The notes under the pieces were generated by a model, which searched no databases, had not been told where the DNA came from, and saw nothing but the letters and a program-made list of their open reading frames with translations. Made by a program: the position numbers and the translations under genes. Shown here piece after piece: positions 1 through 64,000 of a DNA stretch of 64,000 bases. Origin of the DNA: a virus. Every line of letters begins with the position of its first letter. The first letter of the stretch is position 1. Location of the stretch: the IMG/VR virus record IMGVR_UViG_3300049049_000237, positions 80,003-144,002 of that record; one strand, given 5' to 3'.

Positions 1-311
1 TCCAGACCCTGGAACTTCGTCTCGCCCTGGAGCTTGTGGGCCTTGGCCTGCTTCTCCTTGGGGCTCTGGCTCAGACGCTTGAGCACGTCCTCCGCGACGT
101 TGTCCGCGTCCTGACCACCCCACCCACGACGTTCGAGCTCTGCGCCGACCGCCACTGCGATCGGATTGCGCTCGGACTCTTTCACCTTCTCGGGCAGACC
201 CTTGATGTCCTTCGTTTCATGGGCCCAGCGCTTGGCGGTTCCTCCGGGGAGCTCGCCGCGGGCTTCCGCCGCAAACATCCAGCGCTGCTGGCTCTTGGAC
301 TTGAAGGGCAT
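1..311 (-). CDS. Partial virion-associated protein (MPFKS-type N-terminus, probably followed by an inorganic-pyrophosphatase-like domain); runs off the window start
   Basis: Not in the ORF track. Manual translation from ATG 311 gives MPFKSKSQQRWMFAAEARGELPGGTAKRWAHETKDIKGLPEKVK...HKLQGETKFQGL. GGAG RBS and TGCTACAAT lie upstream. Confidence 0.7.
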   Translation of the reverse strand, partial: MPFKSKSQQRWMFAAEARGELPGGTAKRWAHETKDIKGLPEKVKESERNPIAVAVGAELERRGWGGQDADNVAEDVLKRLSQSPKEKQAKAHKLQGETKFQGL

Positions 312-335
312 GCGGGTCTTCTCCGGGTTGGTCCG

Positions 336-344
336 ATTGTAGCA
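336..344 (-). promoter_or_regulatory. Extended -10 sigma70-like promoter (TGCTACAAT)
   Basis: TGnTACAAT 24 nt upstream of ATG 311 in a divergent intergenic gap. Confidence 0.55.
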
Positions 345-393
345 GCACCTTGATCCCTCACGAAACTCAACAGTATTGGGAGACCGAGACAAC

Positions 394-675
394 ATGCGTG
401 ATCGTACCCAGGCCGTGATCGCCGAGCTGAGCGAGATGATCTACGACCAGAAGGTCCCGCGCGATCGGCGCAAGGACCTCGCACGGGAAGTGGGGCAGGC
501 GCTCGGAGTCGCGACCGAGATGGAGTCGCCGACCTGCACGGAGGCCAAGCGCAGCGGACTCGAAGCGGAGCTCGAACGCCATCTCAGGCGTGCGAAGGAC
601 ATCGCGGATGGGAAGCCGGTACCGGTGAACCTGCCGCGAATCGACATCGACTCATACACGGTGACGGTGGTCTAG
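394..675 (+). CDS. Hypothetical protein
   Basis: ORF with GGAG upstream of ATG 394 and GC3-rich codons. Confidence 0.7.
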   Translation: MRDRTQAVIAELSEMIYDQKVPRDRRKDLAREVGQALGVATEMESPTCTEAKRSGLEAELERHLRRAKDIADGKPVPVNLPRIDIDSYTVTVV

Positions 676-718
676 CGGAACCGCGCTCGACCACGTGTCG
701 GGGGAGCCGTGGAACTAG

Positions 719-749
719 GAACGGGGCCGCTTTAGGCCCCGTTTCTTTT
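719..749 (+). terminator. Rho-independent terminator
   Basis: AACGGGGCC-GCTTTA-GGCCCCGTT stem followed by TCTTTT. Confidence 0.75.
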
Positions 750-750
750 G

Positions 751-765
751 CCTATAAAGATAATG
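751..765 (+). promoter_or_regulatory. Variant of the putative phage promoter (CCTATAAAGATAATG)
   Basis: Two mismatches to CCTATCAG-NANN-RYG; directly after a terminator and before the GGAGG RBS of 784. Confidence 0.5.
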
Positions 766-783
766 TTGAAGGAGGGTGAGTAC

Positions 784-1287
784 ATGACGACGATCGACGC
801 TCGACACATCAACGGTGAGTTCGTGTTCCGGCTCTGGTCGCGGATCGCGGGCGGCTACGCGACCACCGACATGAACGAGGAGGACCTTCGTCGCGCTGTG
901 CGCGTGGGGTACTTGCAAGGGGCCTACTCCACGTACCAGCGCGAGATCGAGCAGCGGATCACGCGGGCCAAGGAGTGCGGCACGTCCGAGTACGGCGAGC
1001 CGCCCGGCATCAACGCCGAGTGGCGCGAGGACATGCTCGACAACGGCGAAGACGACAAGGAGGAAGCGGACGAGGAGCCCAACCTCGATGGGATGGACTT
1101 CCTCGTCGGAGGCTACCCGATTCACACCTCGCAGCTCGATGCCCGCACCCTGAAGGAGGCGAACATCTTCATGGGGGACGAGTGGGACACGTTCGTCCGG
1201 TGGGCCGAGCTCTCGACGTTCGGCGAGGTGTTCAAGCTGAACAGCATCTACGTCGTTCGCATCCTGCCCAACGGAGGAAAGCTGTGA
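784..1287 (+). CDS. Hypothetical protein
   Basis: GGAGG RBS, ATG 784, acidic internal linker. Confidence 0.8.
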   Translation: MTTIDARHINGEFVFRLWSRIAGGYATTDMNEEDLRRAVRVGYLQGAYSTYQREIEQRITRAKECGTSEYGEPPGINAEWREDMLDNGEDDKEEADEEPNLDGMDFLVGGYPIHTSQLDARTLKEANIFMGDEWDTFVRWAELSTFGEVFKLNSIYVVRILPNGGKL

Positions 1288-1601
1288 AGTCCATCATCTA
1301 CGCGCGCATCAGCGACAACGTCCTCGACCCCGAGGATTGGCCGGTGAGGCGGCTGCTCATCGAAGGGGAGAAGATCGTCGACCACTCCGAGATGCCCATG
1401 ACCGGCCTCCCTCTCTGCTCGTTCGAGAACGGGCCGCAGGCCGGATGGACGCTCGAACAGCTCCTCGCCTGGTCCTCGGTGGACAACACCGGTACGTACC
1501 CGGAGGTCTGCCACGACCTGAAGGCCGAGGGCGACCTCCACTACGACTACATCAACAAGCGCTCCACGCTCGACGCACTCATCGAGCGTGGCGTTCGCTG
1601 A
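1284..1601 (+). CDS. Hypothetical protein
   Basis: GTGA overlap with the upstream stop, GGAGG RBS; begins MKSIIYARISD. Confidence 0.75.
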   Translation: MKSIIYARISDNVLDPEDWPVRRLLIEGEKIVDHSEMPMTGLPLCSFENGPQAGWTLEQLLAWSSVDNTGTYPEVCHDLKAEGDLHYDYINKRSTLDALIERGVR

Positions 1602-1626
1602 GCCACAACCCAACAGGAACAAGAAC

Positions 1627-2157
1627 ATGATCAAGTTCGACGAGAACGGGCAGCTCGACATCAGTCTCCGTGGCACGCTCACCATCAAGGGCGGGACGTT
1701 CACGTTCATCCCGGACAAGGAGCAGCCGGCGAACAAGAAGGGGAAGAAGCCGAAGACGAAGCTCGTTCGTCCGAGCATGGTCCCGGCCCTGACCTCGGGC
1801 AGGATGGTGATGCCTCCGATGGACCCGGTGCGGAACTGGTTCCCGACTGCCGGCACGCGTCCGTGGTGGCAGCAGATGCCCGAGCGGTCGATGTACGAGG
1901 ACTTCATCGTGAAGCTCCATGCGCTGAGTCTGGACTTCAACGAGCTGCGGCACCTGAAGATCATCAAGGGCATCCTCGACGCGCTCCACATCCCCGACCT
2001 GCCGAAGTACATCGCGCCGCAGGATCGACTCTTCGCGTTCGCGCAGGTGCTCGCGAATGCGAACCAGCGGCCCATCGGCAAGGTGGTCCTGGGAGCGTCC
2101 ACCTTGCAGGAGATTCACTTCTGGCTCGGTAGGCATCTGATCGGCTACGCGGTCTGA
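1627..2157 (+). CDS. Hypothetical protein
   Basis: AGGA RBS, ATG 1627, followed by a terminator. Confidence 0.75.
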   Translation: MIKFDENGQLDISLRGTLTIKGGTFTFIPDKEQPANKKGKKPKTKLVRPSMVPALTSGRMVMPPMDPVRNWFPTAGTRPWWQQMPERSMYEDFIVKLHALSLDFNELRHLKIIKGILDALHIPDLPKYIAPQDRLFAFAQVLANANQRPIGKVVLGASTLQEIHFWLGRHLIGYAV

Positions 2158-2164
2158 ACGACGA

Positions 2165-2192
2165 AGCCCCGGGAGCTCGCGCTCCCGGGGCT
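2165..2192. terminator. Hairpin terminator between convergent blocks
   Basis: 12-bp stem AGCCCCGGGAGC-TCGC-GCTCCCGGGGCT. Confidence 0.7.
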
Positions 2193-2240
2193 CTACTCCT
2201 CCAGCACTCGCCGGTGAGCTTACTTTTGCCTGTCGAGTGA

Positions 2241-2951
2241 TCAGGTGACGAGCTCGATGGCCTCCATCGCGATCGGCACCGCCATCTCGAACTGGAGCGC
2301 GACCGACTCCTGGATGATGACGCCCTGCGAGTCCGTGGCCCAGGTGTGGTTCGGGAGCACGCAGCTCTCGAAGTAGCACGCGCCGTACGCGTCCTGGTTG
2401 ACGTCCTGCATGATCATCAGCAGGCCGATCGGCTGGCTGAAGAGATCCGACGCGAGGTTGATGTAGAAGTTCTCGAACCCCGGCGGAATGACGACGTCGT
2501 GCGGGTTCGGCATCGCCGCCGCACCGACGTTCGGGAACATCTCGGGGACGACCGTGTCGCCCGCGAGGTCCGAGTAGTACGCGTACAGGACGCGCAGGAT
2601 CGACGGGCCGTGGTAGAGCACGCGCGAGAGCGCGAGCTGACCCATCGTGCGGCCCGAGATGAAGTACGACCGCTCCGAGCCGAGCTCGAAGATGCGGTTG
2701 AACTGCCGGTTGTGGCTGATGTTGATCGACTGCGTCAGGCCCACCGGGTAGACGAGCTGTGCGCCCGCCTCCGGAGCTCCCGAGATCGCAGCGCCGAGGC
2801 TCAGCGCACCGCCCAGCGAGGCGAGGCGCGGAGGTCCGGCGAAGAGGCCCGTGTAGGCGCCGGTCACGAAGCGACCGTCGACCATCCCGGGTCCCGTTCC
2901 GCCGCTCTGCACGTAGTTCTTGTACGTGTTCCAGTTCGCGTAGGAGGCCAT
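2241..2951 (-). CDS. Tail tube protein
   Basis: Downstream of the sheath; tube-like signature VGLTQSINISHNRQFNRIFELGS and C-terminal IIQESVALQFE. Confidence 0.7.
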   Translation of the reverse strand: MASYANWNTYKNYVQSGGTGPGMVDGRFVTGAYTGLFAGPPRLASLGGALSLGAAISGAPEAGAQLVYPVGLTQSINISHNRQFNRIFELGSERSYFISGRTMGQLALSRVLYHGPSILRVLYAYYSDLAGDTVVPEMFPNVGAAAMPNPHDVVIPPGFENFYINLASDLFSQPIGLLMIMQDVNQDAYGACYFESCVLPNHTWATDSQGVIIQESVALQFEMAVPIAMEAIELVT

Positions 2952-2980
2952 CGTGTTGTCCTTCCTTCAGAGCTCGCGGA

Positions 2981-3376
2981 TCAGGCGAGGGTCTTCCGAG
3001 CCGCCTCGACGGGGTCCATCCCCTGGCGGATGAGAGCCTGGGTCTCGGCGACGGGATCGCGCTGGTTGAGCTCTTCGATCGCCGCGTTGGTCTCCGCGAC
3101 GAAGGAAGCCAGCTTCTCCTGCCGACCGTCGACGATCTCCGTGATGCGCTCGCGCGCGAGCTCGGCGCGGATCGTCTCCGACGCGGTCTTCGGGCGGCTG
3201 AGCAGCGCCTGGACTTCGTCGTGGATCGTGCTGCCTTCGATGTAGGCCTGGAGGCCCGACTGCTTGACGGGCTCGGGGGCCGGAGCCGCCGTCGCCGAGG
3301 CGACGTGCGACTCCATGACCTTCTCCAGACGCTCGTCGAACTCCGCGGCCTTCTGGTGGTACTTGAAGTCCTTCAT
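2981..3376 (-). CDS. Hypothetical protein between sheath and tube
   Basis: GAGGAG RBS, ATG 3376, helical and charged. Confidence 0.7.
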   Translation of the reverse strand: MKDFKYHQKAAEFDERLEKVMESHVASATAAPAPEPVKQSGLQAYIEGSTIHDEVQALLSRPKTASETIRAELARERITEIVDGRQEKLASFVAETNAAIEELNQRDPVAETQALIRQGMDPVEAARKTLA

Positions 3377-3384
3377 GGCGCTCC

Positions 3385-6159
3385 TCACACCACCAGCGTG
3401 GCGTAGATCTCGTTGAGCGGGTACCAGACCCCCACCGCGCAATCGAGCAGTAGGCGGTCCGGCGAGTCCTCGCTCTGCGCCATCCGCGTGACGCGGAAGC
3501 TGCGGAAGACGCCGTTCGTGACCAGGAAGCTCGTGATGGCCTCCATGTTCACGCTGATCGCGTCCTGGACGTTCGTGGTCAGGTTGAACCGACCGATGAA
3601 GTTCCGGAGCGAGGCTCGGATGAACTTCGCGCCGAAGTCGAGCGCCGTGAGGATCGAGAACTCGCGACGCTCGATCGAGCTCATGTCGCTCGTGAGCTGG
3701 TGCCGGGTCTTGATCGACTGGCCCGCCGCCTCCTGGTACATCGACCAGAGGCCGCCGCCGTCCATGATGCGGTACTGGATCTCGCCGTAGCGATCCGTCG
3801 CGCCGACGACGCCCGTGAAGCCGCGGATGCCGACCTCGGTGAGCGGATCCTGCGGGAGCTTCGACGACGTCTTGCCCGCGAGCGCGGCGCAGACGTAGAA
3901 GCCCTCGATGATCTGCTCCAGGCCGTCGATGGTCGCCTTCGCCTTGTCGGGCGTCGTGAAGACCATGCGGCGGTTCTCGTAGCCCTGCGGGATCGCCGCG
4001 TACGCGATCGCTTCCTCGGTGAGGTTCGCGAGCTCGGCGCCGCGCACGAACACCGTGAAGGGGCGATCGACGATCGGGTCCGCGAACGCCGGGGACGCAC
4101 CGTCGAAGTAGTAGCCGTCGGTGTTGTCCTCGTCGGTGCCCGCCGCGAGCGCGCCGGTGCTGACCGTCACGATCGAGCCAGCGACGCCGGTCACGAGGTA
4201 GTTGTTGGTGTCGTCGTCGAGCTTGAGCACGACGCGGTCGTCGATGTCGTAGGGCGGTGCCGGGAAGCCCGCCGCCGCGAGCAGCGCCGGCAGGTTCGCG
4301 ATGCCCGTGTCGAACGTCGAGACGCCGCCCGTGCTGTTGCCGAGCGAGCCGCTGGCGACGAGGGTGTTCGCCTGCCGCGAGGGACGCGACGGGTTGAAGA
4401 ACACCATGCGCTCCAGAGCCGCCTCCGGATCGCTCATCGCCGTGACGTGCGCGTCCGCGAGGTCCGCGACCGTCATGTCGTGCGTCAGGGGCGCGATCGC
4501 GTAGACGTCCTTCGACTCCACGAACTCGAACGCCTCGGCCCAGGCCGTCACCGTGCCGTAGGGCTCGTCGTCGCTGATCTCCGAGACGCCGATGCCCTGG
4601 GTCTCGATGCCCGTGGCGTTCAGCATCGCGAAGTACATGCCGAGGCCGAGGGGGTTCTCGGGGTTGATCGGCGAGAGCTGCGCTTCGAGGTCCGTCAGCG
4701 ACCCGATGCGGAGGATGGTCGCGTTCGAGCCCGCCGCCGAGACGTCACGACGCACCGCCGTGAAGCCGAGGTAGAGGCCGTAGCTCGCCGCCAGCGTCGG
4801 GACGCCGGCCGGCGTGCGGAAGAGGCCCGCCTTCACCAGGACCTCGCCGCTCTGCGAGTCGACCACGAGGTCGGCGCTCGGGCGGGTCGAGGTCTGCGCG
4901 CCTGCGAGACCGAGCGCACGGATCGTGAAGTTCACGCCCGTGAAGGTCAGGAGGCTCTCGACGTCGAGGCGGAGGCGCGTCGCCACGCCCGCCGGAGCGA
5001 CCTCCGTGATGAGGCCGACGCGAACGCCGTCGACCCACACCTCGTCGCCGACCGCCGGGGGCTGCGGCGAGCCCTCGGTGAGCGCCGCCGTCAGACCGAG
5101 CACCGACAGGGCCGTCGACGACGAGCTGATGCGGATCGTGCTCTCGCGACCACCGTTGGTGTTCTGCGAGGTGAGGCGCAGGAAGTTGCCGCTGAGCGAC
5201 GCGACCGGGGCGCCCGAGGGCACCTCCCACAGCGCGTTGATGGCCGCCACGACCGCCGCCGCGTTCGCGAGCGACGAGGTCAGCAGCAGGGTCTGCTCCG
5301 GGCCGCCGTCCACGCTCATGATGAGCGAGAGCTGCGGGTCGAAGTCGCCGGCCGCGCCGTACGTGATCGCCGTCATGTCGGCGGTGCCGGTCACCACCGC
5401 AGCCGCAGCCGCCGTGGTGAAGTCCTGGCCCGCGAACGTCATGTACGGCGAGACGTTGTCGCCGTCACCGTCGTCGAAGACGGTGACCGCCGCGGTCGCG
5501 CCGCGGAGGAACGACTCGTCGGACTTCACCTCGACGAAGAGACCACCGCCGGTCGCCGCGAAGACGCGGACCGTCGAGTAGTCGATGTCGAGCTCGTCGA
5601 GGTTGCTCCGGGGATCCGGGTAGCTCGGCAGCCCGATGTTCGCCGCGAAGTAGTTGTTGTACCCGCCACGACCGACGGCCTTGTAGCCCGCGCCCGGCAG
5701 GTCGAGCGTCGTGAGCGCCGTGCCGCTCATGACCGCGATGCTCGCGAAGTCACCCGACGTGTTCGTGCGGAGCACGATGCGTGACTGGGTGCCCTTCTCC
5801 TCGATGTCGACCGCGAGGCCGGTGATGGCCAGGCCGTCGATGTACGCCTTGACCTCCGCCACCGTCGGGTTCGTCCCGGGGAACGTGAGGGTGCGCGTCG
5901 GACCGTTGTTGACGCTGATGAGCAGCGTCTGCGTCCCGAGCGCCGTGTACGCCGAGGTGACGTACGGGAACTCGATGCGCGCCGGCAGCGAGAGGAGGGC
6001 CGACGAGTTCAAGCTGCCGTCGTTCAGGACGGCCTCGACGATCTCCTTCGCCACGCCGATGACGCACGCGGGCATCTGCGGGATGATGAGGTTCGGCGAG
6101 ACGGTCCGGAACTCCGTGAAGACCTTGACTCCCGGCCTCGGAAGCGTGGGGGTTGCCAT
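3385..6159 (-). CDS. Contractile tail sheath protein
   Basis: N-terminal RPGVKV and C-terminal sheath motifs (RHQLTSD...REFSI...DF; VWYPLNEI); 924 aa. Confidence 0.85.
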   Translation of the reverse strand: MATPTLPRPGVKVFTEFRTVSPNLIIPQMPACVIGVAKEIVEAVLNDGSLNSSALLSLPARIEFPYVTSAYTALGTQTLLISVNNGPTRTLTFPGTNPTVAEVKAYIDGLAITGLAVDIEEKGTQSRIVLRTNTSGDFASIAVMSGTALTTLDLPGAGYKAVGRGGYNNYFAANIGLPSYPDPRSNLDELDIDYSTVRVFAATGGGLFVEVKSDESFLRGATAAVTVFDDGDGDNVSPYMTFAGQDFTTAAAAAVVTGTADMTAITYGAAGDFDPQLSLIMSVDGGPEQTLLLTSSLANAAAVVAAINALWEVPSGAPVASLSGNFLRLTSQNTNGGRESTIRISSSSTALSVLGLTAALTEGSPQPPAVGDEVWVDGVRVGLITEVAPAGVATRLRLDVESLLTFTGVNFTIRALGLAGAQTSTRPSADLVVDSQSGEVLVKAGLFRTPAGVPTLAASYGLYLGFTAVRRDVSAAGSNATILRIGSLTDLEAQLSPINPENPLGLGMYFAMLNATGIETQGIGVSEISDDEPYGTVTAWAEAFEFVESKDVYAIAPLTHDMTVADLADAHVTAMSDPEAALERMVFFNPSRPSRQANTLVASGSLGNSTGGVSTFDTGIANLPALLAAAGFPAPPYDIDDRVVLKLDDDTNNYLVTGVAGSIVTVSTGALAAGTDEDNTDGYYFDGASPAFADPIVDRPFTVFVRGAELANLTEEAIAYAAIPQGYENRRMVFTTPDKAKATIDGLEQIIEGFYVCAALAGKTSSKLPQDPLTEVGIRGFTGVVGATDRYGEIQYRIMDGGGLWSMYQEAAGQSIKTRHQLTSDMSSIERREFSILTALDFGAKFIRASLRNFIGRFNLTTNVQDAISVNMEAITSFLVTNGVFRSFRVTRMAQSEDSPDRLLLDCAVGVWYPLNEIYATLVV

Positions 6160-6175
6160 CGTAGGTATCTCCTTC

Positions 6176-7018
6176 TCAGGTCTTGATCTGGACCGTCAGA
6201 GGCTCCGTAGATTGTGCCTCGTCAGAGCCCGTTTGGGGAAGGGAACCAGACGCTTCCGAGCCAGACGTACTACTTGAAGTTGTACGATCCGCACGCGTCT
6301 GTTCGGGTTGGTTCACTGCGGTGCCCTGAAGCGGCACCCGACGACGAATGCGGGTCCGGGGTCCTTGAGCCGTCGCAACCACGACGATCTCGCCCAGGAT
6401 CGGCTTGTTCAGCGGCATCGACACTTCCAGGTGCTGGAGGTACACCGGGAAGTTGATGTTGACGCATACCCAGTTGTGTTCGGTGTCCGGACCGGCCACG
6501 AGGGACCCAGCCGGAGAAGGAGGCGAGAGCGACGGCCGGTTGCCGGCGTAGAGCGCGTACGTGTTCCCGCGGAGAAGTTCATCTCGCAGGTTCCAGATGT
6601 GCCGAGCCACGAACCATGCGAGCTGCTCGGCCTCGAAGGGGACCCTCGACAGCACGTTGATGCCGACGGTCGTGGGCAGCATGTCCATCTTGGACACCGC
6701 GCCCGTCTTCCAGTCGATGAACGCCCGATCGCCGAGCCCGAGGCCGTGGAAGGCCGCGGGACCGCGAGACACCGTGATCGCCGGCCGGAGGCCCACGAGC
6801 TCGGGATCGATCGGCGTGTCGGTGCCGATCCAGATCGTCGACCCCTCCTGGTCGAGGGCGTGGTCTGGTGTTGGCTCCTCCCAGTGGTACGGACCACCGA
6901 CGGGCACCTGCGCGAATAGCCCACGGATGAACGTAACGAACGCCCGCTGAATGAGAATCAGCGGGCTCGTACCGTCATCGCCGGGCTGGCCTTCGGGCGT
7001 CGTGGGGAGGATGGCCAT
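6176..7018 (-). CDS. Putative tail completion/terminator protein
   Basis: Directly upstream of the sheath; RPAITVSRG motif and INVLSR...EAEQLA pattern. Confidence 0.55.
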   Translation of the reverse strand: MAILPTTPEGQPGDDGTSPLILIQRAFVTFIRGLFAQVPVGGPYHWEEPTPDHALDQEGSTIWIGTDTPIDPELVGLRPAITVSRGPAAFHGLGLGDRAFIDWKTGAVSKMDMLPTTVGINVLSRVPFEAEQLAWFVARHIWNLRDELLRGNTYALYAGNRPSLSPPSPAGSLVAGPDTEHNWVCVNINFPVYLQHLEVSMPLNKPILGEIVVVATAQGPRTRIRRRVPLQGTAVNQPEQTRADRTTSSSTSGSEASGSLPQTGSDEAQSTEPLTVQIKT

Positions 7019-7470
7019 CAGGTGTAGTTCGGGTAGCGGGTGTCCGTTCGCCAGGGGTCCTTCCGCGTCGCGTTGGCGGCCGCGGGAACACGAGCTCCGG
7101 CCGACTTCGACGGCTCCTGGGCCTTCCGCTCGGCCTCGTTGCGTCGCTGCTTCATCATCCCGCGCTGCACCGACAGCATGTAGCTGCCGAGCCCTCCTGC
7201 GGTCGCAGCGACGCCCGGCAGGATCTTGCGTGCGGTGTCGACGCCCTTCGGGGTCGAGAGGAGCTTCGGCATCACGTACTCGGACGTCGTCTTGCCGACG
7301 CCGTACCCGAGCGCGGTGCCGAGGATGGCGATCGGGATGTCCTTCGCGGCCTGACGCCAGCGAGGCCCGCTCATCTCCTCGTACTCGTGCGGAGGCTGAC
7401 CGTGGCCCTGCGTCGCGAGCTTCGTGAGCTCGTCCCGCATCGCCGCGATCGTCGTCGGGTCGAAGGCCAT
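7018..7470 (-). CDS. Putative virion protein with Gly-rich hydrophobic helices
   Basis: MAFDPTTIAAMRDELTKLA start; in the structural operon. Confidence 0.65.
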   Translation of the reverse strand: MAFDPTTIAAMRDELTKLATQGHGQPPHEYEEMSGPRWRQAAKDIPIAILGTALGYGVGKTTSEYVMPKLLSTPKGVDTARKILPGVAATAGGLGSYMLSVQRGMMKQRRNEAERKAQEPSKSAGARVPAAANATRKDPWRTDTRYPNYT

Positions 7471-7471
7471 C

Positions 7472-8146
7472 TCAGTACCGAGCCCTCGGCTGGGGCTGAC
7501 CGCCGCGAATCGCACTGAGGGCGCCGCCCGCGGCGAGAGCTCCGCCGCCGAGCGCGAGGCCGCCGGCCGCACGGTTCAGGTTCCTCGCACCGCCGAGCGC
7601 ACCCTCGGCACGGTTGAGGCCCGTCATGAGCCCCTGGCCGGCGCGCTGCGCCATCGGGTTCGCCGCCCCGAGGCCTGCACTGCCCGCACGCTCCAGGCCC
7701 GACACGACGCGAGCCCCGGCGTTCTCGACCGCCCCGAGCACCTTCGGGGCCGCCGCTCGGGCCATGCCGAGGGCCTTCGTGCCCATCGCCATCACCGGGG
7801 CGAGGTTGATCGCGACCTTCATGTTCGCGAGCTCGTCGTTCATCGCCGCGAGCGCGACGGCCTCGATCGAGACCGACGCCTTCTTGCGGAACTCGACCAT
7901 CTCCTTGCGGTGCTCCTGGGCGCGTTCGCGATCGGCGAGGTGACGCTGGTGCTTCACCTTGTCCTTCTCGGCGCGCTCCTCACCCGCGAGGCGTCCAGCA
8001 CCAGCACCCGCCGCCGCGCCCGCAGCCACGCCGAGCGCCTTGCCCACCGGGGTCTTGCCGATGAACGCACCCGTCGCACCGCCGAGCACCGCGCCGAGAG
8101 CGGTGTCGCGCTTCTTCATCTTCGCGTGCAGGTCCTTTTCGCTCAT
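7472..8146 (-). CDS. Putative virion protein with glycine-zipper segments
   Basis: GAVLGGATGAFIG and GVAAGAAAGAG segments; KxA sites. Confidence 0.7.
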   Translation of the reverse strand: MSEKDLHAKMKKRDTALGAVLGGATGAFIGKTPVGKALGVAAGAAAGAGAGRLAGEERAEKDKVKHQRHLADRERAQEHRKEMVEFRKKASVSIEAVALAAMNDELANMKVAINLAPVMAMGTKALGMARAAAPKVLGAVENAGARVVSGLERAGSAGLGAANPMAQRAGQGLMTGLNRAEGALGGARNLNRAAGGLALGGGALAAGGALSAIRGGQPQPRARY

Positions 8147-8149
8147 GGC

Positions 8150-9061
8150 TCAGTCCTCGTCCGGCAGACCGGGGAAGGTCGGATAGATGGCGAAGACGTT
8201 CGGCGTCTTCTCCTCGATCGCGTTGTGGAGGCCGTGTGGGTTGGTGAACATCCTACCAGGGCTCGGCTGGATGTCCCTCAGCGCCTCGTCGAGCCTGATC
8301 GGCAACTTGTACTCGATGTCGGTCGGCTGGATCGCTCGCAGCGTGAGCTCCTGCTTGACGGTCGCGCGGAGGCGTTCGGTGGGAGTGACCCCGACGATGC
8401 GCCACCGCTTGTTCTCGGCTTCGACGATGACGTCGTTCGGCTTGACGATCGGGTAGAAGGTCATGCGCGCAGACGTGAGCTGCTGCTGATCCTTCTGCAT
8501 CGCCTGGAGCTGCACCGCCTTCGCGACGGGATCGATCTGCATCCAGACTTCGATGGGGTTCATGTACCCACGCACGAAGCCCGTATCGAAGCACGCGATG
8601 CAGTTTGAGATCTTCTTCGCCGAGAGCTTCGGGTCCCAGCAGTTCGTGCAACGAAGGCCGAAGGTACGGCGCGGGAAGAGCCACACCTGACGACCGATCG
8701 CCTGCGTGAAGACCGTCTGCTCTGCGCGCCGAATGTACTGAGCCACGAGGTCCGCCTCGGGCTCGTTCATGACGGGCCCGAAGTCCTTCGTGGAACTGTC
8801 CGACAGGCGGCGGACGCGGAGCTTGTACCAGAGCTGCCGGAAGCGATACGAGCTCGGCACCCGTGAGTCGACGAAGATGTACCGGTCGCTGAACTCCTCG
8901 GTCACCGGGTCCCACGGCCCCTCGCCCGACTCCGAGCGGAAGAGCTGGAACACGTAGTCGAGCGCATCGACGGTGGGAGAGCTCGTCTCCCACGTCACCT
9001 CCATGCGCGACACGTCGAGCGTGCGCGCACGGAGCTTGTCGATGTCGAGGGCGACCGGCAC
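8150..9061 (-). CDS. Putative head closure/neck protein
   Basis: FN3-like N-terminus, CTNCWD...CIACFDTG, C-terminal DVIVE...RWRI barrel. Confidence 0.55.
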   Translation of the reverse strand: MPVALDIDKLRARTLDVSRMEVTWETSSPTVDALDYVFQLFRSESGEGPWDPVTEEFSDRYIFVDSRVPSSYRFRQLWYKLRVRRLSDSSTKDFGPVMNEPEADLVAQYIRRAEQTVFTQAIGRQVWLFPRRTFGLRCTNCWDPKLSAKKISNCIACFDTGFVRGYMNPIEVWMQIDPVAKAVQLQAMQKDQQQLTSARMTFYPIVKPNDVIVEAENKRWRIVGVTPTERLRATVKQELTLRAIQPTDIEYKLPIRLDEALRDIQPSPGRMFTNPHGLHNAIEEKTPNVFAIYPTFPGLPDED

Positions 9062-9062
9062 G

Positions 9063-10397
9063 TCAGCACTTCACCTTGCGCGTGTGTGCGCGGACCTGCA
9101 CCGGCCCGCCCGACTTCATCTTCTTGACGTACTCCTTCGCCGCCGTCTTGAGGGCGGAGAACGGGAGCTGGTGGAGGTGGTCGAGCATCGATGCCGACGC
9201 CGTCACGGGCTTGCCCGCCTGGATGGCGCCCTTGAGCGCCTGCGAGTGCTGCGCGTACTGCATCACCTCGGCCGGGTTGATCGCCACGGTCGGGCGGGCC
9301 TTCCGCGCGAGCCCGCCGACCGCACTCGCGAGGTTCGCCTGCTTCTCCGCGGGCTCCGCGCCCTGCGCATGGGCCTGACGTGCCGCACCGCGCACGTGTT
9401 CGAGGGCGAGCCCGCGCTTGCCCGCCTTGGGCGACTCGCGGGTCGCACCGGAGAGCGCGCCCATGAGCCCACCACCCACGCCGCTCGCGAGGGCCATCTG
9501 TCCGACGCCCAGCCGCGCCGGGTTGCCCTGACGGGCCATCAGGATGTTGGCGAGCAGCGCACCAGCCGCGCCTCCCGCAGCGCCGCCCACCGCACCGAGA
9601 CCGCCGTGGTGCACCGCGCGCTCGCCACGACCCATCGTCTCCCACTGACGCTGCGCCGCGTACTCCTGCGCTGCGTCGTCCTGGAAGCCCGCCTGCTTGT
9701 TCGCCGCGATCTGTTCGAGCGCGGACGCCATGCGCTCCTGGCGCTGGTTGCTGTTGTGGACCTGCATCCCGACGCCCGCGCCGCCGATGCCGAGAGCTGC
9801 GAGCATCGCCGGGTTCGTGCGCGCACGATCGAGGATCGCGCCGAACTCGCCCGCTGCACCACGGACGAAGCCAGCACCACCGTGCTCACCTGCCGCTTCG
9901 AGCCCCTCGCCAATGAGGCCCGCGAGCTTCGGCTCCGCTGCGGGTGCCTCGGCGGGAGGCGCTGCGGCCGCGGCCTGCGCCGCCTGAACCGCGGGATCGG
10001 GCGTGCCGATCTCGGCCTGCCCCGGAGGCGTCGGGGCGCCGACGCCCATCGTCTTCATCTTGGCGAGCTCCAGCACGAGCTGCTTTTTCTGGAGGTCGAG
10101 CGCCTCGCACTCGGTCCACTCCTTCGAGTGGTCCATCAGTGCGTCCTGCGCCTGGCGCTGCATGCGCTGCTGGAGGTGGCGCTGCTTCATCGCCAGCTCC
10201 TGCTCCATCAGCGCGATCGCCTGAGGAGCGAGCGGCGACCCCTCGAACTGCGCGAGGAAGTTCTCGTCGGTGCACGCCTGGACGGCCGCGTTGATGTACG
10301 CGCGCTTCTCCAGCAGCGTGAGCTCGGGCTCCTCCGCCGGGACGGGCGACGTCGGCTTGTTCCAGTTGTCGATGAGGAACTGGCTGAGCTTGTCCAT
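9063..10397 (-). CDS. Putative internal head protein (coiled coil plus glycine zippers)
   Basis: TGATG coupling to the upstream gene; KxA-delimited Gly/Ala-rich segments. Confidence 0.7.
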   Translation of the reverse strand: MDKLSQFLIDNWNKPTSPVPAEEPELTLLEKRAYINAAVQACTDENFLAQFEGSPLAPQAIALMEQELAMKQRHLQQRMQRQAQDALMDHSKEWTECEALDLQKKQLVLELAKMKTMGVGAPTPPGQAEIGTPDPAVQAAQAAAAAPPAEAPAAEPKLAGLIGEGLEAAGEHGGAGFVRGAAGEFGAILDRARTNPAMLAALGIGGAGVGMQVHNSNQRQERMASALEQIAANKQAGFQDDAAQEYAAQRQWETMGRGERAVHHGGLGAVGGAAGGAAGALLANILMARQGNPARLGVGQMALASGVGGGLMGALSGATRESPKAGKRGLALEHVRGAARQAHAQGAEPAEKQANLASAVGGLARKARPTVAINPAEVMQYAQHSQALKGAIQAGKPVTASASMLDHLHQLPFSALKTAAKEYVKKMKSGGPVQVRAHTRKVKC

Positions 10398-12481
10398 CAC
10401 TCCCACTCCTGCGTCGGCTGCTGGGGGTTCGACATCATCTTGCTGCCCACGAGAGCCGCTCCCGCGCCCGCGGCGAACCCGGGCAGGTGAGGGCGGATGC
10501 GCGCACCGAGCGTCGAGAACTGCTGCTTCGCGGCTGCGACGCCCTGGTTCACGAGCGCATCTGCGGCCTCCGAGGAGCCCGCCGGTGCAGCAGCCGTCAC
10601 GACCTGCTTCGGGGCCGAGACGAGAGAGCGCAGGGCGGTGCCCAGCGTGTCGTCGCCGCCCTGCATGATCATCTCGCGCATGCGGCGATCCGCAGGGCTC
10701 GCGACCTTCGACTGACTCTTCGCGTGGTGCGCGAGGGCCGCTCCGACGCCGAGGGCGCCGATGCCGAGACCGCCGAGCGCGGCCGGCATCGCTGCCGGGT
10801 GCTGAGCGACCCCCCGGAGCTTCGAGAGCACTCCTCCCGCAGCTCCGGGCACCGAGGTGAGTCCGGCAGCGGGAGGTGCCGACGCCATGACCTGGGCGAG
10901 CGGCTTCCCACCGCGCGAGCGAGGAGCGATCGTTGCCATCGTCTGCGACGTCTTCACGGTGACGGAGGTGCCATCGCCCTTGCCGCCACCGCCGGACGCT
11001 CCACCACCCTCGGCCTTCGCCTGATCCTTCTGTGCCGACTGCTCCGCTTCCGCGGCCTGTTCGTCGGCGTGCTGCTGCGCGTTCTGCGCTTCCTGCGACT
11101 GCTGCTGCGACTCGGCCGACTGGGGCTGCTCGCCCATCATCGCCGCCTGCTCCGCCTGCGCCTGCTGCATCGGCGTCGCCGGCTGACCCTGCGCTGCGAG
11201 GTCCGACACGGTCGCCGCGGACTCCGAGACGGGGTCCTGCATCACGAGGTTGGCGAGCTCCTGACGGAGCTGGTTCATGCGCATGCCGAGCTGCATCTTG
11301 CTGATGCTGTGCTCCGCTGCGCGAGCCTCGGCTTCCGCAGCCTGCTGCTGCGACTGCATCGCCTGCGCCGAGGCCTGCTGAGCAGCCGCCGTCTGCTGTT
11401 CGAGGTTGGCCTGAAGCTCCTGCGCCTGCTGCTGCGCGGCCTGCGCCTCGGCCTGCGCCTGCTGTGCCGCCTGCGTGGCCTGCATCGCGATCGTCTTCGC
11501 GTGCGCCGCCTCCGCCACCGCCGCATGCGAGTCGAGCTCCTGCTCGCGCTGCATGTACGACTCCGCCGTCTCCTGCGCGGGCGGGGGCAGCACGAAGTTC
11601 GCGCGCTTCGCACGCACGAATGCGAGGGCCGCGGTCTTCGTGTCGACCGGACCGAGCGCACCCTTCAGGCGAGAGATCTCGCTCTTGTTGTTGTTCTTCA
11701 CCGCGATCGCGAGCTCGGCGAGCATGCGATCACGGTCGGCCGCCAGCTTGCGCTGCTGCACGATGCGCATCGCTGCTGCGAGCTTCGGCTCCGCCGTCTC
11801 CTGCGGGGCCGTCGTCTCGACCTTCACCTGCGTCTTCGCCGGCTCGGGCTTCGGCTCCTGCGGCTGCTGCGACTGCCCCTGCGCCTGCTCGGGCACCAGC
11901 GCCGTCGGACCCGGCTGCTCGACGAGCTGCCAGAGCTCGTCCTGGTGCTCTTCCTCGCGACGAAGGAAGTCCTCGATCGTGTGCTTCATGGGGTTGTCGC
12001 CCATGACCGCGAGGAGCTGCTTCCACAGCGACAGCCCCATCTGCTCGACGACGATCATCGTCTGGACGATCTCGTTCGCGTCCGAGAGCGGCTCGGGCGG
12101 CGGGTAGCTGGGGATCGGCACCCCGCCCGGCGAGAGCACACCGATGCGGCGCAGCAAGTACTGCGCGTGTTCGAGCTCGTGCTGGGCGTGGTGGAGGAAC
12201 TCCTCCGCGATCGCGTGGTGCGAAAGGCCGCGGAGCATGTTCGCGTAGTAGACGTAGTAGACCTGCGTCTTGAACTCGTTCGCGACCATGTGGGCCATGA
12301 GCTGCACGGCCTGGTCGAGCGGCACCGCGAACGGCCCTTCGACCTGACCGCTGGTGTCCGGCTGCGCGCCGAGCTCCTCGGCCATCTTCTTCATGCCGAC
12401 GAAGAAGGCTGCACCCTCGTCGAACCGGATGGGGTTCGCCGGCCGTGCGATGTCCATGATGATGTTTTCGAGGGTGCCCAT
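10397..12481 (-). CDS. Virion-module protein with a ferritin-like domain, Gln/Ala coiled coil and Gly-rich segments
   Basis: E...ELEH...E...EEEH di-iron pattern at about aa 55-188. Confidence 0.75.
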   Translation of the reverse strand: MGTLENIIMDIARPANPIRFDEGAAFFVGMKKMAEELGAQPDTSGQVEGPFAVPLDQAVQLMAHMVANEFKTQVYYVYYANMLRGLSHHAIAEEFLHHAQHELEHAQYLLRRIGVLSPGGVPIPSYPPPEPLSDANEIVQTMIVVEQMGLSLWKQLLAVMGDNPMKHTIEDFLRREEEHQDELWQLVEQPGPTALVPEQAQGQSQQPQEPKPEPAKTQVKVETTAPQETAEPKLAAAMRIVQQRKLAADRDRMLAELAIAVKNNNKSEISRLKGALGPVDTKTAALAFVRAKRANFVLPPPAQETAESYMQREQELDSHAAVAEAAHAKTIAMQATQAAQQAQAEAQAAQQQAQELQANLEQQTAAAQQASAQAMQSQQQAAEAEARAAEHSISKMQLGMRMNQLRQELANLVMQDPVSESAATVSDLAAQGQPATPMQQAQAEQAAMMGEQPQSAESQQQSQEAQNAQQHADEQAAEAEQSAQKDQAKAEGGGASGGGGKGDGTSVTVKTSQTMATIAPRSRGGKPLAQVMASAPPAAGLTSVPGAAGGVLSKLRGVAQHPAAMPAALGGLGIGALGVGAALAHHAKSQSKVASPADRRMREMIMQGGDDTLGTALRSLVSAPKQVVTAAAPAGSSEAADALVNQGVAAAKQQFSTLGARIRPHLPGFAAGAGAALVGSKMMSNPQQPTQEWE

Positions 12482-12490
12482 GACGACCTC

Positions 12491-12976
12491 TCAGACGTTG
12501 ATGAAGGCCACGTACTGGCGGCTGAGGCTCTCGCAGACGACCGACACGATGTCCGTCGGAGCGACCGCCACCTGGGTGAGCTGCGGGTCTGCCGCGGTCG
12601 TCGCGAAGCCGAGGTAGGCGTTCGCCGTGCCCGTGTGCAGGAGCACGACCGGAGTCGCGTCGTCCCAGAGGGCGAGGACCATCTGCCCGTTCGGCCCGAT
12701 CTTGTAGAGTCGGGCGACGTTCGGACCGAGCGCCGCGTTGATCTCGTCGACGATCTGCTTGGCCGTCAGGTTGTCCGAGAACGTCACCGTGCCGACCGGC
12801 GTGGTGAAGTTCAAGGTGAGCCCCGCGACGGGGTGCTTGTACATGGCGTTCGGCGCAGCCGACGGGTTCGGACGCGTGTCCTTGCCCACGATCAGGTTGC
12901 GCTTGCCGAGCACCATGCCGTTGAGACGGCGAGCGAGCTCCTCCGGAGTGTCCGCCTTGATGACCGCGTAGCTCAT
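12491..12976 (-). CDS. Hypothetical structural protein
   Basis: ORF in the head/neck operon; beta-rich. Confidence 0.7.
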   Translation of the reverse strand: MSYAVIKADTPEELARRLNGMVLGKRNLIVGKDTRPNPSAAPNAMYKHPVAGLTLNFTTPVGTVTFSDNLTAKQIVDEINAALGPNVARLYKIGPNGQMVLALWDDATPVVLLHTGTANAYLGFATTAADPQLTQVAVAPTDIVSVVCESLSRQYVAFINV

Positions 12977-12980
12977 GTGC

Positions 12981-13490
12981 TCACCACATCCCCAGGTTCG
13001 AGAGGCCGAAGTAGTCCGAGTGCACGCCGCTCGGGCCCTGATCGAGGAGCTGCTCCACGTTCAGAGCGGTCTTCACCATCCGCTTGTTCTGCTCGTATGC
13101 GCTCTGGAAGAGCTGGAGCATCGACTGGATGATCGGCGCCTTGTCGTTGATGTTGACGCTGATGCCACCATCGCTGAAGGGCAGGTGGTTGCGTGCGTGG
13201 AGGATCATGACGCTCTGCATCAGCGTGATGACCGTACCACGCACACACAGGTTCTGGAGATTGCGGGAGAAGAGCTCTTCGAGCGAGTAGCCGGTGAACG
13301 GGGGCGTCCCGTTGAAGTCCGAGAGGAAGTCCTGGGTCGCCCACACGATCATCCGATCCGAGCTCTCCTCACCACGAATCAGCAGGTTGATCTCGGCGAA
13401 GTCGCGCATGAACAGCCGCACGGCCTCGCAGTGTCCACGGAGGACCTGACGAGGGTCGTACGGCTGCCCCAGGCTCGGAGCGAACGGCAT
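12981..13490 (-). CDS. Putative head-tail adaptor
   Basis: VRLFMRD...NLL, DFNGTPP and FSDGGISV pattern; position downstream of the capsid gene. Confidence 0.55.
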   Translation of the reverse strand: MPFAPSLGQPYDPRQVLRGHCEAVRLFMRDFAEINLLIRGEESSDRMIVWATQDFLSDFNGTPPFTGYSLEELFSRNLQNLCVRGTVITLMQSVMILHARNHLPFSDGGISVNINDKAPIIQSMLQLFQSAYEQNKRMVKTALNVEQLLDQGPSGVHSDYFGLSNLGMW

Positions 13491-13493
13491 GGC

Positions 13494-14378
13494 TCAGCCC
13501 TTCACCCAAGCGTCGAGCGACGCGATGAGCGAGCCCTTGTCGGTCTTCGAGGGCATCTCCGCACCGACCGACTTGATGAGCTCCGCGAGCTTCTTGTTGC
13601 TCAGGTCCTTCCAGCCGTCGGGCAGCGTGCGCGCCGCCGGGGCGGGCTCCGCTTCCTTCAGCTCGGTCGGCTCGGGCGTCGGCTGCTCGACGACGTCGGG
13701 CGACACCTCGGCGGGCGCCGTCGCGTCCTTCAGCTCCTCCACCTTCGGCTCCTCGGGGACGGGAGCGGGCTCGGCCGGTGCCGCCTCCTGCTCCGCCACG
13801 GGCTCGTCGGCCGGGGCGGGCTCGGTCTCGACCTTGCGCTGGTCGACCTGCTCCGGCTGCTGCGTACGGATCTTCTCGGACGCCGCCGAGAACAGCGCAT
13901 CGAGGGCCTGCGTCTGCTCTTCGTCGAACGTGACGCCGAGGCTCGTGGCGTGCGCGATCGCCGAGCTCGCCGAAGCGATCTGCTCCGCCTCGACGAGGCG
14001 GACGACGAGCCAGTACCACGCCTGGCTGTCCTGCTGGTGATCGCGGGTGAACGCGTGCAGCGCAGCGAGGTCCATGCCCTCGTAGTTCACGACCTCGGGG
14101 GTGCCCCGGATCGCGCTGAACAGCTTCTGGAGGTCGCCGAGGGCGAGGAGACGGTCGTTGCCCAGGTACACCTGGACCGTGCCTGCCTGCACCTTCTCGA
14201 TGACCTGGCGCTCGTAGCCGGCGAGCTGCTCGGCGGTGAGCGGACCGTAGCTCTTCCCGGGCCGCACGATGAACGGGCCGACGCGGGGCGTGATCTCGCG
14301 GGGGAAGGTCCGTCGGCGCACGCTGCGGGTCGAAGCGTCGCGTCCGGAGCCGTAGAGGAAGTAGTTCTTGTCGGACAT
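13494..14378 (-). CDS. Hypothetical protein with Pro/Glu linker and C-terminal HeH/Rho-N-like helical motif
   Basis: AGGAG RBS; C-terminus DLSNKKLAELIKSVG...KTDKGSLIASL. Confidence 0.7.
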   Translation of the reverse strand: MSDKNYFLYGSGRDASTRSVRRRTFPREITPRVGPFIVRPGKSYGPLTAEQLAGYERQVIEKVQAGTVQVYLGNDRLLALGDLQKLFSAIRGTPEVVNYEGMDLAALHAFTRDHQQDSQAWYWLVVRLVEAEQIASASSAIAHATSLGVTFDEEQTQALDALFSAASEKIRTQQPEQVDQRKVETEPAPADEPVAEQEAAPAEPAPVPEEPKVEELKDATAPAEVSPDVVEQPTPEPTELKEAEPAPAARTLPDGWKDLSNKKLAELIKSVGAEMPSKTDKGSLIASLDAWVKG

Positions 14379-14411
14379 CGTCGGTGCTCTCCTGTTGCTG
14401 GTCCTCGAAGC

Positions 14412-14479
14412 ACGACGGGCCGGAAGGCCGTTGCCAGCCAACCGGCCCGTCGCCGTTCCACTGTCCCGCGACGGGACAG
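14412..14479 (-). terminator. Tandem hairpins after the major capsid gene
   Basis: CTGTCCCG/CGGGACAG and CGACGGGCCGG/CCGGCCCGTCG stems. Confidence 0.5.
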
Positions 14480-14487
14480 ACGCTCGA

Positions 14488-15600
14488 TCAGAAGGTCACG
14501 ACCTGCGGGTAGAACTCGCGCTCCGCCGCACGGTTGTTCACCGCGCCCAGGTCGTCCTCGCTCTTCGGCGTGACGTCCGACTGGATCGAGTCGGTGTCGA
14601 GGCTCGTCGCGTCGCCGGAGTAGAGCTCCAGCTTGCGGACCGACGCGATGTTCACGAGCGACATCCCGACGTCCTTCCACGCGACGAACTTGATCAGGTT
14701 GATCACCTTGTCGATGTAGAACTTGACGTTGTTCAGGATGTAGAAGCGCCCGAGGAACTCGGGCGACGTGTACGCGTACACGTTGCCCGGACGGAGGATG
14801 TCCGTCTTGATGGTGCGCACGACCTTCTTGCCGAGCAGCGTGTTGTGCTGCCAGCCCGAGACGGTCGTCTCGCTCTGCACCTTCGAGCCGTTGTCCTCGA
14901 TCGTCCACTGGAGGACGTTGTTGAGGTCGGTCGCCGTCATCAGCAGGAGCTCGCACTCCAGCCGGTTGCCGTCGAGCAGGCTCATCAGGTTGACGATGTC
15001 GGGGCGCTGGACCGGCCAGACCTTCCCGTCGTTGTTCGTGTCGACGCGGGCGAGCTCGCCCTTGATGACCGAGAACTCGACCACGGTGCCCGCCGAGATG
15101 GTGGTCTCGTGGAGCGCGGTCGTCGTCCCGCCGTTCGCTTCCTTCTGGAGGGCCTGCACCGCGGCCTCCGAGTGGATCATGAACTGGCGGTCCTGGATCT
15201 CGCCGATGTCCTTGACCGAGTTCTGCTCGATCACCTTCCCGATGGGGTACGGGTAGGCGAGGAACTCCTGCTCGGGCTTCTGGTACATCTCGCTCATGAT
15301 CGTGATGAACGGGACCTCGACCCGCTCACCACGGATGAGCTTCGCCGTCGGCTCGCCGCGGAAGGTCACGACCATCGCGCGCGAGCGGGGCTCCAGGTGC
15401 TCGATCTTCACGAGCGAGTCGTGATTGACCGAGATCTGGCAGTCCGCGCGCGTCACGGTCTGCGGGGGAAGGACCTTCTCCACGAAGCTGGCTTCGCGCA
15501 GGCGGTCCTTGATGTAGCCCCCGAACTCCGCGGCGATCTTCGTCTTCGCCGACGGGTCCGAGAGCTGCTGGATGAAGAGCTCCTTGGGATCGGACATCAT
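14488..15600 (-). CDS. Major capsid protein (HK97 fold inferred)
   Basis: 370 aa after scaffold-like and decoration-like genes; IKDRLREASFVEKVLPP, EQNSVKDIGEIQDRQF; strong codon bias; AGGAG RBS. Confidence 0.8.
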   Translation of the reverse strand: MMSDPKELFIQQLSDPSAKTKIAAEFGGYIKDRLREASFVEKVLPPQTVTRADCQISVNHDSLVKIEHLEPRSRAMVVTFRGEPTAKLIRGERVEVPFITIMSEMYQKPEQEFLAYPYPIGKVIEQNSVKDIGEIQDRQFMIHSEAAVQALQKEANGGTTTALHETTISAGTVVEFSVIKGELARVDTNNDGKVWPVQRPDIVNLMSLLDGNRLECELLLMTATDLNNVLQWTIEDNGSKVQSETTVSGWQHNTLLGKKVVRTIKTDILRPGNVYAYTSPEFLGRFYILNNVKFYIDKVINLIKFVAWKDVGMSLVNIASVRKLELYSGDATSLDTDSIQSDVTPKSEDDLGAVNNRAAEREFYPQVVTF

Positions 15601-15650
15601 GTCTGGTGTCTCCTGATCGAGTGAGGCTGTGCCGTCTGTCCCGAGGAGGA

Positions 15651-16121
15651 TCAGAACGCCGTGGCGACGAAGCGCAGGCGACCACCATTGATCGCCGGGA
15701 GCTTGGTCACGTAGCCGATGACGAGGTTGGACGCGGTGCGGAGCAGCAGGCCGCGACGCGTGCCGCCACCGACGGTGACGTCACCCTGCATCAGGCGGCT
15801 GTGCAGCGCGAGACCGGTGCTGTCGAACACGATCGTGTCCGCCTCGTAGGGGCCGCCCTTGACGACCGCCGCCTTGCCGGAGGCCTGGACCTCCAGCGCG
15901 CCGCGCCACTCCAGGTAGGCGTAGGCGGGGACGTCGTTCGAGGTCGGACGGATCAGCTTGTACTCGCTGTTCTCCGTCACGAACTCGCCGTCGATGAGCG
16001 GCACCTTGCCGCTCACGTTCGGGTTGAGCAGGTCCTTGTCCGCGACCTCCTGGGTCGCACGGATCAGGTGCTCCCACGAGGTGGGGCGAACGATCTCGAA
16101 GCGCTTGTCGTACGTGGCCAT
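15651..16121 (-). CDS. Putative head decoration/minor capsid protein
   Basis: 156-aa beta-rich protein immediately upstream of the capsid gene; AGGAG RBS. Confidence 0.55.
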   Translation of the reverse strand: MATYDKRFEIVRPTSWEHLIRATQEVADKDLLNPNVSGKVPLIDGEFVTENSEYKLIRPTSNDVPAYAYLEWRGALEVQASGKAAVVKGGPYEADTIVFDSTGLALHSRLMQGDVTVGGGTRRGLLLRTASNLVIGYVTKLPAINGGRLRFVATAF

Positions 16122-16157
16122 GAGAGGTGTCTCCTGTCTGGTTCCTCGGTGGGGTGA

Positions 16158-16574
16158 TCAGCCGTGCGCCTGACCGCTCACGATGAAGCTGTCGAGACGC
16201 GCGTAGTGCGCCGAGGAACCGAGCTCCCCGGGCGGCAGGTTCTGGGACGGCATCGAGGAGAGCTCCTCGTTGGTCTCGCGGAGCGACGCGAGCTTGAACC
16301 CACCGGGCACCAGCTCGACCGCCGCTTCGATCGCGGCGAGCTTCTCGTCGGGGAGGGACGAGAGGCTGGCGACCTTCTCGGACAGCGAGAGGTTCTCTTC
16401 GAGCCCCCGCTCGTCCATGCGCATCGCGAGCTTGTGCACGCGGAGCGTGTGTTCGAGCGTCGCGACCTTGTCGCTGAGCTCGACGTTGTCCTCCGCGAGC
16501 TTGCGCATCTCGCGCGCAGCCTCGTGGAGGATGGCGGGGGCGTCCGCCGCGATCTTCTCGATGTTCGACGACAT
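16158..16574 (-). CDS. Scaffold-like coiled-coil protein
   Basis: Seven KxA sites in 138 aa; AGGAGG RBS. Confidence 0.65.
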   Translation of the reverse strand: MSSNIEKIAADAPAILHEAAREMRKLAEDNVELSDKVATLEHTLRVHKLAMRMDERGLEENLSLSEKVASLSSLPDEKLAAIEAAVELVPGGFKLASLRETNEELSSMPSQNLPPGELGSSAHYARLDSFIVSGQAHG

Positions 16575-16586
16575 CCGCTTCCTCCT

Positions 16587-17474
16587 TCAGGCCGCCGAAG
16601 CGGTCTTCTTGGCCTGCGCCTTCGCCGCGATCTTCTCGCGGACCGACGCGATCTTCGAGCCGGTGGTCGTCTGGACGTTGTCCGAGACGCCCTTGTCGCT
16701 CCGCGCACTGAAGGCGGGCTCGGTCACGTGCTTCGCGATCTCCGACTTCTCGCGCGCCTTGCCGTCGCGCTTCGTCATCGAGATCATGCCGTTGTTGTCG
16801 CGAGCGACACCGCCCGGCGCACCGGCCGACGGGTTCGACGCGAACGACTCGACGGTCTTCGGGCTCGCCGTGGGCGTGCGGGTGGAGCCGTCCTCCTCCT
16901 CGTACGCCTTCTTGGCCTGCTCGAACTCGGCCTTCGCCGCCTCGGCGAGGGCCTGGGCCTCCTTCGCGCGACCCGCCGCCGTGAGCGCTTCCGCCTGCGC
17001 GATCTTCGCGAGCAGGATCTGCTCGGCGACCTCGCGGGTCAGCGCCGCTCCCTTGACCGTGGTCGAGGTGGCGTTCTGGGTCTTGTTGGTCTGGAGGTGC
17101 ATGCCCGAGCTCGGGCCACCGCCGCTCGACGCCTCGTGGTGCGAGAGCGTCGTCGCCTTGGTGTTCGTGTCCTTCGTCGCGCCCATCTGCTGCGACGAGG
17201 TGATGGCCGGGCCGGCGCGATCCTGCGGACCCGCCGCGATCTTCGGCATCAGCATGCCGAGGTTGTCGAGCGCCGACGCGATCTCCATCGCGCGGGCCGC
17301 GGTCTTCGTGATGCCCGCACGCTTCTCCGTCGCGGGGACGGGCGTGGGCGTCGGGGCCGCCGAGGCGGTCTTCGTCTTCGTCTCCGGGACCTCCGGAGCC
17401 GCGTCACCCGCCGCTGCGATCTTCGCGTCGGCGTCGGTCAGGGCGTTGCGCACCAGCTCGCTGAGCTTGCTCAT
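16587..17474 (-). CDS. Scaffold/internal head protein
   Basis: Ala/Lys/Thr-rich with many KTA/KIA sites. Confidence 0.7.
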   Translation of the reverse strand: MSKLSELVRNALTDADAKIAAAGDAAPEVPETKTKTASAAPTPTPVPATEKRAGITKTAARAMEIASALDNLGMLMPKIAAGPQDRAGPAITSSQQMGATKDTNTKATTLSHHEASSGGGPSSGMHLQTNKTQNATSTTVKGAALTREVAEQILLAKIAQAEALTAAGRAKEAQALAEAAKAEFEQAKKAYEEEDGSTRTPTASPKTVESFASNPSAGAPGGVARDNNGMISMTKRDGKAREKSEIAKHVTEPAFSARSDKGVSDNVQTTTGSKIASVREKIAAKAQAKKTASAA

Positions 17475-17481
17475 GTGTTCC

Positions 17482-17700
17482 TCACTGCACCGGAGGGGGA
17501 GGTGCCTTCTGGATCGGGTTGGGGACCGGAGATGCCTGCGTCGGGTTCGGAGTCGCGATCGTGGGCGGCTTCGGCGCCGACGACGTGAGCCTCTTCATGG
17601 CGTCACCCGCCCCGTCAGCACGCCGAGCAGCAACCGGCGACGGCATCACAGCCGCTGCCAGCTTGTTGAACTCGGCGAACATGTCGGGGCGGGACTTCAT
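17482..17700 (-). CDS. Small Pro-rich protein
   Basis: Fills the operon gap; EFNKLA motif. Confidence 0.55.
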   Translation of the reverse strand: MKSRPDMFAEFNKLAAAVMPSPVAARRADGAGDAMKRLTSSAPKPPTIATPNPTQASPVPNPIQKAPPPPVQ

Positions 17701-17720
17701 GTCGATGGCTCAGGCGGTCC

Positions 17721-18557
17721 TCAGACCCAGCCCTTCGCCTTGAGGACGGCGAGCGCCGCCTGGTCGATCTCGCTCTGGTCCGCCGCGGCGAGCTTCTCGC
17801 CCGTCGTGGGATCGATGCCCTGCGAGAGCAGGTGCGCCTGGACGCGAGCCGTGATGAGCGAGGCCTTCTTCTCGGCCTCCTCCTTCTTCTTCTCGTCGTC
17901 CTTGTCCTTGCCCTCGTCGTCCTTGCCCTCGCCCTTGCCCTTCACGTGGGCGGCGAACGCCGGGGGCATCTCGCCCGCCTGCTTGGCGCGGAGCGCGGCG
18001 ACGAACGCCGCCTTCTTCTCCTGCTTCTCCTTCTCCTCGTCCTTCGGCTGCTCCTCGCCCGCGGTCTTCGCGGCGATCTTCGCGAGCTCGTCGACGTACG
18101 AGTGCGCCATCACGCGGCCGAGCATGTCGGCCTCGGCGATCTTCTCGTTGAGCGCCGCGACCTTCGCCTGGTAGGCGGGGTCGCTCATCAGCGACGCCTG
18201 CTTCACGACGGCCTCGTGGAGCTCCTTCGGGTCGACCGTCTTGACGTCGACGCCCGCCGCCTCCGCCTGCTTCGTGACCTCCTGGAAGGCCTGCGCGTAG
18301 AGGACCGGGTCCGACGCGAGCTTGGTCTCGATCGACGGCGCCGCCGCCGGGGGCGCTGCGACCGGAGCCGCGGGGGCGGGGGTCTCGACCGACGCGGTCT
18401 TCGGCTCGATCGCCGGGCCCGCGCCGCCGTCCATGATCTGCGTGAGGATGTCGGCCGCTTCGTCGTCCGAGAAGTCCTCGATGCTGAGGCCCTGCTCGTT
18501 CGCGAGCTTCTCGAACATCTCCCCTGCGCTGGCCAGCTTCTGCTCGAAATCGCTCAT
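17721..18557 (-). CDS. Scaffold-like protein
   Basis: Acidic and helical, more than ten KxA sites, AGGAG RBS; follows the protease. Confidence 0.7.
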   Translation of the reverse strand: MSDFEQKLASAGEMFEKLANEQGLSIEDFSDDEAADILTQIMDGGAGPAIEPKTASVETPAPAAPVAAPPAAAPSIETKLASDPVLYAQAFQEVTKQAEAAGVDVKTVDPKELHEAVVKQASLMSDPAYQAKVAALNEKIAEADMLGRVMAHSYVDELAKIAAKTAGEEQPKDEEKEKQEKKAAFVAALRAKQAGEMPPAFAAHVKGKGEGKDDEGKDKDDEKKKEEAEKKASLITARVQAHLLSQGIDPTTGEKLAAADQSEIDQAALAVLKAKGWV

Positions 18558-18627
18558 GTTGATCTCCTGTGAATCGGTGTCGCCCGATCGTCGGTGGCCG
18601 CGCGGAGCAGCCTCAGAAAGGGTGGTT

Positions 18628-20460
18628 TCAGAGCGCGGTTCGTACCGCAGACTTGACGGCGGAGATGAAGTTGCCCCCTCGCGAAAGCGAGGCGCAGACC
18701 CCGACCCCGAGAGCAGACAGCTTCGAGAAGTCGCGATCCGTGAGCACGTAGTTCACTGCGGCACCAACTTCGTCTTCGACGTCAGCCACCTTTTCGAGGT
18801 GAGCCGAAATCCAATGTACCACGCTGGGCGAAGACAGGAGAAGAGTGCCCGAGGACGCACTCTTCACCAAGTCGGAGGTACACGGGGGCTCGACCTCGAA
18901 GTAACGGGGGAACAACGTGTCGGCCTCAGCGAGGAGCGAGGCGCGGTACCCGTTGTAGAGCGCAGCGACCTTCGACACGAAGAGGCCTTCCATTGCCTGC
19001 TTCGGAGCGACGCGCTGAGCCGTCTTCATCATGGTGTCCATCTGTCCCAGTCGGACAGACAGATGAGGGGCAAAAGCAGAGCGTTCTGCCACGTAGGGCA
19101 TGAGCTCGGCCGCGAGCTTCGCGTTGAAGTCCGCGCCCGAGACCATGTACTCGGAGGAGAGGCCCACCGGCATCGACGTCTTGAAGGTGACGCCTGCCTC
19201 GTGGGCCATCTTCGCGATCGGGGCGTGTGCAGGACGCTCCATCCCCACGAGCATGTGGAACTCGCCAGGACGAAGAGCGACTCCCAGGCCCGCGAGGGTC
19301 GAGAGCAGCGTCTTGAGTCCGAACATCTTCGAGAAGGGGGCCATGACGCCGAACGGAAGGTCCACCTCGCTGTTCGCGCAGAGGTCCACCTTCCGCATCA
19401 GCCCGCCACGGATCTCCTTCTCCATCTCGGACTTCTTCTCGCTGGCCGCCCGGAGGTCATCCCGAGTGAGAAGACGGCCAGGACCGGCCTTCCGGGGCTC
19501 CTCGCTCGCGACCTTGGTCATGTCCGAGGCCCCCTTCATGAAGTCGTCGAGGCTCGGAGGAGCCTTGCCCTTCGGCTGCTTCCCCGAGCTCAGGAACCAC
19601 ATCACGCGAGCGGTCTTGTCGGCCCCGACCCAGACGACGCTGATGTCGAAGAAGCGCGGGAAGTCGTTGAAGACGAAGACCTTGCGGCCGTCGTGGAGCA
19701 CCTTGCTGCGCGAGTGCAGCATGTGCTCGCAGTAGTCGGCCTTGGTGATCGCCAGCCCACGGATGGGCTTCACGGTCTTGTGGTAGACGAGGATCGCCGT
19801 GCCGGGATGCGGGTGCCGCTTGCGGTCGTACCCCTTCCACGCCTTCTTGACGGCCTCCCAGTCGGTGCAGATCGAGCAGAAGTCGAAGGGCACCTTGCAG
19901 CCCATCGACACGTCGACCCTGTCACCGCGGTGGACCCTATCAAGGATCGCGGAATGCCCCCTCTTTGCGGCGAGCTCAACGTCGATGCGCATCACGAGCT
20001 CGATCCGCTTCATCGGATCGTTCTCGGTGGCGAAGATCACGTCGCCGAACCCGAGCGTCGCCGGGTCTGTGTTCTTGTGGTGCGCGTAGACCGTCGCGCC
20101 GTAGAAGCTCGGGAAGCCGAAAGGCCAGCTCTTCGCGAGGCGTGCCTGGACTGTCGGGTCCGTACGCCAGCCCTCGAACTCGCCGTGCTGCTCGCAGTTC
20201 TCCGGTGCGTGCAGCAGGCCGTTGAAGTCGAGGTGCTCGTTGTGGCCGTACCAGTCGGTGTTCGAGTTCGGGCCGAAGTACTCCGAGTACCCCATCGCGT
20301 TCACGAGCGTGAACATGTACTTGGGGTCTGGGCGAAGGCGCGAGATGAACTCGTCGACGACGGGCAATGCGCCCGCCACCTTCGTCATGGAGCCCGGCTG
20401 AACGAGACGTACGGTGAGCTCGTCGTCTCGTTCCCCGGCGTAGAAGGCCCGCTTGAGCAT
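18628..20460 (-). CDS. Prohead (capsid maturation) protease with C-terminal extension
   Basis: AHHKN (His), VSMGC (Ser), CSIC...CEH zinc motif, FFDISVV...ADKTA; upstream of scaffold and capsid genes. Confidence 0.7.
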   Translation of the reverse strand: MLKRAFYAGERDDELTVRLVQPGSMTKVAGALPVVDEFISRLRPDPKYMFTLVNAMGYSEYFGPNSNTDWYGHNEHLDFNGLLHAPENCEQHGEFEGWRTDPTVQARLAKSWPFGFPSFYGATVYAHHKNTDPATLGFGDVIFATENDPMKRIELVMRIDVELAAKRGHSAILDRVHRGDRVDVSMGCKVPFDFCSICTDWEAVKKAWKGYDRKRHPHPGTAILVYHKTVKPIRGLAITKADYCEHMLHSRSKVLHDGRKVFVFNDFPRFFDISVVWVGADKTARVMWFLSSGKQPKGKAPPSLDDFMKGASDMTKVASEEPRKAGPGRLLTRDDLRAASEKKSEMEKEIRGGLMRKVDLCANSEVDLPFGVMAPFSKMFGLKTLLSTLAGLGVALRPGEFHMLVGMERPAHAPIAKMAHEAGVTFKTSMPVGLSSEYMVSGADFNAKLAAELMPYVAERSAFAPHLSVRLGQMDTMMKTAQRVAPKQAMEGLFVSKVAALYNGYRASLLAEADTLFPRYFEVEPPCTSDLVKSASSGTLLLSSPSVVHWISAHLEKVADVEDEVGAAVNYVLTDRDFSKLSALGVGVCASLSRGGNFISAVKSAVRTAL

Positions 20461-20463
20461 GAC

Positions 20464-21129
20464 TCAGGGCTGGGGCTGGCCGCCGCCGCGCTGCTTGTGC
20501 TGGCGGACCCAGCTCAGCACCTGCGATCGACGAGCGCCGCGCGACTGGTGGAGCTTGCCCTGGGTGTCCTTGAGCTGACCCTGCGATTCCTGAAGCTGCC
20601 CCTGGAGCCCCTTCACGACGTCCTTCGACGCCGCGCCCTGGACGTCGAGAAGGTACTTCGTGATCTGGTCGCCGGCCGAGGGACCGCCGTACCCGCCGCG
20701 GTTCGACTGAACGAGCTTCTGTGCCGCGTCGAACATGCCGGAGTGCGGCCGATTCGGCGTGTGCATCGAGAGCTGGTTCGCGACGAAGCTGCCCGCCACG
20801 ACGGGGTCCTGCGCGAAGTCCGGATTCATCCGGTAGAGCGTGTTGAAGTAGCGCTGGACCGTGACCGCATCGCCTCCCTGGAGGTGCGGGTTCACGTCGA
20901 GCATGTCCTTGAACGCCCGACCCTTGCTCGCCGCGTCACGGACCTTCTGCACCGCAGCGATGCCGAGGTCGATCGCCTTCCCCACGACGAGCGGCGCCGC
21001 CATGAGCGCCGCCTGCTGTGGGAGCGAGAGACCCGGCGAGCTGGGCGACTGGATGGGGCCCATCAGGTTCGCGGTCTTCGACGCGATCTTCGTGTACGCC
21101 GAGGCCGCCGGGTGCTTCGAGACCTGCAT
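20464..21129 (-). CDS. Putative virion protein
   Basis: N-terminal TKIASKTA, hydrophobic helix, C-terminal coiled coil. Confidence 0.7.
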   Translation of the reverse strand: MQVSKHPAASAYTKIASKTANLMGPIQSPSSPGLSLPQQAALMAAPLVVGKAIDLGIAAVQKVRDAASKGRAFKDMLDVNPHLQGGDAVTVQRYFNTLYRMNPDFAQDPVVAGSFVANQLSMHTPNRPHSGMFDAAQKLVQSNRGGYGGPSAGDQITKYLLDVQGAASKDVVKGLQGQLQESQGQLKDTQGKLHQSRGARRSQVLSWVRQHKQRGGGQPQP

Positions 21130-21455
21130 CAGTACCCTCCGTAATCGCCGGGTCGGGTGCCGAAGTCAGACGGGACGAGTGCGTTTCCGAGAACGCCGCC
21201 TGCCGCACCGACCTGCTGACCCAGCCAGGCCTTCGCCTTACGGGTCGGAGCGTACTGGTTCGCCGCGTAGTTGGCGAGAAGGACCGGAGCCACGTAGCCG
21301 GCTGCCCGGCCCGCGGTCTCCGATCCCAGCTCTCTCCCGATCGATCCGCCGAGGCTCGCGGACGCGTCGAAGACGCTGCCGACCCCCTTCCCGACGGTCT
21401 TAGCCGCCTGGGCGAGGCCAGCGACCTTCAGCGCTGTGATCGGGCTCTTCTTCAT
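21129..21455 (-). CDS. Small Gly/Ala-rich virion protein
   Basis: ATGA overlap, GGAGG RBS; begins MKKSPITALKVAG. Confidence 0.65.
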   Translation of the reverse strand: MKKSPITALKVAGLAQAAKTVGKGVGSVFDASASLGGSIGRELGSETAGRAAGYVAPVLLANYAANQYAPTRKAKAWLGQQVGAAGGVLGNALVPSDFGTRPGDYGGY

Positions 21456-22261
21456 CGGGGCCTCCGCAGGTACTCGTCGATGTTCACGAGCTCCGCCTCG
21501 ACGCTGCGCACCGCTTCCTGAGTGGTCTCGTACTCCGAAGCGTACTTCGCGTACTTGCGGAAGCACGTCATGAGCGGGTGCCCCGACGCGATCTTCCGGC
21601 TCGCCGTCTTCACGTGAGCGGGAGCCCGGGGCAGGTCCAACTGCCCGAGGATCTCGGCCGCGTACTTCCGGCTGACCGGGGACCACGCCTGAGCGAAGTC
21701 CTCGAAGTAGGCGCCCTCGTGGAGCGCCTGCTTCACCAGACCCGCGAGCTCGCGCACGGCGTCCTGCACCCGGTGCTTCAGCGCGCCGGTGTCCGCCGTG
21801 AGCTCCTCGTGGGCGTACTTGAGCTGCGACTGGAGGGCGTACACGTCCACCAGCGCCGCCGTCTTCGACATCGGCGCGGCAGTGTGGAGCCCCAGCCCCG
21901 TGAAGGACGCGGTCTTCTGGACCGGGCCCATCGAGTAGTCGGAGGTCGCGTTCGCCACCTTCGTCGGTGCAGCCGCGAGGTTCAGTCGCTCGATCACCGC
22001 CGCAGGATCGGCGGGACCGCCCTCCAGGTCGACGATGCGCATGGACGCATCCATCGACGCGTACTTCTGGTGGAACGCCGAGTGGTTGGCGTGCTCGACT
22101 ACGCGGCGGACCTGCTCGGCATTCAGTTTCTGCATGCCGATCGTGCGAACGACCGCGTCGGTCAGAGACATCCCCGACGTCGCCGACGTCTGAGCAGCGG
22201 TCTTACCGAGCTGCATCAGCATCTCGGGCTGGACCGGCTGCCACGTGGTGAGGTTCTCCAT
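21452..22261 (-). CDS. KxA-rich head protein, first gene of the head operon
   Basis: GGGAG RBS, ATG 22261; about twelve KxA sites. Confidence 0.75.
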   Translation of the reverse strand: MENLTTWQPVQPEMLMQLGKTAAQTSATSGMSLTDAVVRTIGMQKLNAEQVRRVVEHANHSAFHQKYASMDASMRIVDLEGGPADPAAVIERLNLAAAPTKVANATSDYSMGPVQKTASFTGLGLHTAAPMSKTAALVDVYALQSQLKYAHEELTADTGALKHRVQDAVRELAGLVKQALHEGAYFEDFAQAWSPVSRKYAAEILGQLDLPRAPAHVKTASRKIASGHPLMTCFRKYAKYASEYETTQEAVRSVEAELVNIDEYLRRPR

Positions 22262-22289
22262 CTTGATGTGCTCCCTGTGAGGGGCCGAC

Positions 22290-22319
22290 GCTGTAGTGAG
22301 ACAAGGATAGCTCACGCAA
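22290..22319 (-). promoter_or_regulatory. Sigma70-like promoter TTGCGT-N18-TACAGC
   Basis: Same 18-nt spacing as the promoters at 38753 and 48948; at the start of the head operon. Confidence 0.4.
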
Positions 22320-22344
22320 GAGCATACGTGGAAGGAAACACGAA

Positions 22345-22812
22345 GTGAATCAGCGCAGATTGATGGACCTGGAGATCGACATCGCGACGCTCAAGCAGCG
22401 TGTCGATGCTCTGGAAGCCCAGAGATTCGGCATCTCTGACTCGATCCCGGGGCCCCAGCCGCTCTTCAGGCTGTACGCGATGCTCTGTCTCGATGGGCTC
22501 GAAGAAGACGAGGAAGCCGCGACCTTGATGCGTGCGTGCGCGATGTTGATGACCCCTCGTATCGTCTTCGACCTCTGCACGATGACGCAGGACATGTTCG
22601 CCTGGCGCCCCTTCCTTCTCGCACTCGACAAGCTCTCGCTGAACTACGACGTGAGCGATGCCCTCACGCGCGTAGAGTACTGCGCCCGAGCGGTCATGAA
22701 TGTACAGGGACTCCAGTACGTGGACGTCGATGACGTCATCGCGTCGCCGGTCGGCCCGACGGCCAACATGAAGTCGTTGGCCCTATCAGTAGCACGGAGG
22801 AACCAAGGATGA
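22345..22812 (+). CDS. Hypothetical protein
   Basis: GTG start with GGAAGGA RBS; ATGA coupling downstream. Confidence 0.7.
   Translation: MNQRRLMDLEIDIATLKQRVDALEAQRFGISDSIPGPQPLFRLYAMLCLDGLEEDEEAATLMRACAMLMTPRIVFDLCTMTQDMFAWRPFLLALDKLSLNYDVSDALTRVEYCARAVMNVQGLQYVDVDDVIASPVGPTANMKSLALSVARRNQG
22782..22796 (+). promoter_or_regulatory. Putative phage promoter CCTATCAGTAGCACG
   Basis: Exact core, immediately before the GGAGG RBS of 22809. Confidence 0.6.
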
Positions 22813-23090
22813 CCGACCAATCGAACACGAGCCCGGCCGACTGGATGCAGATGGAAGCCGACCGCAAGAAGCTCCGAGAGATGTTGGAGGAGACGTACAA
22901 GAAGTACGGTCTCGACCCCGTGCTCTCGGAGGTCATTCAGTTCCTGCGGGACGCGGAGCCCCAGCCTCTTCCGGGCCAGCTCGAAAGCATGGCCGAGGCG
23001 CCCATCGTCCACGCGACCGTGGAGCTCGGGAAGGCGCTTCAGATGGAGCGCCACCGACGGATCACCGACACGCGCACGTACCCGTTCTGA
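22809..23090 (+). CDS. Hypothetical protein
   Basis: ORF with RBS. Confidence 0.7.
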   Translation: MTDQSNTSPADWMQMEADRKKLREMLEETYKKYGLDPVLSEVIQFLRDAEPQPLPGQLESMAEAPIVHATVELGKALQMERHRRITDTRTYPF

Positions 23091-23104
23091 AAGCTGACAA
23101 GAAC

Positions 23105-23437
23105 ATGAAGAAGCCTGCCGCGAAGACCGTCCCGGTGTCGACGCAGAGACCGCCGGAGTTCTCGATGGCCCTGTGGGAGAGCCTCTGGCGTGTCGTCGAC
23201 GCCTCCCGCCTGGCCATCTGCCCTCTCGGTGAGATGACGAAAGAAGAGGCACTGGAGTTCCTGGCTGACCAGGAGAAGATGCTTCGTCGCTGCCTCGGAG
23301 GCGACGAAGGTGAAGACGAGATGCGTGCTGGTGTCACCCCGCACCCGTTCGTCATCAAGGCACACGAACAAGAACGTGACCGCCTCCGAGCCAAGCGCCG
23401 CGCGATGGAAGAACAGAACGAGGAAGAACCGACGTGA
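23105..23437 (+). CDS. Hypothetical protein
   Basis: ORF coupled (GTGA) to gyrB. Confidence 0.7.
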   Translation: MKKPAAKTVPVSTQRPPEFSMALWESLWRVVDASRLAICPLGEMTKEEALEFLADQEKMLRRCLGGDEGEDEMRAGVTPHPFVIKAHEQERDRLRAKRRAMEEQNEEEPT

Positions 23438-25374
23438 CGAAGACCTACGACGCTTCCGCGATCCGCCAGCTCAAAGGGCTCGAAGCCGTCCGCGAACGAC
23501 CGGGCATGTACCTCGGCGATCCGAGCAGTGGTGATGCGCTCCACCACTGCGTCTGGGAGGCCGTCGACAACGCCGTCGACGAGCATCTCGGCGGGCACGC
23601 CACGTCTATCTGGGTCCACCTCAACCCGGACGGGGTCGTGTCCGTGCAGGACAACGGCCGCGGCATCCCCGTCGATATGCATCCCACCGAGGGTGTCTCG
23701 GCGCTCCAGCTCGTGATGACGTCGCTGCACGCGGGCGGCAAGTTCGACAAGGACAGCTACGAGCAATCCGCGGGTCTCCACGGCGTCGGCATCTCGGCCG
23801 TCAACGCGGTCAGCGAGTGGATGGAGGTCGAGGTCTACCGAGACGGCAAGGTCTGGGTGCAGAAGTACGAGCGCGGCGTGCCCGTCACGGACGTCCACGA
23901 GTTCGGGAAGGCGGAGGGTGCGAAGGGCACGAAGGTCACCTGGAAGCGGGACCTCACCATCTTCTCCGGTGTCGTCGAGTACGACGAGCACATCCTCACG
24001 CGACGGCTCCAGGAGCTCGCGTTCCTGAACCCCGGTCTGACGATCACGTTCTGCGACTTCCGGGGCAAGAAGGAGAAGGTCGTCATCTTCAAGTACGAAG
24101 GTGGCATCAAGCAGTACGTCGAGGACCTCGTCGAGAAGAAGAAGCCACTCGTGCCGGTCATCTACGTGAACGCGTTCACGAAGCGCTCGGGCGCCGAGAT
24201 CGCGATGACCTGGACCGACGCGGCCAGCGAAGACGTCCGCTGCTTCGCGAACAACACGTTCAACCAGGACGGTGGGACCCACATGACGGGGTTCCGCACC
24301 GGCATCACGAAGGCCATCACGGACTACTGCAAGGAGCACGACCTCCTCAAGAACCTGGAGAGCGGCCTCGAAGGCTCGGACATCCGGACGGGCCTCGTGG
24401 CGGTGGTGAACATCCGCATCCCCGACATCAGCTTCAGCTCGCAGACGAAGGACAAGCTCGTCACGCCGGGCGCCAAGAAGCTGGTCGAGGACATCCTCGC
24501 CGACCAGTTCGACCACTGGATGAAGGCGAACCCCGGGCTCGCCAAGCGCATCGCGGATCGCGCGGTGCTGAACGCGAAGGCACGGGAGGCGGCGAAGCGC
24601 GCACGCGAGGGCGTGATGCGCAAGAGCGAGATGGACATGCTCTCGCTGCCCGGCAAGCTCGCCGACTGCCAGAGCAAGGACCCGTCCGAGTGCGAGATCT
24701 ACATCGTCGAGGGCGACTCGGCGGGTGGGTCAGCGAAGAGCGGACGTGACCGCCGGTACCAGGCCATCCTCCCGCTGAGGGGCAAGGTGCTGAACGTCGA
24801 GCGCGCCAGCCTCGACAAGGTCCAGGACAACGCCGAGATCGGCACGCTGGTCACGGCCCTCGGCTGCGGGATGGAGGCGACGAGGAACTTCAACCTGAAG
24901 AGCCTCCGCTACCACAAGGTCATCATCATGACCGACGCGGATGTCGACGGGTCGCACATCCGGACGCTCCTGCTGACCCTCTTCTACCGGTACATGCCGC
25001 GGCTCATCTGGGAGGGCTTCCTCTACATCGCCGTGCCGCCGCTCTACAAGGTGAAGAAGGGGAGCTTCGAGAGGTTCTTCGTGAACGACGAGGGTCTCGA
25101 TGCGTACTTCAGCGCGGAGGGCATCGCGCGCAACGAGCTCCAGGAACGCGGGTACCGCATCACCCGCTACAAGGGGCTCGGCGAGATGAACCCGGAGACG
25201 CTCTGGGAGACGACGATGGATCCCGATCGGCGCACGCTGATGCAGGTCACCGTCGCCGACGCCATCAAGGCCGAGCGGTACTTCGAGCTCTTCATGGGTG
25301 AGGAGGTCGAGGCTCGGCGCGAGTACCTGGAGGCCAACGCCCTCACCATCGACATGCAGGACCTCGACTTCTAG
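23434..25374 (+). CDS. gyrB: DNA gyrase/type IIA topoisomerase subunit B
   Basis: GLEAVRERPGMY, EAVDNAVDE, DNGRGIP, LHAGGKF, VEGDSAGG, PLRGK, MTDADVDG, RYKGLGEM. Confidence 0.95.
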   Translation: MTKTYDASAIRQLKGLEAVRERPGMYLGDPSSGDALHHCVWEAVDNAVDEHLGGHATSIWVHLNPDGVVSVQDNGRGIPVDMHPTEGVSALQLVMTSLHAGGKFDKDSYEQSAGLHGVGISAVNAVSEWMEVEVYRDGKVWVQKYERGVPVTDVHEFGKAEGAKGTKVTWKRDLTIFSGVVEYDEHILTRRLQELAFLNPGLTITFCDFRGKKEKVVIFKYEGGIKQYVEDLVEKKKPLVPVIYVNAFTKRSGAEIAMTWTDAASEDVRCFANNTFNQDGGTHMTGFRTGITKAITDYCKEHDLLKNLESGLEGSDIRTGLVAVVNIRIPDISFSSQTKDKLVTPGAKKLVEDILADQFDHWMKANPGLAKRIADRAVLNAKAREAAKRAREGVMRKSEMDMLSLPGKLADCQSKDPSECEIYIVEGDSAGGSAKSGRDRRYQAILPLRGKVLNVERASLDKVQDNAEIGTLVTALGCGMEATRNFNLKSLRYHKVIIMTDADVDGSHIRTLLLTLFYRYMPRLIWEGFLYIAVPPLYKVKKGSFERFFVNDEGLDAYFSAEGIARNELQERGYRITRYKGLGEMNPETLWETTMDPDRRTLMQVTVADAIKAERYFELFMGEEVEARREYLEANALTIDMQDLDF

Positions 25375-25397
25375 TTGAGAAAACGGGCCCGAAAGCT

Positions 25398-25412
25398 CCT
25401 ATCAGCAATATG
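25398..25412 (+). promoter_or_regulatory. Putative phage promoter CCTATCAGCAATATG
   Basis: Exact core in the intergenic gap after gyrB. Confidence 0.65.
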
Positions 25413-25486
25413 AACGGAACCGGATGCCACCGTTCGATATCTGGGCCCAGGCATCGAACAAGAACACGTAGGGAGACTGGTACACC

Positions 25487-25939
25487 ATGCGCACCGAGAA
25501 TCAGCCGATGTCGAACGAGCAGACCGAGAACGAGCAGAACGCGCGCCGCAACGACGGCGACCGACGCAGCGACAGCGAGCGTCGCTGGGACGAGCGGCTC
25601 GCCAACGCGCGCGCCGAGGCCGAGGCGAAGGCGGAAGCCCGCCACAACCAGGTCCTCGAACAGATCGACGAGCTCGCCGTGGGCGTCGCGCGCGGCGTCC
25701 TCGACCTGACGGAGCTGAAGAAGCACATCATCGGCGAGGAGCCGAAGACGTTCTTCCAGAAGGCCCACCGCAACGTCAAGGAGGTCGCGGAGGTCGTGGC
25801 CCCGTACTTCTTCGTCGGCGCGACCGCCTTCGCGCTCGGCAAGGGCGCGAGCGCGGCGTACACCGGCACGCGGGACTGGTGGCGCCGCCGCCAGATCGAG
25901 AAGTCCCCGGTCCGGGTGATGCCGGTCGACGAGAGCTGA
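25487..25939 (+). CDS. Hypothetical protein with coiled coil and C-terminal hydrophobic helix
   Basis: GGGAG RBS; VAPYFFVGATAFALG segment. Confidence 0.75.
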   Translation: MRTENQPMSNEQTENEQNARRNDGDRRSDSERRWDERLANARAEAEAKAEARHNQVLEQIDELAVGVARGVLDLTELKKHIIGEEPKTFFQKAHRNVKEVAEVVAPYFFVGATAFALGKGASAAYTGTRDWWRRRQIEKSPVRVMPVDES

Positions 25940-25954
25940 GCTTACGGGCTCAGC

Positions 25955-25994
25955 AGGGGAGGAGGTCCGAGCAAAGGCTCGGACCTCTTCCTTT
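25955..25994. terminator. Hairpin terminator between convergent blocks
   Basis: GAGGTCCGAGC-AAAG-GCTCGGACCTC followed by TTCCTTT; second hairpin at 25935-25954. Confidence 0.75.
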
Positions 25995-25999
25995 GCCCA

Positions 26000-27823
26000 T
26001 CACTCGAAGCCGGACGAGTCGACCCCGTACGACGACGGGATGTCGCTGAGGTACATGTCGTCGCTGACGAAGCCGGTGAGCTGAGCTTCCTCCGCCTCCT
26101 TGAAGGGGGCGATGATGTCGGGTCGCTTGTGCTCCAGCATCGACGCGAGCAGGCAGTACAGCATCGAGTGGAAGGTGTCGTCCGTCTTCCCCTTCGGCTT
26201 GTCGTACTTGATCATGCGGAGGTTGTCCGAATCCTCCGCATGGATGTTGAGGATGTCCTCGCCGTACGGCCGCTCGATGTCCTTCCAGTTCGGCAGCCGG
26301 ACCTTCCCACGGCGGATGGCATTGAAGAGGTCCGACATCAGCGGGGTGCGGAACGCGATCGTGCGGTGAAGCTGCGGGATGTACTTCAGCTTCATGTTCA
26401 GACGAGGCGCGTACTCGAACGGGAAGACTCGGTGGTTGCCGAACTTCGAGAGCAGCCGCTTGTTCTGGTAGAAGCCGAAACCGAAGTCGGTGCCCACGTA
26501 CTTCGGTCGGAACAGCAGGATGAGACGCTCGATCTCGTCCATCTGCACGATCGGGTCTGAGAGCGGGCCCGAGAAGCGCGTGTGGAAGATGTACTGGAAG
26601 CTCGCATCCGAGCGGCAGTAGGCGCCGATCGACAGGACCGTGAAGGCGCGCTCGCCGCTGCCCCAGTCGATCCCGAAGAAGCAGGTGTGGTCCTGCGCGA
26701 TCCGGCGGGCCTGCTCGATATCGTTCTTGTACTTCGGGTCACAGGCAGCGATGAGCTCCAGCTTCGTGATGGGCTTCGACGCCGAGTCGTACGAGATCGC
26801 GAGGACCTCGTTCATGAACTGAGCGGTGGGGTACCTCTCCCTGGCGGCGAGGATCTCCTTCCACTTCTTCGGGTCCTTCCAGAACCAGGGCACCATGAGA
26901 CGACACACCCGGTAGCCCTCGAAGGTGATCTTTTCCCCATCGAACTCCTGCATCTGCACCCAGCGGGCGTACGGATGCTCGGGGTTGATGTAGTTGCCGC
27001 AGCGATCGCAGATCGGGCCGGTCTTGCCGAGGTTCTTCGGGCCGAGGATGTTCCAGTGCCACGTGGCCGGGTGGTTCGGCATGCCGTGGTGCTCGCAGGG
27101 GATGCACCACTCGGACATGGTCGAGCTGTCCGCCCAGTAGTTCTGGATGGTGTTGTCCATGCTCTTCGGCGTACCGGAGTAGACGAAGAGCGTCTCCTTG
27201 TGGTGCGACGTGGTCTCCTCGATGACCGGCATGATCGAGGAGAGAAGGTCCTGGATCTCGTCCGCGAAGATGTCGTTCACCGACAGACCACGGATACGGT
27301 CGGCGGTGAGGAACGCGTAGCGGAGGTAGACCTTCGAGCGCGTGGCGTAGTGCTTCTCGAAGACGTTGTTCGTCAACGACTCGTGGCACTGCGCCTTGAT
27401 CATCGGGCTGATGTCCGAGATCTCCGCCATGCGCGACTTCGAGAAGACGGTCGTCTGCATCGCGGACGGCGACACGAACAGGATCGAATGGCCTTCGCGC
27501 ATCAGCGCGCGAGCGAAGATCCGGTTGCCGATGGTGGTCGACTTCTCCGTCTGACGAGACGTGAAGAGCAACACCTTGTTGGACGGCGTGTCGTAGATGC
27601 GCTCCAGGTACTTGCGCTCGTTGAACACGAGCGGGATCGCCTGGCCGGTGTCGCCGTCCTTGATGCGTACGAACTCACTGACCCACTGCGACGTGAGGAG
27701 CTTGAGCTGCTTCCCCATCGCTCGGCGGTCGAGGAAGTCCTTGTACTCCATGTCCTCGACGCGTACACCCGACTGGATGCCGGACGAGTCCTCGAAGCCG
27801 TCGAGACTGAATCTTGCTGCCAT
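26000..27823 (-). CDS. terL: Terminase large subunit (gpA-like); alternative start at 27751
   Basis: SRQTEKST (Walker A), ADEIQD (Walker B), SGTPK, FFGIDWG nuclease motif, DDTFHS. Confidence 0.85.
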   Translation of the reverse strand: MAARFSLDGFEDSSGIQSGVRVEDMEYKDFLDRRAMGKQLKLLTSQWVSEFVRIKDGDTGQAIPLVFNERKYLERIYDTPSNKVLLFTSRQTEKSTTIGNRIFARALMREGHSILFVSPSAMQTTVFSKSRMAEISDISPMIKAQCHESLTNNVFEKHYATRSKVYLRYAFLTADRIRGLSVNDIFADEIQDLLSSIMPVIEETTSHHKETLFVYSGTPKSMDNTIQNYWADSSTMSEWCIPCEHHGMPNHPATWHWNILGPKNLGKTGPICDRCGNYINPEHPYARWVQMQEFDGEKITFEGYRVCRLMVPWFWKDPKKWKEILAARERYPTAQFMNEVLAISYDSASKPITKLELIAACDPKYKNDIEQARRIAQDHTCFFGIDWGSGERAFTVLSIGAYCRSDASFQYIFHTRFSGPLSDPIVQMDEIERLILLFRPKYVGTDFGFGFYQNKRLLSKFGNHRVFPFEYAPRLNMKLKYIPQLHRTIAFRTPLMSDLFNAIRRGKVRLPNWKDIERPYGEDILNIHAEDSDNLRMIKYDKPKGKTDDTFHSMLYCLLASMLEHKRPDIIAPFKEAEEAQLTGFVSDDMYLSDIPSSYGVDSSGFE

Positions 27824-27833
27824 CTCGGGTACC

Positions 27834-28103
27834 GTGTCGAAGGTCCTCGGGGACCTGATCGCTCAGTCTGCCACGACCAAAGAAGGTGTGTGGTTCCAGC
27901 TACGGCACAGCCCCTCTGACCAACTCAAAGATGCGGTGCGCGGGTACGTGAAGGCGGTGAACTCGACCCACCGCACCCGCTTCTCCGCGCACTTCCCGAA
28001 GCCGTTCGTGTTCCGGATCAGTGAAGCGGAGCCTCGATCGCGTCGAGGAAGCGCTTCACGACCAGACGCGGATCGAGCGACAGCGCCCCGCCCCCGACGA
28101 TGA
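27834..28103 (+). CDS. Possible small gene opposite the packaging operon
   Basis: GTG 27834, GC3-rich codons, fills a ~195-nt gap; overlaps the convergent gene by 86 nt. Confidence 0.4.
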   Translation: MSKVLGDLIAQSATTKEGVWFQLRHSPSDQLKDAVRGYVKAVNSTHRTRFSAHFPKPFVFRISEAEPRSRRGSASRPDADRATAPRPRR

Positions 28104-28428
28104 CGAAGAACGACGAGTACTCGCTCTCGTAGCCGGCGGTGACGTTCGACACGTCGAAGCACTGCGGGATCGCGCGGTCGAGTCTCTTGTTGAGCTCGTA
28201 GCTGTAGTCCCAGTCCTCCGAGATCTTCCCCGACGCATCGAGCGGCGGGAACAGGTGGATGACCAGCGCGCCGTCCGTGAGGCGGATGCCCCAGTCCGCG
28301 ATGAAGTGAGCTCGCGGCTCGGCCTCGCGGTTCGGGACGTCTTCCTGGAGCCCACGCACCTCGGAGAGGGTGAAGTCCGACGGCCTGGGGTCCTTCGGAT
28401 CGTGGGGTACGCCGATCTTGCGGGTCAT
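28018..28428 (-). CDS. Hypothetical protein
   Basis: GGAGG RBS, ATGA overlap; begins MTRKIGVPHD. Confidence 0.7.
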   Translation of the reverse strand: MTRKIGVPHDPKDPRPSDFTLSEVRGLQEDVPNREAEPRAHFIADWGIRLTDGALVIHLFPPLDASGKISEDWDYSYELNKRLDRAIPQCFDVSNVTAGYESEYSSFFVIVGGGALSLDPRLVVKRFLDAIEAPLH

Positions 28429-29339
28429 GATGATTCCTCCATTTCGCGTTTGTTGTCCTCCGCCAGCGTGTGCAGCGGGAGGTCGGCGGCCGTGGTGAGC
28501 GAGCGCTCGTCGTAGCGCGTCTCCAGCCGACGAAGGTGGTCCATGAGCTCGGCGCTGCCGCCGCGGCGCATGTCGACTTGCTCTTGCGCGGCGATGACGC
28601 TCGACAGGAGCGCCTGCATCGCGGTCGCCTTGTTCATGCCCGGGTACCGGGTAGCCACAGTCTTGATGAACTCCATGAAGGAGCAGTCCCTCATGTACTT
28701 GAACATCTCGGCTTCTTTCGGAACGCCGGAGCCACCACGGGTGGCGATGTACAAGCTCATCGAGGCGCCGACCTGGCTGCGCGGGGAGTTGTACGCAGCG
28801 AAGTAGTCCTCGTTGTCGACGCCCTGCATCTGCCGGAGGATCTCCGGTTGCTTCGGGAGCGGGACGCACTCCATGTTCCAGAAGTAGTGCGCGTAGTAGC
28901 GCACCGTCCCGACGTTCAGGATGCTGGGATCGATCCCGTGCACTGCCGAGAGACGGCGTGCGATGTCCGGAAGCGACAGCGGCCCGAGGAGCATGATCTC
29001 CAGGGACCGGCGCACCGACGGGATGTCGAGGATGTCGAACGCGTAGGTGACGTTCGGCTCACGCGCCCACATATCGTAGATGCGGTACTTCCGCAGCCAC
29101 TCGGCCGTGGGCGCGTGCGCATTGTAGCGGGTCGGGTCGAAGTTCGGTGGGAAGACCAGCGCGCTCTGAAGACGCTTGAGCGTGTCCTCGAAGATCGCGT
29201 ACTTGGCCTCCTCCGCCGGCACCGGCATGTTCTGCCGGCGGAGCATCGCGATGATCTCGTGGGTCCGGTACCTCCGCTGCGAGAACAGATAGTAGACGTA
29301 GTAGCGGGCGGGATGTTCGAGTTCTTCGATGAAGTTCAT
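28425..29339 (-). CDS. Hypothetical protein, terminase small subunit candidate
   Basis: ATGA overlap; HTH-like SLPDIARRL...VGTVRYY; near terL. Confidence 0.6.
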   Translation of the reverse strand: MNFIEELEHPARYYVYYLFSQRRYRTHEIIAMLRRQNMPVPAEEAKYAIFEDTLKRLQSALVFPPNFDPTRYNAHAPTAEWLRKYRIYDMWAREPNVTYAFDILDIPSVRRSLEIMLLGPLSLPDIARRLSAVHGIDPSILNVGTVRYYAHYFWNMECVPLPKQPEILRQMQGVDNEDYFAAYNSPRSQVGASMSLYIATRGGSGVPKEAEMFKYMRDCSFMEFIKTVATRYPGMNKATAMQALLSSVIAAQEQVDMRRGGSAELMDHLRRLETRYDERSLTTAADLPLHTLAEDNKREMEESS

Positions 29340-31390
29340 GACGTGCTGGGTGCCTGCTCGTCGTTGCTCCGCATCCCCAGAGCCTTGAGGCCCTGGACGA
29401 CCTCGTCGACGGCGCGGCACGCACGAGCAGCGGCGAACTCGGGCACCTCGCTCATGCCGAGGCGCGAGAGAAGCGTGAGCTCGCAGAGCGTGTTCAGCGC
29501 TCGGTCGAGGTACGGCAGCTTCCCGACGAACGTGCGGATGTTCTCGGGGTTGATGAACCCGAGGGACAGGACGCTGTCGACGGTCTGGATGTCGGGGAGG
29601 ATCGAGGCCTCCTTCACGAGATCGCGACGGAGCTCGCGCGCCTCGGCGACCTTCTTCTCCGCGATCTTCTGGACCTCGTCCAGAACGTGCGAGAGCGGAC
29701 GGACGTCCTGCACGCCGACGATCGTCTCGGGACGCGAGAACAGCGACGCCGTCTTGAGCACGGAGTGCGCACGGACAGGCGTGAGCCCGGCGACGCACAG
29801 CGTGAAGACCGCCTCGTCGTACGACGCCGTCTTCGGCACGGACTGCTCGTACCCGGGCAGGCCGTAGAACGAGAAGGCGACGTCCGAGCCGTTGCTCCGC
29901 ACGGTGAGGTGCGGGCGCATCAGCGACGCCTGCTTCATCGACTCCTGGCCGTCGATGAGGGGCACCGCGAGCTCGTTCTCCAGCGACAGGAAGCCGGCGC
30001 TGGCCGGGAGCATGACCTCCTCGCCCTGCGGCATCATCTGCTGGAGACCTTCGACCTTGCGGATCGTGCGCTGCTCGCCCGTGAGGCTCACCGCGTGCAC
30101 GACCTCGCTGCCGTCCATGCTCGCCTCGACGCCGAGGATGCGCATGGGCACGGTGGCCTGGATGCCGTCCGGCGCGATCACGTAGAACACGCCCGAGCCC
30201 TTCGGGGGCGAGTTCGGCAGCTCGATGCCGTCGTCCGGCACCGACGAGCCGACGATGGACTCCTGCACCGCGGCGACCTTGCCGTCCGTGAAGATCGTCA
30301 TCGGCAGACGGGTGCCGTCGAAGTCGATGAGCTGCGGGATCACCCAGCCCACGTGCTCCTGACCCGACGTGTCGCGGACCTTGTAGACGCCCGCCTCCTG
30401 CACGATCGAGGCTTCCTCGCCCTGCGCGCTCAGCGGCGTGACGTCCTTCACCGGCGCGGCGACGGTCGTGGTGCCGTCCATGTCGACCTTCTTCGCGATC
30501 TCCTCGCCGGCCAGCTTCACGAGCTCGCGGCGTGAGATGAAGTCGACGTCGGGGTTGAAGAGCGTGCGCGACGCTGCCTTCATCCAGTAGCGATCGCGGG
30601 CCGCGTCGTAGCCGAACTGCGCGACCTCGACGGGCGCGATGCTCGCGGCCTTGTCCATCAGGAGCTCGGGGTCGCCCTCCGTCAGGAGCTTGCCGTCGTA
30701 CTGCGCGAGGGCACTGACCGCCATCAGGAACGCGGGGTTCACCGAGAGCTGGTCCTGGAGGCCCTCCGCGGCGATCTTGTCGGTGAGTCGATCGAGATCG
30801 ATCTGCGACAGCGTCGGCGCGATCTCCGCGAGCAGACCACGCTCGGCGAGCTGCGCCATCTTCATGCCGGGGCCCATGATGTAGCTGGCATCACCGCCGC
30901 TGTGGTTGCCCATGCCCGCGCCAGGCGTGTTCGAGGAACGGCCGGGCGGGTAGAACATCGAGTAGAGGCTCCCGTCACCCTCGTCGTTCGTCATCATGTC
31001 GAACGTGTTGGGGCGGAAGAGGACCTCACGCAGGCGCTGCCCGTTGAGCGGCCAGAGCCGCTTGTCCTCGCTCATCACGAGGTCGAGCGGGCAGAGCTCG
31101 TTGTTCTTGATGATGACGGGGATGAGCGCCTTCTTCGATGTCGGGTTCGCGGTCGAGTTCGACAGCGCCGAATCCGTCTGCGCCGAGATGACGATCACGC
31201 CGATCGAGAAGCCCTGCTCCGGGTCCTGCCGCATGGGCACGTACTTCGGGTTGTACTCCGAAGCCTCGGGGACTTGGCGGAAGAGCTCCTGAAGGATCTG
31301 CGAGCTCCACTTCGCCGAGTCCTCGTCGAGCGGCGTCGCGGCGACCTTCGTGTTGGCGAAGGGCTTCTGAACCGGCGTGAAGAGTTCCAT
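29336..31390 (-). CDS. Large KxA-rich putative head protein
   Basis: Starts MELFTPVQ; about twelve KxA sites. Confidence 0.75.
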   Translation of the reverse strand: MELFTPVQKPFANTKVAATPLDEDSAKWSSQILQELFRQVPEASEYNPKYVPMRQDPEQGFSIGVIVISAQTDSALSNSTANPTSKKALIPVIIKNNELCPLDLVMSEDKRLWPLNGQRLREVLFRPNTFDMMTNDEGDGSLYSMFYPPGRSSNTPGAGMGNHSGGDASYIMGPGMKMAQLAERGLLAEIAPTLSQIDLDRLTDKIAAEGLQDQLSVNPAFLMAVSALAQYDGKLLTEGDPELLMDKAASIAPVEVAQFGYDAARDRYWMKAASRTLFNPDVDFISRRELVKLAGEEIAKKVDMDGTTTVAAPVKDVTPLSAQGEEASIVQEAGVYKVRDTSGQEHVGWVIPQLIDFDGTRLPMTIFTDGKVAAVQESIVGSSVPDDGIELPNSPPKGSGVFYVIAPDGIQATVPMRILGVEASMDGSEVVHAVSLTGEQRTIRKVEGLQQMMPQGEEVMLPASAGFLSLENELAVPLIDGQESMKQASLMRPHLTVRSNGSDVAFSFYGLPGYEQSVPKTASYDEAVFTLCVAGLTPVRAHSVLKTASLFSRPETIVGVQDVRPLSHVLDEVQKIAEKKVAEARELRRDLVKEASILPDIQTVDSVLSLGFINPENIRTFVGKLPYLDRALNTLCELTLLSRLGMSEVPEFAAARACRAVDEVVQGLKALGMRSNDEQAPSTS

Positions 31391-31397
31391 GCGTCTC

Positions 31398-31406
31398 ATC
31401 CTACCA
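31398..31406 (-). promoter_or_regulatory. Extended -10 TGGTAGGAT, leaderless arrangement
   Basis: -10 ends 7 nt before ATG 31390; no clear RBS. Confidence 0.5.
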
Positions 31407-31418
31407 TCGGAGGTTGCG

Positions 31419-32519
31419 TTACGGCGACAGCTTGACCTTCGTCGACAGCAGCGTCGGCGGAGGCGGAGGCGCACCCGCTGCTGTCGCGAGTGACGTGAGA
31501 TACGTGAGCAGCGTCTCGCCGCACACGCCGCTCATCGAGGCGTCTGGACCGCCGACGAGTACCTGCGGCGCGTCGATCACGGCCTTCGATGAGCTCTTGA
31601 GGGACGCTTCCTGCGTGCCCTCCATGACGGCCTTGCCGGAAGCCTTGTGCAGGATGTCCCCGTCGGCCTCGATCGTGTGGTTGCCGCTCACGGTGAGCGA
31701 ATGGTCGGCGCCGATGAACTCGGTCTTCTTGCCGCTCATCTCGACCATGAGCGAGTAGGTCTCGCTGCTGACGTCGCCCGTGTCCCGGTCGATGCCTGCC
31801 TGCGCGACCTTCACCTCCCAGACGACCTTCTCGTTGCCGTCGGGTCCGCGCAGCGGGAAGTGCCGTACACGAAGCGACGCCTTCTCGTCCTGCGCGAACT
31901 CGTTCAGATGGAAGACGTACGTGGCAGGGGCATCCCCGCTCGGGTCGTTCTCCTGCCGCTCGACGGTCATCCGGATGTCTCCGGCGAACGTGTCGAGCGA
32001 GTAGTTCTCGCAGAAGTCCTTGATGAAGTTCCCGATCGGCAGGCAGATGCGCTGCGCGATCTCCGTGGCACCGAGCTGGAGGATGCCACCGCGACGCAGG
32101 ATGATGAAGTTCTCATCCCGGCCCATGATGAACATGTCGCCGGGCTGGATGTCAGGTCGGTTCCCGCGGAACGAGACGTCCGTCTGGCTGCCACCCTCGG
32201 GCGTGCTTCGCAGCGGCTCCCCAGTGTCCGACTGCACGACGGTGGGGGTCAGCAGGAAGCCGAGGATGAAGGGCGGCGAGGTGTCGTTCGCTCGCCCCAC
32301 CATGCACACGGCGCCGACTTCTGGCAGCAGCGAGAAGCCCTCGCCGTTGTAGTTGTGGACGTACGGCGACAGGATCTGGAGGTCCTCGTACCGCTTCGAG
32401 GTGGTCTCGGTGATGACCGAGACCGTGTAGTTCCTCTTGTTGACGTCGACCACCGTCGCCTGCTCGCAGACGAAGGGGAAGAACGTCGAAGTCGACGGGC
32501 CGTTGCCGGTGTATCCCAT
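31419..32519 (-). CDS. Baseplate central spike (gp5/gpV-like)
   Basis: N-terminal OB fold (LLPEVGAVCMV...FILGF), beta-repeat C-terminus, terminal LLSTKVK. Confidence 0.7.
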   Translation of the reverse strand: MGYTGNGPSTSTFFPFVCEQATVVDVNKRNYTVSVITETTSKRYEDLQILSPYVHNYNGEGFSLLPEVGAVCMVGRANDTSPPFILGFLLTPTVVQSDTGEPLRSTPEGGSQTDVSFRGNRPDIQPGDMFIMGRDENFIILRRGGILQLGATEIAQRICLPIGNFIKDFCENYSLDTFAGDIRMTVERQENDPSGDAPATYVFHLNEFAQDEKASLRVRHFPLRGPDGNEKVVWEVKVAQAGIDRDTGDVSSETYSLMVEMSGKKTEFIGADHSLTVSGNHTIEADGDILHKASGKAVMEGTQEASLKSSSKAVIDAPQVLVGGPDASMSGVCGETLLTYLTSLATAAGAPPPPPTLLSTKVKLSP

Positions 32520-35500
32520 CAGTAACCTGCCGGACCCTGACCGTGCCCGAACTCTCGCGCGTACGCCAGACCCGGGATCGGGTGCAGGCCGTGGATGTCG
32601 GACTTCTCGCCGTGGGTCGCGGCGGTGATGAGATGCTGCTGGAGGTTGTTCGTCATGAGCCGCGCGATCCAGTCCTTCTGACGACGCGCGGTCGTGGTCT
32701 GCGTCGGCTCCAGGAACGGCTTCACCTGGATCGGACGCTTGCCCTTGAGCGTCGTCCGGTTGACCTCGTCGACGACCGACTTCTGAAGGTGGTCACCGCG
32801 AAGGATCGACGGGTGGTCTCCGGGGTCGACGACCTGCACGGTGCTCGTCGCGTTGCGCACCGTGAGCTCGACGTGACGACGAAGGACGTCCTCCTTCTCG
32901 TAGATCTTGCCGATGCGATCGACCATGAAGTCCTGCGCCGCTTCGATGCCGCGGGTCTTCAGGAGATCGCGCAGGTTCGGATCACCCTCGGTGAGCTGCT
33001 CGCCGCGCTGGAACGTGTAGCCCGGCTTGATGTGCGACTTCGGCGCGTGGCGCGCGTAGAGGGGGACGCGGCTCGTGTCGTAGTAGATCTTGAAGCCGCC
33101 CTGCGGCTGCGGCTCGATGCGCGTGACCTTGCCCTGCTTCGGGGCGACGATCGCGTCCTTCGCAGGCGACTTCTGCGCGACGCCGTACAGACCCTTCACG
33201 GTGTCGAACTCGTCGACCGCGCCGCGCTGGATCGGGACGATGCCCTGGTTGTGCGTCTGCTTGAGCATGAGCTGCGACGCACGTTCGCCGATCGCTTGCG
33301 CAGCGATGATGCCGACGTTGTCGCCGATCGCGTAGTTCGTGCCGCTCGGGTGCTTGCCCATGCAGGTCGAGCAGATGCCGTGGGGCATCCGGCACTTGAG
33401 CGGGGAGCGCACGAAGACGTGCGAGACGCCACCCTTGGAGAGGCTGCTCTGGATCTCGGGCGTGATGATCGTGCCGGCGGGCAGCGACTTGCCCGCGATC
33501 GTCACCGGCGACGCGAGGTACCGATCCACGAGGTCGCGATCGGCCGAGCTCAGGCTGATGCCCTGCTGCGTACCGCAGTCGTGTGACGTGATCGGCGAGT
33601 CGATGTTCGCCTGGATGAGCTCCTTCGTGAGCGTGCCGGGCTCGCGGACTGCGTCGGTCTTCTGGATGACGCCGCGACGCGCACCCGAGGACTGGAGGAA
33701 GTACCCACCGATGTCGATGCCCTCGGAGAACGAACGCGTGATCGGGATCTTCGACGGACGACCGAGATGATCCTCGACCAGCATCGGAGCGATCACGAGC
33801 CCCTGGAACTGCTCGCGCTTCGCCTTGATGCCCGACTGCGCCATGTCCGAGACGTTCGTCGGGTTCTCCTTGTGCTTCTCGCTGTAGATCTTGTGGAGGT
33901 TGCGCGTCGCATCCATCCAGATCTTCGTGCGTGCCTCGTCCGTATCCGCCTTGGCCGCGAGCCGCTTCGCCTCGGCGACGATCTTCTGCCGCTCTGCACG
34001 GAAGGGTTCGAGGTCCGAGAGACGCACGGTGTGTCCGCTCTCGAAGGCCATCTTGAACCCGAGCTGCGTGATGCCCTGCGTCAGAGCACCGAAGTGACCC
34101 GGCTCGGTCCGCGCCGTGTCGCGCAGCATCTCGCTGACGAACTTCTTCGTCACCGGCGTCTGGAGGTCGGTGAGGATCTTGTCCTTGTACTTCGCAGGCA
34201 CCATCGACGCGATGCGTGCGCGGCCGAGCGTCGTGCGCTTGCCCGCGATCGTCACGACGTCGTCGAGGCTCACCTTGTTGCCGAGGAACGCCTTCTCGGC
34301 ATCTTCCTTCGTCGAGAAGGTGTGGGACGTCTGCTTCTTCGGCAGCGACATGCGGTAGAGAGCGAGCAGCGCCTCGTTCGTCGGGGTGAAGAGGACCTCG
34401 CCCGTGCTCGCCGACAGCGAGCGATTCGACGGCAGGAGCTTCTTCGCTTCCTCGACCGCGCCGTGGCTGAGCGGGAGCATGAGCGCGACCGCGTCGCCGT
34501 CGATGTCGCCGCCGATCGGCGGGAGCACGAGAGGGCTCACCTTGATCGCGCGGCTGTCGGTGAGCTTCACCTTCTGCCCGATGATGCCGTACTGGTGGAG
34601 CACCGGATCGCGCTTCATCAGCACGGGGCGGTGCTCGATCTCCTGCTGAAGCATCGCCTCGGCGGTCGGCGTGCGCTGCGAGATCTCCTTCTGGGCGTCG
34701 AACGGGTTCATGCCCATCTGCGTCAGCCGGTGCGCGACCAGCGGGCGGAAGAGCTCGAACGCGATCTTCTTCGGCACGCCGATCTCGTCGGCCCCGAGCC
34801 CGGGGTCGGCGACGATCGTCGCTCGCGCCGTGTAGTCCTGCTTCTTGCCGATGATGCGGTCCTGAAAGAACCCGTCCTTCGGCATGTCGCCCGCGATCGT
34901 GTGGAGCACACCGGGCAGGTGGCGACCCTTGACCTCCTTGCCCTGGAAGTCGATGTCGAGCGCCTTCTTCCCCTTCGGCGTTGTGCCGATGAGGTTCTGC
35001 ATCTCCTGGAAGAGGTCACCCTGCGTCTTGAGCAGTCGCTTGTGCGGGATGCCTTCCTTCTTCGACTGCTCCAGCGAGGTGTTCACCATGCCCAGCCGTC
35101 GGTAGAGCTGGTTCATGGGATCGATGCGGTCCTGCCCGTCCGCGCTCTCCTGGAAGGGGCGGTAGATCGGCGGGAGCACCGGCAGGTACTTCAGCGTGTA
35201 CGCCTCCGCCGGGGTCTTGCCCTGCTCCTTGAGCGTCGAGAGCGCCTTGTACGTGAACGTCGCCCGGTTCAGGTCCGCACCCTTGAGCTTCGGGTCGTCC
35301 ATTTGGGTGCGGAGCTTCTTGAGCTCCTTGTCGATGTCGATCTTGGCGAGTGCCTCGCGGATCGCCTGCCCGCCCGACTTGCCGTTGATCGCGAGCTCGC
35401 CCGAGATGACCTTGTGCAGTAGCTGCGCTTCGTTCGCACGCTTCGCGTCCCCACCCTTGATGTTGAGCAGGTTCACGACCGCCTTCGCGAACACGGGGTT

Positions 35501-38500
35501 CGGCATCGGCTCGGCGAGCTCGATGTAGCCCCAGTTCTGCTTGTCGGTGCCGAAGATGCGGGTGTCGAAGATGCCGCCGGACTCCGGCTTCATGTTCTTC
35601 GCCATCACCGTCGCCGCGGGGTTCGTCACCTTCGCGTGCTTGCCGGCCTTCGCGAGCACCTCAGCATCCGTCATCGGCATGATCTGGATGCCGTTGCCGC
35701 GCTTCTGCGTGTTGAGCCCCGCAGAGTGCAGCATTGCGTTGAACTTCTCGTAGACGAACGGCACCTGCGGCGGCGGCAGCGGCTTGCCGTTCGCCAGCGC
35801 ATCCCAGAGAGCTTCCGCCTGCGGCTTGTCCGACTTCAGCGTCTGCATCTCGCCGAGGTTCTGACGAAGCCCCGCCGCGAGCGCGCCGTACACACCGAGC
35901 GATCCGAGACTCTGCGCGCCCGTCTCGCCACCGCCTCGCGGAACAAGGTTGGTGTCGTACTGGATCATCGGCGCGTAGTCCTTCAGGTAGAACCCGCCGT
36001 GACGCACGTGCGTCTTCTTGTCGATCTGGTGTTCGAGCTGGAAGACGTAGTGGGGCCCGACCGTGACGTCGCCGATCGTGCGACCCGTCTTCGGATCGAT
36101 GAGCGTCTCCGTCTCCTTCAGGCCGTGCTTCTTGAGCTCGTTCTGGACCTTCTTTAGGTAGTCGGTCTGTCCGTCGAAGTTCTTGACGAAGTACGGCTTG
36201 CCCGTCTTCTCGGCGATCTTGCCCGCGGCCGTCTCCAGAATCTGGCCGGGGTTCATGCGGCCGGGCACCGAGACCGGGTTGATGAGCATCTCGACGTGCT
36301 CCTTCTTCCCGCCCTTCTCGGCAAACGGCATCTCGTGGTCCGGCACGACCTGCGTGACGATGCCCTTCGCGCTGTGACGCGTGGAGACCTTCGAGCCCAC
36401 GACGAGCGGCTCGGACGTCTTCACGTGCACGACGATGTTCTTGCCCGCACGAACGACGCGCACGATCTCACCCGGGTACGGGTGGTCCCACGTCATCGCG
36501 GCGTTGCTGTACCCGATGCGCCCCTTCTTCGTGAGCTGCGCGAGCATCTTCGCGTCGAGCGAGTCGGGGTCCTTCTGCTCGCGGAGCGCGAGCACGAGAG
36601 GGTCTCCCGGCTGCACCTTGGTGCCCGGCTTGATGAGGCCATCGTCACCGATGTTCGCGAGCTGCGTCTGCGCGTACGCGTTGAGCTTGTCGTCGAGGAA
36701 GCGCTTCTTGCTGATGACGTGGTCGGACGTCACGTAGAAGGACGGCTTGAGCAAGTGCTCCGTGCCGAGCTTCTTCGCCGCGCTCTCCGAGAGGACGATG
36801 CCGTCCTCGTGGTTGGCGCCGTTGGCGAGGTAGGCGACGCGCACGTTCGTCCCGAGCGCGAGCGCACCGTCCTTCGAGAACGAGTGGTCCGCGAGGACCT
36901 GTCCTGCACGCACCGTGTCCCCGACCTTCACGGTCGGGGTGCTGTGGAGCATCGCCTTCTTGTCGTTCAGCGGGTAGTGGTCGTAGAGGTGGACCGACCG
37001 CTCCTTGCCGTCCTTGCCGACGACGATGATCTCGTCGTTCTTGATGGACTTGATGTGCCCGTCGATCGGCGACTTGTGCGAGAGGAACGTCTGCCCGATG
37101 CGCTGCTCGAAAGAGATGCCCGGGGCCGCCTCGACCTGCACACGCGGGGGTTCGCGGCCGACCACGCTGAGTGCCTGAGCCATGTGACGCGCCGACATCG
37201 TCGTGCGTCCCGCCGCGTCGTTCTGCATGAACGGGACGAGGTTCGTCTCGGTGGAGAAGACCTGCCCCGGCGTGATGAGGGTGTACTCCGCCTGCGAGAA
37301 CGGGAGCTCTTCGATCTCGCCGTTCTTGTTCGAGACGCGCACCTGGGGACCGAGCGGCTTGGGCTTGCCGCCCTCCCATCGGATCTGGTCGGGCAGGACG
37401 ACAATGGCTCGCGCAGCTTCTGCCGGCGTGAGCTCTTCGACCTTCCCCTTCTTGATGTTGTACAGACGCGCGTACGGCTTGCGGTCCTTGACCGTGATGC
37501 CGCTCGTCAGGTGGAGTGAGGTGCCTGCTCCGGAGCCCTCGGGCGTGAACACCGGATCGAGGAAGCCGAGGTGCGACGGGTCGACGGACGTGTTCGACAG
37601 CGTCACCTGATGCTCGGACTTCAGACCACCGGGGCCCATGATGGTCGTGTGGCTGCGATCGGCGAGCATCGTGACGAGGTTCGTCTGCTTCGAGTTGCTC
37701 GCGAGCGCCGTGGCGAAGACGTGGTTGATCGGCTTCTGGATGAGGTCGGGCATCACGATGTCGCGAAGCACCGACGCATTCCCTGCGCGCAGCGACTCCA
37801 TCGTCGACTTCTTGCCCAGGGACTTCAGCACGCGGCCGTGGATCTCGTTCTTCGAGGCCTTGAGGCGCTCGGCGAAGTGATCGGTCGGCGTCCAGAGCTC
37901 CTTGAACTCCAGCGAGTCGATCGGGTCCGGATGCGCTCGCTGCGCGCTCACGTCGATAAGCTTCGCGCTCGCCTTCATCAGGGCGGGACCTGAGACGGAC
38001 TCGAAGGCGTGACCCAGCGTGGTCTTCGTGACCACCGGGTCCATCTTCGTCTCCGACAGGTACTTGTTGATGGCCTGCGGCAGGTCGAGGGTGCTCGGGA
38101 CCTGCTGAGCATCCTTCATCGCCGTGTAGAAGGACTTGAGGTCGTGCTCGTAGCGCGACTTCTTCTGATTCGAGGCGAAGTTCTTCTCGCCCCACGAGGC
38201 CTTCATCTCGTCGTCGCTGACGCCCGCGGCCTTCAGCACCGAGTAGAGCGGGATCTTCCGCGCGCCGCTCTTGATGAACATGTAGCCCGTGCCGGGCTCC
38301 ATCTGGAGATCGAAGCTCTTGCCCTTCGCGAGCTGGAACTGCGCCTCGTACTCGCCCTTCTTCTCGGTCGCCTTGACGTAGGCACCGGGACGGAGACGCC
38401 ACTGGTTCGTGACGGTCTTCTCCTGCCCGCCGATGATGAAGCTGTGGTGGCGTGTGAGCTTGGGGATCTCCGCCACGCGGGTCCTCTTGCTCACGAGCAC

Positions 38501-38746
38501 CTTGCCGTCGCGATCGACCACGTCGACGTGACCGAAGACTGGAGCCGTGTACGAGCGCCCGTTCAGACGCGCGTCCATCTGGCCCTTGATGTCCTCGGTT
38601 CCGAGGTCTTCACCGCCGACCTCCAGGTTTCGCACCCGCACCTCGATGCCGGTCTTCGGATCGACGATGGGGAAGGTGCCGTTGATCTCCGCCAGGAGGC
38701 GGGTCTTCAGCTCCTCGAACTGCTTGTTCGGGTCGGTGGTGAGCAC
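32519..38746 (-). CDS. rpoBC: DNA-directed RNA polymerase, fused beta and beta-prime subunits
   Basis: Beta motifs TPEG, NHEDGIV, KVSTRHSAKG, PGRMNPGQILE; beta-prime motifs PVLPPIYRP, GKKQDYTAR, RDPVLH, GGDIDGD, AAQAIGE. Confidence 0.95.
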   Translation of the reverse strand: MLTTDPNKQFEELKTRLLAEINGTFPIVDPKTGIEVRVRNLEVGGEDLGTEDIKGQMDARLNGRSYTAPVFGHVDVVDRDGKVLVSKRTRVAEIPKLTRHHSFIIGGQEKTVTNQWRLRPGAYVKATEKKGEYEAQFQLAKGKSFDLQMEPGTGYMFIKSGARKIPLYSVLKAAGVSDDEMKASWGEKNFASNQKKSRYEHDLKSFYTAMKDAQQVPSTLDLPQAINKYLSETKMDPVVTKTTLGHAFESVSGPALMKASAKLIDVSAQRAHPDPIDSLEFKELWTPTDHFAERLKASKNEIHGRVLKSLGKKSTMESLRAGNASVLRDIVMPDLIQKPINHVFATALASNSKQTNLVTMLADRSHTTIMGPGGLKSEHQVTLSNTSVDPSHLGFLDPVFTPEGSGAGTSLHLTSGITVKDRKPYARLYNIKKGKVEELTPAEAARAIVVLPDQIRWEGGKPKPLGPQVRVSNKNGEIEELPFSQAEYTLITPGQVFSTETNLVPFMQNDAAGRTTMSARHMAQALSVVGREPPRVQVEAAPGISFEQRIGQTFLSHKSPIDGHIKSIKNDEIIVVGKDGKERSVHLYDHYPLNDKKAMLHSTPTVKVGDTVRAGQVLADHSFSKDGALALGTNVRVAYLANGANHEDGIVLSESAAKKLGTEHLLKPSFYVTSDHVISKKRFLDDKLNAYAQTQLANIGDDGLIKPGTKVQPGDPLVLALREQKDPDSLDAKMLAQLTKKGRIGYSNAAMTWDHPYPGEIVRVVRAGKNIVVHVKTSEPLVVGSKVSTRHSAKGIVTQVVPDHEMPFAEKGGKKEHVEMLINPVSVPGRMNPGQILETAAGKIAEKTGKPYFVKNFDGQTDYLKKVQNELKKHGLKETETLIDPKTGRTIGDVTVGPHYVFQLEHQIDKKTHVRHGGFYLKDYAPMIQYDTNLVPRGGGETGAQSLGSLGVYGALAAGLRQNLGEMQTLKSDKPQAEALWDALANGKPLPPPQVPFVYEKFNAMLHSAGLNTQKRGNGIQIMPMTDAEVLAKAGKHAKVTNPAATVMAKNMKPESGGIFDTRIFGTDKQNWGYIELAEPMPNPVFAKAVVNLLNIKGGDAKRANEAQLLHKVISGELAINGKSGGQAIREALAKIDIDKELKKLRTQMDDPKLKGADLNRATFTYKALSTLKEQGKTPAEAYTLKYLPVLPPIYRPFQESADGQDRIDPMNQLYRRLGMVNTSLEQSKKEGIPHKRLLKTQGDLFQEMQNLIGTTPKGKKALDIDFQGKEVKGRHLPGVLHTIAGDMPKDGFFQDRIIGKKQDYTARATIVADPGLGADEIGVPKKIAFELFRPLVAHRLTQMGMNPFDAQKEISQRTPTAEAMLQQEIEHRPVLMKRDPVLHQYGIIGQKVKLTDSRAIKVSPLVLPPIGGDIDGDAVALMLPLSHGAVEEAKKLLPSNRSLSASTGEVLFTPTNEALLALYRMSLPKKQTSHTFSTKEDAEKAFLGNKVSLDDVVTIAGKRTTLGRARIASMVPAKYKDKILTDLQTPVTKKFVSEMLRDTARTEPGHFGALTQGITQLGFKMAFESGHTVRLSDLEPFRAERQKIVAEAKRLAAKADTDEARTKIWMDATRNLHKIYSEKHKENPTNVSDMAQSGIKAKREQFQGLVIAPMLVEDHLGRPSKIPITRSFSEGIDIGGYFLQSSGARRGVIQKTDAVREPGTLTKELIQANIDSPITSHDCGTQQGISLSSADRDLVDRYLASPVTIAGKSLPAGTIITPEIQSSLSKGGVSHVFVRSPLKCRMPHGICSTCMGKHPSGTNYAIGDNVGIIAAQAIGERASQLMLKQTHNQGIVPIQRGAVDEFDTVKGLYGVAQKSPAKDAIVAPKQGKVTRIEPQPQGGFKIYYDTSRVPLYARHAPKSHIKPGYTFQRGEQLTEGDPNLRDLLKTRGIEAAQDFMVDRIGKIYEKEDVLRRHVELTVRNATSTVQVVDPGDHPSILRGDHLQKSVVDEVNRTTLKGKRPIQVKPFLEPTQTTTARRQKDWIARLMTNNLQQHLITAATHGEKSDIHGLHPIPGLAYAREFGHGQGPAGY

Positions 38747-38752
38747 GCCCGC

Positions 38753-38782
38753 AGTCTACTGCTCGCGCGACGAAGGGGTCAA
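38753..38782 (-). promoter_or_regulatory. Sigma70-like promoter TTGACC-N18-TAGACT, leaderless
   Basis: -10 ends 6 nt before GTG 38746; no RBS. Confidence 0.7.
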
Positions 38783-38812
38783 CGAACCGAGCCGAAACGC
38801 AGGGGTTACTGA

Positions 38813-38827
38813 CCTATCAGAAACGTG
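38813..38827 (+). promoter_or_regulatory. Putative phage promoter CCTATCAGAAACGTG
   Basis: Exact core at a divergent junction, before the GGAGG RBS. Confidence 0.7.
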
Positions 38828-38835
38828 GAGGCGCC

Positions 38836-38994
38836 ATGCCCGATCACGAGCACCAGGACGACCCCACGTACTTCGAGCGCATCGACACGCTCACGCAGTT
38901 CGACGACTTCGTCGCCGACGTCATCAACGCCAACATGTTCCCGCCCGCACACCAGGAGGAGTACGAAGACGATGCTGAATCTTCTGCTGGTTAG
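38836..38994 (+). CDS. Small acidic protein (52 aa)
   Basis: Not in the ORF track; GGAGG RBS; begins MPDHEHQDDPTYFERID. Confidence 0.65.
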   Translation: MPDHEHQDDPTYFERIDTLTQFDDFVADVINANMFPPAHQEEYEDDAESSAG

Positions 38995-39085
38995 CATCGC
39001 CGCCGGCTTCCTGATCGGTGTGTCCCACCACCTCTACTACGTCCTCGGGAGGCTGAGCGATGCGACCCGCAACGTTCGCGCATGA
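38972..39085 (+). CDS. Small membrane protein (37 aa)
   Basis: AGGAGG upstream; MLNLLLVSIAAGFLIGVSHHLYYVLG. Confidence 0.5.
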   Translation: MLNLLLVSIAAGFLIGVSHHLYYVLGRLSDATRNVRA

Positions 39086-39506
39086 CCACGATCACGAGAC
39101 GCCCGACTGTGCCGAGTGCCGCGAGCCGGTCGGCGTGATGCAAGACGCCACCGTGATGCTGAGTGGTCAGTTCTTCTACAACCGCGAAGAGCAGTGCGCC
39201 TTCTTCGTGCTCGACCCCGACAGCGAGCTCGCCATCGTCGAGATCCAGGACGCCCTCGGTAGCGGCAAGCCGCAGCTCGCCATCGTCCTGAACAAGGACA
39301 ACCTCGGCCCGGTGCGCGTGGTGCACGAGGAGTGCCTCGGCGACTTCGACCCCGATGGGGCGAGTGACGAGGACGACGAAGACGATGATGACGAGATCGA
39401 GATTGGTCTCGATCCGGAAGACCCCGACTACCACGACATGAAGATGGCGATCGAGCGTGATCGCAGCGAGTGGGACGAGAACGACCTGCTCCACAGGAGA
39501 CGCTGA
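39060..39506 (+). CDS. Acidic protein with CxxC...HxxC zinc motif
   Basis: GGAGG RBS; CAEC and HEEC; Asp/Glu-rich tail. Confidence 0.7.
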   Translation: MRPATFAHDHDHETPDCAECREPVGVMQDATVMLSGQFFYNREEQCAFFVLDPDSELAIVEIQDALGSGKPQLAIVLNKDNLGPVRVVHEECLGDFDPDGASDEDDEDDDDEIEIGLDPEDPDYHDMKMAIERDRSEWDENDLLHRRR

Positions 39507-39511
39507 AGAAG

Positions 39512-40618
39512 ATGCCCAAGTACTCGGAAGCGCAGCGCCAGGCCGTCCAGGAGCTGACGGTTCAGTGGGAGAGTGGCTACTTGTCGATCCCCGCCCTGCT
39601 CGGGCCGGTGGGGATCGGCAAGACCGACATGGCACAAGAGCTCGCCATCGAGATGAGCTCGAAGATGGACGACTCGCTCATCTTCGAGCCCATCGCCACC
39701 GGTGAGGCCTCGGACCCGACGGACACGTCGGGCATCCCGTGGGTCATCACGGTCGACGACCCGAACGGAGAAGCGACCAAGAAGGACTACCGCGTCCTCT
39801 GGGCGCTGAATCGCGCGGCGTACCAAGCGTGCCGCATGCCCACGCTTCTTCTTTTCGATGACATCGACAAGGCGACCAACATCGTCGTCAACTCGCTGCT
39901 CAACCTCTTCGTGCACCGCCGCTTCAAGGACTTCGCGCTGCACCCGAAGAGCCTGATGATGACCGCGGGCAACCGCACGCAGGACGACATCCACGCGAAC
40001 CGGCTGTCGGAGTCGCTGCGCACCCGCATGACGATCATCGAGGTCGAGGCCGACTTCGAGGACTTCGCCAACTACGCGAAGAAGACCGGCAACATCCACG
40101 ACCACCTCATCGGGTTCCTGACGGCCCGCCCGGAGCTCCTGCACAAGCACGAGGAGAACGTCTACCGGTTCCCGACGCCCCGTGGGTACCGCGAAGCCTC
40201 GCTTCACATGTGGAAGTACCCGGAGTCCGACTGGCCCGACATCGTCGAGCGCAAGCTCGGCAAGCCGGTGCGCAACGACTTCGTCGCCTGGCACAAGATC
40301 CTGTCGAAGGTCGACGTCGAGCACATCCTTCGCGTCGGCTACGTGAAGGACATGCCCACGGACATCGTCGGCAAGAAGATGATGGAGTTCGCCGCCATCT
40401 TCGCGCTCACGATGCACCTCAACAAGAAGGACGGTGTTCAGCCTGGGTGGGCGGGCTTCGACCCGTACATCGACAGCCTGAAGGACTCGCCGGAGATGAA
40501 GATTGCGTTCCTTCTCCAGCTCACGGAGAAGGCGCGCTCTGCCGTGCGCCAACTGTACCCGACCGCCGCCGGCAAGATCATGGCGACGGTCATCGCAGAC
40601 GAGGCGGCCGGGCCGTGA
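39512..40618 (+). CDS. MoxR-like AAA+ ATPase
   Basis: GPVGIGKT, LLLFDDID, TAGN, LRTR, FPTPR. Confidence 0.85.
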   Translation: MPKYSEAQRQAVQELTVQWESGYLSIPALLGPVGIGKTDMAQELAIEMSSKMDDSLIFEPIATGEASDPTDTSGIPWVITVDDPNGEATKKDYRVLWALNRAAYQACRMPTLLLFDDIDKATNIVVNSLLNLFVHRRFKDFALHPKSLMMTAGNRTQDDIHANRLSESLRTRMTIIEVEADFEDFANYAKKTGNIHDHLIGFLTARPELLHKHEENVYRFPTPRGYREASLHMWKYPESDWPDIVERKLGKPVRNDFVAWHKILSKVDVEHILRVGYVKDMPTDIVGKKMMEFAAIFALTMHLNKKDGVQPGWAGFDPYIDSLKDSPEMKIAFLLQLTEKARSAVRQLYPTAAGKIMATVIADEAAGP

Positions 40619-41835
40619 TCATCCAGGAGAAGAACCAGGACCTCTACAACCGACGGATGACGAAGGCTGCGACGGCCCTCGTCATCCGCCACCCGTTCTT
40701 CGGGTATCTCCTTTTCGGTAGCTCCGTGAAGGTCGTCGCGCGAGCGATTCCCACGATGGCTACCGACGGGCGCTCGATCTACTGCGGGATCGACTTCGTC
40801 AGCAAGGAGCCGATCGAGATCTTGGAGTTCGGTCTGCTGCACGAGCTGCTGCACATCTACTTCAACCATCACGCGCGACGTGGCTCTCGTGACGCGAAGG
40901 TGTGGAACATCGCCGTCGACATCTTCACGAACGAGCAGTGCTCCCTGCTCCTCTCGCACGACAACGGGAACACGCGCTGGCCGATACCGGCACGCTTCAT
41001 CCAGCCGGCAGAATGGGCGCTGGGCAAGTCGTGCGAGGAGATCTACGACATCTTGATGAAGGCGGAGCAGGACGAGCCTGACGTCCTGAAGAAGCTCCAG
41101 CCTGCGGAAGACGAGCTTGGCAGCGGCAGCGACATGATCCCGATGCCCGAGCCGCTTCCTCGGGGCGTGGATCCGCTCGACCCGCAGGGCTCGAAGGACT
41201 GGCAGGGCTCCTTCCAGCAAGACGTCGCGAGTGCCCGCGCGATGGCCGACAAGACCGTCGTCACGAAGCGCCTGCTGACGGATGCAGTGCGCGATCGGAT
41301 GGCGAAGATCCTCAAGTCCACACTGCCTTGGGGATCGATCCTGCGGGGCGACCTGTCGTACGACCTCGGGTGGGATGAGGCGACGTACTGTCCCCCGAAG
41401 ACGAAGTACTACCCGATCATCCTCCCGCAGACGCGGTCGACCAAGGAGCGAGTCCTGCTCCTGGGCATCGACATCAGCACGAGCGTCACGGACGACCTCA
41501 TCCAGATCTTCATCTCGAATGTGATGTCGGCTGCGATGAAGGCCACCAAGACGGTGGTCGTGACGTTCGACCAGTTCCAGCGCGACTACTACGAGACCAC
41601 CAACCCGAAGACCATCTTCGAGCACGTCAAGTTCAAGTCGGGAGCGCACTACAAGACTTCGGCGATGTGCGTCTTCGAGCACGCAGATCGCCTGAAGCCG
41701 AGCGCCATCTGTCTGCTCACCGATGGGCACATCGAAGTGCCTGAGACCGCATACAAGAACACGACCTTCGTGATTCCCACCGGCGGGGCCCACCTGCCGT
41801 GGGGCCGGCACATCGTGATGGAGTACCAATGGTAG
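40615..41835 (+). CDS. HExxH metallopeptidase plus vWA domain protein (DUF2201-like)
   Basis: TMATDG, HELLH, WNIAVD, IDISTSV (MIDAS-like), LTDG. Confidence 0.8.
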   Translation: MIIQEKNQDLYNRRMTKAATALVIRHPFFGYLLFGSSVKVVARAIPTMATDGRSIYCGIDFVSKEPIEILEFGLLHELLHIYFNHHARRGSRDAKVWNIAVDIFTNEQCSLLLSHDNGNTRWPIPARFIQPAEWALGKSCEEIYDILMKAEQDEPDVLKKLQPAEDELGSGSDMIPMPEPLPRGVDPLDPQGSKDWQGSFQQDVASARAMADKTVVTKRLLTDAVRDRMAKILKSTLPWGSILRGDLSYDLGWDEATYCPPKTKYYPIILPQTRSTKERVLLLGIDISTSVTDDLIQIFISNVMSAAMKATKTVVVTFDQFQRDYYETTNPKTIFEHVKFKSGAHYKTSAMCVFEHADRLKPSAICLLTDGHIEVPETAYKNTTFVIPTGGAHLPWGRHIVMEYQW

Positions 41836-43250
41836 AGATGATGTCTGTGTACGCGTCCCTCGCGCACGCGGTGATGAACGAGCAGCTTCGTCCGGTCTTG
41901 GAGCGGTCGTGGTCCGCGTCCTCCGACGTGACCGGAACGAAGGGCAAGGCGTGGCGCATCGCGCTCTGCGCCTACGGCAAGGACGTGTACACGCTCGGGT
42001 CTCGGATGGGGATTCCGACGAAGAACAGCGTCGGCGGGCACGGGTACTCCGTGTTCACGTGCCCGCGCATCCTCACGCTCGGCATCTCCCCGCTGGAGGT
42101 CTACGGGTACAAGACGATCACGCACTCGACGACCGCCTACACGCCCATCCACCTCGCGACGGCGCTTCTTCGCTTCGCCCCGAGCGAGTACCGCTCGATG
42201 GCCGAGGAGCTCCTACAGCCGGCGTTCCTTCGCAAGTACGCGAAGCACCAGGAGCCGGACGTCGTGTCCATGCGGCTCAACCCGTACGTGCCCGAGGAGC
42301 TCGGACTTCCGTTCAAGCACCTCCCCATCGAGCCCGGCGAGTACATCGACGAGGTCGGGAACCTCGCCTGGTTCACGCCCGAGTACGCGCACAAGTACTT
42401 CGAGCACAAGCTGCGCGAGGGCTTCGTGCGCCTCACGCAGCTCAACCTCGTCCATCGCATGTGGGGCTCGCTCGTCGAATCCGGCGCAGCCGCCGTGCTG
42501 GCGCACGCGAAAGACCGTGAGCTCAGCGACTACCCGCTGCTCACGTTGCGGCTGCGCATGGCGAGTAAGCACAGCGCAGAGAACTTCCTCAACAAGCTCA
42601 CCGGCGTCCGCGGGGTGCTGAACATCGTCCGCGATGACCTGTCCGAGTACCGGATGAAGAAGGGTCTCTCCATCCTCGCGACGACCGGCACCGCTCCCGT
42701 CCGTGCGATGTTCAAGTTCATCGGACGCAAGCTGACGATGGACGACCTGCGTGAGCTGACCCCGCGGCAAGCGCTGGAGATCTGCTTCTACGCACCCCTC
42801 GGGGCCATCGAAGACCTACGCCCGCGAGCAGAAGAACTCGGTGCGATGTTCTTCGGGATCAAGGACCTCCCGATGGGGAAGATCCAGAACGTGGTCTCTG
42901 ATCACGTGCACCGCGCCAAGGAGTGGTACCCGTGCAGCGACGCGGGTATCGCGAGGCAGATGAGCACGAAGACGATCGCTGACGCGAAGTCGGAGTGGGA
43001 CGACACGTACCGTCCCCTCACGCACGAGTTCGTGGAGGCCTACACGTGGCGGAACGACCTCCTCGAAGCGGTCGATCCGGACACGGCGTTCCTCGGGATG
43101 ATGTACGAACTCACCACGGAGGAAGAGTCCGTACCGCGCATCGCGATCGACAACCTGCTCCGCACGCACTCGAACTACGCCAGGCTGAAGGACATCCTCG
43201 CCCGTATGCCTCTTCATCTGCGTAGGATCGGGGGGCTCGACAGAACGTGA
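41829..43250 (+). CDS. Hypothetical protein
   Basis: Long ORF with phage-like codon usage, coupled to the vWA gene, followed by a terminator. Confidence 0.75.
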   Translation: MVEMMSVYASLAHAVMNEQLRPVLERSWSASSDVTGTKGKAWRIALCAYGKDVYTLGSRMGIPTKNSVGGHGYSVFTCPRILTLGISPLEVYGYKTITHSTTAYTPIHLATALLRFAPSEYRSMAEELLQPAFLRKYAKHQEPDVVSMRLNPYVPEELGLPFKHLPIEPGEYIDEVGNLAWFTPEYAHKYFEHKLREGFVRLTQLNLVHRMWGSLVESGAAAVLAHAKDRELSDYPLLTLRLRMASKHSAENFLNKLTGVRGVLNIVRDDLSEYRMKKGLSILATTGTAPVRAMFKFIGRKLTMDDLRELTPRQALEICFYAPLGAIEDLRPRAEELGAMFFGIKDLPMGKIQNVVSDHVHRAKEWYPCSDAGIARQMSTKTIADAKSEWDDTYRPLTHEFVEAYTWRNDLLEAVDPDTAFLGMMYELTTEEESVPRIAIDNLLRTHSNYARLKDILARMPLHLRRIGGLDRT

Positions 43251-43278
43251 GAAGAGGGGCGTGAGCCCCTCTTCTTTT
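43249..43278. terminator. Bidirectional terminator
   Basis: AGAAGAGGGGC-GTGA-GCCCCTCTTCT followed by TTT. Confidence 0.8.
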
Positions 43279-43283
43279 GCCCG

Positions 43284-45164
43284 TCAGCCTGCGCCCGCCA
43301 ACGACAGCCGGCGCGGCGGACGCTGTTCGGGGAGCGGACGCATGTCGACCCCGGAGCTCGTCGGCTTCACGAGGTTCTGGCGCACGAGCTCGCCGAGTTC
43401 CGGCGACGTCTTCGAGAGGTGGGTGAGGTTCTGGTCCTGCACGTCGGCGGGCATCTTGCCGATCTCTGCCGCCAGCGCCGCCGCAGTCTGTCCGAGCGGA
43501 AGTCCTGCGGGTGCCTGAGCGAGCTGAGAGCCCTGCTGCTCGGTGAACGACTGCTGCTGTTCGGCGGCCATGTTCGTCTGCGACTTCAGCGCAGCCTCCG
43601 CCATGATCTCTTGGGCCTGCGCCTGGTAGCGCGCCTGCACGACCATCGCTTCGCCCTGGATCTCCGCCTGCGCGAGCTGCTGCTTCTTCAGCGCCTCCAT
43701 GCGGATCGCCGTCTCCTTCATCTGGAGCTCGGCCTCGTCCTCGACGTTGAAGTCCATCATCGAGATGAGCGACGTGTCGCTGATCTTCTGCATCTGGTTG
43801 AGGCCCTGCGCGAAGGCCATGCGCTGGAGGTCGTCCGCCATCTTGAAGGGCTTGAACTTGGCGGTCGCCACCGGCCAGTTCAGGAAGTGACCGACGCGCT
43901 GCATCGTCCAGCGAAGCAGACGGTACTGGTTCTGCACGTTGGACAAGAAGAAGTTCTCGACCATGCGCATCGACACGCTGGTGCCGGCGTACGTGCCCTG
44001 GCCGAACACGAGGTCGATCGGGAACCCCATCCCGATCGCGATGAGCTCGCCCATCGACCGGATCTCGTTCATCAGCAGCAGGGCGCGGCCGTTCTCGCCG
44101 ATGATCTGGTGGCCGATCGGGAACGGCAGGATGCCGTAGTAGCTCGGGTCCATGCGCTGCCGAGCGAGCTCGCGCTGGATGTGCCCGCGCCAGTCGGCGA
44201 GGTTCACCGTCGAGAACGGGTCTGCACCGGAGGTCGCAGGCTGCGGGTACAGGAAGATCTGCGGGATGAGGTGCGTGAGGAGCACCGTCTCCTGCGCCTT
44301 CTTCATGATCTGCATGTAGAAGGCGTCCTTCAGCACCGGCATGAGGAGCGGGATGCCCCAGCCCATGTCCATGCTCGACAGCGCCGGCCTTCGCATGTGG
44401 AAGACCTCGCGCTTGTCGAAGACGACCAGGCGCTTCTCACGTACCGCTTCGAGGAAGAGCTGCGGCGTCGTCGCGACGATGTCCTTGCGTCCGGTCGTGA
44501 CGAGCGACTTGAACTTCGCGGACATGTCGAGCGCGTAGTCCATGCGCCCGGTCGCTTCGTTGTAGAAGATGGAGACGTTCTCCGGGTTCCACCGGATGAG
44601 CGAGATCTCCGACGCCTTCGGGTAGTAGCGGTCGTGGGCCTTCGCGAAGTTCGACTGGCCGCACTTCGGGCACGTCAGGTAGAAGCGGTGGTCCGTGTAC
44701 CGCCAGTTCCTGGTGTTCTCCTGCGCATCGATCTCCGCGAGGCATCCCTCCTGCGGACACTTGATGTACTTGCGGAACGGGAAGCTCGGCGAGACGAAGG
44801 CGTTGCCGTAGACGTAGTAGTCGAGGTTCACCTCGAACTGGTGCGTCCGGTACTGCATCACGCCGAGCATCTGCTCGCGCCACCGATCGACGACACCCTT
44901 CTCCTTGTGGGCGAAGTTGACGTCGGTGATGGGGTACTCGGCGGCCTTCGTGCAGATCGCGTTGATGATGCCGTGCGTCAGGTAGTAGTACCGGCAGAAC
45001 GCGAACAGGTTCTTGACCGACGCCGGTGTGTACGTGGACGCCTGGTCGAAGAAGGGATTGGCGAAGGGCGCGTACTGCCGCCCGAGGATGTTCGTGCGAC
45101 TGAACGAACCGCTGAGCATCGCTCCGCGGTTCTCCACGATCCCCTGCGGGCCGAAGAACGTCAT
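43284..45164 (-). CDS. Portal protein
   Basis: INAICTKAAEYPIT, DYYVYGNAFV, VFHMRR...WGIP pattern; C-terminal coiled coil. Confidence 0.75.
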   Translation of the reverse strand: MTFFGPQGIVENRGAMLSGSFSRTNILGRQYAPFANPFFDQASTYTPASVKNLFAFCRYYYLTHGIINAICTKAAEYPITDVNFAHKEKGVVDRWREQMLGVMQYRTHQFEVNLDYYVYGNAFVSPSFPFRKYIKCPQEGCLAEIDAQENTRNWRYTDHRFYLTCPKCGQSNFAKAHDRYYPKASEISLIRWNPENVSIFYNEATGRMDYALDMSAKFKSLVTTGRKDIVATTPQLFLEAVREKRLVVFDKREVFHMRRPALSSMDMGWGIPLLMPVLKDAFYMQIMKKAQETVLLTHLIPQIFLYPQPATSGADPFSTVNLADWRGHIQRELARQRMDPSYYGILPFPIGHQIIGENGRALLLMNEIRSMGELIAIGMGFPIDLVFGQGTYAGTSVSMRMVENFFLSNVQNQYRLLRWTMQRVGHFLNWPVATAKFKPFKMADDLQRMAFAQGLNQMQKISDTSLISMMDFNVEDEAELQMKETAIRMEALKKQQLAQAEIQGEAMVVQARYQAQAQEIMAEAALKSQTNMAAEQQQSFTEQQGSQLAQAPAGLPLGQTAAALAAEIGKMPADVQDQNLTHLSKTSPELGELVRQNLVKPTSSGVDMRPLPEQRPPRRLSLAGAG

Positions 45165-45170
45165 GTGCGG

Positions 45171-45176
45171 ATACTA
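45171..45176 (-). promoter_or_regulatory. Possible -10 (TAGTAT) for a leaderless portal transcript
   Basis: 6 nt before ATG 45164; overlaps the upstream stop; no RBS and no good -35. Confidence 0.4.
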
Positions 45177-46070
45177 CCCGATCTGCGCAGGGGCGGGACG
45201 TGATCCACCGAGAGCACGCCCGACCCGACCGCTGAGATACTCGACACCCTGACCCACGACGTTCTGCGAGAGCATCGGAAGTCCGCTGAATACGAGACCT
45301 CCGCCGATGTTGCCCACGGCACGCATCGACTTCTCGCCGAGCGATCGACCACCCGCCGCACTCTCGTCACCACGTGCGAGATCGGCCCCGCTGACTGCGA
45401 CAGGCACGCCGACGCCAGCGGCGACGCCGAGACCACCGCCGAGACGAAGCTGATCCCACACGGCCTTCGACGCAGCTCGCGGGTCCTTAGCGAAAGCCTT
45501 CACCGCTCCCGGCGCGTGGGTCATGCCGAGGTCACGCATGCGATCGCCGACATCACCTTCGGCGAAGTGAGCTCGCATGCTCGCTGCCTGCTCTGCACTG
45601 TTCACGCTGCCAGGGCTGTGCTTCGCGAGATCCTGTGCGCGCAGCGTGTCGAGATGAACTCGCTTCGCCGCAGTGCCGCTTCCCGTGATGCCGATGCGAT
45701 CGAGGTACGCTTTGTCGTTCGCTCCGTGCCCGGTGATCCCGTGCACCTGACGACGAGCGAAGTTGCCGACGCCCTCCCCTGCTCGCGCCAGCGTCGCCTT
45801 CGCGACGTCCTTCGCGCCCGAGAGCTGCGGGTTGAGCAGCATCGTGTCGCGCGCACCACGGCCGATCGCCGCGACGCCGGCACCGGCGAGGCCGCCGCGC
45901 AGCGCACCCAGCACGCCACCAGCGACGTAGTTCTTCTCGCCCTCTCCGCGAGCGGCCTCACGCGCTACGCCGAGCGCGCCGCCGAGCCCCGCCCCGATCG
46001 CAGAGGTGCTGCCCGGGTTGTGTGCGATGAACCGCCCTGCGCTGCTGAGGATGTTCGCGTGCTTGTTCAT
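45174..46070 (-). CDS. Gly-rich putative virion protein
   Basis: MNKHA start; multiple GxxxG helices. Confidence 0.7.
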   Translation of the reverse strand: MNKHANILSSAGRFIAHNPGSTSAIGAGLGGALGVAREAARGEGEKNYVAGGVLGALRGGLAGAGVAAIGRGARDTMLLNPQLSGAKDVAKATLARAGEGVGNFARRQVHGITGHGANDKAYLDRIGITGSGTAAKRVHLDTLRAQDLAKHSPGSVNSAEQAASMRAHFAEGDVGDRMRDLGMTHAPGAVKAFAKDPRAASKAVWDQLRLGGGLGVAAGVGVPVAVSGADLARGDESAAGGRSLGEKSMRAVGNIGGGLVFSGLPMLSQNVVGQGVEYLSGRVGRALGGSRPAPAQIG

Positions 46071-46660
46071 CTCGACGCTCCATGCGCGGCCGACGTGAGC
46101 AGGGCGGTACCGAGCCCGTACGCGCCCGGCGTCAGGTACGTGCTCCCGAGGCGCAGCGCTTCATGACGAAGATGCTTGAGCTGCTCGGGCGTCGCCCCGT
46201 GCTCCTTCAGCATCTGGTGACCCTTCATCCACGCAACGCCCTCGCCGGCAAGGAGAGGAGCTTGCGATGCCGCGACGCCCAGCGAGCTGAGAGTCGCCTT
46301 TCGCGCGAGGTTGCCCTCTGCGATGAGGGCGATGACCATCCCGATGAGCGGCCCGAGCCCGGACACGGCCCTGGCGTTGCCGTCCTGCACGATGCGCCCG
46401 AGCGTCGTCTTGTCGAACTCGGCGTGGCCGAGTTCGTGAGCGAGCGTCGAGAGCCCATCGTCCGTTCCTTCGAGGCGCTTCGAGAGGCTGACGAGTGGCT
46501 TCCCCTCAGCACCGGCACGATCGAAGTGCGCCCCGACGGTGTTCTCGTTGTACTCGACCTTCGTTCCCTTCTCTCGGGCGCGGTTCAGCAGCGCGTCGGT
46601 CATCCGCTGACGCGCGCCGTCGTCCTGTAGGACATCACCGAGAGAAGGCTTGGGCATCAT
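46067..46660 (-). CDS. Putative membrane-associated zinc metallopeptidase
   Basis: LAHELGHA, hydrophobic hairpin, downstream EGVAW. Confidence 0.65.
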   Translation of the reverse strand: MMPKPSLGDVLQDDGARQRMTDALLNRAREKGTKVEYNENTVGAHFDRAGAEGKPLVSLSKRLEGTDDGLSTLAHELGHAEFDKTTLGRIVQDGNARAVSGLGPLIGMVIALIAEGNLARKATLSSLGVAASQAPLLAGEGVAWMKGHQMLKEHGATPEQLKHLRHEALRLGSTYLTPGAYGLGTALLTSAAHGASR

Positions 46661-47637
46661 CCACCCTTGAGCATCCGGAGCTGCGCGATGAGCTGCGCCC
46701 GCACCTGATTGCGGTACTCGTTGTTGATCAGCAGCTTGTACACCGCCGACCCGACGGCGTCCTCGCCGAGCCCGTCGACGGCCTGTTCGAGCGGCTTCTT
46801 CTTGCGCGCGTCGAAGGCCGCCTTCGTCTGGTCTCGGATGTCTCCGAACTCCAGCGGCAACCGCGTGAGCTTCTTCGACCCGCACGCGACGCACTTCACG
46901 TCGTGGTCGTCACGCTCGATGGTCCCGCACTCGCCGCACTTGATCTTCTGGTCGTCGAGCTCTTCCTGCGCGAACTGAAGCGGAGGGGGCACGTAGGTCA
47001 CGCCGGTGTCCCGGCACGCCACGGCCACGAACTTCGCCACCTCCTCGGCGAACGGACGCGGCCGATCGATGTGCTTCATCGTGTCGACCGCCGCCATGAG
47101 GAAGCCGAGCTGGGGCTTCTCCATGAACTTGAAGTTGGGGGCCCTGCCGGCGAGGCCGAGCGAGATCCAGTGGAACTGCTCCCACTGCCTCCACGGCGAC
47201 GGACTCGTGATGAGCACCCGCGTCGCGAGGATCTTCGTCCACACCGACTCGGACAGGAGCGTGTCGTCCTTCTTCAGCGTGAGCTTCAGCGTCTCGGGCT
47301 CCCACTCCACATAGTCCTGCCCGTAGCGGTCCATCAGGAGCAAGGAAAGAACGAGCGGGTGCGCGTTCGGGTGCCGCCAGATGTTCTTCTGCGTCACCAT
47401 CGGCAGGTCGTCGTCCGTACCGAGACGCTTCGCTGCCGTCTTCTCGATGCCCGAGGGCAGCTCCGCCATCCAGTCGGGCAGGTCCACACGGACCGAGCCG
47501 ATGATCAGCTCCGGCGAGACGTCCGAATGATCCAACGAAGGAGCAGCCACCTTGGACTGCTCCTCCAGGATCTGCGGGTCCACGGTGGCGACGGGGTGAG
47601 GCCACCGCATCCAGTTCATGTTCTGGTTCATGTTCAC
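46657..47637 (-). CDS. Hypothetical head-module protein with zinc ribbon
   Basis: CGEC...CVAC; KVA and KTA sites. Confidence 0.75.
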   Translation of the reverse strand: MNMNQNMNWMRWPHPVATVDPQILEEQSKVAAPSLDHSDVSPELIIGSVRVDLPDWMAELPSGIEKTAAKRLGTDDDLPMVTQKNIWRHPNAHPLVLSLLLMDRYGQDYVEWEPETLKLTLKKDDTLLSESVWTKILATRVLITSPSPWRQWEQFHWISLGLAGRAPNFKFMEKPQLGFLMAAVDTMKHIDRPRPFAEEVAKFVAVACRDTGVTYVPPPLQFAQEELDDQKIKCGECGTIERDDHDVKCVACGSKKLTRLPLEFGDIRDQTKAAFDARKKKPLEQAVDGLGEDAVGSAVYKLLINNEYRNQVRAQLIAQLRMLKGG

Positions 47638-48941
47638 CGCTGGTAGCTGTCGGAGGCGAGACGCGCCAGGACGACCTTCTGCGGATCGGGCATCGAGGAG
47701 AAGACCGCGATCGGGTCCTTCTGGAAGCTCTTCCGCACGTCCTCACCGAACGCCTGCTGGACGAGCTGCCACTGGGTGGACGCGAGGTTCTTCAGCATCT
47801 CGTCGCTGACGTAGTCGTTGCCCTCCGACCACGACCAGCTCTCGTTCTTGGCGTACTTGCCGAACGTCGCCTGGAACGGATCGCGGAAGCCGAGGGGCCG
47901 GTTGTAGTAGGCGTTCGCTCCCGTGTGCTGGTCGAGCTCCGCGAGCATCTCGACCATCACGGAGGGCGGGGTGCTCGCCTTCTTCTCCATCAGCACGTGG
48001 TACGCGTGCTCGTGGCCGGTACCCTCGTAGTTGCGGATGCGCGTGACGAGCTCGCTGTCGATGTGCGGGCCGTACTCGTGACCGGCGTACTTCTGTGTGG
48101 CGCCGCGAACGGGGAGCCCGAGCTCCTCCAGGCGGGCGGCGAGGTTCACCGCGAACTCGCGGCGATCGTCGAGGGAGAACAGCGAGTAGTGGTCGTCGAA
48201 GTAGACCGACGCCTGCTTCACGTGCTCGTACTGATCGAGCGGGTACTTCTCCTGCGAAGGCAGGGCGAAACGCGTGACCACCATCGCGACCTTCTCCTTC
48301 GGGCGGTGCGCGGTGATGTCGCCGCAGTGCTCCCAGCCCGCCTTCTTCATCGCCGACGAGCCTGCCGTGGGCTTCGCGGTGTCCCGGCGGCTCGGCCACG
48401 TCGAGATGCTGCCGGACATCGGCATCATTTCCGTGCCGTTCAGGTCCGCCTTCTTCTGCATGTCGGACGTGAGCCCTGCCTGGGCGAGGCGGAAGCCTTC
48501 CATCGAGGACTTCGCCGCCTGGCTGCCGTGAACCATGCGGTCCTTGGCCGATGCGAGGTGACCCGCTGCGTCGATCACGCCCGAGATGCCCGCCATCTTC
48601 AGCAGGTCTTCGGGCGGCTGGACGTCGTACCACTCGCACGCGCCGACGAGGTTGCGCGCCGCGGTCTTGCGAGCCTGCTCCGGCAGGAGGTGCGATCGCT
48701 CCATGAAGTACATGACCGACGTGGCGAGGTGCCCCGAATCGTGCATCGCGTACTTCCGGACTGTCTCTCCGGCGTTCTGGGCGACGAGCGCGAACATGCG
48801 GTCGGGCAGCCGACCGAGGTCCTCCTGGCTCATCAGCTCCATGTCGAGTGAGGGAGGAAGCTCGGCACCGGCCAGCTTCGTCACGAGAAGCGACGCGTTC
48901 GCGTCGTCGTAGATGTCGAGGATCACGCCCGCGAGATGCAT
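47634..48941 (-). CDS. KxA-rich protein with a duplicated FAL...KY domain
   Basis: Start MHLAGVILD placed by the leaderless promoter; internal repeat. Confidence 0.75.
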   Translation of the reverse strand: MHLAGVILDIYDDANASLLVTKLAGAELPPSLDMELMSQEDLGRLPDRMFALVAQNAGETVRKYAMHDSGHLATSVMYFMERSHLLPEQARKTAARNLVGACEWYDVQPPEDLLKMAGISGVIDAAGHLASAKDRMVHGSQAAKSSMEGFRLAQAGLTSDMQKKADLNGTEMMPMSGSISTWPSRRDTAKPTAGSSAMKKAGWEHCGDITAHRPKEKVAMVVTRFALPSQEKYPLDQYEHVKQASVYFDDHYSLFSLDDRREFAVNLAARLEELGLPVRGATQKYAGHEYGPHIDSELVTRIRNYEGTGHEHAYHVLMEKKASTPPSVMVEMLAELDQHTGANAYYNRPLGFRDPFQATFGKYAKNESWSWSEGNDYVSDEMLKNLASTQWQLVQQAFGEDVRKSFQKDPIAVFSSMPDPQKVVLARLASDSYQR

Positions 48942-48947
48942 GGGCCA

Positions 48948-48977
48948 AGGGTACGGCAGGCACGACAGAACGGTCAA
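48948..48977 (-). promoter_or_regulatory. Sigma70-like promoter TTGACC-N18-TACCCT, leaderless
   Basis: -10 ends 6 nt before ATG 48941; same geometry as the RNAP promoter. Confidence 0.7.
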
Positions 48978-48981
48978 ACGA

Positions 48982-48996
48982 CCTATCAGGAAAATG
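48982..48996 (+). promoter_or_regulatory. Putative phage promoter CCTATCAGGAAAATG
   Basis: Exact core at the head of the replication block. Confidence 0.7.
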
Positions 48997-49015
48997 AACG
49001 CTCTAACGGAGGTTT

Positions 49016-49648
49016 ATGTCCCTCGAACCCGAGGTCGGGAACAATATCGGGCCGACCAACAAGAACATGAACTGCGACTCGTGGGGAACCTACGAATCGC
49101 CCAACTCCTCGCCCACCGCCTCCCTGTGCAACGGCGGTACGCTCGACGGCCATCTGTGGGCCGAGTGCCCTTCGCGCGAGGACTGCCGCAAGGAGCGTAA
49201 CCAGCGAGTGCTCGCAGATGCGCGAGCTCGCTCGGGACGCACGCATCTGCCCACGGTCTCGCCGGCATCGCAGGTACGCTTCGTCGGAGGGCAGACGCAG
49301 CGCCCGTTCTCTGGTACCACCTCTTCTCCCGCAGCAACGACCATCCCCCAGCGCCCGGTGGGGGTACCCGCCCAGATCCACAAGGCCGAATCCGGCAACC
49401 CCTACATCGACACGCCTCGCGTGCTCGCGCCTACGCGGCCGGGCATGCACTCGCCCACGTTCCTGCCGAACAAGAAGGAGCACTGGGCAACCCGCCTCTT
49501 CAAGAACATGGTCCAGGGCGCGTTCAACGCGTTCGGCTGGCACATCCACGACCTCACGCAGCACGTCGACCTCTTCCCCTATCAGGACGACGAGCAGCAC
49601 ATCCTGCCCCCTTCCACGCCTCCCGCGGAGGATAACGAGAAGAGATGA
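49016..49648 (+). CDS. Hypothetical protein, Cys-rich N-terminus and Pro-rich linker
   Basis: GGAGG RBS; four cysteines near the N-terminus. Confidence 0.7.
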   Translation: MSLEPEVGNNIGPTNKNMNCDSWGTYESPNSSPTASLCNGGTLDGHLWAECPSREDCRKERNQRVLADARARSGRTHLPTVSPASQVRFVGGQTQRPFSGTTSSPAATTIPQRPVGVPAQIHKAESGNPYIDTPRVLAPTRPGMHSPTFLPNKKEHWATRLFKNMVQGAFNAFGWHIHDLTQHVDLFPYQDDEQHILPPSTPPAEDNEKR

Positions 49649-51036
49649 AGTTCGTACTTCGTGATCCCCAGACCGCGTACCTCGATACGTGGCTCTGGCT
49701 CCCGAAGATGTACTGGAGCGTCGGCCAGCTACAGGCGGCGCTCCGGTACGAGAACCCCAGGACGGGTGACCTGCTCGACGTCTTTCACGAGGCGGCCGAG
49801 CACTACAAGGTTCCCCGCAACTTCCTGTCCTGGGAGACTCTCGGGAAGCTGCCGTACCCCGTGGTCGACAGCCGGTTCACCGACTTCCCTCGCGTCGAGT
49901 TCACGAGCAAGGTCGTGCTCGACGCGAAGGAGCCGTCGAAGACCTACCAGCGAGATGGCTCACAAGCTCTTCTTTCGGTATGGGACGGCATCCTCACCCT
50001 GCGCTGCGGGGCAGGGAAGACAGTCGTTGGACTACACACGGCTGCGCAGAACAAGAACCCCATCCTCATCGTCGTGCAGGACAAGGGCCTCGCACGGCAG
50101 TGGATGGAAGAGATCGAAGAGTTCCTGGGCATCCCAGCCAAAGAGGTGGGACGCGTCGGCGGCGACAAGTCGCCGTTCGACTGGGAGAAGAAGATCTGCG
50201 TCGCGATCGTGAACACGCTCGCGATACGTGTGCAGGAAGGAACGCTGCCGCCGGAGATGACCCGGCACTTCGGCACCATCCTGCTGGACGAGGCGCACAC
50301 GATGGGCGCTCCGTTCTTCAACACGGCCATCCCGCCGTTCCACGGCAGGCGTTGGGGACTGAGCGCGACCCCGACGCGCGAGGACGGGTTCGACTCGCTC
50401 CTCCAGTACACGATGGGCGACGTCGTGTACGAGTATCTGATGCCGGACCTGAAGCCCACCGTCTTCTTTCGGTCCCTCCCGACGATCTTGAACACGACCG
50501 ACAAGCGGGTGAAGGAAGCGACCCACGACTCGACGGGCATGCTCCACTTCGGGAAGCTCTACGACTACTTCGCGTCGCTCGACCGCCGAGTCACCACGAT
50601 CGCGAACGACGTGAAGATCTCCCTGAACGACGGACGCCAGGTCCTCATCCTCACGCACAGCCGAGCGATGTGTGAAGCGCTGGCTGCGAAGCTGCCTGGG
50701 GCAGGCGTGGTGCACGGCGACGTGGGAGAGCTCGAACGGCTCAAGCGCATCAGGAACTGCAACCCCGTCATCGCGATCATGAGACTGGGCAAGCAGGCGC
50801 TGAACAAGCCCAGCCTCGACACGTTGTTCATCTGCGAGCCCTTCCGGAAGGAAGCGATGCTCCAGCAGTGCATCGGCCGCATCTTGCGCAACTACGGCGG
50901 CAAAAAGTCGCCGAGTGCGGTCTTCTACGAGGACACGCAGATCGAGCCGATGTTCAAGCTCTGCAACAAGATCCGACGAAGCCTCTACTACTGGCCCGCC
51001 AAGAAGGGCGGCCGGATCCCGTACTTCGACAAGTGA
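49645..51036 (+). CDS. Superfamily 2 helicase
   Basis: CGAGKT, DEAH, SAT, QCIGRILR. Confidence 0.9.
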   Translation: MKFVLRDPQTAYLDTWLWLPKMYWSVGQLQAALRYENPRTGDLLDVFHEAAEHYKVPRNFLSWETLGKLPYPVVDSRFTDFPRVEFTSKVVLDAKEPSKTYQRDGSQALLSVWDGILTLRCGAGKTVVGLHTAAQNKNPILIVVQDKGLARQWMEEIEEFLGIPAKEVGRVGGDKSPFDWEKKICVAIVNTLAIRVQEGTLPPEMTRHFGTILLDEAHTMGAPFFNTAIPPFHGRRWGLSATPTREDGFDSLLQYTMGDVVYEYLMPDLKPTVFFRSLPTILNTTDKRVKEATHDSTGMLHFGKLYDYFASLDRRVTTIANDVKISLNDGRQVLILTHSRAMCEALAAKLPGAGVVHGDVGELERLKRIRNCNPVIAIMRLGKQALNKPSLDTLFICEPFRKEAMLQQCIGRILRNYGGKKSPSAVFYEDTQIEPMFKLCNKIRRSLYYWPAKKGGRIPYFDK

Positions 51037-51047
51037 GAGACAGGAAC

Positions 51048-51572
51048 ATGGACATCATCAACAAGAGCAGCGTGCAGGACACCCTTCCTTCGATCGAGAT
51101 GTGGACCGGGCTGGAGCGACCGCGCCTCAGGCTCTCCGACTCGGATGCCGTGTTGCGTGTGCACATCAACCCGGCAGACCGCGAGTACCGCTGGCTTGAT
51201 CACGTCGTCCTGCTGCCCTGGTTCGCGCCGCAGCGCGTTCTCGGCTTCGTCCACCCGAGGATGATGGAGAAGGTGGGCCAGGAGCCGTTCATGCTGCACG
51301 CCGCATGCATGTACAACGCGAACCACGCGCTCCAGCCGGTGAACGGCAACCAGATGCGCGTCGTGGAGGGGCCGAAGATCACGCTGCCCTACGACCTCAT
51401 CGATCCGATGAACATCCGCATCTACCGCTGCCCGTCGGCCATCTTCCTCGCCGACCAGTCGCCGCGGACGCGTGAGGTGTTCGCGGCGATGCTCATCCAG
51501 GTCCTCGCCCCGACGCAGATCGAGCTCGCGGACCCCGGGAAGGTGCCGCCCCAGCGGGGTCAGCGCGGATGA
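51048..51572 (+). CDS. Hypothetical protein
   Basis: AGGA RBS, ATG 51048. Confidence 0.7.
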   Translation: MDIINKSSVQDTLPSIEMWTGLERPRLRLSDSDAVLRVHINPADREYRWLDHVVLLPWFAPQRVLGFVHPRMMEKVGQEPFMLHAACMYNANHALQPVNGNQMRVVEGPKITLPYDLIDPMNIRIYRCPSAIFLADQSPRTREVFAAMLIQVLAPTQIELADPGKVPPQRGQRG

Positions 51573-52306
51573 CCGACGAGGCGCGCTCGAAGAGAAACCT
51601 GACCGTGCTCTCCGAGCAGTGGCACGGATGCACGCGCTGCGAGCTGTCGAAGACCCGAGAAGGTCCCGACATCTTCTTCGGGTTCGGAGAAGCGCAGCCT
51701 CGCGTACTCGTCATCGGCTCGACGCCCACCGCTGCGGACGAGTATGGGAACGCGATGTTCGCGGGGGATGAGGGGGATCTTCTTCTGCACCTGTTGAGAG
51801 AAGAAGCCAACATCCCGACCGAGGACTGCTTCTTCACGTACGCCGTCTCGTGCCGCCCGAAGGTGTTCATCCCCGCGACGGAGGATGAGCCCGAGCGCAT
51901 CGAGAACAGGCCGCCCTCGAAGGAGGAGCTCGTGGCGTGTCGCCCGCGCCTGTACGAGATCCTCTACCAGACCGACCCTCGCGCGATCGTCACCGTCGGC
52001 GAGGTCGCAACGAAGGCGGTCGTGCGGGGACGACTGCCGAAGTTCGTCGAGGCCGTCGACAAGCAGTACCAGTGCGTGCTGTTCCCCGCGACGAAGGAAG
52101 ACCACGAGGACAACAAGGTGACGGGCAAGGCCCGCTACCAGCCGCTCGTCTATCCGGTCTTCCCGATCCCCGACATGAACACGATCATCAACAATCCGAG
52201 CACCGCTGAACATGGTCCTTACCGCCTCGCGGTGAAGATCCTCAAGAAGGTGCAGGACTACACGAAGTTCGTAATCGAAAACGAAGAGCACACGATGAGG
52301 GGCTGA
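51569..52306 (+). CDS. Uracil-DNA glycosylase family 4-like protein (degenerate active site)
   Basis: CTRCEL, VSCRP, RPP...ELVACRPRL iron-sulfur pattern. Confidence 0.75.
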   Translation: MTDEARSKRNLTVLSEQWHGCTRCELSKTREGPDIFFGFGEAQPRVLVIGSTPTAADEYGNAMFAGDEGDLLLHLLREEANIPTEDCFFTYAVSCRPKVFIPATEDEPERIENRPPSKEELVACRPRLYEILYQTDPRAIVTVGEVATKAVVRGRLPKFVEAVDKQYQCVLFPATKEDHEDNKVTGKARYQPLVYPVFPIPDMNTIINNPSTAEHGPYRLAVKILKKVQDYTKFVIENEEHTMRG

Positions 52307-52737
52307 TGTCCAAGCAGACCGCATTCGCAGCGAAGACCGCATACGAGCAGGCCCTGGCCCAGTACGAGGCGTTCCGCGCGGAGCACGCCGACGTCTTCGA
52401 GGAGCACGACCATCTCGCCGTCGCCCTCCAGGAGGCGTTCGACGCGATGAAGAACGAGTACAAGGAGAACCACAAGATCCTGGGTCGCCAGTTCGCCGGC
52501 ATGAAGCTCTCCGTCCCGCGCGAGCTCAAGGTCGACGTTCTCATCGAGGAGCTGGGCGAGGACGAGGTCGAGAAGTTCAGCTTCGTCAAGAAGAAGCTGA
52601 GCATCGACGCGAAGGAGTGGGACAAGGCCGTCTCGGCTGGCGTGATCGATCGCTCGCTCGCCGAGAAGGTCGAAGGCGAAGGTTCTCCCCGCATCACCGG
52701 TGGTCCGCGCTCGCTGCCGACCATCTACCAGCCGTAG
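52306..52737 (+). CDS. Hypothetical protein
   Basis: TGATG-coupled ORF, coiled-coil N-terminus. Confidence 0.75.
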   Translation: MSKQTAFAAKTAYEQALAQYEAFRAEHADVFEEHDHLAVALQEAFDAMKNEYKENHKILGRQFAGMKLSVPRELKVDVLIEELGEDEVEKFSFVKKKLSIDAKEWDKAVSAGVIDRSLAEKVEGEGSPRITGGPRSLPTIYQP

Positions 52738-53096
52738 TGATCACGGAGATCGTTCAGTGGGTCGAGGCATGGGACGCCGATGGCGAGCCCATCCTCGACC
52801 TCTGTTACCAGTCCTACCTCACAGAGGAACAGCTCTACATGGCTGACGTGTTCAAGTCGCTCTCGGGCGACGGCAAGGCGAAGATCAGACGCGAGCTCAC
52901 CGAGACGCTCGGCGGCCCGCGCTACAGCTCGATCAAGGTGACGACCAGCATCGAGCTCACTTGCGACCAGTCGCAGCCGGTCATCCGGCGCGCAGCGAAG
53001 GAAGCGATGGCCGAGGTGCAGATCCTCAACGAGGAAGCCCTCACGGTCTCGTGGGAGAAGCTCCGCGAGCACATCAAGGACACGGACTGGACCTGA
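52737..53096 (+). CDS. Hypothetical protein
   Basis: GTG overlapping the upstream TAG. Confidence 0.6.
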   Translation: MITEIVQWVEAWDADGEPILDLCYQSYLTEEQLYMADVFKSLSGDGKAKIRRELTETLGGPRYSSIKVTTSIELTCDQSQPVIRRAAKEAMAEVQILNEEALTVSWEKLREHIKDTDWT

Positions 53097-53422
53097 TGCA
53101 CAGCGGATTCAAAGGAACGCGTCTCGCGCTGACTTCCATGTCGGTGCGAGAGAACATCATCAACTACGAGATCTCGTACATCGATAGCGACGGCGTGTCC
53201 CACGGGACGATGAAGCACGCGCACTCGATCGTCGAAGGTTCGGACGTACACAAGAAGATGGACGAGCTCGCAGGACTTCTGCTGGGACAAGCCGCGAAGA
53301 TGCACTTCGAGAGCCCCGCTGGAGAGACCGTGCGTGCACCCGCAGGAGGCATTCGTGGAATCGCAGAAGCTCTGGGCTATTCCGGAGTCCCGTCTGATGA
53401 GCCTGACGGAACTCCAGGATAG
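53096..53422 (+). CDS. Hypothetical protein
   Basis: TGATG coupling. Confidence 0.6.
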   Translation: MHSGFKGTRLALTSMSVRENIINYEISYIDSDGVSHGTMKHAHSIVEGSDVHKKMDELAGLLLGQAAKMHFESPAGETVRAPAGGIRGIAEALGYSGVPSDEPDGTPG

Positions 53423-54449
53423 CGTCGTCATCGACGCAGATCATCATCACCCCGACATCATCTTCGACCCGACCGGACAGCATCACAACATGTTCTTCCG
53501 CGTCCTCCCGATGAAAGAGATCATCGACGAGAACGAGGAGAACATGGTCGGGCTGGTCATCGACTCCAACATCGACGACCACGTGCTGTACGAGACCCGC
53601 GCCCACATGTTCACGCGGTGGAGCCGGCACCAGCTCCTCGCCTTCTTCGGCGCCCGCGAGAAGTGGTTCAGCTTCGTGGACCTGGAGCGCCAGGCAGACG
53701 AGCTCAACGCACGCGTGGGATCACTCGCAGGACACTGCATCCGCACGATGCGTCCCTTCGACGAGGACTTCCCGATCCACATCGTCCGCGGCATCGTGAG
53801 CGCCGAGTACGTGGACATCCCGAACGTCGCTATCATGGAAGCGATGGTTGCACGCATGCCCAGTGACGCATGCGCGCTTCGCTACCACAGCGGCATCACC
53901 GATCGGGCGTTCTACGCCTACGTGTTCAGCCCCGACATCATCGCGATCCCAGGCACGAAGTTCATCGCGCATCCCGGCGCGCTCGTGCGCAACAGCGAGG
54001 TCGGGCACACCTCGCTCAGCATCACGCCGTGCTTGGTCACGCCGACCGGGCAGCCCATCGTCGCGAAGGAGCACGTGATGCTTCGTCGTGTTCACCGTGG
54101 GCGTGACCTCGACCTCATGGGTCTGTTCGAGGGCACCTTCGACAAGTGCGCGACCCTCTGGAAGGGGATGAGCAGCAAGATCATGATGCTCTCCTCGAAG
54201 ACGTATCCGGACACTGACAACGCGGTCGCGACGATGCAGCGGCTGCTGATCCGTGCAGAGGCGAGGAAGGACTTCATCGCCCTCTGTACCCAGAAGTACA
54301 GGAACACCCGCAGCGGCCAGACGAGGCACACCGCCCTCGACATCTTCGAGGTCGTGACCGAGGTCTGCGCCACGTTCACCGATCGCGACGAGAGCTACGA
54401 GCTCGGTGCCATCGCTGGTGCCGTGCTCTTCCGACTCGTTCTCACCTGA
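53397..54449 (+). CDS. DUF932-like protein
   Basis: VRGIVSAEY...N, GALVRNSEVG and RRVH pattern. Confidence 0.6.
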   Translation: MSLTELQDSVVIDADHHHPDIIFDPTGQHHNMFFRVLPMKEIIDENEENMVGLVIDSNIDDHVLYETRAHMFTRWSRHQLLAFFGAREKWFSFVDLERQADELNARVGSLAGHCIRTMRPFDEDFPIHIVRGIVSAEYVDIPNVAIMEAMVARMPSDACALRYHSGITDRAFYAYVFSPDIIAIPGTKFIAHPGALVRNSEVGHTSLSITPCLVTPTGQPIVAKEHVMLRRVHRGRDLDLMGLFEGTFDKCATLWKGMSSKIMMLSSKTYPDTDNAVATMQRLLIRAEARKDFIALCTQKYRNTRSGQTRHTALDIFEVVTEVCATFTDRDESYELGAIAGAVLFRLVLT

Positions 54450-54562
54450 CGCTGCCCGTACGCACGGTCACCACGCGAACCACACAACCGATTGTGGTCC
54501 GCGGGACGTGCTTGCGGGCGCGCGTTTCCTTCTCCAGTATCGCCCTCCCCCGGAGGTTCGAG

Positions 54563-56197
54563 TTGTCGACGATTGCCCTCGAACTGTTTGCCGCGATGAT
54601 CAAGTTGGGCGACCTCACGCCCATCCATCGCGGAGACCTGCGCAGGGAGCACTGCACCGACGCCGCATCCGAGACGCTGTTCGATTTCTGCGCCAACTAT
54701 CGCCAGATGACCGATGGGCAAGGACGTGTGCCCTCGCTGTCGGTCATCAAGGATAGGTTCCCGCACATCAGCCTGCCGGAACCTCCCGAGCAGATCGACC
54801 TGCCGGGCCTCGTCTACGAGGCGAAGGTCTACAAGACGAAGCTCAACGTGCAGGAGCTCGTCGACAAGATGGTGGACGCGATCGAAGCGACGGACCCGAT
54901 CGCTGCGCTACGCACCGTCCGGATGCAGTTCGATCAGGTGATGTCGACGATGTCGAGCGCTACCGACCTCTCCTTCAAGGAGGCCGCGCTCGACATCATC
55001 GACAAGTACCAGCAGGGCAACATCCTGCCCGAAGGTATCCCCTGGCCCTGGCCGTCTCTCCACAAGGCGACCAGCGGCATGCACAAGGGCCAGTTCTACG
55101 TCATCGCTGGACGACCCAAGTCCCGCAAGACGTTCATCGCCCTGTACATCGGCGCCTTCCTCGTGAAGTTCTTCGGACTGCGTGTGCTCTTCGTCTCTCC
55201 GGAGATGCCGCCCATGCAGGTCATGCTCCGCTTCGTCGCCTTCATGGCGGAGGTGGAGTACAGCGCGTTCAAGAAGAGCGAGCTCTCGAAGGAAGACGAA
55301 GATCGTCTCTACGACGAGATCAGCGGCTTCCTCGACACGCTCGACGGCATCCTCGACGACCCCACGGGGAACACCGAGGACGCAGTCGGCTACCTGGGCC
55401 CGAACGCCGAGGACATCCCTCGCGGTACCGAGCCCGCCTTCATCGTGACGAAGGCCACCGGTCAGACGGTGAGCTTCATCGAGATGAAGATCAAGGAGCA
55501 CCGGCCCGACGTCGTCATCGTGGATTCGTTCTACCGCATCGGCGCGGTGGGCGCGCGAGCGAGCGACCCGGACTGGAAGCAGATGACGTCCGTCAGCCGA
55601 CACCTGAAGGACATGGCGATGGAGCAGGACGTGGTGGTCATCGGGACGCACCAGCTCAATCGCGATGCGGATCAGAAGGTCGGTAGCATCGCGAACCTCG
55701 CGCTCTCCGACGCAGTCGGCCAGGACTGCGACCTCGCGATCCGCGTCATCACCGCCAAGCGCACGACGGGCGACAAGTCCGCGCTCTACGTGCTCGGAGG
55801 CCGCGAGACGGACTGCGACGGCGTGTTCATCCACAACGAGCCGTGCAGCAACTTCACCGAGATCGGTCCCATCGGACCCGGCATGCGTAAGAAGCTGCTG
55901 GAGATGATGGTCGAGGAAGATGAAGTCGACCAGGCCGAGGACGGACAGACCTCGGGCGGCAAGCCCCCGGCGAACATGAGAGGGGACAAGACGAAGGCAG
56001 CAGCAGCGGTGACGGCCAAGCTCAAGGGGAAGTCGTCGTCCGTGTCGAACTTCACGAACGGCAACGGGAAGGGCATGTCGAACGCGATGCCGAAGCGAGC
56101 GGCTGAGACCGTCTCGGCATCGATGGTCGCCGCGAACCCGATCCGTCCCGAAGACCTCGACCCCGACACTGACGAAGCCGAAGCCGCCGAGGAGTAG
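54563..56197 (+). CDS. dnaB: DnaB-like replicative helicase
   Basis: GGAGG plus TTG start; IAGRPKSRKT, SPEM, VIVDS, HQLNR, SDAVGQDCD. Confidence 0.85.
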   Translation: MSTIALELFAAMIKLGDLTPIHRGDLRREHCTDAASETLFDFCANYRQMTDGQGRVPSLSVIKDRFPHISLPEPPEQIDLPGLVYEAKVYKTKLNVQELVDKMVDAIEATDPIAALRTVRMQFDQVMSTMSSATDLSFKEAALDIIDKYQQGNILPEGIPWPWPSLHKATSGMHKGQFYVIAGRPKSRKTFIALYIGAFLVKFFGLRVLFVSPEMPPMQVMLRFVAFMAEVEYSAFKKSELSKEDEDRLYDEISGFLDTLDGILDDPTGNTEDAVGYLGPNAEDIPRGTEPAFIVTKATGQTVSFIEMKIKEHRPDVVIVDSFYRIGAVGARASDPDWKQMTSVSRHLKDMAMEQDVVVIGTHQLNRDADQKVGSIANLALSDAVGQDCDLAIRVITAKRTTGDKSALYVLGGRETDCDGVFIHNEPCSNFTEIGPIGPGMRKKLLEMMVEEDEVDQAEDGQTSGGKPPANMRGDKTKAAAAVTAKLKGKSSSVSNFTNGNGKGMSNAMPKRAAETVSASMVAANPIRPEDLDPDTDEAEAAEE

Positions 56198-56199
56198 AC

Positions 56200-57234
56200 A
56201 TGCGGCTCATCGACGAGGTCGTTCGGGACATCTCCCCGAGCGCTCTGGAGAACGCATCCGTCACGGCCGCCTACGTGATGGTGAAGTGTCCGTTCCACGG
56301 AGGCGGTACCGAACGCACGCCGTCGTGTTCGCTGTCTCGCTCCAAGCCGGTGTTCTTCTGCCACGCGTGCAGCACCGGCGGCCACATCAGCAGGTACCTC
56401 CGCGCGATCGGCGCCTCGAAGGACTACGCCAAGAACGCAGTCGAGAAGGTCGACTACGACTACAGCGAGTTCGGCGACGGGGCTGGCCGCAAGTCGATGT
56501 ACAGCGGCAAGGTGAACCGCTTCCGTGGCGAGTTCATCTTGGATGACGACCTACTCGACGGCTGGCGTCTGCGTCCGCAGGCGCTCTTCCATGCGGGCTT
56601 CAAGGAGCGTACGCTCAGGCACTTCGAGGTTGGCGTGGATCACGCCCGCGCTCGCATCACCTTTCCCCTTCGCAACCTGTACGGAGAGCTCGTAGGGGTC
56701 TCCGGCAGGACGATGGTGGAGAACACCGAAGGCCCCAGGTACAAGGTCTACTCGGCCAAGGACCTGGAGGAGTTCGGAGTACCCGCGAACTACACGACCC
56801 AGTCGATCAAGAGCTCGCTGCTTTGGCACGCGCACTTGGTCTACCCCATCTGCTTCAAGACCCGCGAGCCCATCGTCATCTGCGAGGGCTTCAAGGCTGC
56901 GATGTGGGTATGGCAGGCTGGCCTGCACAACGTCGTCGCTCTCGTAGGCGCGAGCCTGTCTATGGTACAGGCAGAGCTGCTGGCGAGGACCGCGAGCGAC
57001 GTGATCTTGTTCCTCGACAACAACACGGCCGGGAAGATCGGCACACACAAGGCCGCGGAGAAACTTCTCGCGAAGAACATCACGAAGGTCGCGAAGTACC
57101 CGGACCTTCGACCGCAGCCCGACGCGCTCACGGAAGCAGAAGTTCAACATGCCGTGACCGCGTCAGTTCCCTACTCACGCTGGCGACTGACGAACCGAAA
57201 AGAGAAGCGGTCGACTGACCGCGCGAAAGACTGA
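56200..57234 (+). CDS. dnaG: DNA primase (CHC2 zinc finger plus TOPRIM)
   Basis: CPFH...CHAC, ICEGFK, FLDNNTAG. Confidence 0.88.
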   Translation: MRLIDEVVRDISPSALENASVTAAYVMVKCPFHGGGTERTPSCSLSRSKPVFFCHACSTGGHISRYLRAIGASKDYAKNAVEKVDYDYSEFGDGAGRKSMYSGKVNRFRGEFILDDDLLDGWRLRPQALFHAGFKERTLRHFEVGVDHARARITFPLRNLYGELVGVSGRTMVENTEGPRYKVYSAKDLEEFGVPANYTTQSIKSSLLWHAHLVYPICFKTREPIVICEGFKAAMWVWQAGLHNVVALVGASLSMVQAELLARTASDVILFLDNNTAGKIGTHKAAEKLLAKNITKVAKYPDLRPQPDALTEAEVQHAVTASVPYSRWRLTNRKEKRSTDRAKD

Positions 57235-57245
57235 GGAAAGACGAG

Positions 57246-58532
57246 ATGACGAACAGGATGTTCACCCCCAAGACCCGTGGCACCGTTCCCCAGCGTCGTT
57301 TCGCGGACGACGCGAAGAAGGCCAAGGGCCGCACGGGCGGTGGCAACTTCAAGAAGGTCGAGGGCAAGTTCGATCGCCTGAAGCTCGGAGAGCAGCCCGT
57401 CTGGCTGCGCATCTCGCCGGACCAGCTCTACACGCAGCTCGTGTGGGATGGCGAGGCGAAGGAGGTCGTCGAGGTCACCCGGCCGTGGTTCGAGTCGGTC
57501 GGCCACTTCGTCCCGGGCAAGCAGCGCGGCTTCAACTGCTCGGCCGGTCCGCACCGGGATCAGCCGTGCCGTGGCTGCGCGATCCGCGCGTGGTTCTTCG
57601 ACCGTCTCCGTGCGAAGGAGAAGGAGATCGCGGAGAAGACGGGGATCGACCCGCGCCGCAACAAGGACCAGGGCGACAAGAAGCGCGACGACTCGAAGTC
57701 GCCGCCGGTGCAGGCCTCGAAGAACTTCGCGATGGGCGTCACCGTCCTGGAGAAGTGCTTCGAGATGCAGGCGATGGGCAAGGGCGGCAAGCCCCGCACG
57801 AACCGTGAGGGCAAGGCCATCACGAACATCGTCCCCGCGCCCCTCTCGGGCCTGTCGCCGCTGAAGCGTCGCGAGATGCCCGGCGAGTTCGGCTACAACT
57901 ACCACTACGGTGTGGGCAGCCGCGAGCTCGCGTCGCTCGCCAACATGGACATGGACCTGTGGAACTCGTGCGCCAACTGCGCGCACGATCTCGTCGCCAC
58001 GGAGTTCGTGTGCACGAGCTGCGAGGTCGTCTGCTTCGACGAGCCCTCGGGCCTGCGTGGCGCGGACCTCCGCGCGATGCGTGAGCAGGAGATGAAGTGC
58101 CAGTCGTGCGGACACGAAGGTCCGCTCAACCCGGTGCTGTCCTGCTCGCACTGCGAGAACCCGGCCGAGGGTTCGATCCTCGCGTTCGACCTCCGCCTCA
58201 AGAAGGTGAAGCTCGACGACAACAGCAGCCAGCTCTCGCTCGAAGAGTTCCGCGTGCCGGACTACGTGTCCCTCTTCGACGACGACGTGGCCAACCGCGT
58301 GAGCGAGCTCATCATGAGCCCGCTCGACATCCCCGCCATCTTCGCCCCCGACACGATCGAGGCGCAGGCGTGGATGCTGCCCGAGGACCTCAAGGCGATC
58401 GATCCGATGTACCACGTCAAGAACAAGAAGACCTCGGCCGCTTACGGCAGCGGCGACGGCACCGAGGGCGAGGGCGGCGATCCCGACCAGATGCAGTTCG
58501 ACGAGTCGAACGGCGAGAACGAGGAGAGCTGA
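57246..58532 (+). CDS. Putative ssDNA-binding protein (gp32-like) with zinc ribbons
   Basis: Between primase and polymerase; acidic C-terminal tail; several CxxC motifs. Confidence 0.55.
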   Translation: MTNRMFTPKTRGTVPQRRFADDAKKAKGRTGGGNFKKVEGKFDRLKLGEQPVWLRISPDQLYTQLVWDGEAKEVVEVTRPWFESVGHFVPGKQRGFNCSAGPHRDQPCRGCAIRAWFFDRLRAKEKEIAEKTGIDPRRNKDQGDKKRDDSKSPPVQASKNFAMGVTVLEKCFEMQAMGKGGKPRTNREGKAITNIVPAPLSGLSPLKRREMPGEFGYNYHYGVGSRELASLANMDMDLWNSCANCAHDLVATEFVCTSCEVVCFDEPSGLRGADLRAMREQEMKCQSCGHEGPLNPVLSCSHCENPAEGSILAFDLRLKKVKLDDNSSQLSLEEFRVPDYVSLFDDDVANRVSELIMSPLDIPAIFAPDTIEAQAWMLPEDLKAIDPMYHVKNKKTSAAYGSGDGTEGEGGDPDQMQFDESNGENEES

Positions 58533-58538
58533 GCCGAG

Positions 58539-60542
58539 ATGCCCCGGCTTCGCCTTCTCCCTCCGGTCGAGGAAGTGAAGACCTGGGCGGACTGCGCCCC
58601 CGTGCTGGAGTACCTACACCAGCGCGGGGGCACGGTCGCTATCGACACGGAGACGACTGGTCTCCGGATGATGGAGGACAAGGTCCTCTTCTGGTCAATG
58701 GCGACCGAGGACCGCCGATGGTGCTTCCCCGTCAACACGATCTACGCATTCGACTCGCTCTTCGCCCGCAAGGACATCAACTGGTGTATGGCGAACGCGA
58801 AGTTCGACATGCACATGCTCCGCAACGCGGGCATCAGCTTTGCTGGCGAGTGCCACGACATCATCGTCATGGACGCGATGATGGACGACACGCGGCCGCA
58901 CGGTCTCAAGGACCAGGGCTGGCTGGCGTACGAAGCGAAGTGGGGTGAGTTCAAGGAACTCTTCCTCGACCCCACCATCGTCGGGAACACGCTGAAGCTC
59001 GACAAGGCAGCGTTCCGCGACTTCAAGAAGCTGAGCGGCGGCGACAAGCTGCTCTACGTGTACAACCAGGCGCCGGAGATGCTCGTCGACTACGCGAGCT
59101 GCGACGCCTACTTCACGTACATGTTGTGGAACGACCTGACGGACCAGCTCGCCTCCGAGCTGCTTCCGGTAGAGGTAGCGCCGGGGTTCGACACCCTGCT
59201 CGACTACTTCCGGGTCCTCGAAGTGCCGATGACCAAGACGCTCTGGAACATGGAGCGCCGAGGCATCCTCATCGACCTCGACTACGTGAAGAAGATCGAC
59301 ACTCCGATGCGCGAGGGCATCGCAGCGGCAACGCGCGAGCTCCAGGAGATGGTCGGGCGGCCCTTCAACCCGAAGAGCACCGATCACCTCCGCGACATCC
59401 TGTACACGGACAAGGGCTTCGGCCTGAAGGCCATCAAGTACACCAAGGGTGGCAAGAAGGGCGCTACCGAGGGCACGGATGAAAAGACGCTGAAGCGTCT
59501 GATGGAACGCGCGGGCAACTCGATGGCCGCGAAGTTCATCTACAAGCTCTTGGAGCTCAAGAAGCTCGTCAAGCTCCACGGCACGTACGTCAAGGGCATC
59601 CACAAGCACCTGGGCCCCGACGGTCGGATCCACACGAGGTACAACCAGACCGGCGCCCGCACGTCGCGTCTGTCCTCGTCGGGCCCGAACATGCAGAACC
59701 TCCCGCGTCCGGATCCCGAAAGCGATCCGTACATGATCCGCGGAGCGTTCATCGCCAGCGACGGCATGGAACTGCTCGATGCCGACTACCCGCAGATCGA
59801 GTTCCGCGTCGCCGCTGTTCAGGCTGGCGAAGAGAAGATGATGGACGCTGTTCGTCGTGGATGGGACATCCACAACGCGAACACCGCCAACATGTTCAAC
59901 ATCGAGTACGACGATCTCGTCGAAGCTCAGACCAAGAAGAAAAAGAAGATCACCATGTCGGATACGGAGCTTCGTCTGCTCCAGCTCCGACAGGAATCGA
60001 AGACCGTCGGTCTCGGCACTCTCTACGGTGAGGGCCCGACGAAGATGGCGATGCAGCTCAACATCACGAAGGAGCGCGCGCTCGACTTGAAGGACACGTT
60101 CTTCAAGACGTACCCGGACATCTACGAGAACATCCTGTTCACGCATGGGTACGCGCGAGCGAAGGGCCACACCTTCACGATGCTGGGACGCATGCGGCGT
60201 CTACACCGCATCGGCAGCCCCCTGAGCAACGGCAAGATCATCGCTCAGGAGGAACGCCAGGCGTACAACACGCACATCCAAGGCAGCGCCGCTGAGCTGA
60301 TGAAGCTCGCGATGCTGCTCGTCGACAACAACGAGGACTTCAGGTCGCTCGGCGGCCGTCTGATTCTGACGGTGCACGACGAACTCGTGGCAGAGGCTCC
60401 GAAGGAGACCGCGAAGGAGTGCGCGGAGATCATGGCGGAGCTGATGAGCCACCCCATCCACTGGGGCCCGCTCGACATGGAGTACCCCGTTCCGATCGCA
60501 CCTGACGCAGCCACCGCCTTCCGGTGGAGCGACGCGAAGTAG
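58539..60542 (+). CDS. polA: Family A DNA polymerase with 3'-5' exonuclease
   Basis: IDTETTG, NAKFD, TSRLSSSGPNMQN, DYPQIEFR, KTVGLGTLYG, IQGSAA, VHDEL. Confidence 0.95.
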   Translation: MPRLRLLPPVEEVKTWADCAPVLEYLHQRGGTVAIDTETTGLRMMEDKVLFWSMATEDRRWCFPVNTIYAFDSLFARKDINWCMANAKFDMHMLRNAGISFAGECHDIIVMDAMMDDTRPHGLKDQGWLAYEAKWGEFKELFLDPTIVGNTLKLDKAAFRDFKKLSGGDKLLYVYNQAPEMLVDYASCDAYFTYMLWNDLTDQLASELLPVEVAPGFDTLLDYFRVLEVPMTKTLWNMERRGILIDLDYVKKIDTPMREGIAAATRELQEMVGRPFNPKSTDHLRDILYTDKGFGLKAIKYTKGGKKGATEGTDEKTLKRLMERAGNSMAAKFIYKLLELKKLVKLHGTYVKGIHKHLGPDGRIHTRYNQTGARTSRLSSSGPNMQNLPRPDPESDPYMIRGAFIASDGMELLDADYPQIEFRVAAVQAGEEKMMDAVRRGWDIHNANTANMFNIEYDDLVEAQTKKKKKITMSDTELRLLQLRQESKTVGLGTLYGEGPTKMAMQLNITKERALDLKDTFFKTYPDIYENILFTHGYARAKGHTFTMLGRMRRLHRIGSPLSNGKIIAQEERQAYNTHIQGSAAELMKLAMLLVDNNEDFRSLGGRLILTVHDELVAEAPKETAKECAEIMAELMSHPIHWGPLDMEYPVPIAPDAATAFRWSDAK

Positions 60543-60552
60543 AAGGAAAGAC

Positions 60553-61881
60553 ATGGCCACGAAGAAGGCAGCGAAGAAGGCGCCGGCGAAGAACACCAAG
60601 CCGGCCAGCAAGGCGACCCCCGCCAAGCGCCCCTCGACGAAGGGCGCTCCGAAGGTGGTCAAGTCGGTGGCGAAGCCGAAGAGCAACAACGCCATCGACA
60701 CCCTCATCGCCAAGATCAACACGGAACTCGGTGGCGAGGTCGTGCGTCGGGCGAACGAGGCCGTCACCTCGCATCTGCTTCGTCGCCCGACGGGCATCAC
60801 CAGCCTCGACATCAACATCGGTGGTGGCTTCCCGGCTGGAGCGCTCAGCCTGGTCACCGGTGAAGACGGCGTGGGCAAGGATTACGTCATCAACTGCGTC
60901 ATCCGCGAGCTCCAGCGCAACTACGGTGACGAGATGAAGGTCGCCATCTTCTCGACGGAGTTCCCGTACGCGAAGGACTACGCGCGCAACGTCTGCGGCG
61001 TGAAGGTCGCGGACACCGACGAGGAGATCGAGGAGAAGAACACGGGCCGTGCTGCGCGTGGTCTTCCGCCTCTCACCGAGGAAGAGGTCGCTCGGATGCA
61101 GGAGCAGATCGGGGAGATCCTGCTCATCCAGGGCGTGAACGCGGACCAGGGGCTGGACGTCGTCCTCGACATCCTCGCCACGGGTCACTTCCAGATGGTC
61201 GCCATCAACTCGCTCGGCGTCTTCGAGACCTCCGCCAAGGAGGCCAAGGAGAGCGTCGAAGAGCACGCTGCGCAGTCGAGCGAAGCTCAGCTACTCGCTC
61301 GATGGATCCCGAAGCTGTTCATGCTGCTCAACCGCGTGACGCCCGAAGGACACCGCAACGAGACGACGATCATCGCGACCAACCAGGTCCGTGCGAACCG
61401 TGATCAGCCGAAGACGAAGCCCGGCATGACCACGCCCACGTACCTGAAGATCCAGCCCGGCAGCGGGTCGTGGGCCCTGAAGCACGGCAAGGCCATCGAC
61501 CTCTGGATGTACAAGCACGACGTCAAGGACAACATGATCCACGACGACACCGTGAAGCCGCCGGAGCTTCTCGGGCGCAAGATCTTCTGGAAGCTGCTCA
61601 AGGGCAAGCTCGGCACGCACGACGGCAAGCACGGGTCGTACGACTACTACTTCGCCGATGGTGCGGACCTCGTGGGCGACATGCTCGCGACCGGCGTCGC
61701 TGTCGAAGCGATCGAGAAGAACGGCGCCTACTACCGCTTCACCGACAACGCCGGTGAGGTGCTTCTCTACGCGCAGGGCGTCGAGAAGGCCTGTGCGCTG
61801 CTGCGTGAGAACCGCGAGCTCCAGCTCGCCGTGCGCGAGGCGATCCTCGCGAAAGCCGGCCTCATCTGTAGGTACACCTGA
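60553..61881 (+). CDS. recA: RecA-like recombinase with Lys-rich N-terminal tail
   Basis: PTGITSLDINIGGGFP, GEDGVGK, TNQVR, ALKH, GAYY. Confidence 0.8.
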   Translation: MATKKAAKKAPAKNTKPASKATPAKRPSTKGAPKVVKSVAKPKSNNAIDTLIAKINTELGGEVVRRANEAVTSHLLRRPTGITSLDINIGGGFPAGALSLVTGEDGVGKDYVINCVIRELQRNYGDEMKVAIFSTEFPYAKDYARNVCGVKVADTDEEIEEKNTGRAARGLPPLTEEEVARMQEQIGEILLIQGVNADQGLDVVLDILATGHFQMVAINSLGVFETSAKEAKESVEEHAAQSSEAQLLARWIPKLFMLLNRVTPEGHRNETTIIATNQVRANRDQPKTKPGMTTPTYLKIQPGSGSWALKHGKAIDLWMYKHDVKDNMIHDDTVKPPELLGRKIFWKLLKGKLGTHDGKHGSYDYYFADGADLVGDMLATGVAVEAIEKNGAYYRFTDNAGEVLLYAQGVEKACALLRENRELQLAVREAILAKAGLICRYT

Positions 61882-62063
61882 TGGACCCCGATGCCTGCCT
61901 GAAGGAAGCGATCGAGGCGCTGCTCAACGACGACGCGGAGACGTTCAACGAGCGCCTCCAGAACTACGACGAGTGGCGCAGCAAGCAGGGCTTCGAGCCC
62001 AGACTTCAGATCAGCGGCGACGTGCTGCGAAAGGTCCTGGACAGCGCCGGACGCTCGTTCTGA
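61881..62063 (+). CDS. Small hypothetical protein
   Basis: TGATG coupling; MDPDACL...W...GFEP. Confidence 0.65.
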   Translation: MDPDACLKEAIEALLNDDAETFNERLQNYDEWRSKQGFEPRLQISGDVLRKVLDSAGRSF

Positions 62064-62069
62064 GGACGC

Positions 62070-62573
62070 ATGAAGAAGCCGTCGCAGAAGAAGATCAAGA
62101 GAGCGTCGGCCGCCGCAGAGCATGACTTCGCGGCTGCTCTGGGTGGCCGGCGCACCTGGAACTCCGGATCGGGCCCCGTGAAGGGGGACGGTCGGGTGAA
62201 GGGCAAGTACCGCATCGAGACGAAGTGCCCTCCCACGGGGCAGTATCGTCTCGCTCTCTCGGAGTGGGCGATCATCAAGCGCGCAGCAGACGAGGCGCTG
62301 GAGGTTCCCCTCTTCCACATCAAGTTGCTCGACATGGAGATCGTGGTACTTCGTGAGAAGGACTACGAGGCCATCGCGGGCAAGCCCTGCCTCGAAGCCG
62401 CATACGGTGGCGAAGCGAAGACGTTCCACTTCACGCGTGGTCTCTGGCTGCGCGTGATCAGTGGGTCGCAGCGCCTCCGCTTCTCGCTGTCAGACCCGCA
62501 CAATCGCATCCGACCGGCACATCTACTCGCTGTCCCCCGGTCCCACTTCATGACCATCGCGGAGAACCTGTGA
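62070..62573 (+). CDS. PD-(D/E)xK nuclease, Holliday-junction resolvase-like
   Basis: E...NSGSG...KGDG...IETK. Confidence 0.65.
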   Translation: MKKPSQKKIKRASAAAEHDFAAALGGRRTWNSGSGPVKGDGRVKGKYRIETKCPPTGQYRLALSEWAIIKRAADEALEVPLFHIKLLDMEIVVLREKDYEAIAGKPCLEAAYGGEAKTFHFTRGLWLRVISGSQRLRFSLSDPHNRIRPAHLLAVPRSHFMTIAENL

Positions 62574-63415
62574 TCATCAACGCCGTCACGCGAGCTGACG
62601 CGCAGCTCATCAACGACGTCGCCGAGCAGGTGTTCGACCTCGAAGCCGCGTACGTCAACTGGGTGGAGACCGAGCCGCGAGACGATCGCCAGGGGCACTT
62701 CCACCCCTCGGCGGTCGGTGGCTGCGCCCGCCGCAACGTCTACGAGTACATCCGCGCGCCGCGGATGTTCATGGACAAGCCGGCCGACATGGAGATCTTC
62801 CGTATCGGCCACGCCGTCCACCACATCGTGCAGACGATCCTCGCGGACCTCGGCCGAGTGCTGACCCCGCGAGGGATCGAGTACTCGTTCTACCCCGAGA
62901 TCCCGTACGACCCCGCGACCGACCTGCTCTACAACGACCTCGGGATCGGTGGCACCTGCGACGGGCTGCTGGAGCTGCGGCACACGCGGCTCGGCTGGAC
63001 CCAGCGCGGGGTGGTTGAGATCAAGACCATCAAGAACGAGAAGTTCAACCAGCTCAAGGCTCCGAAGGAGGAGCACCAGATGCAGGCGAACCTGTACGCG
63101 TTCAGGTTCGACACGCCGATCATCTGGTACTGGTACTACAACAAGGACAACAGCCAGCGTCGCGTGTTCAAGACGCGGGCGAGCGACGAGTACCTCGACA
63201 AGGCGCTTGCTCGCTTCGTCGAGCAGAAGGCCCACGTGGACGCGGGCACGCTGCCCGACCGCGAGGAGTCGTTCTGGATGTGCCCGCGCTGCGAGTACGG
63301 ACACATCTGCCAGCCGTCCAAGCTGAAGCGGGTCCAGGAGCAGGAGAAGCTGATCCAGGTCCGCACGAACGGCTTCGGCGCCAGGAAGAAGGCGAAGGTA
63401 TCGAATGGGACTTGA
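62570..63415 (+). CDS. PD-(D/E)xK exonuclease (Cas4/AddB-like with Fe-S cysteines)
   Basis: HPS...CAR, GTCDG, EIKT, QANLY, CPRCEY...C. Confidence 0.8.
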   Translation: MIINAVTRADAQLINDVAEQVFDLEAAYVNWVETEPRDDRQGHFHPSAVGGCARRNVYEYIRAPRMFMDKPADMEIFRIGHAVHHIVQTILADLGRVLTPRGIEYSFYPEIPYDPATDLLYNDLGIGGTCDGLLELRHTRLGWTQRGVVEIKTIKNEKFNQLKAPKEEHQMQANLYAFRFDTPIIWYWYYNKDNSQRRVFKTRASDEYLDKALARFVEQKAHVDAGTLPDREESFWMCPRCEYGHICQPSKLKRVQEQEKLIQVRTNGFGARKKAKVSNGT

Positions 63416-64000
63416 TCTCAGCCGCGCCGGCATCGTGCACGAGAAGGACCTCGAAAAGCGGCGCACGCGCACCGAGGAGCTGCTCCAGACCGTGAACAAC
63501 GAGCTCGCCGAACGCGGCATCCCCGAGGTGCCCAGGCCCAGTGGCCACCCCACGCCGTTGGCCGAGGTGGATATCACCACCCTGACCAACGACGAGCTCA
63601 CGATGCTCTACGCGCAGTACGCCGCGTACTCCTCGTACATCGGGGACCAGCTTGCGCAGATCGAGGCGGCCGAGGAGGACGCGAAGCGCAACCTCCGGGA
63701 GACGATCGCGGAGGTCAAGGACGCACTCTTCGCGAAGGGCAAGAAGGGCCCCGAGGTCACCGCCGCTGCGATGAAGGACCCGCTCGTCGAGGAGCTGAGC
63801 CTCATCCACCTCAAGTACTTCTTCATGAAGGCCATCATGAAGAGGCGCTACAAGAGCTACATCACACAGGGCGCTGCGCTGTCGCGCTCCATCGAGCTGC
63901 GCAAGCTCGACATGGAGCAGACGCGACGCACTGGGAACCTGGGCAGACGTCCGGCTCTCCCGACCCCCGGAGGGTTCGGGACGAAGAAGCCGTCGCCTAC
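63405..64000 (+). CDS. Partial coiled-coil protein, possibly a UvsY-like recombination mediator
   Basis: Not in the ORF track; open from ATG 63405 to the window end; helical, ALSRSIELR. Confidence 0.6.
   Translation, partial: MGLDLSRAGIVHEKDLEKRRTRTEELLQTVNNELAERGIPEVPRPSGHPTPLAEVDITTLTNDELTMLYAQYAAYSSYIGDQLAQIEAAEEDAKRNLRETIAEVKDALFAKGKKGPEVTAAAMKDPLVEELSLIHLKYFFMKAIMKRRYKSYITQGAALSRSIELRKLDMEQTRRTGNLGRRPALPTPGGFGTKKPSP

Follow-up and report, generated by a model that had tools for sequence, protein, structure and literature searches.

In phage T4, gp55 is a truncated sigma factor that uses the host core RNA polymerase (RNAP) together with gp33 and the sliding clamp. Promoters of the Sigma28/FliA/WhiG class follow the consensus TAAA-N15-GCCGATAA. 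Reviews of large phages separate those with a multisubunit RNAP of their own and no sigma factor from those with a sigma factor and no polymerase (PMC7824862, PMC13282480). The non-virion RNAPs of phiKZ and AR9 come in four to five pieces and lack a sigma homolog (PMC7824862; PMC13282480), and jumbo phages without an RNAP frequently carry genes for sigma homologs, whose likely partner is the host RNAP (PMC13282480). The phage clade described here has both an RNAP and a sigma factor, plus two cleanly separated promoter classes per genome.

One of these classes is marked by the word CCTATCAG, which we followed through the window (the whole 64-kb stretch of DNA analyzed), the whole phage genome of 191,681 bp and five related phages. 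Here, this phage is denoted G000 and the relatives G001 to G005; G000 and G001 are complete genomes. The motif is real, oriented with the genes, located at the heads of transcription units and conserved. CCTATCAG is probably the central element of a promoter class proper to the phage, which the phage sigma factor would read, most likely on the beta-beta' RNAP of the phage rather than with the host enzyme.

Occurrence and orientation of the motif

The window holds five exact copies of CCTATCAG, at 22782, 25398, 38813, 48982 and 49578, all on the plus strand and none on the minus strand, at the coordinates given in an earlier note on this DNA. Dinucleotide shuffles of the window contained 0.63 copies on average (maximum 3) and reached five in none of 100 shuffles. 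Genome-wide, 13 copies were found against an order-3 Markov expectation of 0.42, and the reversed control word was absent. Seven of the 13 are forward and six reverse; the plus-strand specificity that had been proposed was an effect of the window, as the motif follows gene direction, with every copy (13/13) co-directional with the next gene. Ten are intergenic in a genome with a non-coding share of only about 10%, and the other three are at the 3' end of the preceding gene, in its last 90 nt at most. The flanks of the copies are otherwise unrelated (mean column identity 48%), which rules out a dispersed repeat.

The same signal emerged without a preset word: in both complete genomes, CTATCA/CCTATCAG ranked first among the k-mers of upstream regions read in gene direction. 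The copies of CTATAA, five in G000 and eight in G001, are likewise all upstream of genes. Of 98 sites in the six genomes, 86 lie between genes or at the edge of one, and two are antisense. A literature search for CCTATCAG as a phage promoter returned unrelated papers only. Being over-represented, gene-oriented, placed at unit heads and conserved ahead of orthologous genes while its flanks diverge, the motif has the properties of a phage-specific promoter class.

Architecture of the motif

The family consensus is WW-N3-CCTATCAG-nAAGATGAAGG. About 25 sites of this genome score on it (25 at a PWM score of at least 14.5, against 1.2 in simulations), as do 33 in G001 (against 2.9), an excess that is partly circular because the exact copies served to train the PWM and make up about half of the sites scoring at least 14.5. 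Positions 3-5 (TAT) and 7 (A) are near-invariant among the 98 sites, and position 8, the equivalent of -7, is G in 82, A in 14, C in one and T in one. The core thereby resembles a -10 hexamer T-A-T-n-A-G (TATCAG) with CC before it and with T almost never in last place. The five exact window copies fit CCTATCAGNANNRYG with no mismatch, including the A at position 10 that the earlier note had described as constant; across the genome this A is present in 11 of 13 copies. The RYG noted at positions 13-15 holds family-wide (R in 28, Y in 26 and G in 25 of 30 sites) and is broken in several copies of this genome. Position 14 is T in 66 of 92 family sites and position 15 is G or A in all 92. This conserved R-T-G falls where a start site is expected, and the hexamer-N6-purine spacing is the same as in the leaderless promoter class described below (TAnnCT-N6-ATG/GTG).

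Upstream of the core, an A-rich GAAAt box is found at a distance of about 14-15 nt in about a third of the sites; it is weak, and 12 of 81 sites have AAW at its peak position, -18/-17, versus about one at other positions. A -35 hexamer 16-19 nt upstream is absent, no position from -45 to -6 exceeds 0.3 bit, and the sites lack the TAnnnT pattern with T at -7. An independent sigma70 scan picked none of the CCTATCAG sites, and no TTGACA-like box accompanies them in the alignments. The description of the motif as a single-box element unlike sigma70 promoters stands as far as the missing -35 box and the negative scan are concerned, and has to be qualified for the -10-like core, the A-rich box in about a third of sites and the sigma70-family protein encoded by the phage. 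Two further candidate words were rejected: AACANGAA is the spacer from the ribosome-binding sequence to the ATG, or the first codons, and GTAGACT belongs to the host-type class, as its -10 box.

Motif copies in the window and their conservation

The weak variant CCTATAAAGATAATGTTGA at 751..769 (plus strand, PWM 9.1), which deviates from CCTATCAGNANNRYG by two mismatches, lies immediately 3' of a terminator hairpin with a T-run and 33 nt ahead of the ATG of gene 784-1287; weak orthologs of this gene in G001 and G004 (29-30% identity) are preceded by a canonical CCTATCAG in the corresponding position. The exact copy at 22782..22800 (plus strand) lies within the last 30 nt of ORF 22528-22812, 27 nt from the ATG at 22809, heads a block with GyrB (23434-25374) and is retained in G002 although adjacent codons change. 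At 25398..25416 (plus strand), an exact intergenic copy is followed by an 89-nt leader to gene 25487-25939, which places it alone among the six sites, each measured to the most likely start codon, beyond the roughly 75 nt that had been claimed for all. Motif position 15 of this copy is also the first base of a hairpin, GAACGG..CCGTTC (25412-25435); at the same locus G002 has CCTATTAG and G003 has CCTATCAG with identical hairpin position, and a leader hairpin beginning at position 15 is found in three orthologs.

The exact copy at 38813..38831 (plus strand) occupies the divergent gap adjoining the RNAP gene, 23 nt from the ATG at 38836, and heads an AAA ATPase / VWA-metallopeptidase block (39512-43250). 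At this locus, the six genomes compared all retain CCTATCA(G/A) as a conserved island. The exact copy at 48982..49000 (plus strand), 34 nt from the ATG at 49016, heads the replication block (helicase, DnaB, primase, PolA, RecA-like), and all five relatives retain a site 32-40 nt ahead of the ortholog. As had been observed, this copy and that at 25398 continue with ATGAACG. Finally, an exact copy at 49578..49596 (plus strand) lies inside ORF 49016-49648, 67 nt from the helicase ATG. It is probably a chance or young copy, and probably non-working, because it coincides with the codons Pro-Tyr-Gln and the word is absent from four of the five relatives (G001, G003, G004 and G005), with CCTATGAG in G002.

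More generally, the motif is retained ahead of orthologous genes in the five relatives, whose RNAP identity is 55-82%, which bears out the earlier view of a conserved, gene-oriented element at the heads of gene blocks. The genes downstream of 17 sites in G000 have an ortholog in a relative, and about 12 of the 17 keep a co-oriented site at similar distance. In alignments of the six genomes CCTATCAG forms a conserved island within otherwise diverged spacers, and a blastn comparison of G005 with G000 detected no nucleotide-level similarity. Sites were found directly after a hairpin with T-run in 11 of 58 cases versus 5 of 433 control gene starts, and one site heads a tRNA-Asn unit flanked by two opposite-strand genes. 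In the distant relatives Arash and D69 (RNAP identity 28-31%), CCTATMAG was not enriched compared to the reversed control. A nucleotide search of isolated phages gave no match, and by protein the nearest isolates have an RNAP identity of just 24-31%. The best matches of GyrB, inspected in an attempt at host inference, were to Polyangiales/Myxococcota (55-58%), and of ten proteins encoded in the leftward blocks, PHROGs put a name only to the terminase and the head protein.

A second, host-type promoter class

On the minus strand, the sequence TTGACC-N18-TAGACT at 38753..38782 ends 6 nt before the GTG of the RNAP gene, which would be leaderless. It is the only sigma70-type match in 20001-40000, and both boxes and the GTG are kept in six genomes. 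A second host-type promoter, TTGACC-N18-TACCCT at 48948..48977 (minus strand), precedes a leaderless ATG (first base 48941) by the same 6 nt; its GGTCAA box, -10 box and ATG are also kept in the six genomes. It is arranged back-to-back with the CCTATCAG copy at 48982, and 4 nt separate that copy from the -35 box of this leftward promoter. Such back-to-back pairs of host-type promoters and CCTATCAG copies occur at two junctions in the window. We propose that this leaderless, host-type class (TTGACC-N18-TAnnCT) serves the polymerase gene and the structural genes.

RNA polymerase and sigma factor of the phage

The gene at 32519..38746 (minus strand) encodes a single-chain beta-beta' RNAP of 2075 aa with Pfam domains Rpb2_6 and Rpb1_1/2/5, matched by the NCBIfam models for rpoC (E 4e-124) and rpoB (E 2e-87). 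Its DxDGD motif is invariant in four orthologs. One Rpb1 locus was found genome-wide, and 32519..38746 is the sole RNAP gene detected. A T7-type RNAP (PF00940) gave no match at E <=1 in the genome, a search in which control genomes were likewise silent.

The only sigma70-family gene found, at 168820-169614 of the genome, stands behind a conserved copy of the motif. A six-frame search of the genome with Sigma70_r2 missed this gene; its product matches Sigma70_r3 with 37.1 bits (cut-off 25.3) and r4 weakly. Comparison with SigA from the PDB (E 1.2e-6 over residues 17-259) makes regions 2-4 recognizable and places T-G where region 2.3 has a W-W pair. By visual reading of the alignment, the core-binding region 2.2 looks strongly diverged from that of bacterial sigma factors. 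In region 4.2, aligned by hand, the phage protein also departs from sigma70 at three residues that contact the -35 box in the latter. Because the motif heads the gene of its presumed reader, a first supply of the protein is required, a point against this reading; the supply might be delivered with the virion or arise through read-through from a leaderless promoter at genome position 170629.

Proposed mechanism and alternative explanations

In the proposed mechanism, T-A-T-n-A-G would act as a -10 element. CC stands before it, and about a third of the sites add the weak A-rich box at a distance of about 15 nt. The predicted start of transcription is the purine of position 15 (G15), after the pyrimidine at 14, so that the 5' end of the mRNA would lie directly at the ribosome-binding sequence GAGG/GGAGG. 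The shortest leaders count against this reading: at genome position 169938, with 22 nt, a start at G15 leaves just 8 nt before the ATG. The putative reader is the phage sigma70-family protein mounted on the single-chain beta-beta' polymerase, and the class would drive non-structural genes, i.e., small-gene arrays, DNA ligase, GyrB, the replication block, the tRNA-Asn unit and the sigma gene itself. It is conceivable, and we propose it only tentatively, that the system is closed and host-independent, with RNAP and sigma factor packed in the virion, injected and reading CCTATCAG for early and replication genes, and with the host RNAP reading the leaderless TAnnCT promoters for virion genes, including the polymerase gene. 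Presence of the polymerase and the sigma factor in the virion has been observed in the distant relative Arash (PMC10585845).

The sigma factor might instead redirect the host core RNAP to the motif, as do SPO1 gp28 and T4 gp55, leaving the beta-beta' enzyme to another task, such as transcription of the TAnnCT leaderless class or action from the virion. Phage sigma homologs likely pair with host RNAP according to a review (PMC13282480), and regions 2-4 of this one are still recognizable. However, the phage has a complete beta-beta' gene with intact catalytic motif, which would be redundant alongside the sigma factor if the latter used the host core, and the apparently strong divergence of core-binding region 2.2 points the same way; we regard the use of the host core as unlikely. 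More improbable is that an activator or repressor of transcription encoded by the phage binds the word and acts on overlapping promoters of the host RNAP. A short, conserved word 5' of genes would suit a regulator, as would the two junctions in the window where it stands back-to-back with a host-type promoter, but the word is non-palindromic and always gene-oriented, conservation extends through the predicted start region, and no separate -10/-35 pair fits between the word and a start codon that is 22-34 nt away.

We infer that the motif acts at the level of DNA. Were it instead an RNA element of 5' leaders, serving processing or the control of translation as an operator, its location 22-90 nt from start codons and the merging of its 3' part into the ribosome-binding sequence would be accounted for. 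Yet 19% of the sites start 0-3 nt after an intrinsic-terminator-like hairpin with T-run, and little RNA would therefore reach them; several others lie in divergent gaps that have no same-strand upstream gene, and one heads a tRNA unit. An RNA element is accordingly very improbable. Virtually no credence is left for a chance or compositional word without function, which is refuted for the motif family by the shuffles, the Markov excess, the k-mer rank, the PWM excess and the conservation alike, and which applies at most to single copies such as that at 49578, explained by its codons and not conserved.

If the phage sigma factor and the single-chain RNAP indeed read the motif, polymerase, sigma factor and promoter would form a compact transcription trio apart from that of the host, and a natural experiment in retuned -10 recognition by a sigma factor, with G for T at -7. 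The CCTATCAG class is a testable target, with about 25 natural variants per genome, a six-genome alignment and a predicted start base. The motif also permits operon maps and the assignment of timing classes for uncultured relatives.

Comparison with known promoter systems

With T7, T3 and SP6, the phage shares a promoter of about 20 nt that extends into the start region, some 20 gene-oriented repeats and a polymerase gene behind a host-type promoter; the RNAP is single-subunit there and of the cellular beta-beta' type with a sigma factor here. The division of labour in the closed system tentatively proposed above can be likened to that of N4, and would here be built from sigma-dependent parts. 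Short motifs near the start site and a multisubunit-type phage RNAP recall the non-virion RNAPs of phiKZ and AR9, which are split and sigma-free, in contrast to the fused 2075-aa chain and the sigma70-family gene of this phage.

Among sigma-dependent systems, the Sigma28/FliA/WhiG class resembles the motif in its core, with six of seven matches between CCTATAA and CCGATAA and five of seven for CCTATCA, and in the A-rich box that a third of the sites have about 15 nt before the core. The phage sigma factor aligns over its full length with the FliA/WhiG model, weakly (E 6.6e-6) and far below every family cut-off. The match of the promoters is partial, the upstream box here is weak, and a G-to-T change affects a base that is key in the Sigma28 class. 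Bacterial sigma70/sigma-A promoters share the near-invariant T and A at the equivalents of -12 and -11 and the hexamer-N6-purine geometry, and differ from the motif by their -35 box and at the -7 equivalent, which is G or A here. T4 late promoters (TATAAATA) likewise combine a short -10-type box and no strong -35 element with a phage sigma-family protein, which is also encoded here and is the predicted reader, and the variant cores CCTATAAG and CCTATAAA of the present family look similar to them. In contrast to T4, the sigma factor of this phage has regions 2-4, would act on a beta-beta' core of the phage's own, and would serve non-structural rather than late genes.

Results

The word CCTATCAG has five exact copies in the window, at 22782, 25398, 38813, 48982 and 49578, all on the plus strand, as the earlier note had read by eye; window shuffles contained 0.63 copies on average and never reached five. 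All five match the pattern CCTATCAGNANNRYG, as does the variant copy at 751 with two mismatches. The six flanks beyond the motif are unrelated to each other, which rules out a dispersed repeat. The window covers bases 80003-144002 of the source record (191,681 bp, G+C ~64%). In that record 7 forward and 6 reverse copies, 13 in all, stand against 0.42 expected under an order-3 Markov model, and the word ranks among the three most over-represented 8-mers; its reversed control is absent from the whole 191,681-bp genome. With genes called by our own codon-position G+C method, the next gene is co-oriented with every copy (13/13), ten copies are intergenic, three sit inside the 3' end of the co-oriented gene before them, at most 90 nt from its end, and none of the 13 is antisense. 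The plus-strand bias in the earlier note is thus an effect of the window, and the motif follows gene direction on both strands.

With the phage RNA polymerase (RNAP) as bait, we retrieved five related virus contigs at 55-82% identity; two are complete, each about 195 kb long. Exact copies number 11, 3, 4, 13 and 3, one genome adding four of CCTATAAG; all are enriched, and with few exceptions a start in the same orientation follows 22-90 nt downstream of the copy. The top k-mers in gene-oriented upstream regions of the source genome and the relative G001 are CTATCA, CCTATCA and CCTATCAG, then CTATAA, every genomic copy of which is upstream of a gene (5 and 8, respectively). At a score of 14.5, a weight matrix found 25 sites in the source genome versus 1.2 in Markov simulations, and 33 versus 2.9 in G001; it was trained on the exact words, about half of the sites, so the excess is circular for that half and not for the non-exact half. 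Non-exact sites have cores such as CCTATCAA, GCTATCAG, CCTATAAG, CCTATTAG and TCTATCAG and are placed where promoters are expected. Of 98 sites in the six genomes, 86 fall between genes or at a gene edge and two are antisense; positions 2-5 and 7 hardly vary, and position 8 is G in 82, A in 14 and T in one. The A at position 10 and RYG at 13-15, described earlier for the window copies, hold as a family property: the logo of thirty exact sites reads A/T at -4 and -3, CCTATCAG, A10, R11, R13, T14, G15, R16, R17, G18.

A downstream-gene ortholog exists in a relative for 17 source-genome sites, and at about 12 of these a co-oriented site is kept at similar distance. The divergent gap beside the polymerase gene retains only four islands common to all six genomes: the GTG start of that gene, its -10 box (TAGACT, TAAGCT or TAAACT), its -35 box TTGACC and, on the opposite strand, CCTATCA(G/A) with GGAG and ATG after it. 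The 48982 site, heading the replication block, is kept in all five relatives with similar conservation. For the variant at 751, a canonical copy precedes a weak ortholog of the downstream gene in G001 and G004. The in-gene copy at 49578 encodes Pro-Tyr-Gln, and four of five relatives have lost it; we take it for a copy that is young or arose by chance. Downstream of the 25398 promoter, the 89-nt leader (window 25412-25486) is better conserved than the protein encoded after it (43% amino acid identity in the relative G002). This stretch begins with a hairpin, GAACGG..CCGTTC, also holds a conserved CTGGGCCCAGGCATCGAACAAGAACACG segment and may be a regulatory leader.

The motif does not fit the host's main sigma: it has no -35 box, its -7 equivalent is almost never T, and an independent sigma70 scan picks no CCTATCAG site. 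The only match of that scan in 20 kb is TTGACC-N18-TAGACT before the polymerase gene. It belongs to a host-type class, TTGACC-N17/18-TA(G/T)nCT, with ATG or GTG 6-7 nt after and no ribosome-binding sequence (leaderless). Full promoters of this class stand before the polymerase gene, before the gene whose start is at window 48941, and at three further places; the large tail and structural genes are headed by a form with the -10 box alone, TAGSCT-N6-GTG/ATG. Members lie at window 38753-38782 (-) and 48948-48977 (-) and at genome 11477, 75973, 187544, 159773, 163560, 168768, 170629, 174190 and 179838. The class is conserved in relatives, and the genome so appears to use two separate promoter languages. 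Within the spacer, four host-type promoters (genome 11477 and 187544; G001 10932 and 187655) show the -10 word directly repeated, as GTATGCTCTC(N1-3)TATGCT.

The leaderless spacing, hexamer-N6-start codon, fixes the geometry of the enzyme; if T3-G8 of the motif is taken as the hexamer, +1 falls at position 15. This position is a purine in 92/92 non-identical sites, with T at position 14 in 66/92; the ribosome-binding sequence starts at or just past it, and it is exactly where a hairpin begins in three orthologous leaders. From spacing and sequence we therefore predict, indirectly, a transcription start at position 15. Upstream, AAA/AAT words peak 17-18 nt before the first C (12/81 sites versus about one at other offsets), giving a box GAAAt-N14/15-CC in about one third of sites. 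The A-rich box and cores such as CCTATAA recall the sigma28/FliA consensus, TAAA-N15-GCCGATAA, and the phage sigma shows a weak end-to-end alignment with the FliA/WhiG model; we treat this as a resemblance only.

Discussion

Placement argues for a promoter role. Eleven of 58 sites, against 5 of 433 control gene starts, begin 0-3 nt past a stable hairpin with a T-run, where transcription that has just ended must restart. Several occupy divergent gaps with no same-strand gene upstream, and one heads a small unit with the phage's tRNA-Asn gene between two opposite-strand genes. The asymmetry of the word and its constant orientation with the gene speak against the site of an ordinary dimeric regulator. 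The tRNA unit (genome 174225-174594 (+); 10225-10594 of L047, the genomic piece with the sigma gene) lies between two minus-strand structural genes, is headed by the top-scoring CCTATCAG site and contains a short hydrophobic ORF, an Asn-rich mini-ORF, a terminator-like hairpin and tRNA-Asn(GTT).

The likely reader is a phage sigma on the phage polymerase. The single beta-beta' gene of the genome (window 32519-38746 (-)) encodes beta and beta' fused in 2075 aa, several hundred residues below the cellular pair, with a DxDGD site invariant in four orthologs and only 24-31% identity to the nearest isolated phages. No T7-type polymerase was detected in the genome, control genomes being likewise silent. 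The only sigma70-family gene found in the phage (genome 168820-169614 (-); L047:4820-5614) follows a conserved CCTATCAG copy with one other gene between them. Its 264-aa product, strongly diverged, comprises regions 2-4; it clears the Pfam threshold for Sigma70 region 3, matches solved SigA chains over regions 2-4 (E 1.2e-6) and has orthologs in G001 and G004 (54-56% identity). In the SigA alignment the equivalents of Q437 and T440 (E. coli numbering), which read T at -12, are kept, and the region 2.3 tryptophan pair is T-G; by hand alignment, region 4.2 differs at three residues that contact the -35 box, R584, E585 and R588. Judged against the E. coli structure, this pattern would fit a changed specificity. 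We hold with moderate confidence the whole reading, a predicted phage promoter class served by phage sigma on phage RNAP.

The class heads small-gene arrays (18-76 kb), DNA ligase, the GyrB, AAA/VWA and replication blocks, the tRNA unit and the sigma operon, and long structural runs mostly lack it. About 5 kb downstream of the polymerase gene, the large terminase gene runs in the same direction. In Salmonella phage Arash, a distant relative, virions were found to contain the polymerase subunits and a sigma, the fused beta protein being the most abundant in mass spectrometry (PMC10585845). The Arash beta gene adjoins the portal gene (L054, Arash 130093-134670) and is fused with the N-terminal half of beta' (matching residues 17-1505 of our RNAP); Arash does not share the motif. 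By this analogy of virion content and portal adjacency, a virion-borne holoenzyme reading CCTATCAG early is a live possibility. Phage GyrB (window 23434-25374 (+)) has its nearest cellular relatives in Polyangiales/Myxococcota MAGs (55-58% in the best segment, against 46-51% for most other phyla), a weak hint at the host. As a separate observation, AACANGAA(C) is 4-5 times over-represented (105 copies, 41 intergenic; for example genome 14898, 28407, 30592, 44560 and 187862), as the spacer from ribosome-binding sequence to ATG (GGAACAAGAACATG) or as first codons (ATGAAC), which suggests a favoured, Asn-codon-rich context for translation starts.

The closest working analogies are the gp55-dependent late promoters of T4 and the scheme of T7, with its polymerase gene behind a host promoter; neither is of the same family. 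According to reviews, jumbo phages that encode a polymerase have no sigma homolog, and those that encode a sigma have no polymerase and probably draw on the host core (PMC7824862, PMC13282480). Unlike that division, this clade has both a polymerase and a sigma.

Follow-up and report, generated by a model that had tools for sequence, protein, structure and literature searches.

A single-chain bacterial-type RNA polymerase in the particle-gene module of a 192-kb uncultured phage, its sigma70-family partner and a candidate phage-specific promoter

The RNA polymerase (RNAP) gene P0001 of a 192-kb uncultured phage (complete genome, 191.7 kb) encodes a bacterial-type two-barrel RNA polymerase that is complete within a single chain. 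The enzyme is a slimmed-down version of the bacterial type and is not sigma-less, its cognate partner being a sigma70-family protein encoded by the phage itself. P0001 is probably carried in virions, as suggested by gene position and by the unclean particle proteome of the related Salmonella phage Arash, and the promoter that it probably reads is specific to the phage, has the core CCTATCAG and precedes the non-structural genes. The features found in the analysed stretch of 64,000 nucleotides (the window) are collected in Table 1.

Table 1. Features of the window around the RNAP gene
Feature	Position	Strand	Remarks
Class B element	22782..22789	+	Before block containing topoisomerase II gene
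Class B element	25398..25405	+	Before 25487-25939 gene
Large terminase subunit	26000..27823	-	phrog_675, E 2e-41; PF05876 GpA_ATPase
Small opposite-strand ORF	27807..28061	+	Divides terminase from RNAP block
301-aa conserved gene	28428..29330	-	Continues block; tblastn to L011, E 5e-44
P0003, conserved protein (684 aa)	29336..31390	-	After spike in all relatives
P0002, gp5/VgrG-like central spike (366 aa)	31419..32519	-	Phage_base_V and Atlas
P0001, RNAP gene (2075 aa)	32519..38746	-	Single-chain beta/beta-prime
Beta-prime module (aa 1014-2075)	32522..35707	-	NCBIfam and PDB matches
Catalytic loop GGDIDGD (aa 1412-1418)	34493..34513	-	Three catalytic Asp present
Beta-prime clamp helices (aa 1210-1254)	34985..35119	-	Residue-by-residue alignment to Thermus beta-prime
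Position of missing beta-prime N-terminal zinc ribbon	35507..35578	-	GGIFDTRIFGTDKQNWGYIELAEP
Beta/beta-prime junction (aa ~1013-1037)	35636..35710	-	Direct head-to-tail, no added linker domain
Beta module (aa 1-1013)	35708..38746	-	Pfam and NCBIfam
Class A promoter of RNAP (candidate)	38753..38782	-	TTGACC 38782-38777, N18, TAGACT 38758-38753
Class B element divergent from RNAP	38813..38827	+	CCTATCAG-AAAC-GTG, then GGAGG and ATG at 38836
Divergent block: 52-aa ORF, 148-aa ORF, AAA_5 ATPase, DUF2201-like gene	38836..43250	+	Class B-headed
Portal protein	43284..45164	-	tblastn to Arash Gp204, E 9e-63
Second divergent pair (48939..48989), class A half		-	TTGACC 48977-48972, N18, TACCCT 48953-48948, 6 nt, ATG 48941
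Second divergent pair, class B half	48982..48989	+	Heads replication block
Class B element	49578..49585	+	~60 nt before SF2 helicase gene

A sequence-only reading of the window had proposed one 2075-aa open reading frame with beta motifs followed by beta-prime motifs, and Pfam and NCBIfam bear this out. Rpb2_3 and Rpb2_6 match at aa 353-920 and are followed by Rpb1_1, Rpb1_2 and Rpb1_5 at aa 1019-1837, and P0001 matches the models of both barrels, PF00562 (E 1.5e-49) and PF00623 (E 2.6e-18). In NCBIfam, the alignment with the rpoB model PRK00405 covers aa 257-1013 and runs up to model position 1092 of 1096, and the rpoC model TIGR02386 aligns aa 1119-2054 in one stretch with model positions 157-1126 of 1147. 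Beta-prime is continuous from the clamp helices through the bridge helix/trigger loop region to the C-terminus, and the best matches among solved structures in the PDB are bacterial beta-prime chains (E 1e-90). The junction was placed where the rpoB model stops (aa 1013; the beta C-terminal motif GLNTQKRG occupies aa 1010-1017) and beta-prime N-terminal homology, to Taq residues 23-54, begins (aa 1037), in agreement with the earlier estimate of 35660-35720. Its length is kept in an alignment of 27 members of the RNAP family.

The same 27 homologues keep D1414, D1416 and D1418 of the catalytic loop invariant, and in the clade at 37-38% identity this loop reads NADFDGD. The clamp helices, to which sigma region 2 chiefly docks in RNAP structures, can be aligned throughout. 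A second zinc site is also kept, its cysteines C1724, C1785, C1792 and C1795 being invariant in the 27 homologues and the only cysteines of P0001, so that none precedes aa 1724. The four-cysteine zinc ribbon at the N-terminus of beta-prime was not found in P0001, where only TDKQN lies between IFG and WGYIELAEP, and the same short gap-free stretch occupies this site across the family alignment. Since the ribbon is lost family-wide, P0001 is to be regarded as a variant of the bacterial-type two-barrel enzyme and still a member of that group. Lineage-specific insertions are lacking. The complete genome contains no second RNAP locus besides P0001.

The RNAP gene lies within the particle-gene module. 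Its stop codon overlaps the start of the spike gene in TGATG (...GGTTACTGATGGGATAC...), as had been claimed, and the two genes are, judging from this overlap, translationally coupled. The spike assignment of P0002 comes from Phage_base_V (E 0.01) and from Atlas feature and structure matches to gp5/VgrG families. Overlap or adjacency of RNAP and spike is kept in the relatives L011 (55% RNAP identity) and L010 (38%), and the trio of RNAP, spike and 684-aa gene is intact down to 38% identity. The block had been described as running from RNAP through spike and head protein to the terminase. The spike part of this description stands, but the terminase is divided off by the small opposite-strand ORF, and the head protein label for P0003 has to be dropped because no function can be assigned to this protein, which has no match in Pfam, PHROG or Atlas; its AlphaFold model (mean pLDDT 55) was left unused. 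The 301-aa gene that continues the block has no Pfam match. The order portal, divergent plus-strand block, RNAP, spike, 684-aa gene, terminase is found here and in L011, while L010 keeps portal, RNAP, spike and 684-aa gene and has other genes before its terminase. Arash likewise has its RNAP in the particle-gene module near the portal, in the order portal, Gp205, RNAP.

Class A elements consist of TAnnnT located 6-7 nt ahead of a start codon, in some cases with TTGACC-N18, and precede the RNAP-spike operon, the portal gene (TAGTAT-6-ATG) and other particle genes. TAnnnT stands at this distance from 14 of the 172 gene starts on the minus strand, compared with 0.37% of RTG triplets overall (p 8e-15). 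The sigma70-like promoter reported earlier ahead of RNAP, TTGACC-18-TAGACT, is the sole sigma70-like match across 14 kb, which as one match is no more than chance, but its hexamers, spacing and start are conserved in five genomes covering 55-100% RNAP identity; the conserved stretches are GTTCGTTGACCC, TAGACT/TAAGCT/TACAAT and the start codon. The -10 hexamer lies 6 nt from the GTG start at 38746, a leaderless layout, and this GTG has no Shine-Dalgarno sequence. Particle genes start leaderless in the source phage but carry Shine-Dalgarno sequences in Arash, where a candidate class A motif, CTAAAAT (9 copies on the plus and 4 on the minus strand against ~7 expected per strand), showed no genome-wide enrichment. 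Class A has the appearance of a strong host promoter, where host-like refers to the general sigma70/SigA consensus, from which that of the actual host may differ.

Class B elements have the layout CCTATCAG-nAnn-RTG and head non-structural blocks on both strands. The window contains CCTATCAG five times where 0.63 copies are expected, and none of the shuffled sequences reached five; the top enriched k-mers upstream of genes are class B. The sequence-only reading was right in taking the motif for a real signal but not in tying it to the plus strand, since 6 of the 13 copies in the whole genome head minus-strand genes, all outside the window, and each of the 13 is oriented with its downstream gene. 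The consensus over 33 class B sites is CCTATCAG-nA(22/33)nn-R(29)T(22)G(27), and no -35 element is conserved at these 33 sites, although the phage sigma protein has region 4. Class B is also enriched over a control pattern in three related records (11 vs 3, 3 vs 1 and 4 vs 0). At the site divergent from RNAP, CCTATCA is invariant in five genomes, the second divergent class A/class B pair is also conserved in one related genome (G002, L028), and L010 has GGTATAAG ahead of the gene divergent from its RNAP. For non-structural genes CCTATCAG is a real signal, conserved and oriented with the gene. Its copies lie 4-35 nt upstream of start codons, always on the sense strand and near Shine-Dalgarno sequences, a placement that would also suit a signal acting at the RNA level, for example as a translational operator or a site of processing within longer transcripts, with no promoter function. 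We consider this highly improbable. Within the 88-bp divergent gap before RNAP the class B element is the only conserved block able to drive the plus-strand genes, several copies come directly after terminator-like hairpins, and the geometry of hexamer, 6 nt and G fits a -10 element with a start site. Class B looks like a sigma-type -10 hexamer (TATCAG) plus start site rather than a free-standing novel element.

No alpha or omega subunit was detected in the complete genome with PF01193, PF01000 and PF01192 at E <= 1, a search that gave matches in all 14 control genomes; host alpha may act as partner of P0001. The earlier statement that alpha and sigma genes are missing from the window holds for alpha, and for sigma it holds for the window but not for the genome, in which one sigma gene was detected at genome positions 168820-169614, 50 kb outside the window. 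The encoded protein (263-264 aa) covers regions 2-4. At 37.1 bits Sigma70_r3 exceeds its cut-off of 25.3, region 4 gives a weak match (E 0.002), and Pfam region 2 by itself was not detected in the protein; a profile of 26 orthologues matched SigA/RpoD in the PDB (E 5e-12) over SigA 191-377, regions 2.2-4.2. Regions 2, 3 and 4 are all represented, which makes the protein a member of the sigma70 family. It is the orthologue of Arash Gp10 (E 4e-13), is also present in G001 and D69, and accompanies the RNAP on every long related contig; sigma orthologues were found on contigs whose lengths equal those of contigs with RNAP homologues (163885, 183061, 191539, 195774 and 134300 bp). The sigma gene sits immediately downstream of class A-headed genes, and its operon is preceded by the class B element CCTATCAG. 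The genome also encodes an SNF2-family ATPase (Pfam SNF2-rel_dom and Helicase_C), the orthologue of Arash Gp217 (E 6e-99, 40% identity).

The class B layout, as TAT(A/C)AG-nAnn-RTG before non-structural genes, is shared by Arash and the Vibrio phage D69. The Arash form is GGTATAAG-tAaaGTGTAA, with 26 copies on the minus strand and 1 on the plus strand against ~2 expected per strand, and the D69 form is TGyTATAAG-tAAtATGTAA, on the strand carrying the non-structural genes; the hexamer context is CC-TATCAG in the source phage and GG-TATAAG in Arash and D69. Conservation of this layout across phages of Salmonella, Vibrio and the present high-GC host is expected if a phage-encoded factor reads class B. 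The roles could be reversed, with the phage RNAP and its sigma reading class A for late expression of particle genes and the host RNAP reading class B, for which the recognition of late promoters by T4 gp55 and by the phiKZ non-virion RNAP provides models. In favour of this, class B of Arash and D69 has the look of an extended -10 promoter (TGnTATAAG), with TG two bases 5' of the hexamer in about half of the copies in Arash, and the best alignment of the phage sigma is to primary sigmas, whose targets are TTGACA and TAnnnT-type elements. We nevertheless regard this reversal as improbable. With class A as the only promoter of the RNAP gene, such a scheme could not get going unless the enzyme came packaged or class A were read by the host as well, and phages of very different hosts have kept the downstream nAnn-RTG block. 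Furthermore, the G at -7 of class B is invariant in three lineages, whereas host primary sigmas need T at this position; A-11 and T-7 are the flipped bases recognised by sigma region 2 (PMC7598289).

The preferred scheme is that class A is read by the host and class B by the phage enzyme. Because the RNAP gene has class A only, the reader of class A must be present at infection, as either host RNAP or packaged enzyme. Class A promoters would be read by the host primary-sigma holoenzyme, so that the RNAP would be made together with the particle proteins and packaged with its sigma. Once injected into the next cell, the phage holoenzyme would initiate at class B promoters, in which the -10 hexamer TAT(C/A)AG would keep A-11 and have G replacing T at -7, and transcription would start at the G of RTG. 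Having G at -7 would shield class B from the primary sigma of the host. An enzyme made as one chain and independent of an alpha scaffold would be well suited to passing through the tail and to refolding with no subunits to assemble. For the scheme as a whole we see the chances as evenly balanced. Some observations speak against it: class A, being near consensus, should fire as soon as infection begins, so that late timing does not follow from the promoter alone; the sigma has region 4 while class B has no conserved -35 element; a 230-kDa protein has to traverse the tail; and the Arash RNAP is only ~31% identical and split in two.

Evidence on packaging itself comes from particle preparations of the cultured relative Arash, in which the RNAP subunit Gp206 was the most-detected protein with 3516 spectra, above the major capsid protein, and Gp216, the sigma Gp10 and the SNF2 ATPase Gp217 gave 1210, 467 and 1148 spectra (PMC10585845). 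The preparation was not clean, because 116 of the 252 proteins are on its list, ribonucleotide reductases and RNA ligases among them, and its authors offer carry-over as an alternative account (PMC10585845). This contamination by obvious non-particle enzymes leaves room for an RNAP that is not packaged. The host RNAP would then read class A from the onset of infection, with the new enzyme running class B as a middle programme and sigma supplied by read-through from the upstream class A operon. The resemblance of class A to a strong host promoter and the position of the sigma gene directly 3' of class A-headed genes would fit. We still judge this course unlikely, as it would put expression of particle genes before or alongside that of replication genes and would leave aside the coupling of RNAP to the spike, the family-wide location between portal and terminase, and the lead of the RNAP in the Arash spectrum counts.

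The closest known systems are Arash (OQ632216.1) and the Vibrio phages D69, D148 and D181, whose RNAPs have beta fused to beta-prime as in P0001. With tblastn, 97-98% of the P0001 query was covered in D69, D181 and D148, and the identity to Arash and Vibrio RNAPs was 28-31%. The Arash RNAP consists of Gp206 (1525 aa) and Gp216 (606 aa), which together span aa 17-2070 at ~31% identity; beta-prime is split near aa 1505-1527 into a second gene in Arash and D69, whereas P0001 is undivided. Full-length fused homology, a Gp10-like sigma and a Gp217-like SNF2 ATPase place the source phage in this family, with the difference that Arash has a second sigma, Gp196. Fused homologues of ~2070 aa form more than 100 clusters on contigs of 160-200 kb. 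In the Arash paper the proteins are labelled beta and beta-prime, with no account of the fusion or of any promoters (PMC10585845), and we found no paper describing the fused-RNAP family.

With bacterial RpoB and RpoC, P0001 shares the domain order, the catalytic centre, the clamp helices and the second zinc site; the bacterial enzyme differs in having NADFDGD where P0001 has GGDIDGD, in the N-terminal zinc ribbon of beta-prime, and in the alpha and omega subunits that the phage genome lacks. The RpoB-RpoC fusions of Helicobacter and Wolbachia (NCBIfam PRK09603, PRK14844) have the same beta-then-beta-prime order, but their models span 2839-2890 positions against 2075 aa, and P0001 lies far under the equivalog cut-offs (392 bits vs 5372). 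The N4 virion RNAP, a T7-like single-subunit enzyme, and crAss-like gp66 are functional analogues, being very large single-polypeptide RNAPs borne in the particle with early promoters of their own. To our knowledge, neither uses a sigma70-family factor. The crAss RNAP fusion has been noted, and COG models detect no similarity of gp66 to beta or beta-prime (PMC7481178).

The mReC phages (Weinheimer and Aylward 2020, PMC7481178) are uncultured tailed phages with bacterial-like beta and beta-prime homologues, as found here. They are defined by separate beta and beta-prime matches, NADxDGD, a Gp23-type capsid (PF07068) and terminase PF03237, and a fusion in them is not mentioned (PMC7481178). Assignment of the source phage to this group was rejected, as it has GGDIDGD, only PF05876 in its terminase, and a capsid protein without PF07068 or any other Pfam match. 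The virion RNAPs of phiKZ- and AR9-like jumbo phages, which are thought to be injected and to carry out early transcription without the host enzyme, are likewise of the multisubunit type, encoded among late or particle genes, devoid of alpha and omega, and linked to an SNF2-type ATPase (PMC7598289, PMC7824862). These enzymes comprise 4-5 polypeptides, come in two paralogous sets, virion and non-virion, and are very divergent, and those phages encode no sigma70-family factor, whereas the present phage has one enzyme in one chain, which is close to bacterial RNAP and has a recognisable sigma.

The RNA polymerase P0001 is encoded in an IMG/VR virus record of 191,681 bp that is complete according to CheckV; the window covers bases 80003-144002 of it and has a G+C content of about 65%. 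The β domains Rpb2_3 and Rpb2_6 (Pfam) occupy residues 353-920 and are followed by the β′ domains Rpb1_1, Rpb1_2 and Rpb1_5 at residues 1019-1837, while the NCBIfam rpoC model gives one unbroken match over residues 1119-2054. The ORF and these matches confirm the single-chain β/β′ polymerase proposed in the sequence-only reading. Because the match to the NCBIfam rpoB model stops at residue 1013 (model position 1092 of 1096) and the alignment of residues 1037-1069 with residues 23-54 of Thermus β′ starts soon afterwards, the two parts are joined directly, head to tail and without a linker domain, at about 35636-35710, which is where the sequence-only reading had placed the joint. The length of the junction is kept across the family in an alignment of 27 sequences.

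The catalytic loop of P0001 is GGDIDGD, and its three aspartates are invariant in the family alignment; a fused clade further removed, at 37-38% identity, retains NADFDGD. The clamp helices, which form the dock of sigma region 2, are kept in the alignment to Thermus β′. The only four cysteines of P0001 all lie in the conserved second Zn site, and judging from their positions and the family alignment the N-terminal zinc ribbon of β′ is missing family-wide. A Peptidase_M23 match at residues 1854-1918 (E 0.002, below the cut-off) lies inside the continuous rpoC alignment and was rejected as a peptidase; the sandwich-barrel hybrid motif of β′ resembles M23 and lipoyl folds. No α or ω subunit was found in the complete genome. 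A second RNA polymerase, either T7-like or a second β′, was not found in the genome either, the PF00940 negative being a weak one since its control matched in 0 control genomes.

The earlier placement of this gene in a virion operon was essentially right, as seen from the overlap with the spike gene P0002 (TGATG), the gene order of the block, the portal upstream and the preservation of this order in relatives. Past the spike follow the gene of the conserved 684-aa protein P0003, two genes of 301 and about 110 aa, a short ORF on the opposite strand and the large terminase. The relative L011, whose polymerase is 55% identical, has this entire order from polymerase to terminase, and at 38% identity the triad of polymerase, overlapping spike and an approximately 690-aa protein is still found. 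The terminase, which had been counted as part of the block, does lie downstream of it, but the opposite-strand ORF intervenes and the arrangement is not strictly co-directional or contiguous. The label of head protein for P0003 is unsupported, as there was no match in Pfam, PHROG or Atlas; its AlphaFold model, made from 6 orthologs, is too poor for fold comparison (mean pLDDT 55, pTM 0.28). Upstream of the polymerase, the portal operon is reached past a divergent block on the plus strand, which includes an AAA_5 ATPase gene; in Salmonella phage Arash the portal directly adjoins the polymerase. L004, a relative with a 73% identical polymerase, has an insertion of about 580 nt between the polymerase stop and the spike start (L004:16196-16775), which breaks the TGATG coupling.

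Features of the polymerase locus and of its candidate partners (window positions unless marked otherwise)
Feature	Position	Strand	Details or basis
P0001, RNAP ORF	32519-38746	minus	2075 aa
Class A promoter before RNAP	in 88-bp gap upstream of RNAP		TTGACC-N18-TAGACT, 6 nt to GTG, no Shine-Dalgarno
P0002, spike, gp5/VgrG-like	directly after RNAP		weak Phage_base_V match; Atlas features 0.95-0.96; TM 0.55-0.59 to gp5/VgrG clusters
301-aa gene	28428-29330	minus	comparison with L011
Gene next to the 301-aa gene	about 28099-28365	minus	comparison with L011
91-aa ORF between block and terminase	27807-28061	plus	comparison with L011
P0123, sigma70-family protein, 263-264 aa	genome 168820-169614, outside window	minus	Pfam and orthologue profile
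SNF2-family ATPase, 501 aa	L031:1382-2887 = genome 163881-165386, outside window	minus	SNF2-rel_dom and Helicase_C

The sequence-only reading recognized no sigma gene in the window. The enzyme is not sigma-less, since the genome carries the sigma70-family protein P0123 outside the window. Its region 3 scores above the Pfam cut-off and its region 4 weakly, and a profile of 26 orthologs could be aligned with regions 2.2-4.2 of SigA/RpoD. The protein is an ortholog of Gp10 of Arash and is also present in a complete related genome (G001) and in Vibrio phage D69; the contigs that carry orthologs match those of the polymerase homologs in length. Translational coupling links the sigma gene to a 101-aa ORF; CCTATCAG precedes the pair, and G001 shows this arrangement as well. 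At the position of the aromatic WW(I/V)RQ of region 2.3 in primary sigma factors, the phage proteins have (I/V)TNFQR (near residues 105-115 of P0123), which would be compatible with a different -10 specificity. The SNF2-family ATPase is 40% identical to Gp217 of Arash and better conserved than the polymerase; the start of its gene and an upstream ORF overlap (GTGATG). In Arash gp217 directly follows the second polymerase gene, and its product is abundant in preparations of particles. The ATPase may act as a partner of the polymerase in the manner of RapA or NPH-I. A D69 protein encoded among non-structural genes, VPHD69_0034 (L032:3371-3910), is annotated as a T4 Srd-like anti-sigma factor, which hints that relatives also interfere with the host sigma.

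Two classes of promoter-like signals precede the genes. In class A, TAnnnT stands 6-7 nt before the start codon. In the gap upstream of the polymerase, the surrounding DNA has diverged among five genomes with 55-100% RNAP identity, four of which were compared in one alignment, yet all retain GTTCGTTGACCC, TAnnnT, the start codon and the spacing. Genome-wide, TAnnnT occurs at this distance at 14 of the 172 minus-strand gene starts and at 0 of the 62 on the plus strand, against a background of 0.37% for RTG triplets in general (p 8e-15 for the enrichment). Genes headed in this way include those of the polymerase, the portal, a Gp8-like hydrolase and further large proteins of the particle. A conserved -35 was rejected as a general feature, since a strict scan for TTGAC-N16-19-TAnnnT gives only 5 sites in the genome; the reliable part of class A is the -10 with leaderless spacing. 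Several structural operons of Arash, those of both polymerase genes included, are preceded by CTAAAAT, of which TAAAAT fits TAnnnT. This heptamer is not enriched genome-wide in Arash (9 plus-strand and 4 minus-strand copies versus about 7 expected), and as the counterpart of class A it is only a lead.

Class B contains CCTATCA(G), the top enriched k-mer upstream of genes. The 8-mer CCTATCAG has 13 copies in the genome, of which 5 are in the window versus 0.63 expected, and is enriched in three related records. Its orientation follows the downstream gene on both strands. It heads the topoisomerase, AAA and replication blocks, the sigma operon and the left-arm minus-strand genes, so that the proposed restriction to the plus strand does not hold. 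The copy before the polymerase is invariant at the orthologous position in five genomes. The motif stands 4-35 nt before start codons, and several copies come after hairpin-plus-T-run terminators. A role of the motif at the RNA level is, in our view, very improbable. The consensus of 33 sites from six genomes is CCTATCAG-n-A(22/33)-n-n-R(29)-T(22)-G(27). The RTG 4 nt past CCTATCAG was considered as the start codon of the downstream gene and rejected, being out of frame at 48994 with the gene at 49016; it is part of the class B signal. TATCAG can be read as a -10 hexamer at positions -12 to -7, which would put the G of RTG at +1, a canonical distance. Within the hexamer A-11 is kept and -7 is always G; primary sigma factors flip out and bind A-11 and T-7 (PMC7598289). 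Class B resembles a -10 element of the sigma type whose base at -7 is unusual.

The layout recurs in relatives. In Arash, where about 2 copies of GGTATAAG would be expected on each strand, the minus strand has 26 and the plus strand 1, and the full form GGTATAAG-tAaaGTGTAA stands before non-structural minus-strand genes. In phage D69 the signal reads TGyTATAAG-tAAtATGTAA and lies on the strand that carries the non-structural genes, and in the relative with 38% RNAP identity GGTATAAG precedes the gene divergent from the polymerase. Because the order TAT(A/C)AG, nAnn, RTG is common to phages of Salmonella, Vibrio and a high-GC host, the reader of class B would be expected to be a phage-encoded factor rather than three different host polymerases. 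The same layout speaks against reversed promoter assignments, which we regard as decidedly unlikely.

The block after the hexamer is RTG-TAA in Arash and D69 (GTGTAA and ATGTAA), and the present phage keeps RTG only. If transcription starts there, the RNA of the former two would carry at its 5' end a start codon and then an immediate stop. Class A and class B signals also form back-to-back divergent pairs at 38753-38820 and 48939-48989; at 48972-48989, CCTATCAG and the opposing TTGACC are 4 nt apart, and in Arash CTTATACC directly abuts CTAAAAT before gp212 and gp216. At such pairs two polymerase systems may compete or interfere.

In view of the above, a transcription cycle can be considered in which class A is read by the host primary-sigma holoenzyme, so that the polymerase would be made along with the particle proteins. 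The polymerase and its sigma factor, perhaps with the SNF2 ATPase, would then be packaged, and in the next infection they would read class B. The sequence itself shows the polymerase, the sigma factor, the gene order and the two conserved classes of signal, whereas the steps of this cycle are inferred. The earlier interpretation is partly supported and becomes sharper, the sigma-less enzyme and the plus-strand-only motif being given up. A point of logic favors the cycle. The polymerase gene has no promoter other than class A, so that whatever reads class A has to be there when infection begins. Should it be the host enzyme, class B is left to the phage enzyme, and replication genes could then be expressed ahead of particle genes only by a phage enzyme that enters together with the DNA. 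The main support for packaging is indirect and comes from a relative: in particle preparations of Arash the polymerase protein Gp206 was the most-detected protein (3516 spectra), and the second polymerase protein Gp216 (1210), sigma Gp10 (467) and SNF2 protein Gp217 (1148) were found as well (PMC10585845). However, the list comprises 116 of 252 proteins, ribonucleotide reductases and ligases among them, and is for this reason not a clean particle proteome; its authors offer carry-over as an alternative (PMC10585845). The genes of these reductases and ligases are scattered through the non-structural region. A polymerase that is not packaged and acts as a 'middle' enzyme is unlikely. P0001 is a phage-encoded polymerase of the multisubunit type that is probably carried in the particle, and to the complete cycle of host-read class A, packaging and class B transcription in the next infection we give an even chance. 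A broader proposal, somewhat less secure, is that the particle delivers a self-contained, sigma-dependent kit for transcription, consisting of a minimal single-chain polymerase of bacterial type that needs neither α nor ω, a cognate sigma for TAT(C/A)AG with G in place of T at -7, and the SNF2 ATPase. This kit would be inherited together with the promoter layout in phages of Salmonella, Vibrio and the high-GC host, leaving the leaderless particle genes to the host polymerase.

If the proposed cycle is correct, P0001 would be the smallest natural bacterial-type RNA polymerase known to work with a sigma factor, a single chain of 2075 aa without α, ω or the β′ zinc ribbon, and its promoter would be legible directly from the genome. 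It would offer a tractable system for the roles of α, ω and the zinc ribbon, as well as an orthogonal sigma/promoter pair for engineering. Beside N4/crAss and phiKZ it would be a third independent solution for bringing one's own polymerase. The family is large, with members in hundreds of uncultured phages whose size is about 190 kb, and the predictions are directly testable at the bench because the promoter classes are homologous to those of two cultured relatives, Arash on Salmonella and D69 on Vibrio.

Fused homologs form more than 100 protein clusters at the 90% identity level, mostly of about 2060-2080 aa and on contigs of 160-200 kb. Several members reach 2400-2980 aa because they are interrupted by inteins or homing-endonuclease domains; such domains (PF14528, PF05204, PF14890, PF03161) were seen in P0029, P0042, P0077, P0082, P0101 and P0107. 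In the phage collection, cultured relatives are limited to Vibrio phages D69, D148 and D181 and Salmonella phage Arash (28-31% identity). In all four the enzyme is divided within β′, whose first half stays fused to β while a gene of its own encodes the second half, in contrast to the one chain found here. The mReC group of Weinheimer and Aylward is defined by NADxDGD, a Gp23-type capsid and a PF03237 terminase (PMC7481178); membership was rejected in view of the GGDIDGD loop, the PF05876 terminase and a capsid protein without a PF07068 match. The literature searched gave no description of this family's fusion, of its pairing with a sigma or of its promoters, and we regard the family as large and undescribed. 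According to reviews, jumbo phages that encode RNA polymerases are without sigma factors, and a fused β/β′ with a sigma does not appear there (PMC7598289, PMC7824862), whereas both are present here. What is new is the two conserved promoter classes and their homology to promoters of two cultured relatives.
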